DNA of 64,000 bases, from NCBI GenBank assembly GCA_051313645.2, contig JBNRSN020000015.1:100936001-101000000 (forward strand), in the 5' to 3' direction. The notes beneath the pieces were generated by a model, which made no database searches, was not told where the DNA came from, and was given only the letters and a program-made list of their open reading frames with translations. How positions within the stretch are numbered: the first letter of the stretch is position 1; each line of letters starts with the position of its first letter. Shown piece after piece: positions 1 through 64,000 of the stretch. The DNA is from Centroscyllium fabricii (lineage: Eukaryota). The translations under genes and the position numbers were made by a program.

Positions 1-164
1 GTGAAAGGGGCTATATAAATGAAAGTCTTTCTTTCTTAGAGATTCGGGGATATGGGGATGGGCGGCAAAGGGAAGGGAGAAGTTCAGCCAGAATCTGATT
101 GATGGTGGATCAGGTTGGAGGGACCGTCTGGCCTAGTCCTGCTCCTATTTCTTATGTTCATATG

Positions 165-390
165 ACATTAGGTGCGGTAAAGTGTAATTACAGCAGCATC
201 ACTGTATGTGGCACTGGGTGCGGTAGAGTGTAATGACAGTGGGTGCAGTAGAATGTAATTACAGCATCACCACTGTGGGTGACACTGGGTGCTGTAGAGT
301 GTAATGACAGTGGGTGCGGTAGAATGTAATTACAGCAGCATAGCTGTGGGTGACACTGGGTGCCCTAGAGTGTAATTAAAGCACTGAGTG
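165..390. repeat. Degenerate minisatellite (TGACACTGGGTGCGGTAGAGTGTAATTACAGCAGCATCACTGT-like modules)
   Basis: Repeated gggtgc.gtaga.tgtaat modules seen directly. Confidence 0.8.
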
Positions 391-400
391 CAAGATAATG

Positions 401-493
401 AAAACAGAAGATGCTGGAAACACTCAGCAGGTCAGGCAGCATCTGTGGAGAGAGAAACAGAGTTAAGGTTTCAGGTCGATGACCTTTGGTCAG
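401..493 (-). mobile_element. Penelope-like family B fragment
   Basis: gatgctggaaacactcagcaggtcaggcagcatctgtggagagagaaac shared with the other family B copies. Confidence 0.65.
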
Positions 494-3400
494 ACGGGAG
501 AGCAAGCTGACGGGTCTGATGATCACTTGTGTATCATATTGGGTGCAGCATTGTCTGATCACCGCGCTAATCATTGAATGCATGACACTGGGTGTAGTAT
601 GCTCTGATAACTGCACTAAACACTGAATGTATGACATTGGGTTTAGTACAGTCCAATAACCCCGATCACATTTATCAGTGTATGATCCGGGTGCGATGGC
701 TATAACCTCCAAGGGATCTAATGACATCATGAACCATAAAGTACAGTGAATATCACAAGTCGTGACCCCCGGGCAGCTGTTATTCCTAATGGCAGTTTTC
801 CTGTTTCATTCCATCCACATTATACATTTCTTCATATTGTCCAAGCTTAGCATCAAAGATCCTCATCTCCCATAACACAAAAGGTTCGAATTTTTCGTTT
901 AAAATACACTCCTCTGTTAATTTGAATTACAGTACTTGGAACAGAGTGACATACTTGTGTCTGCTTTTAGCTCAAAGAGAAATGGAAATAAGACATCACC
1001 AACACGGTTGGTATCACTGCAGCTAGGTTAACTAAATATAGTAATGTGGTGTTGCATAGGTCAACAACAGTGTGTTAATCTGCCTTCACCATTAAAACTA
1101 TCGGCCTATAAGAAATTAAGAAGGACGCTGCGGAATCGAGCCACAACCGCTCATAGTACAAGAACTGTAAAACATTAAAAAGGGAATCCTGACTGCGGGT
1201 CACACATAAAGCGGATATTTTTATTCTTTCGTTTTAGACAATTGGGAATCAACGTCCCTAATATTAGATTCAAATTTAAAACAGTATTTTTATATAAATA
1301 TTTATTTATATTTATATTAAATGCAGCATGCAAACTGCACAAAATATCTGTTGGTTATGAAAGTTGCTCCAAAATTGTGTTAGCTTTATGTAAACTTTGA
1401 GTGACTGTAATTATCCATAATCATGATTTATTAAAGACAAAAACAGCTATGCAAGAGCTAGATAAAAAGACCATTTCGCGTTCCAATTGTATATTGCTTT
1501 ACCTTTTAAACTCGGATTTCCCACGTGTCCCCACACATCTTTAAATCGTTCTAGACGAGATCGATAGTGTTCAACAACATCGAAGGTTCAACGTTTTTCG
1601 CTGGTTGAACAGCTTTCGAATGATTCTATGGACGGTTCTCTCTCCAGCTGCTCAGTGTGTAACATTATCATGACAACTTCTGGACAACACGGAGCACCAC
1701 TATTTGCTCAAAATTCAATTTATATCGTGATACCCACTGCACCCATACAATAATGATCGGCTCCAGTGTATTACTGCCGAAAAGTGCACGAAATACGTGG
1801 GAACAAAATAACGCTGGGAAACACGGTAACAGAATATAGAAACAGAGTATAATATACTTGAAGATTACTCTGGTTAAAAAGACAACTGAATAAATAGGGG
1901 ATGAGTTTCGTTTTACAGACACTGATTGCAATGTTGTTTAACGTCCATGAGTTGGTGGCTGAACTAATATCCAGAACGATAGATTTAGTACTGGTTGCAG
2001 TACAATAGAAAATCAAATATATCCCCGAAGAGTTACTATTTACTATTAATGAAGCAAACAGCTTAAAATAACTTTTAGCTACAATTAGTTAACCTAAATT
2101 ATCCCTAAACTTCGGAGTAAAATATTGAAGTGTGTTTTATAGAATGTTGTGATCTGTAGACTACCTGGCTTTTAGCAACGGAAATAAACTTCAAATGACA
2201 TTACTAACAATGCCCCAAATTGATGATCTCAAAGAAATCATGCAGGGAAACGATGGCTGTAGACACAAAGAATATATATTCTCTGATTATAATTGCCTAG
2301 GTAAAATAAATATATATATATATATATAATTTATATTTTGCATGGGGAATTAGCTCTTGAGACGGAATAGATTTTTGATCGCGTGAAAGTCAGCAGAGAG
2401 ATCCAAAATCAAAGTCGTTATTCATTGATATAACACCCACTTTAAGAACAGTTAATTGATAACAATAGGCACGTGTAAACAATACCAACAGTTAGCAAAC
2501 TGCGAATAATGTGCATTGCTTTGTTTATTGGATCATTCTATTTCTGGTTTTATTATTAAAATTTAAATATTTAATTGGAAACTCATTCTGGCCTTTTTAG
2601 GAGATAGATATTCCCCCCCCCCCCCCCCTCCCCAATACGAATAAACACAAAATATGTTCTTGCTCTTCAGATGAAACAAATTGCGACCTGAAATAAAGTC
2701 ACTTCCATATACCACCGCCTATTTTTGAGGAACCTGTAATTCACAATTCGTATTTTAATATAACTCAATCGACAAGAGCAGCGCCGGGTTGGGGTTCAGG
2801 AAAGGGTTGTGCCCCGAAGGTGCTCTAACTCAGAATTCGAACTACTATACTCAGCGTTTTGGTGAAATAAAACAGGATGAAAATTGGCTTCCACAAAGGT
2901 GATGTGCGGATGTAATAACCACCCAGCGTGTGATTCTGTCCAGAGCTGTCCTTAGTGCTTTGACGTGTCTATTTGCAATACCAACATCAACAGACAGACA
3001 ATCCAGACCTTTCGTCATGATTTATTTTGGCAGGTAAATCCCATTATTGTTCCATGTTGCACAATATATGTTTCGCCATAAGAGTATGTGTGCAAAACTA
3101 ATAGAGCACGGTGCCATCAGAAACCAGAACACTTACATGCCACCTTTCAATATTGATCTTTTAAAATGTACAATCTCGCTGAAAGCTTGTGTACATAAAT
3201 CCTGAAAATGCAATGATTCAAGAATCTATAATTAACACCGGCATAGACCTGCTGGGCCGAATGGCCTCTTTCTATGCTGTGAATTCTATGCTGTGAATTC
3301 TATGTAATACTAGACTTCTATGTAATATGTTGCTGCATCAGGAACACATTTGAACCAAAACTTGCATATTTCATGGCCTTCTTTCACGACTTTTATAACC

Positions 3401-3841
3401 TCAACCTTTTGAGGACTGTTACATTCCTGTACCAATATAACACGATAACTGGAATAGGATTTACAGAATCCCGAGGATAAGCAAATCTTCTATGATTTTT
3501 AAGCTCTGTTGTCAGCATAATATCCAGTCTTAGATATTTAACGAGCATAATTTGTGCACTTTCAATACTGGCATAAGTGCGTTTTAAATATAACCAGAAA
3601 CATGAAGAGCTCTGGGAATAAATGAATCGCTACTTAAATGGTTACCAAAGCCTTCTTCAAAAGTAGGGAAGGGTTCTTTTAACACATCCTTACTGTTCCT
3701 TTATCATCTTAATTGTTATTAGCTCTGGTATAATCCGCTTTAATATCCAGTGCTTGTCACATAGGAGGGATGGATAAACCAGCCGAGTAAATGTTTTTAT
3801 TCCATTTGCCGATAAGGAGAGCCGGCAGCGCGCACATAACC

Positions 3842-3910
3842 CTGATCTATTCGGATAATTTCGCTGATCTATTCGGATAATTTCGCTGATCTATTCGGAT
3901 AATTTCGCTG
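3842..3910. repeat. Perfect 22-bp tandem repeat x3 (CTGATCTATTCGGATAATTTCG)
   Basis: Three identical adjacent units plus CTG. Confidence 0.95.
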
Positions 3911-6409
3911 TATTAGGGTCACAGTTCCGTTAAACGCAATGCACCCCCCCCCCCCCCCCCCGTGACCAAATGCAATTCATTTTGTTCTATTTCCACGACA
4001 GTGACGTTGGAACTAAAAATTCTAAAATAAGTTGGTGTCCTCGATGGCTCGACACCGGTCTGTATCGGGTAGAGTGAAAAACAACCAAAAGAGCCAAGAC
4101 TGCAGTCAGCAGATCGAATATGCAAGAAAAAAATGGATAATTTACGACATATTTTGCTCCTTTTGAATAGCTCCTTCAATAGTACACGATCGGACGGTTC
4201 AAATAACCGCATTTTATTCATCTGATTTTGATAGCCTGCGCACAAAACAGTTCAAGATATAACCCCAAGACAAGTTAATCGCCTCATGTTGCAGGCAATT
4301 CACCTGACTGGATGCCGCACAAGATGAGCAGTCTCTTGTTGAGCATTCATTCATGTGATGAGCATTCGAGTTAGATAAATGTGTTTAAAAGGTCACGCTA
4401 TACAGAAGGGTTTTAGAGTGTGCCTTCCAACTCAAGCCGACATGGACAAACACAGAAAGCCTGTCATGTAAACATTCTGTAAAGTCCTTGTCCCCGACAA
4501 ATGTATACAGTGCATGTACAGTATTAACCCGCCGAGTGCTCGCTATTCTTTTCCAGGCTTGTGTCGTGTCCTTTAGTTGTATTTGTTCTGGAGAAGGGTG
4601 TGGAAGCACACGCAATTGGACAAAACAAAGAACACAGGACTGCCTTTCACCATTACAAAATGTGCTTCAGTTGAAAGAATCCTATGCTCACTGTCACTCG
4701 AAATACAAGAGTGAACCTGTGCTATTCTCTCGAATGGTTAAACTGTTGACCACAGGGTCAACAGCCTTTAATATCAGCTTGTGAGTGAGCTTCAAATAAC
4801 TAGACTTTAAAAGTCCTTTTTTTTTAAAGCTCACTTTAAGAAATGGGGAATTTTCCTGTTAGTCTTCCATGAATGGTGAAAACTTACAACCGATATAAAA
4901 CTCTTGTAACTTTGCGCTTGATTGTCCTCGGCTGTTATACGTATCGGTCAAGCAATTTGTAATGTAAAAAAAAATAACCGGACTCAGCAGTTCATGGTAT
5001 TTTACTCTTTAAAAACAAGAACCTGGTTTGTGATTTTTGTTTTCAATCGGTATTATTATCGTTCGAAAATTGCATTTAAAATTATTGAATTAAAACAAAT
5101 GACGGCAGAAGGTACTGAACATCTCCCAAGTGATGCAAGGCGGGAGCTGCAGCTGGATTTAAGAATTGCACCCGTAAGGAAACCGCCAAGATCATTTAAA
5201 AAAAAGAACTAAATTTTCTAAAATGTGCATCTGCGGCTATACTTTAAAATGGCAGAGACTGACAACACCGTGGAAATGGAGGGTGAACATAGAACGTTCA
5301 AATCTAATAGATGCAACAAGTAAAAAAAGTTTTTTAAAAACTCAAATGAAACTCCTTCATGCGGGACATTCTCATCTGCGTTGCATTTTCTATCTGGCTC
5401 CTTTGCGAGTGTGAATTTATAGACCCAGTAAAATAGCCACCAAGATCCTCCGCTGCACTCTCAGTAGTTTAATGACCTGAAAGCAATCTGATAGAAATGC
5501 CTCGATCATTAGATAGATTTTACCAAAATATATTACAATATTGATGTAATGGTTTCACCTTTTACTTTATTCAGAACCTTGTGTTGCTGTCCAACCACAC
5601 AGCTATGTCAAAAAAAACACGTTTCCTATTTTATGACTAGGTCATTACAAATACACACGTTATAACATATTAGCAAAAAAGTGGACGTACAAATTTGTTA
5701 AAGATGTTAGCGAGGTTCCTCCAAGGGGTTTGTAGAAACTGGCTCTTAACACGGAATTGTCTGGGGGGATGAAGGAAAAGGAAGTTTAAATCGGAACTTC
5801 TGAGTTGGTTTTCATTAGGGCCCAGGGTTATTTAAGGAAAGAATTAATACAGGCAAAAAAAAAAGTTTTTTTTTTAAAGTGATGAGCAGGCAAGTTCTTC
5901 CATTGTCGTGGTCCGGCAACCAGAGTTTGAACCGGTTCCTCAAAGAGTATATTGCAACCGAGAAAAACTTAGACGTGACCAGGGAGCATTAACAAAAGTA
6001 GCATTTTACTGAAATGATTTACCGTTAGAGCGGTTACGACATTTGACGTTGGCAATCAGTGAAAGTAGCGGTTAGAAAATGTTTGGTCGAGTAGAATGGC
6101 GAGGTGAGAAAATTATTCCCATTTCATTTTAGCAATTCTTAATTTGATTGAAGACGATTACTCTTGCTGTCAAATTCGTGGTAATATGTCTATCGTATTC
6201 AAATCAATCTCCTGTTCAGATCGTTTCACTATTAAGCACCGAAGGAAAAAAACAACTTTTTTTTTACAGAATTAAACTAAATCCTATCGCCGTGTTCTCT
6301 TATGCGGGTCTTTTGTGTGTAATGTTACCGTTTTACAAAGGATCATAAAATGCAACTAGGCTGCAATGTTCAGACAAAGCCAGCACTCAACAAGGGCGTT
6401 GCAAATCAA

Positions 6410-6790
6410 GCACAGCGTGCCCATTAAATTGGCCCCGGTTGGATTTTAAGATAAGGACAGATATATATTCATCTCCTAATTACATTACTGTCATGTGTTT
6501 AATTGTCCCTTCTTTTGAAGTGTTTTGTGAGGAGATCTGACCTCCCCATTTATCTGATCTACATATTAATTGGGGGGGGGAAGAGGTGGGAGACGCCGAG
6601 CTCTGGGATATAGTGAGTTGTTACATCTGCAAGCCCCTGCCTCTCAACGAAAAACCCACAATAGGACTCGAGTTCAAGTCGGCTCCCCTCTACGCTCTGC
6701 GGTTCCCAATCGTTCGCAAGCCAGTTCCCTGCTGCGAGCCCGCTAGATCCCCCCTTTTTTTTTTAAAGTACTCGAAACTTATTTTTAGCA
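6410..6790 (+). promoter_or_regulatory. Putative ALX4 proximal promoter / 5' UTR with clustered homeodomain sites
   Basis: Repeat-free DNA just upstream of the ATG with many TAAT/ATTA cores, including palindromic TAATTACATTA (P3 type) at 6477-6487. Confidence 0.5.
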
Positions 6791-7142
6791 ATGAACGGGG
6801 AGACTTGCGTGTCTTATTGCGATATAGCGAGTATGGATTCATATTATAACCCATCTCCGCAGGGGAGAGAGCATCAGGACTCCCCTTTCAGAGCATTCCA
6901 ACCCAGTGACAAGTTCGGCCCCAACTTCCTGGCCAACAAAGGCCAAAGTTATGGTGACAAGTCGAGGACCCCCTTCCAGCAGGAATGTGAGCCACTGGAC
7001 ACCAGCGTTCAAAACCCCACCGGCGACAGCGCCTTTAACAAATATCTCTATATGCAGAGCGCTGGCAGGACGGCCAAGGCTCCGGTGCAAAACAACAAGA
7101 TTCAAGAAGCCAACCACAACGGCGCCTTGCTACCCTGCTACG
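6791..7142 (+). CDS. ALX4: ALX4 coding exon 1 (N-terminus)
   Basis: ATG at 6791 opens MNGETCVSYCDIASMDSYYNPSPQGREHQDSPFRAF...KFG...LLPCY, matching the recalled ALX4 N-terminus (MNAETCVSYC..SPFRAF..DKFG..VPCY). Ends at phase-1 donor TAC G|gtgagt (352 nt). Confidence 0.95.
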
Positions 7143-7277
7143 GTGAGTCACCCCTTGGGGGAACCTCGACTCGGGGCTGTTAAAGTGCACAAACTCGTAT
7201 TTTTTAAGGGTTGGGGGGGAAGTGAATATCCATTCTTACATAGAGTGGAACTATAGCGTGTTCCCATGTAACAGCCG

Positions 7278-7473
7278 GGATGTGGAGGTGCCGGTGTTGG
7301 ACTGGGGTGGACAATTGTACGAAGTCACACAACACCAGGTTAGAGTCCAACAGTTTTATTTGAAATCACAAGCTTTCCGAGCGCTCCGAACCTGAGGAAG
7401 GAGCTGTGCTCCGAAAGCTTGTGATTTAAAATAAAACTGTTGGACTCTAACCTGGTGTTGTGTGACTTCTTGT
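7278..7473 (-). mobile_element. Penelope-like family A hairpin insertion
   Basis: Inverted arms, CTGAGGA..GAAA hammerhead core, 13-bp TSD CATGTAACAGCCG (7265-7277 / 7474-7486). Confidence 0.8.
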
Positions 7474-8713
7474 CATGTAACAGCCGCTGCCTTGGTTCGG
7501 TCGAGTCAAGCCAAGAGCATTTTTCCAATGGTGAATTTTCCCCTTTGTTGTTTCGCGAGACAGACAGTGGCGAGACAGAGTGGTGTCTTGGCTGTGTGCG
7601 TATGTGTCACCTTGTCTCATTATTGTTACAGAACATCGAATATATTTTGACAATGAGCTTTTGTCCCGTCCCCCCACCCTCTCCCCGTGTTAATGGCGGC
7701 GCTTTAGACCATTAGCTGTCAGATCTTCAGGCCGTAAGCGGAGGCTGTTGAACCAGAAGTGAAAATGAACATCCGAGGAGGATGTGAACTCACGAGAAAC
7801 AAAACGGCGTTGAGCGGCGCTGCAGTGAAGGAGGGTTAGTTACCAGGAGCGGCCCGCAGTAGACGCGCTGCCCTGGGGGACGGGACGGGACGGGCAGAGG
7901 CCGCTGTATTGTTGCAAGTATTGGTTGTAAAAAGGAGAGTTGCCTGCAATAAAGGCCACTCGTGTGAGACTAGCCCATGTAATGCCGCTCTCCCTCCCGT
8001 CCCTGTTACACTCTCCTGGATGCACCTGCGCTATCTTCCCACTGGACTGCCCCGCGAGTCCACTCCAGGCAATAACTCAAAGAGCCCGAGCTGATGAAGA
8101 AGCGGCGCCCCAGTCCAGAGGTGCTTGGGTTACAGAAACAACTCATCCATCAGCCGGCTCGCCCAGGGCAGCCTGAGCAGCCGCCTTCAACTCAGCAGCT
8201 CCCCGGAGCAGAATGTCGGCACTTTCTCTCTCTCCCCCCACCCCCCTCCCCACCCCCAAGACTCACATTAAAAAAGCTAAACCCTGCCCGCTCTCTCTTA
8301 GCGAGATGCACTCCGGCAAAGGTGCCGTGTGCTGACCCCGCTGCAAGACTCCCTTCAAAACAAACACCGCCCCAAACAAGGTAACCTGAAAGAACGGGGC
8401 ACTTTGGACTGATTTATACTAAACAAAAGATTCTTTTTGTTTTTCTTTTTGGAGTAGTTTGGTGCTGAGTGATGCTCAATCGCCCAATGGGGTCAATGTC
8501 ACTATCTGTTGAGTGAGATTCAGGCTCCCTGTACATGGCTTTGGTTTGTAGTTGCTGTGCATTGGGTCTCAGATGTGAACGCCGTGTTAGTCCATCTTAA
8601 TCATTTAGCAATGAAATCTGTCTTTCACAAGCGCAGAAAGAAAGGCATTCTCAAAGCATTGTTGTGAAGAATTACCACTAATAAATGACACGAATATTTT
8701 TCCTGCACGATAG

Positions 8714-8801
8714 AATAGCAAAATACAGCGGATGCTGGAAATCTGAAATAACAACAGGAAATGCTGGAAACATTGGGCAGGCCAGGCAGCATCGGTGGAG
8801 A
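8714..8801 (-). mobile_element. Penelope-like family B 3'-end fragment
   Basis: aatagcaaaatacagcggatgctggaaatctgaaataacaacag...ggcagcatcggtggagag. Confidence 0.65.
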
Positions 8802-9219
8802 GTGTGTTCCTCATCGGTTTAGATGAGAACTTTGCGACCGGGGCTGTCGGGCTGATTCTATTGCACCGTGACAGCATCCTGGTGGACAGTCAGTCAGTCC
8901 GTTAGCAAAAAGATCCCGAATTAATGACAGAAAACGTGCAGATAATACAGCCACGTCCGCCGATTTCAAAAGGTTAACCCCCCCCCCCCCCCCCAAAATC
9001 GCTCCTTGTTGTTCGGTTCTCTAAATTGTAGTTCTCTGGAATATTGGAATGAAAGCAAACAAAACCAATCGGCAGTGCTTTTAATTCAAGTTGTAATGCA
9101 ACAACTCAGTTTCAAATATAGGATCGCGATTTGTTCCTTTTGGAAACATCCCATTGATTCCCTACTGAACATTATTTTGTTGTTTCAAATACTCAAGCTT
9201 GTTCTTTACAACTCATTAC

Positions 9220-9840
9220 ATCTACACAGCGCGTTTAACGCAGGAACACCATCAGAGGCAATTCACAGGAGCGGGATAAGTCAGGCATTGACACCCATCC
9301 AAAGGATACAGTGGGTGCAAGTTTTAAGAGAGGGTCTCAGAGGAGGAGAGAGGGGCGTGAAGACCGAGAGGTTTAGTTAGGGAGGGGATGTCAGAGCCTC
9401 GGCTCTCAAGGCATGTCTGCCGATGGTGTGGAGGTGCCGGTGTTGGACTGGGGTGGACAATTGCAAGAAGTCACACAACTCCGAAAGCTTGTGATTTAAA
9501 ATAAAACTGTTGGACTATAATCTGGTGTTGTATGACTTCTTGCAATTGCCGATGGTGGGGTTGAAGAGAGTGTAGGGTGTGCAGGAATCCAGAGGATAGG
9601 GTTGGGGGGGGGGGGGGGGAGGCCATGGGTGGATTTGAACGCAAGGATGAGAATATTAAATTCAAGGTAACGCTGGCCAGGGACCCAATGTAGGTCAGCG
9701 GGCACAGGGGTGATTAGACTTGTTTCAGCTCCGAATATGGGGAGCTGAGATTTGGATGAGCTCACATTTGTGGAGGGTGGAAGATGGGAGGCCAGCAGAA
9801 TCGTTTCGTCTGGAGGTAACCAAAGCCTGGGCGAGGGCTG
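9220..9840 (-). mobile_element. L2-type LINE 3' fragment, degraded and interrupted
   Basis: Minus-strand peptide ITPVPADLHWVP..EFNILILAFKSTHGLPP resembles the L2 ORF2 C-terminal motif ITPVLxxLHWLP..FKIL..FK.LHG.AP. Confidence 0.7.
9429..9546 (-). mobile_element. Penelope-like family A short hairpin insertion inside L2
   Basis: TSD TGCCGATGGTG (9418-9428 / 9547-9557); family A tail plus inverted arm. Confidence 0.8.
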
Positions 9841-9909
9841 CGGCAACAGATACATGTTTTGTAAACAGATACATAGTTTAAAAATAAATCAATACCATAA
9901 ATTCATATT

Positions 9910-10314
9910 TTTCCTTGGAGCAGAGAAGGCTGAGGGGGGACCTGATTGAGGTGTACAAAATTATGAGGGGCATAGATAGGGTAGATAGAAAGGAACTTTT
10001 CCCTTGGTAGAGGGGTCAATAACTAGGGGGCATAGTTTCAAGGTAAGGGGCAGGAGGTATCGTGGGGATTTGTGGAAGAACTTTTTCACCCAGAGGGTGG
10101 TTGGAATCTGGAACTCGCTGCCTGAAAGGGTGGTAGAGGCAGGAACCCTCACAACATTCAAGAAGCATTGAGATGAGCACTTGAAATGCCATAGCATACA
10201 AGGCTACCGACCAAGTGCTGGAAAATGGGATTAGAATAGACAGGGCTTGATGGCCAGCTCGGACACGATGGGCCGAAGGGCCTTTTTCTGTGTTGTATGA
10301 CTCTATGACTCTAA
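9910..10314 (+). mobile_element. CR1 LINE 3' fragment, (ATGACTCT)n-tail subfamily
   Basis: SLEQRRLRGDLIEVYKIMRGIDRVD...FFTQRVVGIWNSLP CR1 RT C-terminus, 3' UTR and octamer tail. Confidence 0.9.
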
Positions 10315-10452
10315 GCCAGCCTTGTAACCTCGTTATATATTTAATTTATACCTACATACAACTACCGTTAATTCATCAAATTAGTGTTCAGGTTTTGGCC
10401 ACGGCGCTATTTCGCTAGGCTTTACAACAAATGCAAATGCTTGAGTGAGTTA

Positions 10453-10614
10453 TGATGTGGAGGTGCCGGTGTTGGACTGGGATGGACAAATGCAAGAAGT
10501 CACACAACACCAGGTTATCGTCCAACAGTTTTATTTGAAATCACAAGCTCCGAAAGCTTGTGATTTCAAATAAAACTGTTGGACGATAACCTGGTGTTGT
10601 GTGACTTCTTGCAG
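10453..10614 (-). mobile_element. Penelope-like family A hairpin insertion
   Basis: Near-perfect inverted arms; TSD TTGAGTG(A/G)GTTA (10441-10452 / 10615-10626). Confidence 0.8.
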
Positions 10615-11332
10615 TTGAGTGGGTTAGTCAGAGAGCTCACTTGTTTTGGATGTGAGCGAAGTGTAGCAACAAATGGTAAACCCGTTGCTCAGACACGGGT
10701 TTGCGATTTCATTACAGATAGCGCACAGAGGAAATGTCCTCTCCTCCCGCTGCCCTGCCAACCCAAGCGGAGAGTGAATGTGTCATCCCGGAATCCGAGC
10801 GTCTTTCTCTGAATATTCTTCAAACGCCACAATGTTTCAACAAGGAAGAAAATAACAGACGGGATGGCATTTTTGCTTCTCAGTTCAGACTAAAATATTT
10901 CGATGGGCCATGCATGCACTCAAATCATGTTGGAACGAGTGTCCAGCCCAGGCTCAATTCTGTAGTGTGTTCATTTCGAAATAAATCCGTAAATATTTAG
11001 ATACAATTGTGAATCAATTGCTGCACCTAAATGAGGCACCTAAAGATTAAACTTGGAAGCTCAATTTGTGGATATTACTCATCTGATTTGATTGTCCCAA
11101 TCTCAAATCGTGCTACCATGAAAACCCCAGCCTATTTGTTACAATCCATTTTTCCCACAGCGTCAAACTTTTGGAAATTTTCAGACAGATTTGACTTCCG
11201 TGTGCTTTTCACGCGAAGAGACCTTATACACTCCAACTACTAGTTAACAGTATCCTAGGAATGTATTGTCCGTTGAAGTAAATACTAGTTTAGCGCATCG
11301 CTTTGTTGATGCTCAGCTATAACTGTTATTTA

Positions 11333-11535
11333 ATCCTGCTGCACAAGTGGAAGCCGAGGGACCACCCGAAGTGCGACTGTGGCCATGAGTCCCAGACCAT
11401 GGAACACATCCCATCAACCTGCCCGCAAATAGCTGTGGTGGGAGGCACCTCATCTCTCCACTCGGCATCTCAGGAGACCATGGCATGGTGGGCCAAACTA
11501 GACATCCCATTATAAACTTTTCCCGTCATACCAAA
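11333..11535 (+). mobile_element. Ingi/Vingi-like non-LTR retrotransposon 3' fragment
   Basis: LHKW...CDCG.ESQTMEHI...CP C-terminal Cys/His knuckle followed by a stop and short 3' UTR. Confidence 0.55.
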
Positions 11536-11746
11536 GCAGTAATCCAAAATATTCAGTATGAATCTCCTTTTGCTTACAGCTGTTTGCATTTTAGGGTTTT
11601 CTAACAATATCAATTCTTTAACCGATAATTATATTATTATATTGCTACTTCCATCCACAGTAGCATTATAGCAAGGTCGAGCCAATCCATTTTGTCCAAC
11701 AATCTGGCTACTGGAATAAGACAGTAGTCATTCTAACGTGTGTTTT

Positions 11747-12151
11747 ACATAGAAACATAGAAACTAGGAGCAGGAGTAGGCCATTCGGCCCTTCGAGCCT
11801 GCTCCGCCATTCAATGAGATCATGGCTGATCAACCAAACCCAGTACCCTGTCCCTGCCCTCCCCCCATATCCCTCGATCCCTATTGAGCCTGCATCGACA
11901 CATATCCCACCCTATCCCCCGTAACCCCACATATTCAATCCCCCTAACACTAAGGGTCAATTTATCCTGGCCAATCAACCTAACCCGCACATCTTTGGAC
12001 TGTGGGAGGAAACCGGAGCACCCGGAGGAAACCCACGCAGACACGGGGAGAATGTGCAAACTCCACACAGATAGTACCCGAGGCTGGATTTGAACCCGGA
12101 TCTCCAGTGCTGTGAGACAACAGTGCTAACCACTGTGCCACCGTGCCGCCC
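11747..12151 (-). mobile_element. HE1-like tRNA-derived V-SINE, family 1, full length
   Basis: tRNA head (TGGCACAGTGG A box, GGTTCAAATCC B box), V-domain GTGTGGAGTTTGCACATTCTCCCCGTGTCTGCGTGGGTTTCC, CR1-like tail (TTCTATGT)n. Confidence 0.9.
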
Positions 12152-13669
12152 TTTCTATTCGTTTGCTGGTAACTTTACACAACCTCAGTATTTGTAATGA
12201 AACAATAAATGAATAAATATACAGGTACCTTGCGATGTTCAAAGGGTAAATACTTTGTCGGATAGACACTACTGGGTCCTCCTTGTGACGTGCTGTACGG
12301 TTACACTACACATATAGCCATTGAAGCCACCGGATACCGTGGCCCCAGACTAACACTACTGCAAAACGCGCAGGTTTCCACAGCCCCAACACCGTTCTCC
12401 TTCCCGTTGGTGGAGCAACCCAGCATTTCTTGCATCTAGATATACGAATATTTCCACATTCCGAGCTTTCACTGCTGATGAAGTCTTATGAGCGGACGCG
12501 CTAAACCAGACAGACTTGTGTACTGGGGGGCATAATGTGTTGGGAGCTTCGACATACCGAAGGAGTCTTTTTAATTGAAGAAATATAGAAGGGAAAAAAC
12601 CTGACACAAGAATGTTAAGATTTTGGTCATATGCCCCTATTAAATCTTATTCCAGGACTGACACGTTAAAGATGTCTTAATAAGTCCATTATGGTGTAAT
12701 GAATCATATAACAAAATTGTCTTGTTGAATAAATGCCAAGATCGCAAGCCAAGTTATCTGTACAATAGAAAAGGAGGCACCATAGTACTCAATCTTTCTG
12801 TTAAAATCTTTCGTAAGAGAGCAACATATTATAATATGTAAAAAATTGAAAACATGCATATCCAACAAAGCTAAAAAAAGGTAACCCTGAGATAACTGGG
12901 ATGGCATATTTGGATGCGACCAATTATATTGCTTGGGAGGAATCACATGCTCCAGTGTGTTGTGATTTTGTGCATTGCACGGCAACCCACTCCCATCGTG
13001 GATGTGCAGTCTAACAGGAATCCAGACGCGCTGGTTTGGGAACAAGCAGACGATAAAAGCACGAAGTCACCGCCAGCCAAGTACTTTCATCAGCTAGAGG
13101 TACCCTTTGAGAAATGCAAGAATGCTAGACGTCAACGTTGTCTAAGGTCCCACGACAACCAATTAGATTGATTGCATATCTTAATCGATTAAGTAGTAAC
13201 GGATTGTTCTGGGGAATTGGAAACCTGCAGCCTCTTTGGTTCAGAGCAAGCCGAGCTGATCATCACTCGGTTATATTCACATGACATTTATTTGGGAACT
13301 TATCAAGCAAATTACTAAAATAAACATCAGGGGCTTTGTTGGATAACTTTCTAAACGCAGTTTAGATCTTTTTTCTGTGAAATAGGCAATTGGTCGACAC
13401 TCATCTGGCGATAAGGCTTTTATAGCACAACCTCACTTAAGTTCAATACATTCAGATTTCATCTTCGCAGTTCACAATGAAGAGCAGACAGGGCAAAAGG
13501 TCAAGGCCATGGACAGCATGAGTGGCTGAAACCTTCCCCCGTACAGACAACAAACCACTTCCACACGGGCGGCTCCTGATTAATACAATGAAGGGACTCT
13601 CAGGGTTACCTGCAAATATATCTTTAATTGGGCCTGACTACCTTTAATCAAGTTTGGGTGAAAATATCT

Positions 13670-14033
13670 AATTGAGGTGTACAACATTATGAGGGGCATA
13701 GATAGGGTAGATAGAAAGGAACTTTTTCCCTTAGTAGAGGGGTCAGTAACAAGGGGCATAGTTTCAAGGTAAGGGCCGGGAGGTTGAGAGGGGATTTGAG
13801 GAAGAACTTTTTCACCCAGAGGGTGGTTGGAATCTGGAACTCACTGCCTGAAAGGGTGGTAGAGGCGGGAACCCTCACAACATTCAAGAAGCGTTTAGAT
13901 GAGCACTTGAAATGCCACAGCATACAAGGCTACGGAGCAAGTGCTGGAAAATGGGATTAGAATAGACAGGGCTTGATGGGACGGCGCGGACACGATGGGC
14001 CGAAGGGCCTCTCTCTGTGCTGTATGACTCTAT
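13670..14033 (+). mobile_element. CR1 LINE 3' fragment
   Basis: Near-identical to 9945-10314. Confidence 0.9.
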
Positions 14034-15429
14034 AAAAAGAACGCTGAACTTTCAAAAGTACGATTGAAAGATGAACGATGCTTTAACCACAGAAACTGAA
14101 GGCTGAAGTTATACTGCAGATACCGGTATTTGTGGAGTGCAATGTCACAGCAACAGCGGTGCGAACTGAGGTCAGTGACAAAGAAGCTCTGTGCCGTATT
14201 TGTGCATTGCTCCCCGGTAGGGGGGGGGGGGGGTTCAGGGGAGAAGAGGCATTCGTCTAAACGTTATAAATAAAGTTCCCAAGTGGCCCGATAGACAGCT
14301 TGGGGACTTGGGAAATGAAGCTTAACGTTGAACTGGAGTTATACTGTACCAGAGAGCAAACCCAGACCACGTTGTGTTAGCCTCTCGGAGAAACACGAGA
14401 AAGTGTAGGACCAGAGAAGGCCATTTAGGTTAACCTGGCCGGAACAAGAGAGGAGCATCGCTGTTGGGTTTTAGTCAGATTGGGACCCGATTCCCGAGTT
14501 GTACTGTCATCTGTGCCAATATACACCTGAGACACTTCGCATTGATGAAAAGGTGGGAGTGGAATTTAACCCCAAGCAGGAGTCTCAGGCCTACTCAGAC
14601 CTGGAACTGGAGAGTGAGACTGGCAGGCCCGTTATAACGCCAGCCCAGCGTCACACACGGCCCAGTGACAAAGGATTGAGTTATACTCGGGTTAGTATGA
14701 CATGCGAACAATGGGAGACTCTCACAGCGGCGGACTGACAGCTGCTGCCTTTAGGGTGGTCTTCTTCAAATCCTCACCTTATTCCAATGTATACTCCCAA
14801 ATTTGAGTTAGTGTGCATACAAAACCAGTTTACGAGGACACAAAAGCAATAACATAACTGCCCATGGAGTCTTTCCTGTTCCCAGGCGAATCCTGCCATC
14901 TATTAATGATATATACTAGTTAATGCACTTTGCAAAATAACTCATAACCTTGTAATAGTACAGCTCCTATAAACATAGTCCAGTTGTTTGGCCATTCATC
15001 AAAAAGTCCACAATAGCCTTTATCCTGCATCACATTGGGAAGCACGATTTTCACCTTCAAATACATTAGAATTGCACCTCATTAGACATATGGATTTTAG
15101 ACCACACTGGAAGAGACAGAATAAGAATAAAAATAAAATATAAAGAAAACCAATTGGCCTACCTCACATATTATAAATAACTGACATTTCTAAGTGACTT
15201 TAGTTAAAGAATGAATCTAACTGCAGGCTTTACTCTTGCAACTTACAAGAAGTTGTGAATCCCACACCCATCTCGAGCTATCAGTTTTCACACATTAAAC
15301 TGTCTGTTTTAATGTGTTTAAAACGGTATTTTCACGCCATGCAACTTTCAGAGAAGAATCAAGTAAATCATAAGTGCGCTTGGTGCAAAGCTAGGCTAGG
15401 TTATAAAGTACTGCAGTTCCTATCTTTTG

Positions 15430-15870
15430 TTCTGATACTCATCAAAGCTGGAGAATGGAGCTCTTCCCATTTCAAGCACCTGTGTCCGTGTCAACATCAA
15501 ACACTCCCAGGTCAGCTCTGGCACAATCAAATGCAAAGCAAAGCGCCTGCCTCTCTACCCCAACAACAGGCCCCCGCCCACCCTCGGCAAAAGTACCACA
15601 GTCTGACATGTTTTCTATTACCAACATCAGCCATCGTGTGATCTCACGGAGTGATGTTGACAATTAGTGCAACATTAGAGATAGTTTGGAGCTGTAGGCA
15701 TATGCCCATTAGGAACTGGATTGGGACCGCCCAACTTTATTTCACACAAGATCCTTGCAGCCCACAGACAAAGGAAACGTTCATCCCATCAGTCTGGCTG
15801 GATTTCGACCCAGGTCCCAAGGGTGAAACCACCGCTGTGTCGCACGGCTAATAAGAATCCGAGTGCAGTC
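15430..15870 (-). mobile_element. Old tRNA-derived SINE with LF-SINE-like body
   Basis: Minus strand reads TTTCACCCTTGGGACCTGGGTCGAAATCCAGCC...TGTGAAATAAAGTTGGGCGGTCCCAATCCAGTTCCTAATGGGCA...TTGCACTAATTG, resembling recalled LF-SINE consensus blocks. Confidence 0.55.
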
Positions 15871-16767
15871 CCGCTTAAACTCTGTCTAGATGTATTTCTT
15901 TTACAAATAACCTGCCATTCATTCATGCTTCGAATTATTTTTACAGTGCACAACAAAAGTAACAGCTTTTCAGTTAGGCGCTGCCAGAAAAGTGTACTGA
16001 AATGTTGCACATGTTAAACTTTAACATGTTAGTACACTGTGCATGTGTGCTTGGATGAGGTGCATAGCTCCATTCACTGGGCAGTTAATTTCTATGTTAC
16101 ACCACATGTTGAAATGGTTCCTCTCCATTTATATGGAGTACTTTTATTTCATGTTGATGTTTCAGTGCTCCGTGCAAAAAGAAAATACATTTGGGGAAGT
16201 CACGCAGAGGGGAAGTCATGCGGTTACAAAAGCACTTGACTATAAAGTTATAAATCTGCCTGTTGTCTTAGTCCCAAATCACTCCAGAGGACACTCGCCC
16301 ATTATTTTCCACTTTCACTACCTATTGCAATTCTTCAACTTTTTAATAAAAGTCACTGTACATTTTATTATATTCTTTTAACTACCTTGCAAAACGAGAC
16401 TAACCATTACATTGAAAGACTCCCCGCCATGATCTAGCAAGCTTCTCCAGCGAAAAGCTCAGGTACCCAGATAGTGAAGGTCCCAAGTTCAGTCTGCTTC
16501 GAGCTAACTGATTCCAGCCAGGTGGAAGCAGCTTTGCTCGAATTGGCTCCGGCACCCCAGAAAATAGGGCGGAGGCAATTAGTCAGAATTACACAGCTCA
16601 TCACCATCATCAATGGACCCTGGCGGATGAGCGAGGACAAGATTGGGTTCACCGCACAGTAGCAGGAACAAAGCTAGGTAGGTGTCGGCACTGTACAGCC
16701 ATCTGTCCAATATCTACCCTCAAATCAGTTGCCCCAAGGGATGTGGTACAGACATTGCTGATATTTT

Positions 16768-16853
16768 GTAAGAAGTCACACAACACCAGGTTATAGTCCA
16801 ACAGTTTTATTTGAAATCACAAGCTTTCAGAGTGTAGCTCCTTCATCAGGTGT
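16768..16853 (-). mobile_element. Penelope-like family A single-arm fragment
   Basis: aagaagtcacacaacaccaggttatagtccaacag...ccttcatcaggtg (CTGATGA core on the minus strand). Confidence 0.75.
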
Positions 16854-16913
16854 AAGTACTTTTGTACCACGTTGATTGTCTTGCTACTGAACCTGGCTGC
16901 AGGTTAAAGCCAA

Positions 16914-17136
16914 ATGCAAGAAGTCACAAAACACCAGATTATAGTCCAACAGTTTTATTTTAAATCACAAGCTTTCGGAGCTTTTGCCCCTTCGTCAGGT
17001 GAAAGAGAGACTCCTGACGAAGGGGCAAAAGCTCCGAAAGCTTGTGATTTAAAATAAAACTGTTGGACTATAATCTGGTGTTGTGTGACTTCTTGCATTT
17101 GTCCACCCCAGTCCAACACCGGCACCTCCACATTAT
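16914..17136 (+). mobile_element. Penelope-like family A hairpin insertion
   Basis: About 85-bp inverted arms; TSD GGTTAAAGCCAA (16902-16913 / 17137-17148); tail on the right arm only. Confidence 0.85.
16965..17002 (-). ncRNA. Minimal type I hammerhead ribozyme motif (family A exemplar)
   Basis: Minus strand: TCAC-CTGACGA-A-GGGGC-AAAA-GCTCC-GAAA-GC-TT-GTGA. Stem I TCAC/GTGA, core CUGANGA/GAAA, 5-bp stem II, palindromic AAGCTT instead of a stem III, as in dimeric Penelope hammerheads. Activity untested. Confidence 0.65.
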
Positions 17137-17250
17137 GGTTAAAGCCAAGATTGCTGTTTGGTTGTAACAGTCTACAACTGGGAATTCCTGATTACATGAT
17201 TCCACAATGAAGCAACAGCATCAATTAGGAGCTGAATATAGGAAAATAAT

Positions 17251-17990
17251 AGGCCGGATTTTCCATCCCCCGTGGGTGCGTACAAAGTGTGTACACACCC
17301 ACGGGGGCCGTGCAAGTGCCGGGTTTAGGCAGGCGAAGCACAGGCGCTAAAACCCGGCACTTACGCTCTGTCAAGAGTCCTCTTGGCAGACCGCAAGTGC
17401 CGGGTTTTAGCGTACGCCCGGGAGCTGGGCCTGTGCGGGTGGAGTGTTCCCCCTTTCTGTACAACTTCCGCCCACTGAAAACCTTTAAGTATCTTACGCC
17501 TGGTAAAAGCAGGCATAAGGCCAGCATTTACCCGCATAAGAGTTTAAAAAAAATTAACACATTTCACTGATTTATAATTTTAAAATACTTTTAAAAAAGG
17601 CAAGTTTATTTTTAGCCCTGTAAATTTTCTCAAAAAGTTACATTTGTTTAATATTTAATGTAATTTTAATTAATTTTAAATACAGGTATATGATTTTTTT
17701 TTAAATATTTTATGTTTTACTTTTTTTAAAGTGACCCCCATTCATACTTTTGATCATGCTGTGCGTACAGATGTCAAAAATGTGAAGTGGGATTCCCTCC
17801 TTTGATTGGTTCCCCTTGGACACTTATGAACTGCCTGCGCCCCTGGAGTACCAGGGCCTCTGCGCATTTCCTAGAGCAGAGGCCCATGATCGCGAACCTC
17901 GGGACCTATGGAGCCAGCAGGTAAGTTCGTGGATTTTTTCTGATCAGAGGCATCCGCCCGCACAAAGCCTCCGATCGGCAATTCAGGCCC
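17251..17990. mobile_element. MITE / non-autonomous DNA transposon (PIF/Harbinger-like)
   Basis: Imperfect TIRs AGGCCGGATTTTCC / GGCAATTCAGGCCC, 3-bp TSD AAT, GC-rich ends with internal palindromes (gtgccgggttt / aaacccggcac), AT-rich core. Confidence 0.65.
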
Positions 17991-18267
17991 AATGAGAGGA
18001 TCATCAGGGCGAGAAAGAGAGAGAGAGACAGCCTCTGAACTGGAAGGTGGGGGTGGTGGGTTGTGGGAGGGAGGGATGAGCTGTGTGCCTTGGTGAAGGA
18101 GAGGGTGACTATTCAAATATTGCTTAATGTTTTAGTTCATTCGCTAAATATGGACAAACCCAAGTGTGACATTTTCCTATGTATCAATTACAAAGTTAAA
18201 ATGTATCTAAAGTTACCCAGAATGACAGTTTTTACTGTATATTTTTAAAATCAGGGGAACATTCGCT

Positions 18268-19265
18268 CATAAGAACATAAGAAATAGGAGCAGGAGTAGG
18301 CCAATCGGCCCCTCGAGCCTGCTCCGCCATTCAACAAAATCATGGCTGATCTGATCCTAACCTCAATTTTATTTTCACTCTCCATCCCGCCCAAACCCAT
18401 GTGATCACCCGGGAGAGGCGAAAAACCAGATAAAAAACCCAGTGGCCAATTTGGGAGAAAAAATCTGGGAAATTCCTCTCCGACCCATCTAGGCGATCGA
18501 AAACTGGTCCAGGAGATCACATGGCCGATCTGAACCTAGCCTCACGTCCACTTACCTGCCCGCTCACCATAACCCCTAATTCCCTTTACTTCCAGGAAAC
18601 TGTCTATCTCTGTTTTAAATTTATTCAATGTAGTAGCTTCCACAGCTCTCTGGGGCAGCAAATTCCACAGCCCCACCACCCTCTGAGTGAAGAAGTTTCT
18701 CCTCATCTCAGTTTTGAAATGGCAGCTCCTTATTTTAAGATTATGCCCCCTAGTCCGAGTTTCACCCACCATTGGGAACATCCTCACTGTATCCACCCGA
18801 TCAAGCCCTCTCACAATCTTATATGTTTCAATAAGATTGCCTCTCATTCTTCTGAACTCCAATGAGTAGAGGCCCAATCTACTCAGCCTCTCGTCATATG
18901 TTAGCCCCCTCATCCCCGGAATTAACCTCGTGAACCTTCTTTGCACTGCCTCGAGAGCAAGTATGTCCTTTCTTAAATAGGGATACCAGAACTGCACGCA
19001 GTATTCCAGGTGTGGTCTCACCAATACCCTGTACAACTGCAGCAAGACCTCCCTGCTTTTATACTCAATCCTCTTAGCAATAAAAGCCAACATTCCGTTG
19101 GCCTTCCTGACCACCTGCTGCACCTGCATATTAACTTTTGTGTTTCCTGCACCAGGACCCCCAGATCCCTTTGCACTGAAGTACTTTCCAGTTCCTTTCC
19201 ATTTAGATAATAACTTGCTCTATTATTTTTCCTGCCAAAGTGCATAACTTCACACTTTCCAGTAT
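18268..19265 (-). mobile_element. CR1 LINE 3' ~1 kb with RT C-terminal ORF and extended 3' UTR
   Basis: ORF 18542-19129 (KANGMLAFI..LVRPHLEYCVQFW..RRMRGNLIETYKI); tail (TTCTTATG)n. Confidence 0.92.
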
Positions 19266-19579
19266 TATCTTCTGACTTTAAGTGTAACTAGGCTCAGCCA
19301 GTTTCTCATATTCAGTTGTTCCTTCTATTTGGGCTCCTCAGGTCCCGCTGAGCAGATTTACAGAAGTAAGTTCTCAAGTTTACTCCTGGAGCTCAGCAAA
19401 TCCCCATTTATATAATGAGACGACTAGTGAGGGTGATGACACCTTGGGGGAGTGCAGTCCAGGGCACATCCAGGGCACTGTGGGGAAAATGACTACACAG
19501 GGGGATGCAGCAAAGTGTAGAAATGCAGTGGTCATGGGGATTCGATAGTCAAGGGGATAGACAAGTGTTTCTGCAACCT

Positions 19580-19770
19580 TCACTGTCGCTGGGCCAAAAT
19601 CCTGGAACTCCCTTCCTAACAACATTGTGGGTGTACCTGCACCATATGGACTGCAGCGGTTCAAGAAGGTGGCTCACCACCATCTTCTCAAGGGCAATTA
19701 GGGATGGGCACTAAATGTAGGCCTAGCCAGCCAGCGACGCCCACATCCCATCAATGAATAAATAAAAATG
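19580..19770 (+). mobile_element. 3' end of another non-LTR retrotransposon inserted in the CR1 ORF1 region
   Basis: SWNSLPN..GLQRFKKVAHHHLLKGN*-like peptide followed by cccacatcccat..tgaataaataaaaa tail, interrupting the CR1 ORF1 reading. Confidence 0.6.
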
Positions 19771-21310
19771 TAAAAAACGCCTCCATGGTGTGTTGCCTCC
19801 ATGGTGCCAGGTGTGTTGCTTCCATGGTGCCAGGGTAACAGGATATCACTGAGAGAGTGCAGGACATTTAGAGTGGGTGGGGGAGGAGGGGAGCAGCCAG
19901 AGGTTGTGGTCCATCTAGGAACCAATGACATAGGAAAGAAAATGGTTAAGGACCTGCAGTCAGAGTTCCAGGAGCTAAAGAGGGAGTTAAAAGGCAGGAC
20001 CTCACAAAGGTAGTAACCTGTGGATTACCCCCAGTGCCATACACTACTGTGCATAGGAAGGTAGGATAAAACAGGTTAATGTGTAGCTGGAGAAATGGTG
20101 CAAGAAGGAATGCTTCAGATTCCTAGGGCACTGGGACCAGTTCTGGGGCAGGAGGGACCTGTTCATGGTTGACAAAGTTGCACTTTAACAGAGCTGAGGC
20201 CAGTGTCCTTGCGGAAAGGTTAACTAGTACTGGAGGGTGGGGGGGGGAAGGGGGGGGAGGTTAAGATAATTTGGCAAGGGGGTGGGCACCAGGATGTAGC
20301 ATTCGAGTAGGGAAACAAGGTCCATTGAGAGGACTGGGAGAGGCAAATAGCACTAGAATAACGAATAGTTCAGAAATAGGCGGGATCAAATGCGAAGCAG
20401 TCTCAGATGGATTTGGAGTGCATGTGCGTAAATGCATGGAGCATGGTAAATAAGGTTGGTGAGCTGCAGGCAATAACAGTGGTCATAATAACCAGCTTTA
20501 AAATAGTTATGAAAAAGGACAAGCATAAAAAATACTTAGCCGGAGGAGGGCTAACTTCAGTGAGTTGAAAAGGGATCTTGTGCAGGTGGATTGGAATAAA
20601 ATATTGGCCGGCAAAACAGTAATTGCACAATGGGAGGCCTTCAAAGATGAGATGGTTTACATACAGAGTAGATACATTCCTATGAGGGGGAAAGGGAGGG
20701 CATCCAAAGCTAGAGCTCCCTGGATGGCTGAAGATATAGAGATTTAAATGAAAGAGAAAAAAGAGGCTTATGACAATTGTAAGATTAATAATATAGTGGA
20801 GAACCAAACTGGATATAAAAAGTACAGAGGAGATCTAAAAAAGGGAATATGAGGGGCAAAGAGAGAGTATGAGAATAGATTAGTGGTGAATGTAAAAGGG
20901 AACTTAAAGTCTTTTATAAACCAATAAATTGAAGAAGGATAGTCAAAGGAAGTGTGGGGTCAATTAGGGACCAAAATAAAGGGGATCTTCTCGTGGAGGC
21001 AGAGGGCATGGCTGAGGTAGGAAATGAGTACTTTGTATCTTTCTTCACTAAAGAGGATGCTACCAGTGTAGCATTAAAGGAGCAGGTAGCAGATATATTG
21101 GATAGGATAAAAACAGATAAAGAGAATTTATTAAAAGGTTGGTAGAAAAGTTACCCAATCCAGATAGAATATATGCTCAGTTACTGAGGGAATGACGGGT
21201 GGAAAATGCAGAGGCTCAGGCAACAATCTTCCAATCATCCTTGAATATCGTAGTGTCAGAGGACGGGAGGATTGCAAATGTTACACCCGGTTTAAAAAAG
21301 GGAGAGGGAT

Positions 21311-22023
21311 AGAAACATAGAAGATAGGAGCAGGAGTAGGCCATTCGGCCCCTCGAGCCTGCTCCGCCATTCAATGCGATCATGGCTGATCATCAATTTC
21401 AGTACCCTGTCCCTGCCTTCTCCCCATATCCCTTGATCCATTTAGCCTTAAGAAATATATCCAACACCTTCTTGAATATATTTAATGAATTGGCCTCTAC
21501 TGCCTTCTGTGGTAGAGAATTCCGCAGATTCACCACTCTCTGGGTGAAGAGATTCCTCCTCAGCTCTGTCCTAAATGGCTTACCCCTTATCGTTAGACTG
21601 TGACCACTGGTTCTGGACTCCCCCGCCATCGGGAACATCCTTCCTGCATCTAGTCTGTCCAGTCCTGTTAAAATGTTATAAGTTTCAATGAGATCCCCTC
21701 TCATTCTTCTAAACTCCAGCGAGTACAAGCCCAATCGACCCAATCACTCCTCATACGTCATTCCGGCCACCCCAGGTATCAGTCTGGTGAATCTTCGCTG
21801 CACTCCCTCCATGGCAAGAACATCCTTCCTCAGATAAGGCGACCAAAACTGTACACAATACTCAAGGTGTGGTCTCACCAAGACCCTCTACAACTGCAGA
21901 AAGACATCCTTGTTTCTGTACTCAAACCGTCTCGCTACGAAGGCCAACATACCATTTGTCTTCTTCACTGCCTGCTGCACCTGCATGCTTACCTTCAGCG
22001 ACTGGTGCACAAGGACGCCCAGG
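21311..22023 (-). mobile_element. Younger CR1 3' fragment, antisense inside the older CR1
   Basis: ORF 21399-21743 (RLGLYSLEFRRMRGDLIETY..); tail (TTCTATGT)n shared with SINE family 1. Confidence 0.9.
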
Positions 22024-22642
22024 TCTCCTCTGTACTTTTTATATTCAGTTTGGTTCTCCACTATATTATTAATCTTACAATTGTCATAAGCCTCTTTTTT
22101 CTGTTTCATTTTAATCTCTATATCTTCAGTCATCCAGGGAGCTCTAGCTTTGGATGCCCTCCCTTTCCCCCTCATAGGAATGTATCTACTCTGTCAGCCT
22201 AATGTCAATGGTGGGGAAACCTTGAGACAATAATCAGGGAGAAATTATTTGGAAAACTATGGGCTAATAAATGAAAGTCTGCACGGATTTGTTAAAGGCA
22301 AATTATGTTTAACTAACTTGATTGAGTTCTTTGATGAAGTAACAAAGAGGGTTGATGAGGGTAGTGTGGTTGATGTTCTGTGTATGGACTTTTAAAAGTC
22401 GTTTGACAAAGTATCACATAATAGATTGGTTAGCAATGTTGAAGCCCATGGGATTAAAGGGACAGTGGCAGCGTGGATACAAACTTGACTAAGGGACAGA
22501 AAGCAGAGAGTCGTGGTGAACGGCTGTTTTTCAGACAGGAGGGAAGTATACAGTGGTGTCCCCCAGGGGTCGGTATTAGGACCACTATTCTTTTTGATAT
22601 ATATTAATGACCTGAACTTGGGTTTACAGGGCAAAATTTTAA

Positions 22643-23044
22643 ACATAGAAACATAGAAACTAGGAGCAGGAGTAGGCCATTCGGCCCTTCGAGCCTGCTC
22701 CGCCATTCAATGAGATCATGGCTGATCATCCAAACCCAGCACCCCGCCCCTGCCCCTGCCCTCTTCCCACATCCCTATCGAGCCTGCATCGACACATATC
22801 CCACCCTATCCCCATAACCCCACCTATTCAATCCCCCTAACACTAAGGGTCAATTTATCCTGGCCAATCAACCTAACCCGCACATCTTTGGACTGTGGGA
22901 GGAAACTGGAGCACCCGGAGGAAACCCACGCAGACACGGGGAGAATGTGCAAACTCCACACAGATAGTACCCGAGGCTGGATTTGAACCCGGGTCTCCAG
23001 TGCTGTGAGACAACAATGCTAACCACTGTGCCACCGTGCCGCCC
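22643..23044 (-). mobile_element. V-SINE family 1, full length, inserted in the CR1 RT region
   Basis: Same consensus as 11747-12151; splits the ...GKIL|KFADD motif. Confidence 0.9.
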
Positions 23045-23802
23045 TAAAGTTTGCAGATGATACAAAACTCATAAATGCAGTAAACAATGAGGAGGATAGT
23101 AACAGACTTCAAGAGGACATAGACAAACTGGTGAAATGGGCAGACACAGTACACATGAAATTTAACACAGAAATAGGAGGTGGTACATTTTGGTAGGATG
23201 AGGAGAGGCAATATAAACTAAATTATGCAATATTAAAGGGGATACAGGAACAGAGACACCTGGGGGTGTATGTACTCAAATCTTTGAAGGGGGCAAGACA
23301 AGCTGAGAAGTCTGTTAAAAAAGCATATGGACTCCTTGGCTTTATTAATAGAGGAACAGAGTACAAAAGCAAGAATGTTATGAAACACTGGATCGGCCTC
23401 ATCTGGAGGATTGTGTTCAATTCTGGGCACCACACTTTAGGAAGGATATCAAGGCCCTGGAGAGGGTGCAGAGGAGATTTACTAGAATGTTACCTGGGAT
23501 GAGGGACTTCAGTTATGTCGAGAGACTGGAGAAGCTGGGGTTGTTCTCCTTAGAGCAGAAAAGGTTAAGAGCAAATTTGATAAAGATGTTCAAAATCATG
23601 AATGGTTTTGATTGAGTAAATAAGGACAAAACTGTTTTCAGTAGCAGATTGGTTGGTAACTGGAGGATAGAGATTTAAGCTGATTCGGCGACAGAAACAG
23701 AGGACACAATGAAACCTTTCCACACAGCGAGTTGTTGTGATCTGGAATGCAGTGCCTGAAAAGGGCAGTGGAAGCAGATTCAATAGTGACATTCAAAAGG
23801 GA

Positions 23803-24092
23803 TGATGTGGAGGTGCCGGTGTTGGACTGGGGTGGACAAATGCAAGGAGTCACACAACACCAGGTTATAGTCCAACAGTTTTATTTGAAATCACAAGCTT
23901 TCGGAGCGCAGCCCCTTCCTCAGGCGAAAGAGAAGTTGGTCCAAAGACAGCACATATACAAGGGAGGCTCTCCCTTGTATAAGTGCTGTCTTTGGATCAA
24001 CTTCACTTCATCTGAGGAAGGAGCAGCACTCCGAAAGCTTGTGGTTTCAAATAAAACTGTTGGACTATAACCTGGTGTTGTGTGACTTCTTG
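23803..24092 (-). mobile_element. Penelope-like family A long hairpin insertion inside CR1
   Basis: About 125-bp inverted arms; TSD CATTCAAAAGGGA (23790-23802 / 24093-24105); CTGAGGA..GAAA core in both arms. Confidence 0.85.
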
Positions 24093-24539
24093 CATTCAAA
24101 AGGGAATTAGAGAACTCCTTGAAGGGAAATAACAATAGGGCTTTGGGGAGCTGGGATTAAATGGATAGCTCTACCAAAGAGCAGGCACTGGTACGATGGG
24201 CCGAATTGCTTCCTTCTAGTGCCATCCTGTGATTCGAATAGTGAAGCTCCTTAACGTTTTCCATTTAAAAATCGCAATTTTAATTAAACATCAATACTTA
24301 GTGCCTTGCCTGGATGAATGTTGAACTCCGTTTATAAAACCGTATTATGGAAACAAATATTGCTTCGTTCGGAGGGAAACTTTTATTTCTGATTAGCAAA
24401 TACAACTCAGTCGGGAGTCATGGGTCGCTATCATTTGCCATTTTCTTATCTGTATGTGCTTGTGATTTCACGGAGGAAGATGCACCATTGATGTATAAAC
24501 TACAGAGAACCCGAGAACATCAACCACTGTGACCTGTCG

Positions 24540-24762
24540 CCTGTCCCCAGTCCCATTACCATCTCGTCTCAATTTGAATACCTCTGAATGTCGTTTCCCT
24601 TTTGTTTTCTCTTCCCTTTTGTTCCCTCCCAGCTCCCCCGGCCTTCTCTCCTGTTTAATTTCCTTGCTTCAGTCTTGACAAAGGGTTCCGACCCAAAACG
24701 TCGATTTCTCTCGCCACCAATGTTGCCTGGCCTGCTGAGTTTTTCCAGCACTTTGTTGTTTT
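24540..24762 (+). mobile_element. Penelope-like family B fragment
   Basis: cagtcttgacaaagggttccgacccaaaacgtcgat (decayed hammerhead) followed by tgcctggcctgctgagtttttccagca. Confidence 0.65.
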
Positions 24763-24992
24763 AACGACTGTTACCTACTGGCGTATCCTATCCCTCAGTG
24801 CCCATCCATGGGTTTGTGTAACTAGAAGCAAATATAGTAACAAGACTATAGCAAATACATGTAATGTGCTTTATCCATTTCTGTTCTGCTTTCTCCTCTT
24901 CCGTGCACTTTAATAAAACATCTCTGCCGACAATGCCGAGCACACCGGTTACTCGTACGCCAGGTGCAGGTCCTCATCCTCTCTGAAGTTTT

Positions 24993-25200
24993 AATGTAAG
25001 GAGTCACACAACACCAGGTCACAGTCCAACAGCTTTATTTCAAATCACAAGCTTTCCGAGCACTGCTCTTTCCTCAGGTGAAGTCAGGAGCTATGCTCTG
25101 ACAGCTTGAGATTTCAAATAAAACCGTTGGACTATGACCTGGTGTTGTGTGACTTCTTACATTTGTCCACCCCAGTCCAACACCGGCGCCTCCACCTCAG
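24993..25200 (+). mobile_element. Penelope-like family A hairpin, older and diverged
   Basis: Inverted arms with tail on the right; flanked by CTCTGAAG direct repeats. Confidence 0.75.
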
Positions 25201-25653
25201 CTCTGAAGGCTGAACGCGGACATGAATTGGTGCGACGATGGTTCGCGCTGCCATTTGTTGTGCCCATGCGAAATGGTGCGTGCCACAGATGGGAAACCAG
25301 CCCCGTCTGACACCCCCAACATCTGCATTACAGCCAGGGGGGGCTCGACAGGGAAGAGCTCACAATTCCAGATGAAACTGTAAGAACAAGAACGTGCCGT
25401 GGGCAGTTCATTCTCCCGATTATAAAATATAATTCAATCGTGTCATCTAATGGGATTTTGTCTTGTGAAACATGAAGCCATTTAAAAAAAATCCGTGCAT
25501 CTACTTAGAGTTATCATTATAAACCAGGATTGTTTTTCATTCTCTCTTTACTGCTCCGAACACAACACACCTGGAGTGCCAAGGACAGTGCTAGCCACCG
25601 CAACACATCCAGACTCTCGAAACTGGGAAGAGACCAATGAGATTGACCCGAGT

Positions 25654-25861
25654 ATAATAGCAAAATTCTGCAGATACTGGAAATCTGAAATAACAACAGA
25701 AAATGCAGGAAATGCTCAGCAGGCCAGGCAGCATCGGTGGAGAGAGAAACCGAGTTAAGGTTTCGGGTTAGGGTCCCTTCAGGCAGTGAGATCATGAAGA
25801 GTCCCGAACCCGAAACGTTAACTCAGTTTCTCTCTCCACGAATGCTGCCTGGCCTGCTGAG
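25654..25861 (-). mobile_element. Penelope-like family B hairpin insertion
   Basis: Inverted arms; TSD TGAGATTGACC(C/T)GAGT (25638-25653 / 25858-25873); tail on the left arm only. Confidence 0.8.
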
Positions 25862-25890
25862 ATTGACCTGAGTGTTAGGGGATGAACTGG

Positions 25891-26383
25891 AGTCATGGAG
25901 TCATAGAGTTTTACAGCACAGAAAGAGGCCCTTTGGCCCATTGTGTCCGCGCCGGCCATCAAGCCCTGTCTATTCTAATCCCATTTTCCTGCATTTGGTC
26001 TGTAGCCTTGTATGCTATGGCATTTCAAGTGCTCATCTAAATGCTTCTTCAATGTTGTGAGGGTTCCTGCCTCCACCACCCTTTCAGGCAGTGAGTTCCA
26101 GATTCCAAATACCCTCTGGGTGAAAAAGTTCTTCCTCAAATCCCCTCTAAACCTCCTGCCCCTTACCTTGAATCTATGCCCCCTTATTATTGACCTCTCC
26201 ACTAAGGGAAAAAGTTCCTTTCTATCTACCCTATCTATGCCCCTCATAATTTTGTACACCTCAATCAGGTCCCCCCTCAGCCTTCTCTGCTCTAAGGAAA
26301 GCAACCCCAGCCTGTCCAGTCTCTCTTCATAGCTGAAACGCTCCAGCCCAGGTAACATCCTGGTGAATCTCCTCTGCACCCTC
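25891..26383 (-). mobile_element. CR1 LINE 3' fragment
   Basis: ORF 25975-26379 QRRFTRMLPGLERFSYEERLDRLGL..; ATGACTC tail. Confidence 0.92.
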
Positions 26384-27938
26384 TATGAAGAATAAACTAG
26401 ATACAATGTAGAAAGGACCATGTAGAGGCATATAACGGGAGAGGGAAGGTAAACCCAGCACGAGGATAAACAGACACTGGTTCAAGGTCGTGAGGACATG
26501 TTAGCGCAGAAAATATTTATTTACACAGACGGTGCTCAACAGCTGAAACAGGTTGGCGGTTGAGCCCAGGACACTGAAGTCACACACACATATATATAAA
26601 AACACAGCTAGATGGTGCAATGGGAAAATGGTAGGATTGGTCAAATGGGTCAAATAATCTTTATCTCAACCTGTCTTGCAATCGATACATTACAGTCGTT
26701 TTCTGATACGTCCCAGTAAGTGTCTGAATACATTGCAGTTATACTGTCCCTCTGATGTGGCGATTATCCTTTTGTCACTCTGAAAGCCGTTGCTTATTTG
26801 GTGGAGAACCGGAGGCCGGCATTGGGGAGTAAGATTAAGGTGTGAAATTAAAGAAAACGTCCATCTTAGTTGTTGACATTTCTGGAAAGCGTTACAAAAT
26901 GTACACAATTAAAACCTATTTATCAATGTTTAAAATAACAACGTACAAAGCTATCCCCTGACCACATTGTAATGCAAAGTGGAGTGTAACAACGAGCCAG
27001 AGCTCAGGAACGGGCTTTGCCCCCAACACCCCCCTCCCCAAAGAGAGAAAGCTACTGTCACATGCCGGATGTTGGGTCCTGCGCATCCTAAATCACCACA
27101 CAGGATGGGCCGAGTGCTGCTCTGCATCTGAAACTATACAAATATACTGCAGCCTGGGTGCGACCGCTGGGGTTAAAACCAGTGCTGTCACTCATCCCGC
27201 TATCAAATGCTCAGATTCCTGATCCTGGCTTTATACTACCACATTTGCATGGATACAAATTCTTTCTTCACACACAAAAGTGACAGCATAGGTTAGTTAT
27301 ACTGCAAACGTTTGCGTCAGAGCAACGCAGTTTGGGGTTTAGCACTGATGCAAAAGTGGGAGCATAACTCGTGGTTATCAGCAATCTGATTCCCAGGTGC
27401 ATTTACGGTGCGCAAAGCCAATGGAGAGTGAATTGCTCTCGAGTTTGCTGGTGTGCAGTTTACCGCCTCTCCCAAGCCCACGCTCGGTTCCTCTCTGCAA
27501 AGCTCAATCGACAATCAATGGGTCGGTCGTTACAGTCCATGGCTGTGCGGTAAAAGGGAAATGTCAGCTTGGAACCCAAAGAGCTCCAGATTGCGCATGA
27601 ACTGGGGAGAGGATCCGAAGTTGGAGCTTGAAGTTGGGCTGTTGGAGATTTCAAGTTCCCAAATGCATTGGAGAGCCAACTGACTCGGGCTCCATATTTA
27701 GGCTCCAATTTTCGCGTCAAAAGACACGCTGACGTTGTTGGAGTACACCCTTCCGCCAGAGGTGTTGGTTCATCTGACAGGTAGTATTGCGAGCCACTTG
27801 CGGTTTGCACTATGACTCTGAACCAAGCCAGATTTCAGTGAGCCCAGGTGATTCACTGGACCGCGTGGGGACTCTGTAAACTCGTGTTTCAATGAGAAGA
27901 AATTGGCTGCTTCTCTTTTCACTCTCTTACATGGGAAA

Positions 27939-28333
27939 GGGCGGCACGGTGGCACAGTGGTTAGCACTGTTGCCTTACAGCACTGGAGACCCGGGTTCAA
28001 ATCCAGCCTCGGGTACTATCTGTGTGGAGTTTGCACATTCTCCCCGTGTCTGCGTGGGTTTCCTCGGCTGCTCCGGTTTCCTCCCACAGTCCAAAGATGT
28101 GCGGGTTAGGTTGATTGGCCATGATAAATTGACCCTTAGTGTTAGGGGGATTGAATATGTGGGAGTTACAGGGATAGGGTGGGATATGTGTCGATATAGG
28201 GATCGAGGGATGTGGGGAGAGGGCAGGGGCGGGGTGCTGGGTTTAGATGATCAGCCATGATCTCATTGAATGGCGGAGCAGGCTCGAAGGGCCGAATGGC
28301 CTACTCCTGCTCCTAGTTTCTATGTTTCTATGA
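27939..28333 (+). mobile_element. V-SINE family 1, full length
   Basis: tRNA head, V-domain and CR1-like tail. Confidence 0.9.
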
Positions 28334-31300
28334 AACAAATAGCCAACAGGGAGTGCCGATAAGCTGACTGTGAGGGACAGTCAGCATTATAACTCGGGTC
28401 TGCCAGCAGCACAGTGCACGCCATAGATATCAGTCTGAGACCGTTAACTATAGTACAACAGCCAAGAAAGCCTTGTTTCTGGGAATAGCAATTAGACAGT
28501 GTCTCGGTATGCACATTAAAAAAATCACACCTGCAGAATTTAAACCTATGGAATAGAGGAAAGATGTTGCTGAACAGGAAAGAACAGGACGCAACAAAAA
28601 TAAATGTGTGAAATATAGAAAGTGCATTCACAACATGGGCCAAATGTGATCCAGTAAAGTCAGTAAATCAGTACTTTTAATACCTGATCTTCGATTTGAA
28701 GACACGTTTTATATTGTGCATTATATTTTAATCTGATGTTTTACAGCTTGATTGGGTCCAGTGCAATCCATGTACATATATTTGTACTTAAAAAAAAATT
28801 GGAAGCGAAGTTTGAATCAGCTTTTAAAACATTTTAGGGGTTGAGCTTCACATCCATCGCTTGTGAACGTTTTTGGATTCGACAGAGGCAATCGAGGATG
28901 AATTTCCACAATTCTATTACAGTTAACCACAAAGTCCTTATAACAAGTGCACTCATATCAAACTCGAGTCAAATCGAGATGGACGCTGCACCTCGAACGT
29001 CCAATTCTAACTTTGCATCAAATTAAATACAACGGTACATCTCATTAAAACGCACTCCACTGCTAAGTGCAGTTTATCTCGACTATCACTCACTCATACC
29101 ACGCCTTCAATCAGGTCCCAAGTGAGGATATATAACCCGAATTCCCATTGGTAAAAAAGGGGAGGGGAGGGGAGGGGGGTAATATTTGGACTGGTGTATA
29201 TTCTTAGTCGATTTTGAATTAAAAGGGATGAACACACGCTAAAAATATAGTATTGTAAATCCCAATCCACCCATAATCTTGCAGCATGTGAGCCACTGCA
29301 CATTGTAACTGGCATGGTTACAGCGTTCCTGCCGTTTTTGAAACAGATCTACAAATCCTTTTCTCTTTGTGAAATCTTCTGAACGATTGCGTCTGTGAGT
29401 AGAGGTTGGGGAGAGGCTCCGCGCTGTCCGTCCTTCCTGGTGTTGCGATGAGTGCCTTTCTTTGGGGAGATTGAGGACACATGGGGGTAATGACGCATTT
29501 TCTTTTGGCATTTTCTGCTCCTTAAATCATAGGCTGAGCGGCGAACGAGTTCCCGGCATCACTTTCACTTTAAAAAAAAAACGCTGATAAAACACACATT
29601 CACTCCTGCTCGCTTTGCCCAGGGATTCCTCTCGCTCACAGCCTTTGCACCCCCCTCCCCTACCACCCCAAAAAGAGGAATTTCTGAACTTCTGGCGGGC
29701 TGGTCAGCTGCGCCCTGCCGCGGAGATTGGGTTATTTGTTGAGAATTGCCGTACAGACTGAAAGGTAAGGCAGACCCCCTTGTTCTGCAGATTATGAAGT
29801 CGGTCATTCTGCAAATAGTAGGGGCGGGTGGGTTGGGCTTCGCTCTTTTACGATCGGTTTTGCCCTGTGCGTTCACCCTTTGAATTCAAAAATCAAGCAA
29901 GAATTGATACGATGACTCAGACAGAAATTGCGTTATAAACGGCGGGGCCTCACAGGCCAGGGTCAAGAATCTAGAAACAAATCGTACGGTGTAAGTAACA
30001 TATACTGGACTTTTAAAACCGGAATCCCGCTGCATGAGAATGTATGTCCCAAGAGTTTAACACAGCCACTTCCTCGCTGTCAAGACAAGACGAGCGTTCG
30101 CAGGGCTAATGGAGATTTTGGATAGTTTAACACATCCAAGGTATGAAAAACCAACTGTGTGCAAGCCAGAAATTAAATGCAGAGTTATATTATAGAAATT
30201 ATAAAAAGAAATTAAAGTACCCGTTCCTTTTAGTTTGTGCCTTACGATATGCTATTTTAACCTTTTGGAAATGACAGCAACAAAGATTACAATCCCAGTT
30301 TATTTATTTCAATCTATGTAAGGAAATATTTTCAGCTGATGTTCACATCATTTCGTTTGCATATCATTATGCTGATGTTTCGCAAAGAACGTGACATATA
30401 TAATCAGGGCAATAAGAGGCAATCGAATTATATTAATGATATATATCTGTACATACTTCAGGGAGTATATTTATTACATGGTTAAATGCGCACACACACA
30501 TTGTGCCAACAGTGTAATCAGTATAAATTGTTGCATACTGCGTCTCCCCGCCGCTCTGTTTTGTGGTTCCAGAATCAATGTTCGTCTGTCTGGTGAAATA
30601 TGGAATGTTAAATATGAATCGAATGAGCTGGGAGTTCGGACTGCAGGCAGGGGGACTCCGAAAGTCAGCACACAGCTTGTGTTCAAACATATGTTGCTTG
30701 CAATGACACACTAGAAAGGATGACCTTCCTGCATTGGATAATGATATAAAAGCAAAACCATCTGAAAAAAAACACGACAGGCTCTCCAAGGGCTTACACA
30801 TGCTCAAGGTTTCCGAGCAATCTTTCTGTTGCAGATGCATCGTCCAAACTACTTAGGAAACAGTTTAGCAGGAAATGACGTGACTTGGTAAACAACATAC
30901 ATTTATTCAGGACAATAAAACATGTTCCGAAGGTCTTGCCAAGCAGCGAAAAGCCAATTCTTCCCATCCACTCTGTGTGCCCGATTGATTTTCTCTTATA
31001 ATAGCAAGTATATCAGACATCACAAGTTGGGATAAAGTTGTACCTATGGTTTAAACTTCAACATTTCATAACAAAACGCAGATTTCATAATTGACGAATG
31101 TATTATAATTAATACGGAATGAATGAAAGGCAGGAATAAATGAAAATTAACTGGTAGTGTTCAACTGGCCGAGTTACGCAATTTCTCTATTATCGGTCAA
31201 GTCCACGGTAGACAAGAGACGCGAGGACCGGTAACGAGTGGTATCTTAACTGGGTTCAAGACAAACGCGTTCGGTAATTTGTACGAAATAACTGCAACAT

Positions 31301-31768
31301 GGATTAATTTGGGTGGGATGGGATACAGTTTACAGTTTATACCATACATTGACAGACGTGCTAGAAAGTGAATAGACTAGAAGTTTTATATTTCACGTAA
31401 AATAATCCAAGTTTGTCAGACGTCAAGGTGCATTATTTTCCAACAGGTTGCAGGTCCATGCACTGTTCCTCTGGAAACACAAGGCCCACACTAGGTTAGT
31501 AATCGATGTGCAGAGGAAGACAAAAGATGGGATCTTGCTTTCTGAGTTTGTGCACTGAAGACCGAGGCGGCTGTTAATGACTGTAATACTTATATAAAAG
31601 GGACGTTTCAGATAGTACATGGTTATTAGAGCGCAGGAATGGTGCCGTGCGAAGATTTGAACCATGTATGTCATAGCACAAAACAGCCTACAAGTTATGC
31701 TGCCTGACCTGCCGAGTATTTCCAACATCTTCTGTTCTTGTTACGAGTTATGGGCTACATCGTATTCC

Positions 31769-31968
31769 NNNNNNNNNNNNNNNNNNNNNNNNNNNNNNNN
31801 NNNNNNNNNNNNNNNNNNNNNNNNNNNNNNNNNNNNNNNNNNNNNNNNNNNNNNNNNNNNNNNNNNNNNNNNNNNNNNNNNNNNNNNNNNNNNNNNNNNN
31901 NNNNNNNNNNNNNNNNNNNNNNNNNNNNNNNNNNNNNNNNNNNNNNNNNNNNNNNNNNNNNNNNNNNN
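31769..31968. other. Assembly gap (200 N), probable location of ALX4 exon 2
   Basis: Run of exactly 200 N; no KKRRNRTTF..EARVQ exon seen elsewhere between exons 1 and 3. Confidence 0.9.
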
Positions 31969-33656
31969 AACCGACAAAGAAGATCTTTTTAAGAGAAGTT
32001 TATTTCACCGTGTTTTTTAAACAAAAAAAAACACGTAAAAATGAGCAGGGGCTTGAGTGAGGTCTCAAGCCTTCGGATCTGCATCGCAAACACTCGCACT
32101 CGTCAAACTCAAAGATTTGCGATTATCGGCTGGAAACACAGTCACTGAATGTGACCATAAATGCACCAAATGTTGGAGGATGTTAACGACCGCCCGCAAA
32201 TCGGTGAACTGAGACGGGAACACAATCAATCCCCCATCATCTTTTCAGATGACCACATAAACAACGAGCTGGGCTTAAATCACCGCCAACATTATAGATT
32301 GTTTTAAGCTCGAGAAACACATGAAAGCTTTTTCTTGTTTTTGCTTTTCGAGCGGGGAAGGGGGGCAGTGCTGAGATGATAAACTGAACCAAACTGCAAG
32401 GACAGGGAAAGTGCCGGGTTTGAATAGTTCAGATAACATTAATGGAAGGGCGAGTGTTCAGCGTGGCATCGATTCGAAAGTGCACCAGAGTTTTTTAAAA
32501 CTCGCGACTGCACATTCTTAAAGTTGCAAATGTTGATGGTTAACAGCGCATTAGCCCAGATTGTAACTCTCTCCAGATCCCCCCCCCCCCCAGTATTATT
32601 ACAACCCTTTACTTACTGGAGGGCTGGACTACCCAGTCAGAAAATAGAAACAGGTTTCGAGCTGCTGGATTCCCAGGCGGTACATTTTGAGAGCTCCAAC
32701 TGCACCGACAGCGCTCGTGTATCTTTGCACCTTCCACATTTACCTCGCTCTCAAGTCGACATTTGTCAAGCCAGTGATTGCTAGTAAGCAAAACTGCAAG
32801 ATTCCTTTAAACGTCCATTTGTCTCGATTCTGCCTGTAAATGAGTCGTTTCCCCATTCTTTTGCGCGCGGCGCTAAATTGGATCGCCGGCGTTATCTTGC
32901 CATCTGCAGTTCTGTTTCATATTAAGCCAGATGAAGTGATACTGAAATTAAACGGATATTATATAATCATCGCGCAGTGAAAAGGTTTCGACAGCGACAG
33001 GCTTTAGAGTCACATCAAAGGCAACAAACATCTTTCCTGTTAAGAGCGAGACAATGTTAACACGCTATCAGGAAGTTAATAATCTGCAAACGGCATTGAA
33101 CTGCTATCCAGCTCGAATCAACCATTGAATAGTGTTCATTTATTTCTTCATCCTGTGAAGCGCATTGGGAGTTTTTCTACCGCTATAGAAGTGCAAACTT
33201 GTCGTTGATTAAAAACTGTTTTAACTGATGGGACTGTTCAACGTTTCGAAGTGGCAATTTCGGCCTTCGACGAAATGAAACCGTTACAAATTATTTCCCG
33301 ATTGAATTTAAAATTGCCTATTTCAAAAGCATTTCGGAGTAAGGGATCAGTAATTTGCATTATTCATTTTTATAATAAAGAAAATCGTCAGCCGGTACAA
33401 CAGACCTTTGAAATATAAATATAATTTTGAAATTGGAGCCTGTTATGTATACTGTGACAACTCTGCGCAATTGGGTTAAGACCCATAAATCAAGACTTTA
33501 ACCCATCGTTTTTAGTAGATTTTCTGCTTGTCACATTGACAAAGAACAGCCTATACTTCAAAGTAAAGTTATTGAAAATTCATGTCTAAAAAAAAATTTC
33601 TGCCGGAGATTTCTCAGGTCAAATCTGTAATCTGAGCAATGCATAGTCTTGGGATT

Positions 33657-34036
33657 ACAATAGCAAAATACTGTAGATGCTGGAAATCCGAAATAACAAC
33701 AGAAACAGATGCAGGCTTGATGGGGATCAGGGATATGGGGAGAGGGCAGGGGAGGGGTGCTGGGTTTGGATGATCAGCCATGATCTCATTAAATGGCGGA
33801 GCAGGCTCGAAGGGCCGAATGGCCGACTCCTGCTCCTATCTTCTATGTTTCTAAACTGCTGGAAAAACTCAGCAGGCCAGGCAGCATCGGTGGAGAGAGA
33901 AATAGTGTCGACGTTTCAGGTTAGGGACCTTTCATCAAAACTTGACAAAGGGTCCGAACCCGAAACGTCGACTCTAGATTTCTCTCCACGGATGTTGCCT
34001 GGCCTGCTGAGATCTTCCAGCATGTTCTGTTGTTGT
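33657..34036 (-). mobile_element. Penelope-like family B hairpin with a nested SINE 3' fragment (33707-33853, +)
   Basis: 15-bp TSD CATAGTCTTGGGATT (33642-33656 / 34037-34051); inverted arms with (T)TGA.(G/A)AAGG..CC(C/T)GAAACGTCGAC hammerhead-like cores. Confidence 0.8.
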
Positions 34037-34131
34037 CATAGTCTTGGGATTGATGTGTTCGCGATCTTCCACTTGTACATATCCTGTAGACAATGGAAGT
34101 GATTTACAGGCGTTTCTTCTGTTGGCTTTAG

Positions 34132-34497
<366 letters not shown>

Positions 34498-34726
34498 TAA
34501 CATTGCAGCTGATATAATAACGCTAAGTATTGAATTTCCTTTCCAACCAGCAGCAGGCCAACATTCGTCATCCGCACAGGATGGAATTTGCAAAACCGAA
34601 GCTTCTTCAGAGTTGGGGGAAGCGAATTATAATAAATATTAAAATCAGTTTAGTTTGAATTTTGCACTCAAAGAGAGAGAGAGAGAGATGTTTGTGTTGG
34701 GGAAAGGATAATTCTATTTATGACAT

Positions 34727-34940
34727 AACAGAAAATGCTGGAAAAAACTCAGCAGGCCAGGCAGCATCGGTGGAGAGAAATAGAGTCGACATTTCGGGTT
34801 AGGACCCTTCATCAAAACTAAAGCTGGGGAATGAAACACAGGAGGGTGGGGGGGGGGGGGGGGGGGGAGGAACAAGGAAAACAGCACAAAGAGAAAAGAC
34901 TTAGATGAGATTCTGTGGACAGGAGACAGCAGTTGATTAG
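34727..34940 (-). mobile_element. Penelope-like family B fragment with hammerhead-like motif
   Basis: Minus strand AGTT-TTGATGA-A-GGGT-CCTA-ACCC-GAAA-TGTC-GACT followed by the family B body. Confidence 0.7.
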
Positions 34941-34978
34941 GTGTGAAAAACTCTGGCAGAACAGGGTTGGCTGCCACG

Positions 34979-36233
34979 ATAGAAACATAGAAGATAGGAG
35001 CAGGAGTAGGCCATTCGGCCCTTCGAGCCTGCTCCGCCATTCAACGAGATCATGGCTGATCATCCAAACCCAGCACCCTGTCCCTGCCTTCTCCCCATAT
35101 CCCTCGATCCCTATCGCGCCTGCACCGACACATATTCAATTCAATTCAATTCAAGTTTTATTGTCATTGCAGAGTACTAGTACAATACAACGAGACGAAG
35201 ACTCGACTCTCCCGAGAGTAGTGCAAATAAAATAAATAAATTACATGCAAAATGCATACAGTAGAGTACATTATCAGGCGTGCAGGTACCGGAGTTTCTT
35301 TTTAGAGTTCAGGAGGCTGACAGCCCTGGGGAAGAAGCTGTTCTGAAATCTAGTCGTGCGGGTGCAAATTGCTCTGTAGCGTCTCCCGGAGGGCAGGGGT
35401 GCGAACAGACTGTGGCTGGGGTGTGTGGGGTCTTTAATAATGTTCATAGACCTCCGTAAGCAGCGTTTGAGGTAGATGCTTTCCATTGACGGTAGCTGTG
35501 TACCGGTAATTCGTTGGGCAGTTTTGACTACCCGCTGCAGGGTTTTCCAGTCCGAGATAGTGCAATTACCATACCAGACAGTGATGCAGCTTGTCAGTAT
35601 GCTTTCTATTGTGCAGCGGTAGAAGTTGGAGAGGATGCCGGATGACAGCCTGGCTTTCTTCAGATTCCTTAGGAAGTACAGGCGCTGTTGGGCCTTCTTA
35701 ACCAGAGAGGAGGTGTTTAGTGACCAGGAGAGATCTTCCAAGATGTGGACCCCGAGGAACTTGAAGCTGGACACCCTTTCCACCTCAGCCCCTTGGATGA
35801 AGATGGGGGTGTGTCTTCTGCTTCCAGTCCTCCGGAAGTCCACTATGATCTCCTTGGTTTTCTTGGTGTTCAGTGCCAGGTTGTTGTCGGCACACCAACC
35901 CACAAGGCGCTGGATCTCATCCCTGTAGGCTGACTCGTCGTTGTTGGTGATCTGGCCAACCACCGTGGTGTCATCCGCGAACTTGATGATCGTGTTGGAG
36001 CCATGGACAGCCGCACAGTCGTGAGTGAAGAGGGAGTAGAGGAGGGGGCTGAGCACACAACCTTGTGGGGCCCCCGTATCCCCCACATATTCAATCCCCC
36101 TAACACTAAGGGTCAATTTATCCTGGCCAATCAACCTAACCCGCACATCTTTGGACTGTGGGAGGAAACCGGAGCACTCGGAGGAAACCCACGCAGACAC
36201 GGGGAGAATGTGCAAGCTCCACACAGATAGTAC
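34979..36233 (-). mobile_element. V-SINE family 1, 5'-truncated, split by a Rex1-like insertion
   Basis: SINE 3' part at 34979-35135 and V-domain part at 36072-36233. Confidence 0.85.
35136..36077 (-). mobile_element. Rex1/Babar-clade non-LTR retrotransposon, 5'-truncated, uninterrupted RT frame
   Basis: TGAPQGCVLSPLLYSLFTHDC..IIKFADDTTVVG..NNLALNTKKTKEIIVDFRR..KKAQQRLYFLR, stop at 35274; (TTGAA)n tail at 35136-35155. Confidence 0.9.
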
Positions 36234-37056
36234 AAGAAAGGCTAAATTCTATTATGACAGTATGTCAGCATCAAGCAATTCTTCATCAGGAGTAGCATTG
36301 GTCAGATGCAGAATAAAACCCGGTCTGCTCTGCACCAACAGTTGGCATAAACTCCGACATTAGTATTGCAGAGGCACTGTGGTTACCATTGTCTTAACCA
36401 CTCAGCCCTTTGGGCTATCGTCGATAGAGACGTGACAATCAAGGTGGTTTTATACTGGCCCTCCTAGAGTTTGGATCACATGAGATCACTATGTAGAGGA
36501 TCCCTGCGTTCACATTCCAAAACATATATTCTCCCTGCGTTTACATTCTAAAATCAGTTCTGATGCTAAAATAGCAGACCTACATTTTCATGGATTTACA
36601 ACTGTGCCGTCAGAATAACGGAGTTAGTTTTAGCACTGTATGGGGGCAAAACCGGCGAGAGGACATTGGTAGCCAATTTTACACTCCGCCCTATTTTCTT
36701 TACCATAATTGAGTGGAGTGTAAAACTGGCGGTCACTGTCCAAGATGAATTTCACCTCCTACTGCAAAAACTGACTTCATTATTCTGATGCCAAAATTGG
36801 AATTCCATGAAAATGTGGGAAGCCAATGCGTGGACAACACTATTTCAGGTGAACTACAGAAGCGCCAAATGTAAAAACACCCTAATACTGCAGTTATACT
36901 TCAACTACTGTGTGACAACTGTTTTAGAGTGGGGAGAAGGGGAAGCACAAAGTAATGCTGCCTTGTTCTACCACTCAAAATTCAGGGAAAGTAGAGCTCG
37001 GTGCACTGTAACCTAGTATAGGGATGTGTACGACTGGAAAATACTTTGCAATTCAC

Positions 37057-37407
37057 AGAAACACAGAAGATAGGAGCAGGAGTAGGCTATTCGTCCCTTG
37101 GAGCCTGCTCTGCCATTTTGATGAGATCATGGCTGATCATCCAAACCCAGCACCTCCCCTCCTACTCTCTCCCCATATCCCCCGACACCCCCAACTCTAA
37201 GAACTATATCTCACACACATACTCGTGGTCAATTTTTAGTATCGCCAATTCACCTAACCTGCATGTCTTTGGGTGGTGGGAGGAAACCCACACGAACACG
37301 GGGAGAACATGCAAACTCCACGCAGATGTGTCGCGGGCCAAGCAGGATTCGAACCCAGGAGCTCCTTATTGCGAGGCAGCAGTGCTAACCACTGCGCCAC
37401 CGTGTCA
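37057..37407 (-). mobile_element. V-SINE family 2
   Basis: tRNA head, V-domain variant, distinct internal segment, tail (TTCTGTGT)n; similar copies at 57345 and 59968. Confidence 0.85.
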
Positions 37408-37471
37408 TCTGGCAGGCCCCCAAAACTATACTGCTCAGTCACCCACCCTCAAATATTGATTCACTGTTCAT

Positions 37472-37778
37472 ATCATAGAATCCCTACAGTGCAGATAGAG
37501 GCCATTTTGGCCCTTCGAGCATGCACCGACACATATCCCACCCTATCCCCGTAACCCCACATATTCAAACCCCCTAACACTAAGGGTCAATTTATCCTGG
37601 CCAATCAACCTGACCTGCACATCTTTGGACTGTGGGAGGAAACCTAAGCACCCGGAGGAAACCTACGCAGACACGGGGAGAATGTGCAAACTCCACACAG
37701 ATAGTCACCCGAGGCCGGATTTGAACCCGGGTCTCCAGTGCTGTGAGACAACAGTGCTAACCACTATGCCAAAGTGCC
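37472..37778 (-). mobile_element. V-SINE with family 1 body but short HE1-type tail
   Basis: Body as in family 1, ending ...GGCCTCTATCTGCACTGTAGGGATTCTATGA. Confidence 0.85.
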
Positions 37779-38671
37779 GTTTAATTTTTTCCCACATTAT
37801 CTGCGCAAAGAGTTATGGGAGGTAGATATTCACTGCTCTTCTCTGCGAGAAGTAAATTCAAAATGTTTGGGCACCTCCTTCCTTCTAAGCTCCAGCCTGG
37901 AACCTCCCCACCCCCTCGCCTTATGGACCTTGTGGTAATCTCCAGCATTGTATTAGGGTTCAAGTTATCCATTCCCCCAAGAATGTTGAATGCTTGACTA
38001 TCTCCCCGGAGCCTTCTCTTCGCCAAAGTAAACAATAACAGACTCTTCAATCCCCCCACCTCATAACTGAGATGCTTTAAGCCTGGTAGTTAAATGCATG
38101 TGTCTGGGCACCAGCATTGAAGTGCCAGTGATATTCTTATTCGAAAAGAGCCGAGAGGGCTTTAATAGTTACAAAAAATGCTCCACACAGGTTGTGGTTA
38201 TACAGATACTAATGTGAAGCTGAAGTAATGTAGTCCAGGTGATCCCACACCCAACACTGAATGGAACATGCTGGGCTGCAGCTTTGGTGCATCTTTACCC
38301 AAACTTCAGTACGAAAGTCAAATGAGTAGCAGCAGCTAGGAGTTACACAGTGGAAGCCAGAATATATTTAGACAGTGTAATGCAGTCTTCAGAATTTGAG
38401 GGTCTAAACTAAAATGTCATTAAAGCATGCAACATCGTGAGGACATCACGCTAACCTCGACTGTGAATAGAGTGGAGAAATGGCTTCAGGATCGGAGTCT
38501 GTGATCTTGCCAGTGCCAGTATAAATCAGGACCCCATGCCTCTTTACAAGTTAAAAGAAAAACTGCTCCCAGTTCCCTTTGTGCAATATATCTGTACCCC
38601 TAAACCTCAGTTCTTGTGTCACTGCAAAGGTGTTTCTGATTCAATGCCATACAGGAAATCTAGTATAGTAT

Positions 38672-39222
38672 AAGGACTTGCATTTATATAGAGCCTTTCA
38701 CAACCAGAGGACGTCCCAAAGTGCTTTAGAGCCAATGAAGTACTTTATATTTTCCAGTGTAGTCACTGTTGTAATGTAGGAAACGTGGCAGCCAATTTGC
38801 ACACAGCAAACTCCCACAAACAGCAATGTGACAACAACCAGATAATCTGTTTCAGTGATGTTGATTGAGAGATAAATAAATATTGGCCATGACACAGGGA
38901 GAACTCCCCTGCTCAAACAACCAGATAATCTGTTTTAGTGATGTTGATTGAGAGGTAAATAAATATTGGCCATGTCACAGGGAGAACTCCCCTGCTCAAA
39001 CAACCAGATAATCTGTTTTAGTGATGTTGATTGAGGGGTAAATAAATATTGGCCATGACACAGGGAGAACTCCCCTGCTCAAACAACCAGATAATCTGTT
39101 TTAGTGATGTTGATTGAGGGGTAAATAAATATTGGCCATGACACAGAGAATTCCCCAGCTCTTCTTCAAAATAGTGCCATTGGATCTTTCATATCGATCT
39201 GAGAGAGCAGACGAGGCCTCGG
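38672..39222 (-). mobile_element. Deu-domain SINE (SacSINE1-like) with internal tandem amplification
   Basis: Minus strand GGCACTATTTTGAAGAAGAGC..GGGAGTTCTCCCTGTGTCATGGCCAATATTT..CCTCAATCAACATCAC and 3' end GTGAAAGGCTCTATATAAATGCAAGTC; recalled Deu-SINE consensus. Confidence 0.7.
38835..39148. repeat. 83-bp tandem repeat, about 3.8 units
   Basis: CAACCAGATAATCTG recurs at 38835, 38918, 39001 and 39084. Confidence 0.95.
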
Positions 39223-39427
39223 GCTTGTGGTGTCAAGTTGTGGCCAGTGTTGTGTTGGGAGACCTGGCTATTAGGAGATGGGTTCATATTTCCTAACTGA
39301 TGTGAAAGGAGCATTTTTTTTAAATGGTAGGACATTGAATATTCCATATAGAATAGAAACATAGAATGATTGACAAACCCAGGCAGTGAAAGTGTTAAAT
39401 ATAGACTATGATTCACAACAATTAACA

Positions 39428-39755
39428 TGTTCAAATCCAGCCTCGGGTACTTTCTCCACGTGTCTGTGTGGGTTTCCTCCAGGTGCTCCGGTTTCCTCCC
39501 ACAGTCCAAAGATGTGCGGGTTAGGTTGATTGGCCATGATAAATTGACCCTTAGTGTTAGGGGGATTGAATATGTGGGGTTACAGGGATAGGGTGGGATA
39601 TGTGTCGGTGCAGGCTCAAGAGGGGTCGAGGGATATGGGGACAAGGCAGGGACAGGGTACTGGGTTTGGATGATCAGCCATGATCTCACTGAATGGCGGA
39701 GCAGGCTCAAAGAGCCGAATGGCCTACTCCTGCTCCTATCTTCTATGTTTCTATG
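39428..39755 (+). mobile_element. V-SINE family 1, 5'-truncated
   Basis: Starts at the B box; V-domain partly deleted; tail present. Confidence 0.85.
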
Positions 39756-40361
39756 TATTGTCAAAATTTCAGTTGCTAGCCTCCATTTGAATTGAGTTAT
39801 AAAATAAATTATATTGCATGCAGTCGGAGTAGATTTATTTGCACAAACAAACAATCATGAATGTGGAAGATCCAGAGACATTTATCGCAAGACATCGGAC
39901 TCCTAGGATAATATTTATCAGTAACATAATTGGTAATAAAAACAGCAGAAACAAATTTATTTTGAATGACCTTTGTTCAATACATTATAACCTAAAGTGT
40001 GCATTTACACTGCAGCTACCAGTCTTGGATCAATAGCTGCAGTTCAAGTTCCAGTCAGAACCTTGCTTGGCTCATGCCTTGCTGGAACTCGCATTTAGGA
40101 GGACACACAAATCTCCAAAACGTCAGCAATTTAAATGTCAAGAGTAAATGCTCTGTAAACATTTAAATTAGGATCAGATATGTTTCCAAAAGTACTTGCG
40201 AGGCCCAAAACACCCCAAGCACTTTGCCAAGCTGGATTGACGCTGCACTGGTTTAATGGTGGATTGACACTCGGCAAGTTTAGTATTGGTGCAAAGATCA
40301 AATTGCTTGAATTGATGCTAAACTGAGAATCAGGTGTCAAGGCACAAACTTACTCCAAGAA

Positions 40362-40717
40362 TGCAAGAAGTCACACAACACCAGATTATAGTCCAACAGT
40401 TTTATTTTAAATCACAAGCTTTTGGAGCTTCTGCCCCTTCGTCAGGTGAAAGAGAGACTGACTTAAAGAACGCACATATGTGATGAAGAGAGAAATCTGA
40501 TATCTCCCACATCTCACCTCAGTAGATGTGGGAGATATCAGATTTCTCTCTTCATCACACATGTGCGTTCTTTAAGTCAGTCTCTCTTTCACCCGACGAA
40601 GGGGCAGAAGCTCCGAAAGCTTGTGATTTAAAATAAAACTGTTGGACTATAATCTGGTGTTGTGTGACTTCTTGCATTTGTCCACCCCAGTCCAACACCG
40701 GCACCTCCACATTATGG
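40362..40717 (+). mobile_element. Penelope-like family A, longest hairpin (about 155-bp arms)
   Basis: Arms about 40361-40514 and 40524-40678, 9-nt loop, few mismatches; TSD TTACTCCAAGAA (40350-40361 / 40718-40729). Confidence 0.88.
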
Positions 40718-41723
40718 TTACTCCAAGAAGACTACTTTCTCCAGGAAATTTCATTGAGGTCAGGCCCATACACCAAATTCAGTCTCCAATTACACTAACT
40801 GCAACATCAATGAGAAGCAAAATTGCATTGTGCTGGCACTACAGAAAGTTAAATGCACCATTACAATATATGCAGTCAAACTCAAGCAGTGCAAGACTTC
40901 AAGGAGGCCGATTCTACTTCTAGGCCCTGACTCTGGATTTAAGGTGTATTTGTAATACAACATCAGTAAAAAGTGGGTTTGCTTTACACCAATGCTGCAG
41001 TTACAGTGTAATGGAAGCCACAGTCACAGCCTGACCTGACATCAGAAGAAAATGGAGCAAGTCTCCTTGGAGGATGGAGTCGTACTCTGCTTTGGTGTCA
41101 ATCTGGGCCTCAGCACCCGATTTACACTACACAAGTTTGCTAGTGCAAAGACGAAGCGGCTTCACACCAATGTTAAACTTGTAGGGTAAATGCACCCTTA
41201 CTACACTGTCAGTTTTGCATTGGTGTGAAGTTAATGTGAATGCATCCTTATATTCCAGCTGGTATCAGAGTCAAGCAGTACAAGACTGTGCCTTCCAAGG
41301 AGTCTCACAGCTTCACTCTGCCATCAGGTTAGGCCGCAACTCTGAATTAAGGTTGCTTTTCCGGTGCAGAATGAACCCATGTGCACTGACGCTGCAGTTA
41401 TAGTGCAAATTTTTTGGGTATGTAGTAAGCAGCTCACCAGAGAATCCCTGCAATTTTCAGTGAAATCAATGGATCAAAATTACAGGCTGCACGCTTGAGA
41501 TTTTACAATAAGCCATCTGCTGCATAGAAGGCCATGCTGGTGGAATGGGATCTCGGGCAATTTGGGCAGCGTGTAAACGCAGTCTGAATCTGCAGCCTGG
41601 GTTGGAAATAAAATTGGAGCAAAATTGAATGAGACTCCAAGGGAAGAAAGACTTACTGTACATTGCTTTCAGTTCAGGCTTGACATAATTTACGCCACAC
41701 AAATTGATCATGTCAGAGTTAGT

Positions 41724-41953
41724 CGTCATAGAGGTATACAGCACAGAAAAAGGCCCATCGCGTCCATCAAGCCCTGTCTATTCTAATCCCATTTTCCAGC
41801 ATTTGGTCTGTAGCCTTGTATGCTATGGCATTTCAAGTGCTCATCTAAATGCTTCTTGAATGTTGTGAGGGCTCCTGCCTCGATCACCCTTTCAGGCAGT
41901 GAGTTGCAGATTCCAACCACCCTCTGGGTGAAAAAGTTCTTCCTCAAATCCCC
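41724..41953 (-). mobile_element. CR1 LINE 3' fragment
   Basis: Same subfamily as the 9910 and 25891 copies. Confidence 0.85.
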
Positions 41954-42833
41954 AATTCCATTTCACACAAGCCCAATTCCATTTCACACGAGCATGAAAC
42001 TAACTGTAAACGCACCCTAAAGGGACCATTCACAACAAAATCCAATCGGAGTTCATCATAATTCCTCGCACAGTGACTTTGTGCACGTTAACATGATCAT
42101 CCCAGGAAAATATTTTTATCCAGCATGGCCCCGCTGAACTTTGCTCTTTGGGGCACCAACTGCAATGACTGCATTTACACTGTCATTTGAGATCTGCAGT
42201 TCAGGTTTGAACCACCAGGTGCTGGGGTCAGTCAGTCAGGTCGAGAGGTCAAATCCATCTGCCATGGATCATACTCTCACCACAGGGGATCAAGTTTCCG
42301 CTAGTATTAACAGTGCAAAATTGGCCAAACTGGCGCAAAAGATCAGGAAACTTTAAACACAAGTTACATCAAACGTAAATTGCTTTTACGCAATCTTTCA
42401 TGCTGGTTTAAAGTCATTTTGCTGAAGCCGGCCCCGTCCACACCCCAGATTGAAATAATCAGTGCGTTTCCACTGATTGCACCCGTTTCAGTCGTTCGAG
42501 GAGGCTCTTTAAATTTAACTTGTTTTTTTAATGACCCACAGTCACTAGTAGGCATATTTTTAAATGTTTAATTTATTAAGGAACCGATAGTGTACACCAA
42601 TGAAACCAGTAAATGGTTCAGTATAGTTTTTAAAAACTCATTTTCAGTGATCTAAAGGTTAGTCACAGATGCATGACTAGTCATTAATTAAAAATGCTTT
42701 TTTGGTACAGCTGGGTTTTCAGCTGTAGTAATAACACTGCAGCAGGTTACCATTCTTAAATGCATCAATGAATATTTTTTAAATGCAAAAAAACCCCAAT
42801 TACATTCTATTATGGTGACCGATCACGCTGGTT

Positions 42834-43852
42834 CATAGAAACATAGAAGATAGGAGCAGGAATAGGCCATTCGGCCCCTCGAGCCTGCTCTGCCATTCAA
42901 TGAGATCATGGATGATCATCCAAACCCAGTACCCTGTCCCTGCTTTCTCCCCATATCCCTTGATCCTTCTAGCCTTAAGAAATACATCCAGCTCTTTCAA
43001 TGAACTAGCCTCTGTGGCAGAGAATTCCACAGGTTCACCACTCTCTGGGTGAAGAAATTCCTCCTCACCTCTGTCCTAAATGAGTTACCCCTTATCCTTA
43101 GACTATGACCCCTGGTTCTGGACTCTCCGACCATAGGGAACATTCCTCCTGCATCAAGTTTGTCCAGACCAGTTAGAATTTTATACGTTTCGATGAGATC
43201 CCCTCTCAATCTTCTAAACTCCAGAGAGTACAAACCCAGTCTACCCTCATACGTCATTCCTGCCATCCCAGGTATCAGCCTGGTGAATCTTCTCTGCACT
43301 CCCTCCATGGCAAGAACGTCCTTCCTTAGATAAGGAGACCAAAATTACACACAGTACTCAAGGTGTGGTCTCACCAAGGCCCTGTAAAACTGCAGCAAGA
43401 CCTCCCTGTTCCTGTACTCGAACCCTTTCGCCATGCGGCACGGTGGCTAGCACTGTTGCCTCACAGCTCTGGAGACCCGGGTTCAAATCCAGCCTCGGGT
43501 GACTATCTGTATGGAGTTTGCACATTCTCCCCGTGTCTGCGTGGGTTTCCTCCGGGTGCTCCGGTTTCCTCCCACAGTCCAAAGATGTGCGGGTTAGGTT
43601 GATTGGCCATGATAAATTGACCCTTAGTGTTAGGGCGATTAAATATGTGGGGTTACGGCGATAGGGTGGGATATGTGTTGGTGCAGGCTTGATAGGGATA
43701 TGGGGGGAGGGCAGGGGCGGGGTGCTGGGTTTGGATGATCAGCCATGATCTCATTGAATGGCGGAGCGGGCTCGAAGGGCCAATTGGCCTACTCCTGCTC
43801 CTAGTTTCTATGAAGGCCAACATACCATTTGCCTTCTAACCGCCTGCTGCAC
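42834..43852 (-). mobile_element. CR1 LINE 3' fragment interrupted by a SINE
   Basis: ORF 42997-43308 (EGVQRRFTRLIPGM..); CR1 resumes after the SINE at gaaggccaacataccatttgcc. Confidence 0.88.
43434..43812 (+). mobile_element. V-SINE family 1
   Basis: Matches the other family 1 copies. Confidence 0.9.
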
Positions 43853-45851
43853 AGGCCTGAAATCTTCATGGAAGATTTGACATTTATTATGCAATAGAAT
43901 TGAGGCGGAAACTTGAACCATAACTTCACTTCGGAAAAACAGCGCAATTTCAAGCACAATGCCTGTCTCGTTTCCCAATTGTGCCCAGAGCGGAAATTCT
44001 ACCCTGCCATCTTTAGTGTTGTTGCATTGTAGTGTGAAAGTACAAGAGAAAGCTGCTGCAACTTTGTTGAGCTGAGGAAGTGACCCAATTGTAAGAGACT
44101 GGTGTGCTTCAAAGTTAGTAATTGTTAACTTTCCAGGACACATTCACTCTGGTGTAGAATTTCAATAAATGCAAAAAAGCTAGTTGTAATATTAATCACA
44201 AAATAGTTGTGCTATTGGGCAAGTGATAAATCAAGATCCTTACAGAAACAAACACACAATTATTTTCATAGCTTCTTTGCAGTGTGGAAATTTGGGATAG
44301 AGCTTTCCCGTATCAGTATTGATCATGAAATGCACCAATTCAAACCAAATACATTTGAATACCCTCCTGATTTCTACTGTTGGCATCAGTTCAGTTATTA
44401 TTCAAACTTTGTCCAAAATTTCATAATAGAAATCCCTATTTCTAAACTGGTTTTCAGTTTCTATTTTTTATGCAAATAGAGTTGTTGTCAAATATCTGGG
44501 CAGTATAAGTAGACTAAATCATGGAAAACAAAAGGACGATGTTAAGATATTCTAAAGTTTGGTTCTGCAGGGAATGGCTAAACATTCTGCAGCTATTTCA
44601 TGCCAAAGAAATATTTGTTGAGCTATTTTTGCTGGATAATATGACACAATGATTGTGGGTTTAATGAACTGCAGCATTTTGCAGCCCGGTCCCATTTTGA
44701 AGAACATTTCTCTCCTTCAGTCTGAATGCTCTTAGTAATGAGTAGTTGAAAATCAAAACCAGCAGAGCCAGTACACTGGTGGAGTAGGGTTGTGAAAAAG
44801 AGATCCACACAAAGATGCACACATGTAAAGATGAGAGTCTATATTTCAAATGGGGATTTTAAACAGTCACAGTTGTGATCTCTCTGGGTGTTACTATAAA
44901 ACAGTAATATATAGTCCATGTATGTTTTTAATTATATAGATTACAGTCTTTGTAAATCTGATAAACATTTCCCTGAAGGCTGCAAGGATTTTGAGTTAAA
45001 TGTGCAGGGTACTTTAGGATATTATATCCATCTTAAGTCATGTTTTCCCTCACCAACGAACTTCTAAATTTGTACATAAAAAGAAACCATAAGAAACTTG
45101 ATGAGGAAAGCGTTTATGGTTTTGATGCGCAGTGGAGATATCCCATCCCCCCCACCCCCTCAATCAAATGCATTAGGAGCCAGCAAAGTGCAATATTTAA
45201 ACTTCTCAAGATGCTGCAGCGGTCTGATTGACAGTCGAGTCCCAGGCTTGGTGCAGACAGGGTAAAGGCCATTTCGCCTATCGGAGGAACCATTTGACCG
45301 AGTTCGTTGCAGCAGGTGGGCTGACTGACAGGTCCAGGGTGAGGACACTGGCTATTTTAGAAACAACATCTACTATTGGATACAGGAGTTGAACAGCAAA
45401 TCCCATTTAGATGCCTGAAGATCGAGATGTGAACACATTCTGCGGCCACGAACAGAAAGAATCAAAGCGGGAAAAGCCGCCCACATTTACAGATTAAAGC
45501 ATAATTGAAAATCACTGGAGTTGAATAAACACCTTAACGGCATGTTTTATGTTTATTTAGTGCGGAGTTTGCGAGAAATGCGAGGAGGCAGGTTAAAATG
45601 AGCTAAATTGAGGCTGACTGCAACCACGATTAAAATATATGGAGGAGCTGTGTTTATTTTTCCAGAGATATGTGTAAAATCGGTTACAGCTCCAAAGTAC
45701 AATGATTACACACTCGACTTTACCAAAGATAACCTAATGCTAAAAAATACATGGTTTGGTTAGGTCGTCTACAAAACACTTTCGATTATTTTACTCGCCC
45801 CTCATAAATTGCTGAGCCCACCCTATCATGATGAACAGTTTTAAAATAAAC

Positions 45852-45962
45852 TGCAAGAAGTCACAAGCTTGTGATTTGAAATAAAACTGTTGGACTATAA
45901 CCTGGTGTTGTGTGACTTCTTGCATTTGTCCACCCCAGTCCAACACCGGCACCTCCACATCA
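45852..45962 (+). mobile_element. Penelope-like family A minimal insertion
   Basis: Very short inverted arm plus tailed arm; TSD TTAA(A/G)ATAAACTG (45841-45853 / 45963-45975). Confidence 0.8.
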
Positions 45963-46877
45963 TTAAGATAAACTGACATTTGGACAATTTGACATGCACA
46001 CGGAACACTCCGACACCATTATTCAAAACCAAGCTTATATTGGCTCGTGTTATTTCACAGATATGTATCTGATCACCCGTTATAAAGAAATTTGTTAACA
46101 AACCGACGACCACAGTACAATGTCGAGCCCCCTCAGATGAAAGTTACACAGAGCAGGGTCACTGTAGTTACAAGACGGTCTGCAATTAGCCACCAAGTAA
46201 TTAGTAATCAAGGGAAAGTGCAACGAAATAAACTAGCAAACCAAGTAAATATTAAAGTTCCTACCCCCGAGTGCACAGCACACTTCAAATTAATTAATTT
46301 CAGGTCAAAGTTTACAATAGGAACAAAAGGCAAATGCAGAGGGAACTGTGAGGAATGCAAAGACCTTCAAACATCAGTACCAGGCCCAAATTGCATTCCT
46401 ACCCTAACTCAGTCTCGTTACACTTTACTCCCCTGCAAAGGCCTCATTTTTTCCCCAAAAACATGCTGCAATAAAGACTTTTCTCTGTTGTTGGTCAAAA
46501 TATAGTCATTGTAATACTTCTGCAAAATACGCTTTCATAAGCGTTATTCCACAACATCATTCTATTTACTTCGGTGGTGACCAAAAGAGAATAGTCTGGA
46601 CTAAAGATTATCTCATAATTTCCTTCAGCGCCGTGGCCTGGAAAATCAACAGGGACACCTGCAGCTCAGGGACCTGCAAGGATTTGATCACAAGTGGCTC
46701 TTGAGGCAAAGGCTGCAACATTTCAAAGGGCGATGGATAACAAGGAATGGAATAAAAGTAGAGAAAGGGCAGGGACCCGGGTTGAATGTGCATTGCTGCA
46801 GTTGATGAGCTACTGACAGGACAAGTGGGGTGGGCCGCTCCTTGTAGTGTTAAATTAAACTGCATGTGGCTCGATAT

Positions 46878-46947
46878 TTCTGAGTTTTCTCCAGCGTTTT
46901 CTGTTGTTATTTCGGATTTCCAGCATCCGCAGTATTTTCCTATTGTC
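46878..46947 (+). mobile_element. Penelope-like family B 3' tail
   Basis: ctgagttttctccagcgttttctgttgttatttcggatttccagcatccgcagtattttcctattgt. Confidence 0.6.
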
Positions 46948-46959
46948 TTCTATAGGCAT

Positions 46960-47652
46960 ATGGGTAGTAAGAGGAGGGGCGGGGCTGATTAGGGACCAAA
47001 AAGGAGACCTACACGTGCAGGCAAGGGCATGGCTGAGGTACTAAATGAGTACTTTGCATCTGTCTTCACCAAGGAAGAAGGTGCTGCCATTAGACATAAT
47101 GAAGGAGGAAGTAGAGGAGATATGGATGGGATAAAGACGAGGTACTAGAAAGGCTGGCTGTACTTAAAGTAGATAAGTCACCAAGACCGGATGGGATGCA
47201 TCCTTGGACGCTGAGGGAATTGAAGGAAGAAATCGCGGAGGTACTGGCCATAATCTACCAATCCTCCTTTGAAACGGGGGTGGTGCCAGAGGGCTGGAGA
47301 ATTGCAAATTTTACACCCTTTTTCAAAAAAGGTTGTAAAGATAAACCCAGCAACTACAGGCTAGTCAGTTTAACCTCGGTAGTGGGGAAGCGTTTAGAAA
47401 CAATAATCAGGGACAAAACAGTCACTTGGACATGTGTGGATTAGTTAACGAAAGCCTGCACAGATTTGTTAAAGGCAAATCGTGTTTAACAAACTTGATT
47501 GAATTTTTTGATGAGGTAACAGAGAGGACTGATGAGGGCGATGCGGTTGACATGGTGTACATGGATTTCCAAAAGCCGTTCGACAAAGTACCACATGCTT
47601 GCCAGCAAAGTTGAAGCCCATGGAATAAAAGGGACAGTGGCTGCATGGATTT
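46960..47652 (+). mobile_element. CR1 LINE internal RT fragment
   Basis: HPWTLRELKEEIAE..WRIANFTPFFKKG..NYRLVSLTSVVGK and KSCLTNLIEFFDEVT..VYMDFQKPFDKVPH. Confidence 0.9.
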
Positions 47653-48047
47653 GGGCAGCACGGTGGCACAGTGGTTAGCACTGCTGTCTCACAGCACTGG
47701 AGACCCGGGTTCAAATCCGGCCTCGGGTACAATCTGTGTGGAGTTTGCACATTCTCCCCGTGTCTGCGTGGGTTTCCTCCGGGTGCTCCGGTTTCCTCCC
47801 ACAGTCCAAAGATGTGCGGGTTAGGTTGATTGGCCATGATAAATTGACCCTTAGTGTTAGGGGGATTGAGTATGTGGGGTTACGGGGATGGGGCGGGATA
47901 TGTGTCGGTGCAGGCTCGATAGGGATCGAGGGGTATGAGTAGGGGCGGGGTGCTGGGTTTGGATGATCAGCCATGATCTCAATGAATGGCGGAGCAGGCT
48001 CGAAGGGCCGAATGGCCTACCCCTACTCCTATCTTCTATGTTTATGT
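47653..48047 (+). mobile_element. V-SINE family 1, full length
   Basis: Matches the other family 1 copies. Confidence 0.9.
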
Positions 48048-48136
48048 TTCTCCACCGATGCAGCCTGGCCTGCTGAGTTTTTCCAGCATTTTCTGTTGCT
48101 ATTTCGGATTTCCAGCATCTGCAGTATTTTGCTATC
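48047..48136 (+). mobile_element. Penelope-like family B 3' end
   Basis: tttctccaccgatgcagcctggcctgctgagtttttccagcattttctgttgctatttcggatttccagcatctgcagtattttgctat. Confidence 0.7.
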
Positions 48137-48759
48137 GTCCAGGCTAGTCCCCAATGGCCAAACCATTTCCTTTCTCCAAGCATTAACACGGGCTGCAGAA
48201 AGTCGCATCGTTTTGCACCTTACCGGTACCGTCAGATGAATCATCTGTTTATTTGTCAGGCACAAAGCCCCACACGTGAACTCTTCACTAGAGGTGCTGA
48301 TCTGCACCGACAATAAATGAAGACATCTCAAACTACTCCCGCGCCACATTCCCCAGGTACCAACAACCTGCACAAGGCCAAATCCTTTCCTCTGCTTAAT
48401 CCCGACAATGACTGATAGTTTACTTTACCAGTTACTGCCTCCAGAAAATTCCTGCCCCTCAGAGAGTGATCAGCCCTGCCTTCAGGAAACAAGCCACTTT
48501 TCCTCACCTGCCTGCTCTGCTTTCATCATCGCCGCTTGAGGAGGTCCAGCCAGCATCACACTTCCCAACCCTGCCTCCACACGGTAACAGCAATGGGCTG
48601 TACCAGCCGGCTTTGAAAAAGAAACTCTCTTTATTGCCAAATCAGGTCCCCCCACCACTGAATAACATGCTGCTTTTTTTTAAACCAGTGACTCTTTTAT
48701 ATTAAAATTAAACAATTTTACACAAAACAACATTTACAGAGCTCAAGTCACAGCTCCCG

Positions 48760-49502
48760 GCAAAGTCACAAGCCCTCATGTTTTCAAATGCAATTAGTCA
48801 CACAACACCAGGTTATAGTCCAACAGTTTTATTTGAAATTACAAGCTTTCGGAGCGCTGCTCCTTCCTCAGGTGAAAGAGAGATGCATTTAAACACAGCA
48901 CTGAGAGATTAGATTGCTATATACGCTGTGTTTAAATCAACTTCTCTCACACCTGAGGAAGGAGCAGCGCTCGGAACCTGGTGTTGTGTGACTTCTTGCA
49001 TTTGTCCACCCCAGTCCAACACCGGCACCTCCACATCATGTCTTCAAGGCAGGGGTCAAAAGTCACAAGGCAGGGGTCAAAGTCACAAGCCCTCATGTCT
49101 TCAAGGCAGGGTCAAAAGTCAAGCCCTCATGCCTACAAGGCAGGGGTCAAAAGTCACAAGGCAGGGGTCAAAGTCACAGGCCCTCATGCCTACAAGGCAG
49201 GGGTCAAAGTCGCAAGCCCTCATGCCTTTAAGGCAGGGTCAAAAGTCACAAGGCAGGGGTCAAAGTCGCAAGCCCTCATGCCTTCAAGGCAGGGGTCAAA
49301 AGTCGCAAGGCAGGGGTCAAAGTCACAAGCCCTCATTGCTACAAGGCAGGGGTCAAAGTCGCAAGGCAGGGGTCAAAAGACACAGGCCCTCATGTCTATA
49401 AGGCAGGGGTCAAAAGTCACAAGGCAGGGGTCAAAGTCACAAGCCCTCATGTCTACAAGGCAGGGGTCAAAAGAACAAGCCCTCATGTCTACAAGGCAGG
49501 GG
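48760..49502. repeat. Two-module minisatellite (CAAGGCAGGGGTCAAAAGTCA and CAAGCCCTCATGYCTW)
   Basis: Many alternating modules at 49040-49502; first unit starts near 48761, before the family A insertion. Confidence 0.92.
48788..49036 (+). mobile_element. Penelope-like family A hairpin inserted in the first minisatellite unit
   Basis: TSD CATGT(T/C)TTCAA (48777-48787 / 49037-49047); inverted arms, right arm internally deleted. Confidence 0.8.
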
Positions 49503-49671
49503 TAATAACATGCTGCTACCCGCCTCATTTATCACAATACAATTGCGTATTAACCATAACAGCGTCAGAGGACCGCTGATCAATCAATGGAAGTAATAGA
49601 TCTCACCTGCATTCCCCGTCTCCTAAGTGTAAAGCTAAATTGGTCATTACTGCCTTATTTTTCTAACATAC

Positions 49672-49850
49672 TGTCGAGCCACGCGCCCAGGTGGCCCTGG
49701 AGATGGAGCACGCGGTGTCCGCTGGCACGCTCGAGGCCTTTCGCGAGCGGTGGGCACCGCAGGGACTGGCGTGCATCATCACCCCGGTCAACCAGATTTC
49801 AATTTAATTTGTTAAGTTTCATTTAATGTTTTATTAGTTACACTTTATTT
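49672..49850 (+). mobile_element. Tx1/L1-like retrotransposon 3' fragment
   Basis: VALEMEHAVSAGTLEAFRERWAPQGLACIITP-like peptide followed by a T-rich 3' UTR; recalled Tx1 ORF2 C-terminus. Confidence 0.55.
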
Positions 49851-50646
49851 GGTTTAGTGTGCATCAAAAGAGTACTGTAGCGCCAAAACAAAATAGCCAG
49901 ACTATTCCAGTTACCAGGGAATCTTTATCCACTCACTTGTGCTGTTGCTAATCAGGTTTGTGGTTTCTCCAAATTTTTTGGATCTCCAGTTACCCAATTG
50001 ATTTTCAAAAGAGAGGCTGAACAATGTAAATAGTAAGCAATTAACTCGCTTCTTTGAATTCTTACCTAAACTTTGACAAGGGTTCGAATGAAAAATTTAG
50101 AAGAGGAATACCAAATTGAAAAATATTTTAATTATTTACCAACAAGGGTATTAAGGGTTTAGGAACCAAGGTGGGTAGATAATGGTGTGATTGAATGGTG
50201 GAACAGTCTGGAGGAACTGAATGGCCTACTTCTGTTCCTATGTAAACCCCATCAGCACTTTCAGAAGCTTGTTGTGGAAAAATCCAGCATTTTCATCTTT
50301 GTACCCACCCCGTCCCCATAATGATATTCCTCTTTCTGGCTAGGATACCAACACCAAGGCCACTTCCTGTTCTGTATCTATATTGCATAAAATTTATAAC
50401 ATTTTGGTCATGAAGGCTAGATGGCACAGTGCTTTATAACAATGTCCTTTCATTCTTGGACCAAACTTGAATCTAGTCTAGACTATGGGAATTAAAGTCT
50501 CCCTTCTCTGCCAGTTTCCATGAGGCACATTTCCGTAATACAAAATCGGGCACAATGTGGCAGGAACTGCAACCACATTTAATGAAACATTTTTAAAAAT
50601 GTACTGCACCTGGAGGTCCTATATTGCGATTCAGGTTAAGGAACAA

Positions 50647-51317
50647 AGGGCGCGAAATTGGCACTCCAGCGCCGGCCCGTAATTAGCGCTAGAGATCGCG
50701 CCCAGTGCTAAATTCAGCTGGGCGCCAAGTTGGGGGCTAACTGGTAGCGCCCCAACGAATTTAGCGCCCAGCTGGACGTTGTGAATGATGTAATCAGCCC
50801 GCGCAGCGCCTGGGAGGCGCCCACGGCTGAAATTGGGCAGTGCCCGCCGTTTTGTCACCGGGCACTGCCCGCGCCAGCTTTCTGCAGCCCTAAGAGCAGC
50901 GCTGGAGCGCTGCTCAAAGGGGAGTGCGGCGGTCGGCCATTTTTATTGCTGGCCGACCACCAGCACCTTCCCCCTCGGCCTCCGCCGGCAAGGTCAGGCC
51001 TCCGTCAGCTGAGCCCGGCACTTCCCTCCAGCGGCGGACTCCTTCTCCCGCTCCCTCGGCAACCCCGCGGGGCTGCAGCCGCACTAGGCCCCTCCCCTTT
51101 AATGGGGAGGAAGGCCTGCCATACCGCGGGCCACCGCTACGCGCTTGTTGGCGCAGCGCTGCGCCCCAGTATTCGGCCGCCTCGCACCAAGAGCGAGGTG
51201 GCCCGCCTGATTTAGCGCCCGCCCACCCATAATGGGCGATGCCAGCTAATTTCGGTCGATTTAGCGCCAGATCGCCCGGGTCAGCGCCACAAAGTGCGCA
51301 CTGACCAATTTAACCCC
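50647..51317. mobile_element. GC-rich MITE-like element
   Basis: Termini GGGCGCGAAATTGG / CCAATTTAACCCC, repeated TTAGCGCC subterminal motifs, sharp GC contrast with the flanks. Confidence 0.6.
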
Positions 51318-51655
51318 CAAAGACTTCACCTAACCCCATAATACTGACCCCAAGTACTGAAGACAAGTGGAATAGTGCTCCACTCCCGACACCAACCTAT
51401 AATAGGAAGAGTGCTGCATATAAATCTCCATGTTGATTTATGTCCTTTTTTAACTTGGCGCATTAAAAAAGTCACATATCCTACACAACATGGACTTCAC
51501 ACAGAGACAGGGTAATGCTGCAGGCTCGATTTCTTCATAATGCATCAGCAATGGTTCTCAAAACACATGGCAAGATGTCAAACTATTCAAACTCAGTGCA
51601 CCTACTGAGCATGTATATTTACCCGAAGATAATATAAAATGTATAATATTTAGGT

Positions 51656-51935
51656 GAACATAGAACATAGAACATAGAGCACTGTACAGGCCCTTGGGCC
51701 CTCAATGTAGTGCCGCCCTTAGTCCATCTCTGATTTTTCCTTTCCCCCCTACTGTTCCTTCCCCTCCATGTACCTGTCTATCATCCTTTTAAAAGCACCC
51801 AGACTGTCCGCATCCACTATTTCAGATGGTAGCCTATTCCATTCCCCGACCACTCTCTGTGTAAAGAACCTGCCCCTGCCATCCCTTCTGAATCTTCCTC
51901 CTTGAATCTTGTGCTCGTGTCCTCTTGTTGACCAT
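51656..51935 (-). mobile_element. CR1 LINE 3' fragment, (TTCTATG)n tail
   Basis: TRGHEHKIQGGRFRRDGRGRFFTQRVVGEWNRLP. Confidence 0.85.
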
Positions 51936-52215
51936 GTCTTCCAAGATGGTGTTAAAAATGTATGAGAATTCTGTACTCCTAGAGTAAGCAGACTCTTAAT
52001 AGTGGTAGACGTGTTCCTTTGCAATGGACAAACTGCACATTGACTGTGAACCACACAAATAGGATTTTTAACAACTGGTTTAAACAAAGGATTATAAAGT
52101 ATTAAAATAAAATACACTTAAAAACTAACCAGACGAAAAATAAGCGAGAACAGAAAATCCAAACGTGAATATTATGTAGGTTGATGAACATTTGGTCTGT
52201 TTATTTTTCTTCCAG

Positions 52216-52545
52216 ATACAAAACCCATCTTGGATCAGTAACAACGGTGCTTCCTCTCCGGTGCCAGCTTGTGTTGTGCCCTGTGAAACGGTAACCTCTT
52301 GCATGTCCCCACATGCACACGCACATGCACACGCACCAGGTGGGGTGTCTGACTTCCTGGGTGTTTCTGCCCCTGGCGGCCATGTGGGACAGACACATAT
52401 GGGTGGTCTCTTTGGCACTGCCGGGCTAGGGGCTGCCATCAACGCATTTGACATCAGTAATGAACCAGATCGAAAATCATCAAGCATTGCAGCCTTAAGA
52501 ATGAAAGCCAAAGAGCACAGCGCCGCTATATCTTGGGCCACATGA
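52216..52545 (+). CDS. ALX4: ALX4 last coding exon with OAR/aristaless domain
   Basis: Acceptor tttttcttccag|ATA; [23 protein letters not shown]...[25 protein letters not shown], matching the ALX4 C-terminus. Confidence 0.97.
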
Positions 52546-52906
52546 CCGACATAACAATACATATTCAAACACTGAAAATAATACAATTATTACATAATGC
52601 TGGACTAAGGACATAACGCAACATGGAGATTTATATGCAGCACTTTTACTATTATAGGTTGGTAGGATTAGAAATGAGGTTTACTTCAACTTAAAAATAT
52701 TTATATTATACCCCCCATACTGTACAAGAGCAACCCTGAAAACTTTTCAAAATCCCAAGTTTCATTTGAAATTGATATCCTTTTTAACAGGCGAGCTTAT
52801 AAAAGTCTATGGGAGAATGGCATCTTTTCTTTTAGGGCCAAATCTGTAATTAGAATTCACCAAACCCCAGAGGAAATTGCAGAGAGCTTTCAGTTTAAAT
52901 AACATT

Positions 52907-54016
52907 GGCCCAGAAATTCGAGTCGGAGGCTTTCCCGCGTGTGCAAGCCTCCGACCTGCACTTGCCCAGCGTGCCGGCCGTTGAGCTGTGGAATTCCGAT
53001 GCGGGGCCTTCCTCAACTGCCGGCGCGCCACACTCACGTATCCCAGCGGCGCAGTTAGTGCAAGGGATCGCGTGGACCACGGAGTACCATTCGGAGCACA
53101 GAATGCTCCATTCATAAGTTTGACAGGAAGAGTATAGAAACATAGAAACTAGGAGGAGTAGGCCATTCGGCCCTTCAAGCCTGCTCCGCCATTCAACGAG
53201 ATCATGGCTGATCATCCAAACCCAGCACCCTGTCCCTGCCTTGTCCCCATATCCCTATCGAGCCTGCACCGACACATATCCCACCCTATCCCCGTAACCC
53301 CACATATTCAATCCCCCTAACACTAAGGGTCAATTTATCATGGCCAATCAACCTAACCCGCAAATCTTTGGACTGTGGGAGGAAACCGGAGGAAACCCAC
53401 GCAGACACGGGGAGAATGTGCAAACTCCACACAGATAGTACCCGAGGCTGGATTTGAACCCGGGTCTCCAGTGCTGTAAGGCAACAGTGCTAACCACTAT
53501 GCCACCGTGCCGCTCATGAAAACTACATAGTATGAAAACTACAAGCCCCAAAACATCACTAAATCTTCAAATAAAATAAAAAAAATCACATTTTTAAAAT
53601 AATTATCAATGACATTAAATAACTATTTTAAACAATAATTAAAATTTTTGAAAAAAATTACAGTTTTGAACGGGGCTAAAAATAAACTTACCTTTCTTTA
53701 AAGTATTTAAAAATAATAAACCTGTGGGAAAAATGTTTTAATTTGAATTAATTCACCACTTACCTTCTTAAAACCAGGCTTTGCACATTAAAAAAGCAGC
53801 CGTAACTTTTTCATACTTACCCGGACACAGAATCTTACAAAAAAAGCGAAAGTCCACTGCGCACGCGCTGCCGCTCCCGCGTTCCGACCCCTGAATCCTT
53901 CTGTCAGGGGATCGGAAGTGCCGGTTTCACACGCATGCACGAAACCGGCACTTTGGATGGGCCTACGCGTGAGTCTCCCGTCCGTACTCGCGCGCTGGGA
54001 CCTGAATTTCTGGACC
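52907..54016. mobile_element. MITE (PIF/Harbinger-like) downstream of the ALX4 stop, containing a SINE
   Basis: TIRs GGCCCAGAAATTC / GAATTTCTGGACC, TSD ATT; GC-rich ends, AT-rich core. Confidence 0.7.
53134..53513 (-). mobile_element. V-SINE family 1 nested in the MITE
   Basis: Matches the other family 1 copies. Confidence 0.9.
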
Positions 54017-56622
54017 ATTGTGTATAAGGGCAGTTGAGGGGCTGAAGTTTAAAGCACATACTTATTTTATAGAATGGCTGGTAAACTAATTTAAACGATT
54101 CTCCCACTGAATAGATTAACAAGACATTGTTCTGACAAGATCATAATGACAAACGGTAAACACATCCAGACTGTAGTACCAATGAGTTATGTTGCAAGAA
54201 AACCCCGTCACCGTGTCCTGCATAGGTTTGAATTATTCAAATTAGATACTGAACATCCTGCAATATTAGTAAACATAAATTTATTTTAATTCTCAGTTAA
54301 ATGAACTTTTTTAACAAAGTTTTCTGAATACAAATTATAACCGAGTTTTTTTTGTTCCTGCCAAACTACTTAGGTTTAAGCGATATTGGCTGCAGGGTCT
54401 GATGAGTGCCCCATATTGACTATGGTACAGCGACTAATTGGTTTCCTTGCCCCACTGTCAATCTATTAAGTTCATTTTGTTTTAATAGAACATTTTATTG
54501 AAAGTAAACTGGATATCAAGTTCAAATCAATTAAGTAGTTAATCCTTTAAAAAATATTTACTTGACTTTAAATGTTAAAAACCTATGTGTCTAGTCCTGG
54601 GCACTGACCTATAGTAGCAACAGTAGTTTAAGATCTTGCAATTTACACAATTAAAAAAAAAAGACAAGTTAAGAAAACGTCTTACAAATAAACAAAAAAA
54701 AAATGTTTTATTGTGTAATATGCTAAGTATACCAAAAGTGAAATGTTATACAGTTTTAAATGTAATTATCTTTTGCAACAATCACGCCCATTGTTATTAC
54801 TTATACTACTGAAGCAGAAGGTTGAAGTTCAGAGTAATATATCTGTTTGGGTGTGTTGTGTACTTTTGCCGAGAGGAAGTCTCGAGAATATTACTGTTAT
54901 AATTTGTTGTAAAATATTTTAACCTTGTAAACTCCTTTAGCTTTAATTGCCTTGTTTTAAATATAATTGTAGGAAAGGGTGCAAGTAGGTTACATTCAAT
55001 AAAAAGTGTTACTGCATCCAAAGTAGTGTTCATCATTACTGTGAGAATTTAACAAACTCATAATTTGCCTGTGTTGTATTGTTTTATGAGTAAGTTATTG
55101 CACTTGGAATAATGTTTTTGCATAGATGTAATTTCTTAGGAAACTGTAACAGAGTGGGTCAGAATGGCGTGTATTGTTTTGACAGGTATAACCAATAACC
55201 CAATAAAGAATTTGTCTTTTTCCTACTGAAGAAAAAACGATTTTCTTTGCAAGGAATGGTGATGAAATGTGATCATGATAGCTCTGAAGTCTCACATTAA
55301 TTGGAGTGGACACAAATACCAACACTGCCCTTCTGAACTGCTGACAGAGTACAGAAAGGATTACAGAACTTATATTAACAACAGGTGTCAGAAGATGTAC
55401 ACCAGTAACCCGGAATGTAGTCACTTACAAAAACAGGCCTTCTCCAGAGGAAGTTAAACATAGTAACCTGTGCCTATTAATATTCCTTCTACATTCTTCA
55501 CTTTTTAATAAACATTTGAAAGAAAATATAATTTGTCTTCAACTGTACAATTTAAAGATTATTTAAGAAATAAGGCGTAGTTCAAACTGTCAACAATGCT
55601 GCAAACTACATTACGCATACAAGAGAAAATTGAATTAATTTTGTATTATTGCCTGCTTCATAAATTGATGGCAGATAATTTCCTGTCAAAACATCTGGAG
55701 TTGGGCTGCAAACTGAGTCAGCTGTAGCGTTAATGTAAAGTAACATCTTGGTTAGGTTAGATTGGAGAAATACTTACAGGCCTGTAATTATCTTATGGTA
55801 AATGCATCCATTAGCTGGTCTACTCATCACAGAACTAACTTAATTCTGGGTACAATATTAAGTAAATTTATTTAATAAATCATTTACAGCTGGCCACTCA
55901 ATGACTTACATGAGACAGTTTTGTTCATTTATGAAATACACACAGTCATTTATATTTAACAGGCACTAGTCACAAATAACAAAGTACAATAAAATTACAA
56001 TGACATTTGGCATAAATAAACTGCAAAATACAGACTGAAAATGATAAAGGACCATACTGGAGATAGATTTTGCCATTCAGAAGTGCAGACACTGTATCAA
56101 CGGCAGCAATGTATGCTTTGCGAAGATGAAACCTGCAGTACAATTTTAGAATTCAATGTGGAGTATATATTTTATGCACCTATTCAATTTCCACAGAAAA
56201 AATGTCTGAACCACTAATTATTTAATCTGATATGCGTAAATGTCTAGCAAATCACTTGGTCTTAGTGTCAGGTCTGTTCTCAATCTTATAACTGAACAAC
56301 ATTTGAGGATCGCCTACGAGTTCATGGTTTTTGCCTATTTGACACATCTAACTTGCGGTTGGACGACATTCTACTCTCTCCCCAAGTTCACCACTTCTGA
56401 CAAGCGACAGGTGCAATCGTACATTGCTCATTGGCAACATTATTATTTCTGTTTGAACATAGGATTAAATCAAGTCTTTACAAGATAGATACAGATGAGG
56501 AAAGCCAATTGACAAATTTTAGCTCACCCAGAAAGAGCCTTCCTAGTGTTTCCATTTTTTTTTTTAAGAGCCATATTTGTACAATGTGCTCAGTGCATTT
56601 TGATTCAATGTCTTAATCATCT

Positions 56623-57009
56623 GGGCGGCACGGTGGCACAGTGGTTAGCACTGTTGTCTCACAGCACTGGAGACCCGGGTTCAAATTCAGCCTCGGGTGA
56701 CTATCTGTGTGGAGTTTGCACATTCTCTCCGTGTCTGCGTGGGTTTCCTCCGGGTGCTCCGGTTTCCTCCCACAACCCAAAGATGTGCGGGTTAGGTTGA
56801 TTGGCCAGGATAAATTGACCCTTAGTGTTAGGGGGATTGAATATGTGGGGTTACGGGGATAGGGTGCGATATGTGTTGATGCAGGCTCGATAGGGATATG
56901 GGGAGAAGGCAGGGGCGGGGTACTGGGTTTGGATGATCAGCCATGATCTCATTGAATGGCGGAGCAGGCTCGAAGGGCCGAATGGCCTACTCCTACTCCT
57001 AGTTTCTAT
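56623..57009 (+). mobile_element. V-SINE family 1, full length
   Basis: Matches the other family 1 copies. Confidence 0.9.
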
Positions 57010-57344
57010 CTCTTTTTAATAGGATAGTTAGATTCCATACAAGTTCAAAATATGGGATTTTTATCAGTAAGTCAGCCTTTAAAAAAAAAAAAAACTATTT
57101 CCCTCCTACCCTGAAGATGCCAACTCTTGCTTGGCTACAGTTCTGCCAACAGCCTTTTGTTGTAATGGCTAACTGGCAATTCTTCATGCCTAAACATGGA
57201 CAATATGGCTCAGTAGCCCATTCATACAGGGTGGGCCTCAAAGCAAATTCCAACAAATATACTTTGCAGCAGGCTTCAACAGATAGGAACATGAACCTGG
57301 CTGATTTCCCCTCTCCTCAGCATAGATCAATTGTAATGGGGTAA

Positions 57345-57717
57345 ACACAGAAACACAGAAGATAGGAGCAGGAGTAGGCCATTCGGCCCTTCGAGCCTGC
57401 TCCGCCATTTTGATGAGATCATGGCTGACCATCCAAACCCAGCACCCCCCTCCTACCCTCTCCCCATATCCCCCGACACCCCCAACTCTAAGAACTATAT
57501 CTCACACACATACTCATGGGCAATTTTTAGTATCTCCAATTCACCTAACCTGCATGTCTTTGGGTGGTGGGAGGAAACCGGAGTACCCAGAGGAAACCCA
57601 CACAAACACGGGGAGAACATGCAAACTACACGCAGAGGTCCCGGGCCAAGCAGGATTCGAACCCAGGAGCTCCTTATTGCGAGGCAGCAGTGCTAACCAC
57701 TGCGCCACCGTGTCGTC
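57345..57717 (-). mobile_element. V-SINE family 2
   Basis: Matches 37057-37407. Confidence 0.88.
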
Positions 57718-59235
57718 CTTATTGTTCTGGCTAAAATCAGCTAATTTGGTACAGAACAGGAATCAAAACTGCAACCATTTGGCCTGGGTGACTTTGTACT
57801 ATAGCAGGTGATAACCCATTGGCAAATCGGGGGAGCTTTATATGTCTATTAATTGTTGAGCATGTTTGAATGTATATATCCAGCATTGGGATTTTAGAAA
57901 CATAGCTTTTGTGACATTTCAAACACGGCTTCTTATGCACAGTCTGCTAAATAAGGAGGTTAAAGTGTCTAAACCACAGTATGAAATCCAGGCTATTATT
58001 AAAGATTTCATTGAATAATAACTAGTTCTTCAATAGGATTTAGAGAGAAGAGTAATTGTAAGTGTCAGGTATATAACATGATTTTAGTGATACACATAGC
58101 AGAAAAAAGGACATTAAAAACAGATTCCTACAATTTGGCATGGATTTGGTAAGGGGGCCATTTTGACTAAAATTCTGGAACAAATTCCTGTAAATGCAAT
58201 TAGTTTTGTAATCAAAGAACCTGTAAACAGTGTCAGCAACTTTGTAAATACTTGTCTCTCCCAGCCAACAATTCTCCTTCAACCGCTGCTACCTAAAAAC
58301 AGATGGGAGGTTAGTGGTGAAGAATGGCAGTTGTGTTTGCCTACATAAGTCACTGTACTTCAAAAAGTAGTTCATTTATGTAAAGCAGTTTGACGTGTGA
58401 ATATGAAAGGAAATGTATACGACAAAAAAGGATGGAAATGCATTAGGTTAACTGAAATGTTGTACAACTCATAATAGTAAGCGGCAGTGGATACAAGTTC
58501 TACCAGTATTTTCTTTTACAGTTCATTGTTGCTAGCTAACATTCATATTATATTCACTATAAACTCAAGTTATGTAGGCACCTATTCTGCTGGACACCGA
58601 CAGTGGGATAACAAGAAAATAACAACTGACAAAAGTTGTCTGATATAGGGATAATGTTCATAAAGCCAGTATATAAATATCGAAAACTGAACACCAGATT
58701 GACTCCACATTTTGACCCTTGTAATGCACGGTACGGATGGTATTGTTCTTCATTTGCCTTCAATGATTTTTTTTACCCATTAATCGTCTCAGAAATACTG
58801 TGCACTACCCTGTCCTGTGACAGGAACACATTGTGCTTGACACTACACAACAACTTTGAAAGAAGAAATGAAACTCAGTTAACCTTAAACACTTCCTGTA
58901 CTGGACCACAGCTTAGAAACTACTGCAGAATAGACTCCTAGGATTAGACAATTAAAGCTGGATTGTGTAGTGTTAAAATGGACTAAAACAGCTGCTGGAA
59001 AATATTACACAGTATACATGGCTCTATAAATGATGAACATTCTTGGTTTCTAACAATGATATCTATAAACAGTCATCAATAAAAAACAAACATTATAACC
59101 AGAGTGCTGTTCAACAGGCTGCTCTTTGGAAGAAAATATTAATTAAAAAGAAAATGTGTAAAAAGCTTCGCCAGTCCAAAGCTGCTGGGTGCCTGTATTA
59201 TCTCAGGAAGATCCGATTGCACCAGATGGTCCACC

Positions 59236-59489
59236 ATAAGAACATACGAACATACGTACGAAATAGGAGCAGGAGTAGGCCAATCGGCCCCTCGAGCCTG
59301 CTCCGCCATTTAACAAGATCATGGCTGATCTGATCCTAACCTCAATTTTATTTTTACTCTCCATCCTGCCCAAAACCATGTGATCACCCGGGAGAGGCGA
59401 AAAACCAGATAAAAAACCCAGTGGCCAATTTGGGAGAAAAAATCTGGGAAATTCCTCTCCGACCCATCTAGGCGATCGAAAACTGGTCC
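59236..59489 (-). mobile_element. CR1 3' UTR fragment with extended module
   Basis: Near-identical to 18268-18510. Confidence 0.85.
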
Positions 59490-59967
59490 TTTTGACTTTG
59501 CTAAATCCCTCATTTTATTGTGTGATGTACAATACAATACTGTCAGTATCTTAAGTTTTCTTAAGGTGCTTTCACATGTGCTGCTGGCTTCCTACGGCAC
59601 AGGTCTCATGCAACTGCCTGAACGCCAAATGCAGAAACTGCCCGACTTTCTATCACCAGCAGCCTGGGAGATTTGCTAAAAACGGGTATCCCAGGCAACT
59701 GGGCTAGTGAATCCCAGACAGTCTTACATTCTGCTTGCAGTCAGCCGTGCGAGGCCCATGCTTTGAGAATCCCAGGGCTTTAGCGCAGGTCTTGTGCAAT
59801 ATCAGAGCACAGGTACAGTAGCAATGTCACTCAGCAAAACGGGGGTTTTAATTTTTAAATGATCTTTTCTCCCCACCTCAAGGCAATGATTCACGCTGGA
59901 GTCTGGCTACATGGGCGGCAGCAGCCTTCCAGCACCTCACAAACACCGGCAGGATATACACAGACAG

Positions 59968-60339
59968 ACACACAGAAGATAGGAGGAGTAGGCCATTCGG
60001 CCCTTCGAGCCTGCTCCGCCATTTTGACGAGATCATGGCTGATCATCCAAACCCTCCTACCCTCTCCCCCATGTCTCCCGACACCCCCAACTCCGAGAAC
60101 TATATCTCACACACATACTCATGGGCAATTTTTAGTATCTCCAATTCCCAATCTCCAATTCACCTAACCTGCATGTCTTTGGGTGGTGGGAGGAAACCGG
60201 AGTGCCCGGAAGAAACCCACACGAACACGGGGAGAACATGCAAACTCCACGCGGAGGGGTACCCGGGCCAAGCAGGATTCAAACCCAGGAGCTCCTTATT
60301 GTGAGGCAGCAATGCTAACCACTGCGCCACCGTGTCGTC
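59968..60339 (-). mobile_element. V-SINE family 2
   Basis: Matches 57345-57717. Confidence 0.85.
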
Positions 60340-60644
60340 TGGGGTTTGGGGGGGGGGGGGGGAGGAAAGAGAGGAAGAAAGAGTGAGCATCAATCAATCA
60401 TGCCCTCCATTCAATGTCCAAGCGGCTGCACATTCCAACAAAGGTCTCTGAATAGTGATTGTGAGAAGAAGCACTGCCTGATTTTGCTTGACCCCCACCC
60501 TTAATTTAAGAACACTGTGTTCTCTCTGCCCCCCCCCTCGCATTCTTGCTAAGATCGGCTAACCTGCTAGCATCACAGTTTGTACAGCTCACTATCACAC
60601 TGCACACTGTGTGACTCTGAGCAACTGGAAGGGCCTAAACTTAG

Positions 60645-61042
60645 GGGCGGCACAGTGGTTAGCACTGTTGTCTCACAGCACTGGAGACCCGGGTTCAAAT
60701 CCGGCCTCGGGTGACTACCTGTGTGGAGTTTGCACATTCTCCCCGTGTCTGCGTGGGTTTCCTCCGGATGCTCCGGTTTCCTCCCATAGTCCAAAGATGT
60801 GTGGGTTAGGTTGATTGGCCATGATAAATTGACCCTTAGTGTTAGGGCGATTGAATATGTGGGGATACGGGGATAGGGTGGGATATGTGTCGATGCAGGC
60901 TCGATAGGGATATGGGGAGAGGGCAGGGGCGGGGTACTGGGTTTGGATGATCAGCCATGATCTCATTGAATGGCGGAGCAGGCTCGAAGGGCCGAATGGC
61001 CTACTCCTGCTCCTAGTTTCTATGTTCCTAGTTTCTATGTTT
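60645..61042 (+). mobile_element. V-SINE family 1
   Basis: Matches the other family 1 copies. Confidence 0.9.
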
Positions 61043-61119
61043 CTTTTTAACAGGATAGCAATCATTAAGTTGAGAGACAAAATGGTACCTAATATAGGTT
61101 AATTACATTATTTAAAATA

Positions 61120-61853
61120 CAGGTTGAAGTTCATTAATCCGGCAGGGCTGGGACCAGCATCCTGCCGGATTGTTGAAAACACCGAATTATTGAAGTCACG
61201 GCGGCGCATGCGCAGAACATTCAAAATGGCCGACGTGAAATTTTCAATGCTCTGCGCATGCGTTCGCCGGTACCTGGCAGTTGATTTTCGGCCCACGGGT
61301 AGGGTGGAACTCGCACTCGATTCTGCTGCGGGTCAGGGATCACGGCTCCAGTGGGCCTGAGGCCCAATGTGCGGCTCAAGCCCGGCTCACGTGACGCCAC
61401 CGCACACCAGCTTCGGAACGCGGTGACGTCAGCACGCAGCCATCGATTCTGTTGCGGATCACGGAGCGGCCTGCACGGCTTCAGCGGGGGCCTGAGGCCC
61501 AATGCGCGGCTCAAGTGACGCCACCGCAGGCCAGCTTCGGAATGCGGTGACGTCAGCACGCAGCCAGGCAGGAGCCTCCGGCAGCGATGGGCACCGAGCA
61601 TTGCCTGTATCGCGTCCTGCGAAAGAAGGCTGGCACAACAGCTCATCTTCTGGGCCTGAGATTCACCATTGGCATCGGGGTGGTCACTAAGCCGGGATCC
61701 AGTGAGTATATGTTAGGTGAAAGAGAAGCCCAGCCCAGCCCCGACGGCGGCCATTCTGAATTGTCTGCGCATGCGCCGGGCAGTCGGGAAAATCTGTGCC
61801 GAATGATTGAAGCTGCCGGTTTTTCGGGTGCCGGATTAATGAACTTCAACCTG
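61120..61853. mobile_element. Tc1/mariner-pogo-type MITE
   Basis: Perfect 25-bp TIR CAGGTTGAAGTTCATTAATCCGGCA, TA TSD on both sides, internal ~80-bp direct repeat, no transposase. Confidence 0.88.
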
Positions 61854-62679
61854 TATATCACCTCAGTATTACTAATAACACAATGCACTCTCAAAACCAT
61901 TATTCCATACTGCTAAAATGACCAGAAAATAAAATATAGACACCAAAGATAAGGGAGTATTGCCATTATCATCAGCAACAATTATTGAGAAGTTTTGAGG
62001 CGGACACTACAGTATTTTCAGGAGAATGTTGCAGCTACAATGTTGAATATGACCAGCGTAGACTGAAAACATTTTATCGTGTTCCTACTGTAACAAGTTC
62101 ATTTGAAACATTACTGAGTGCTATACTGGGGGGAATAAACAACATGGACATATTCTGGTACAATGGCACAGTAAGCACGCAGCATTATGACTGTAAGCAC
62201 ATTAAAAATGGAGCTCGTCAGTACATGATTCAATGTTAGCTAGTTTGGAAACATAATAGGCAACAAATCCTATTGATGTCTGAAGCAACAACAGAGGACG
62301 TTTTTGATATGCTGAGCAATGGCATAATCAAACTGTATTGTGAGGAGTCTTTTGAGTTTTTGATCTTCAATAGTCTTCATAATACATTTTTTGTCATGGC
62401 GAATCATTAAAATTCGATCATTTAAAAACAGGACAGCATTTTTTGTCATGATGAACCATTACAATTCAGTAACATTCAACGCTTTAAAAAAGAGGTCGCA
62501 CTGTTCTTCTGCAGTTGCTGCATCTTAAGTTAATAAACTCCATTAAAGAAGTAGGAGAAGACTCTTTGAATTCCAGATCAACGGTTCCAAATCATACAAC
62601 TGCCGGTCCTTACTGAAACAAGGTCTTGCAGCATAGGGATGGTGCATTTGAAGGGAGCACGATTTTGAACACCAGGACT

Positions 62680-62862
<183 letters not shown>

Positions 62863-63423
62863 CTAATAAAACACTGTCAGAACAACATCTGCACAACCAG
62901 AGGTCATCACAAAGCCGATATGGTAACCAAGAAAATTGCAAGCATTCCTTAAGCTCTTTACACTGATGCTTTTAAAAGTTAAACAGGACGGCATCTCAGC
63001 AGCAATGTTTCGAAGGGACACTGAAAAGGCAAATATTCACAAATTTCCATTTGAATGACTGCACCAGTTTCTGCTAAATTATTTTACCGTGGTTGTAAGA
63101 GTTATATTTTATTCTCTAGTAAGGCTTGTAGTAGAGAAAGGTGAAATCTAACTGCTAATGGAGTTCATGTCTTTAAGGCAGTCTCAGGCACGCACAACAG
63201 AGTGGAAGGGACAGTACAAACACTGGACTCTCCAGTAATTAGAACAGTGAAATAAGATAAAACTGGGATCTCCGTCTCCAACATGGTTCCGCCCATTCTG
63301 ATGTAGTTACTGAATCTTTTTGACATACACCTGCCCATCTAAACTATGCAAGGCATTGTGAAACTTAGGACACTCTTGCTTACAAATCTGAATGGATTCA
63401 AACAATTCCTACATCATTAATTT

Positions 63424-63810
63424 CAGTGTTGGCCGTGAGCGCGCTAAATGAGCGCGCGTTCACGAGCGCGTTCACATTTTCGTGAATGCTGAACGAGCGC
63501 GCTCTTTCCCAGCAGCCTGAGCGAAAATGTGAGCGTCGCTCAGTTTGGAGCGATTGAGCGGCGCTCGCTGCTGCCTTCCATGCGGGTTGGCGTCGGGACG
63601 GTGAGTGCTTTGCTTGTATGTATCTATCTCTCTCTCTATCTCTCTCTCTCTCTATCTCTCTCTATCTATCTATCTAACTCAGTGGTCTCCAACCTTTTCC
63701 ACTTCGCGGCCCGTTTTCGGCTTTTCATTTTTTTCGCGGCCCGTTTACGGCGCATGCGCGACCGCTGGCCTCCGATTTGTATCCCGGGGGGGTTGCTGGG
63801 CATTGCTCCA
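63424..63810. mobile_element. hAT-like non-autonomous element ends separated by a (CT)/(CTAT) microsatellite
   Basis: CAGTGTTGG start with GAGCG subterminal repeats (63424-63570); microsatellite 63620-63676; CAGTGGTCTCCAACCTTTT Charlie-like terminus at 63680; partner TIRs not seen. Confidence 0.45.
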
Positions 63811-64000
63811 AACTGACTCTACCCCCTGCATAATAGGAAACTACTGACACAATGATTCAGTGATAAAACTTATAAAGTAATCAGCTTCTATTATTCTTTA
63901 ATGGGCTGTAGCAATGATTGGGGGCTGTCAGTGGATGGATAAGAGGATGTTCTATTGAAAAATAATAGCTCGGGGCAGCGCATTAAAAGAAAAGAAAAAA

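What the first reader, a model, noticed from the sequence alone, without database searches (positions are those of the whole stretch)
7278..49036. Family of self-inverted, hammerhead-bearing mini-retroelements (family A) with a fixed one-sided tail
Seen: nine 110-360-bp insertions (7278, 9429, 10453, 16914, 23803, 24993, 40362, 45852, 48788) plus one single-arm fragment. Each has two 5'-truncated copies of the same 3' end joined head-to-head, and most have 11-13-bp TSDs. Only one arm carries the ~35-40-nt tail TTTGTCCACCCCAGTCCAACACCGGCACCTCCACATCA. Longer arms contain CTGANGA-A-stem II-GAAA-GCTT-GTGA, where stem II stays paired while its loop varies (AAAA, AGAA, TGT, TGC, AGC). Known: Penelope-like elements carry minimal dimeric hammerheads, short 3' tails and inverted 5'-truncated pLTRs. 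Inference: this is a dense population of Penelope 3'-end hairpins, possibly non-autonomous and retrozyme-like, and possibly uncatalogued for this lineage.
Basis: partly seen in the sequence, partly recalled or inferred. Interest (0 to 1): 0.75.

Follow-up and report, generated by a model that had tools for sequence, protein, structure and literature searches.

The report
Truncated Penelope retrotransposon hairpins in shark
Nine short hairpin-shaped insertions in the introns of a shark developmental gene are most likely dead, cut-short copies of a Penelope-type jumping gene, a known kind of structure, useful mainly because their shapes record how such elements insert.

Summary
Nine 109-356-bp head-to-head insertions and one solo arm lie in the introns of a shark ALX4 gene. 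Eight of nine have 11-13-bp target duplications, and a 31-41-nt tail sits on one arm only. A minimal type I hammerhead lies about 55 nt upstream of the tail-less end, but stem II shows no two-sided covariation, Rfam gives no hammerhead hit, and several cores are broken. The architecture is the published signature of Penelope-like elements: an inverted 5'-truncated pseudo-LTR, a 30-40-nt one-sided tail (the gap between two RT start sites) and a dimer-type hammerhead. Intronic Penelope expansion is already reported in whale shark. 'Retrozyme-like' is not supported: there is no head-to-tail repeat, all nine centres differ, and the hairpin buries the ribozyme. I could not link the family to an RT/GIY-YIG master. 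One new lead: the two arms of an element share private variants and stop at correlated positions (rho 0.93, n=9), and the centre belongs to the tail-less arm in 5 of 9. This suggests one RNA region copied twice in a coupled reaction. Verdict: new member of a known kind, modest interest.

The parts
7278..7473 (.). E1: head-to-head element. Tail arm on - (about 7278-7384), tail-less arm on + (about 7391-7473, hammerhead C3 at 7392). An 11-nt stretch at the centre repeats antisense sequence, like a templated insert.
   Evidence: duplication 7265-7277 / 7474-7486 (13 bp)
9429..9546 (.). E2: short tail arm on - (tail plus about 18 nt), longer tail-less arm on +; no complete hammerhead
   Evidence: duplication 9418-9428 / 9547-9557 (11 bp)
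10453..10614 (.). E3: near-perfect hairpin, arms 0 of 57 different, joined through the short palindrome in hammerhead stem III; tail on left
   Evidence: duplication 10441-10452 / 10615-10626 (12 bp, 1 mismatch)
16767..16857 (-). F: solo tail-less arm with a hammerhead core (C3 at 16849), weakened stem II, no convincing duplication
16914..17136 (.). E4 (subfamily B): tail-less arm on - with a complete minimal hammerhead (C3 at 16998); tail arm on + (C3 at 17014, 5' strand of stem I truncated)
   Evidence: duplication 16902-16913 / 17137-17148 (12 bp)
23803..24092 (.). E5: tail arm on - (C3 at 23923), tail-less arm on + (C3 at 24012); arms differ by 10 substitutions and 1 gap in 126 columns
   Evidence: duplication 23790-23802 / 24093-24105 (13 bp)
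24993..25200 (.). E6: older-looking element; arms differ at 10 of 76 columns; hammerheads damaged or truncated
   Evidence: only an 8-bp flanking repeat (24981-24988 / 25201-25208)
40362..40717 (.). E7 (subfamily B): longest element; 153-bp arms with 3 differences and a 9-nt centre; each hammerhead core has one substitution; the tail ends in an ATG with a purine at -3 and G at +4
   Evidence: duplication 40350-40361 / 40718-40729 (12 bp)
45854..45962 (.). E8: tail arm on +; the other arm is either about 12 nt long or a longer arm with an internal deletion
   Evidence: duplication 45841-45853 / 45963-45975 (13 bp, 1 mismatch)
48788..49035 (.). E9: tail-less arm on - (C3 at 48871); tail arm on + with an internal deletion of about 35 nt; inserted in a minisatellite
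   Evidence: apparent duplication 48776-48787 / 49036-49047
6791..7142 (+). Host gene ALX4, first coding exon; E1 lies about 135 nt downstream of the likely splice donor
   Evidence: 92% identity to a protein named ALX4b of Heterodontus francisci
34132..34257 (+). Host ALX4 exon with the end of the homeodomain
52207..52545 (+). Host ALX4 last coding exon with the OAR motif

Best explanation
These are dead-on-arrival, heavily 5'-truncated insertions of an endonuclease-bearing Penelope-like retrotransposon (Penelope/Poseidon type) in a shark. Only the pseudo-LTR end survives. Shown in the sequence: a staggered target duplication of 11-13 bp; two fixed outer ends 31-41 nt apart on the element (proximal = tail-less, distal = tailed); short matches between target end and element at both outer ends; variable inner ends; one template lineage per element; a minimal type I hammerhead upstream. 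Inferred by analogy with the anole element PAc (PMC11167929): the element's protein nicks both target strands. One free 3' end primes reverse transcription at the proximal internal start site and the other at the distal site, so the same stretch of RNA is copied twice. Both cDNAs stop early and their 3' ends are joined, giving a head-to-head hairpin with the tail on one side. I put this two-primer route at about 0.45, cDNA fold-back at about 0.35, and independent templates with later trimming at about 0.2. The hammerhead belongs to the parent's tandem transcript, where it would cut as a dimer or with protein help. In these copies it is a passenger, because the antisense arm is transcribed first in either direction and pairs with it.
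For: Anatomy and nulls. [quoted passage not shown] The isolated motif folds with stems I and II at -11.2 kcal/mol against a -12.0 minimum. An inverted 5'-truncated copy with a 30-40-bp tail at one end is typical of these elements (PMC8557442). Head-to-head junctions with 8-10-bp duplications are described in PMC3846280, and dual minimal hammerheads 100-700 bp apart on opposite strands in PMC4209133. PAc cleaves and extends both strands, and its tail is the gap between two RT start sites. Target-to-element matches: 19 nt over 8 proximal ends against 2.7 expected, and 12 nt over 7 distal ends against 2.3. Arms of one element are closer than arms of different elements (13 mismatches; 2 of 720 pairings as low; 6 of the 9 elements usable). 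Arm 5' extents correlate (rho 0.93; permutation p 0.005 or 0.0002 depending on how E8 is read). P(G10.1-C11.1) in pre-mRNA context is at most 7e-6 in the 3 sense-strand copies with an intact core.
Against: No RT/GIY-YIG master was found. Pfam found no such domain in 337 of 337 open frames of 62 aa or more in the window; the single RT hit is a LINE-type fragment at 35277-36248. Protein searches with translated frames of the repeat gave no link: 0 of 53 candidates, 0 hits among 1.84 billion representatives, and 1 unnamed 55-aa record, P0122. Rfam gave no hammerhead match on the window or on one isolated motif. Stem II has no compensatory change. The 3' stem-loop that includes the tail has unremarkable z-scores (0.04 to -0.51). 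Arms of E5, E6 and E9 differ by about 9-13% or by indels, which may mean age or two templates. The arm extents were set by eye on only 9 elements. The distal-end match for E9 (5 of the 12 nt) used a reference that included its own duplication.
Confidence: 0.85

Rival explanations
1. Same element, but the inversion arises by self-priming (fold-back): a single cDNA folds on itself and is copied back, and the second end is fixed by endonuclease resolution. Self-priming, on an antisense template, was proposed in PMC3846280.
For: It explains shared private variants and correlated arm lengths as well as the best model does. The centres of E1, E3 and, on one reading, E8 fall on short palindromes. Self-annealing gives inverted duplications at L1 breaks (10.1101/2024.12.14.628481).
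Against: Fold-back of the tail-bearing cDNA predicts that the centre belongs to the tail arm. It belongs to the tail-less arm in 5 of 9 (E1, E2, E3, E4, E6) and to the tail arm in 1 (E9: 1 of 1000 shuffles, best of 4 comparisons); E5, E7 and E8 are undetermined. Fold-back of the tail-less cDNA needs a second priming anyway to supply the tail. The E4 and E6 junctions show 0-1 nt of microhomology (read by eye).
Confidence: 0.35
2. Two independent RNA templates or longer original insertions, with arm lengths evened out later by deletion of the hairpin centre and arms homogenised by conversion.
For: E5, E6 and E9 arms differ, with 8 of the 10 E5 substitutions in the inner 60 columns. E8 and E9 carry internal deletions. 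Long palindromes are unstable (established knowledge, recalled).
Against: The least diverged elements (E3, E4, E7; 0-3 differences) already have matched arm lengths and shared private variants.
Confidence: 0.2
3. A non-autonomous, retrozyme-like family in which the hairpin or a short hammerhead RNA is itself the mobile unit.
For: Very short copies, high density (2001 bp, 3.1% of the window), and no ORF sequence in any arm. A 2026 preprint derives retrozymes from Penelope pseudo-LTRs and finds them in one cartilaginous fish (10.64898/2026.07.22.740005).
Against: No head-to-tail copy; nine different centres; the ribozyme is buried; only 3 of the 11 arms that reach the core pass the strict descriptor. 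A short non-coding source RNA elsewhere in the genome is not excluded.
Confidence: 0.12
4. A MITE or foldback DNA transposon with long terminal inverted repeats.
For: Inverted arms flanked by a target duplication.
Against: The tail lies outside the inverted repeat on one side only; the inner ends vary freely; duplication length varies from 11 to 13 bp; a solo arm exists; a hammerhead sits in the arm.
Confidence: 0.02

Closest known systems
Poseidon_Ac (PAc) of Anolis carolinensis, Penelope/Poseidon clade (PMC11167929)
   Same: Hammerhead upstream of two fixed ends that define an optional 30-40-nt tail; an AC-rich tail region that folds into a stem-loop; the last five tail letters of most copies here also occur near the end of the PAc stretch printed in its Fig. 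S1.
   Different: In PAc the ORF starts at hammerhead stem II and the tail is coding. Here that frame has a stop at the cleavage site and an ATG follows the tail (link to an ORF unverified). The cut-to-proximal-end distance is about 55 nt here; in PAc one start lies about 85-92 nt past the cut. Target duplications here are not uniformly AT-rich.
Adineta vaga Pen2/Pen3 and Drosophila virilis Penelope (PMC3846280, PMC2377424)
   Same: Head-to-head inverted pseudo-LTRs, one-sided 31-34-bp tail, 8-10-bp duplications, palindromes at junctions; in D. virilis the 34-bp repeat lies at the start of the ORF.
   Different: Those copies keep ORF sequence and are few. Here 9 of 10 copies are pure pseudo-LTR hairpins, about one per 6.4 kb, with 11-13-bp duplications.
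Minimal hammerheads of metazoan Penelope-like elements (PMC4209133)
   Same: Type I, extra nucleotide after A9, G10.1-C11.1, short stem I, palindromic stem III; pairs on opposite strands 100-700 bp apart were noted in Schistosoma.
   Different: Stem II is 5 bp; the predicted cleavage nucleotide is U; no shark example appeared in the text I read or in the two supplementary files searched.
Non-LTR retrozymes (PMC7229834; 10.64898/2026.07.22.740005)
   Same: Short, non-coding, type I hammerhead, related to pseudo-LTRs.
   Different: Retrozymes are head-to-tail tandem units able to release and circularise a monomer. These are head-to-head, truncated and self-sequestering.

Membership tests
Penelope-like elements with endonuclease (Penelope/Poseidon) | Single ORF with telomerase-like RT and GIY-YIG endonuclease linked to this pseudo-LTR | tested here: inconclusive
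   None in the window; three protein searches gave no link; no eukaryotic genome collection was available. Absence is expected for truncated copies.
Penelope-like elements with endonuclease (Penelope/Poseidon) | Variable 5' truncation with an inverted head-to-head copy | tested here: met
   9 of 10 copies
Penelope-like elements with endonuclease (Penelope/Poseidon) | Optional 30-40-nt tail at one end | tested here: met
   31-41 nt in the 8 elements measured; one arm only in 9 of 9
Penelope-like elements with endonuclease (Penelope/Poseidon) | Target-site duplication of variable length; 3' end not a poly(A) or simple repeat | tested here: met
   11-13 bp in 8 of 9 against a null; 3' ends read
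Penelope-like elements with endonuclease (Penelope/Poseidon) | Minimal type I hammerhead in the pseudo-LTR | tested here: met
   Descriptor hits 7 relaxed and 3 strict against nulls 0.17 and 0; no Rfam hit
Penelope-like elements with endonuclease (Penelope/Poseidon) | Partial-tandem (direct) pseudo-LTR arrangement of active copies | not testable with these tools
   No direct tandem in the window; the rest of the genome was not available
Hammerhead ribozyme (type I, dimer-dependent) | Conserved core, stems I and II, palindromic stem III | tested here: met
   complete in 3 of the 11 arms that reach the core
Hammerhead ribozyme (type I, dimer-dependent) | Compensatory covariation in stems | tested here: inconclusive
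   0 of 9 pairs with a two-sided change among 18 closely related arms; too little divergence to test
Hammerhead ribozyme (type I, dimer-dependent) | Self-cleavage | not testable with these tools
   Needs an assay
Non-LTR retrozymes | Head-to-tail tandem units, each with a type I hammerhead | tested here: not met
   definition
Non-LTR retrozymes | Expression as self-cleaved linear and circular monomers | not testable with these tools
   No RNA data; folding in context argues against it
MITE / TIR DNA transposon | Inverted repeats at both termini, fixed internal structure, fixed duplication length | tested here: not met

The most novel reading that the evidence does not exclude
In this shark the inverted product is the default outcome of Penelope insertion (9 of 10 copies), and its geometry records the mechanism. 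Two reverse transcriptases of one protein dimer start 31-41 nt apart on the same RNA, from the two target nicks. The trailing, tail-bearing one displaces the leading cDNA and halts about 8-17 nt behind the stalled leader. This would give same-template arms, coupled lengths, and a centre that belongs to the tail-less arm. If the local density holds genome-wide, the many short hairpins would make the unexplained inversion step of Penelope transposition testable from sequence alone. The antisense-first layout would also silence the ribozyme inside host introns.
Probability: 0.25. Interest if true: 0.55.

Novelty: new member of a known kind. Interest (0 to 1): 0.27.

Why it matters
Two things are of some value. 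First, how these elements form their inverted structures is still called undefined (PMC8557442), and short hairpins with both arms, both ends and the target duplication intact are a natural data set for choosing between two-primer synthesis, fold-back and later trimming. Second, nine hairpins with stems of up to about 150 bp sit in the pre-mRNA of a developmental regulator. They could be substrates for editing or small-RNA processing, and they could be mis-annotated as MITEs or microRNA precursors (sub-threshold microRNA matches).

Tried and rejected
Rfam on the whole window: 17 matches at E up to 5, all below gathering score, mostly microRNA models fitting the hairpins, no hammerhead. Rfam on one isolated motif: only a weak snoRNA match. 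Searches for a master element through the open frame that runs into the ATG after the tail: nothing among longer proteins or among cluster representatives. A search with another frame gave one unnamed 55-aa record, P0122, which I did not use. Pfam on all 337 open frames of 62 aa or more: no GIY-YIG or Penelope-type domain. Covariation test on stems I and II: negative. Folding z-scores of the hammerhead and of the 3' stem-loop: not above shuffles. Co-folding two isolated motifs gave a minimum-energy dimer that is not the active hammerhead dimer (-25.8 kcal/mol, against -19.1 for a partial model with stem II plus the intermolecular palindrome), so energy calculation neither shows nor excludes dimer activity. 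The bacterial, phage and plasmid DNA collections were not searched, being irrelevant to a shark repeat. The viral and metagenome contig collections stayed unchecked. Nine literature searches showed no paper on this shark family or on arm-length coupling; the library lacks most subscription papers, and bioRxiv supplements, the PAc sequence file and one supplement of PMC4209133 could not be seen.


Full report
Setting. The window is vertebrate DNA with a 200-N gap at 31769-31968. It holds an ALX4 gene on the + strand. The first coding exon starts at 6791 and is 92% identical to a protein named ALX4b of Heterodontus francisci; the ten best of 140 hits are all cartilaginous fishes. Further exons lie at 34132 and 52207, with the end of the homeodomain and the OAR motif. 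The host is therefore a cartilaginous fish, most likely a shark. All ten copies of the family lie between the first and last coding exons.

Observation. The nine elements and the solo arm are as described, with one start moved from 45852 to 45854. They total 2001 bp, 3.1% of the window. Each consists of two copies of the same 3' region joined at their truncated 5' ends. Eight of nine have 11-13-bp duplications with 0-1 mismatch; 3 of 300 random position pairs reached the lowest of those scores. The copy at 24993 has only 8 bp, and the one at 48788 sits in a minisatellite, which weakens its duplication. The tail-less end falls 39-43 nt from the 3' end of the longest copy in the 7 elements printed before that script stopped, and the tail measures 31-41 nt in 8 elements.

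Hammerhead. Eleven arms reach the core. Seven pass a relaxed descriptor and three a strict one; simulated windows gave 0.17 and 0 hits, and there was no hit outside the family. The motif has a 4-bp stem I, an extra nucleotide after A9, G10.1-C11.1, a 5-bp stem II with loops of 3-4 nt, and a 4-nt palindrome in place of stem III. These are the traits given for Penelope hammerheads in PMC4209133. In the host pre-mRNA the three sense-strand copies with an intact core have P(G10.1-C11.1) of at most 7e-6, because the antisense arm pairs with them. Self-cleavage of the ALX4 transcript is therefore unlikely (inference from folding).

What it is. Inverted 5'-truncated copies and a 30-40-bp tail at one end are described as typical of Penelope-like elements (PMC8557442). 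Head-to-head is called the most frequent inverted arrangement, with 8-10-bp duplications and a 31-bp tail in rotifer examples (PMC3846280). Pairs of minimal hammerheads 100-700 bp apart on opposite strands were noted in Schistosoma and ascribed to truncated elements. For the anole element PAc, both target strands are cut and extended, reverse transcription starts internally at two adjacent sites, the tail is the sequence between them, and the hammerhead is protein-assisted and dispensable for insertion in vitro (PMC11167929). In D. virilis the 34-bp repeat lies at the start of the ORF (PMC2377424). This fits the ATG that closes the tail in 40362; whether an ORF starts there is unverified. Penelope elements, and their expansion in introns, are reported for whale shark. 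I could not find the master: no Penelope domain in 337 of 337 open frames and no informative hit in three protein searches. Membership rests on non-coding anatomy.

How it most likely formed. Shown: both outer ends share short matches with the target end (19 nt over 8 proximal ends, 2.7 expected; 12 nt over 7 distal ends, 2.3 expected, E7 left out because it is the reference and E9 partly circular). Shown: in the 6 of 9 elements whose two arms cover a common 54-column core, partner arms differ less than non-partners (13 mismatches; 2 of 720 pairings as low), and E1, E3, E4, E6 and E7 carry variants shared by their own two arms. Shown, with ends set by eye: the 5' extents of partner arms correlate (rho 0.93; p 0.005 or 0.0002 depending on E8). 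The centre belongs to the tail-less arm in E1, E2, E3, E4 and E6 (longer by 17, 47, 8, 13 and 14 nt) and to the tail arm in E9; it is undetermined in E5, E7 and E8. Shown: all nine centres differ. Inferred: one region of one RNA was copied twice in one event, primed from the two target nicks at the proximal and distal start sites, and the two cDNA ends were joined. Fold-back self-priming, proposed in another form in PMC3846280, explains the coupling equally well but predicts the opposite owner of the centre if the tailed strand is made first. Later trimming of longer palindromes is a third possibility; arms of E5, E6 and E9 differ enough (10 substitutions and a gap in 126; 10 in 76; indels) to allow age or two templates. 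Nine elements cannot settle this.

Retrozyme and MITE readings. Non-LTR retrozymes are head-to-tail tandem repeats with a hammerhead per unit. That test is not met here. A short non-coding source elsewhere in the genome remains possible. A terminal-inverted-repeat transposon is excluded by the one-sided tail outside the repeat, the free inner ends and the variable duplication.

Novelty. The kind is known; this family may or may not be in Dfam or Repbase, which I could not search. Nine literature searches showed no account of this shark family or of coupled arm lengths. The residual interest is the mechanistic lead.

Papers seen. PMC11167929: parts 1-2 of 4 and the text of supplements 1 and 2 (its sequence file unreadable). 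PMC4209133: parts 1-2 of 4; two supplements searched, one not searchable. PMC3846280: parts 1-2 of 5 and passages. 10.64898/2026.07.22.740005: part 1 of 5 and passages, supplements closed. Passages only: PMC8557442, PMC8969392, PMC7229834, PMC6765202, PMC2377424, PMC8455134, 10.1101/443036, 10.1101/2024.12.14.628481. Lunse et al. on dimer cleavage (PMC5785218) was seen only as cited in PMC6765202. Hammerhead numbering, the NUH rule, the Kozak context, the CR1 and Rex/Babar labels and palindrome instability are recalled and come from no call.

Noticed in passing
window 7143-34131; N gap 31769-31968: The ALX4 exon that should encode most of the homeodomain (residues 128-218 of P0003) has no tblastn match in the window; it probably lies in the assembly gap. 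The best named hit, P0002, also lacks it.
   Followed up: partly
window 6791-52542: All 10 family copies fall inside the ALX4 span and none in the 18 kb outside it (0.035 under uniform placement); weak and noticed after the fact.
   Followed up: partly
window 40711-40717 and 17131-17138: The tail of subfamily-B copies ends in an ATG with a purine at -3 and G at +4, and a 30-codon open frame runs into it from the hammerhead cut; possibly the start of the parent ORF. Protein searches gave no link.
   Followed up: partly
window 16914-17136, 40362-40717, 9480-9546: At least two subfamilies: B (4-nt stem II loop, G-U pair in stem II, distinct linker bases) and A (3-nt loop). Sequences upstream of the hammerhead diverge strongly between copies.
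   Followed up: partly
window 23945-23985 and 48916-48925: A TATA-like stretch lies about 35 nt upstream of the hammerhead in both E5 arms and in the E9 tail arm; it is absent from E7.
   Followed up: no
window 40640-40700 (and other tail arms): A 9-bp stem pairs part of the tail with sequence upstream and encloses the proximal end. It forms in 4 of 4 tail-bearing folds, but z-scores are unremarkable.
   Followed up: partly
window 48760-49503: Minisatellite of 34-, 36-, 57- and 91-bp variants into which E9 inserted.
   Followed up: partly
window 35277-36248 (-): 324-aa open fragment of a LINE-type RT with an ALKBH8_N match; Rex/Babar-like by recall.
   Followed up: no
window 18545-19219, 21402-21743, 25978-26382, 43000-43344, 51752-52117 (all -): 3' fragments of CR1-like LINEs (label recalled), all antisense to ALX4, plus several families of 250-300-bp tRNA-like SINEs.
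   Followed up: no
window 17340-17421: An unrelated hairpin with inverted arms inside a GC-rich repeat, matched weakly by a microRNA model; possibly a MITE.
   Followed up: no
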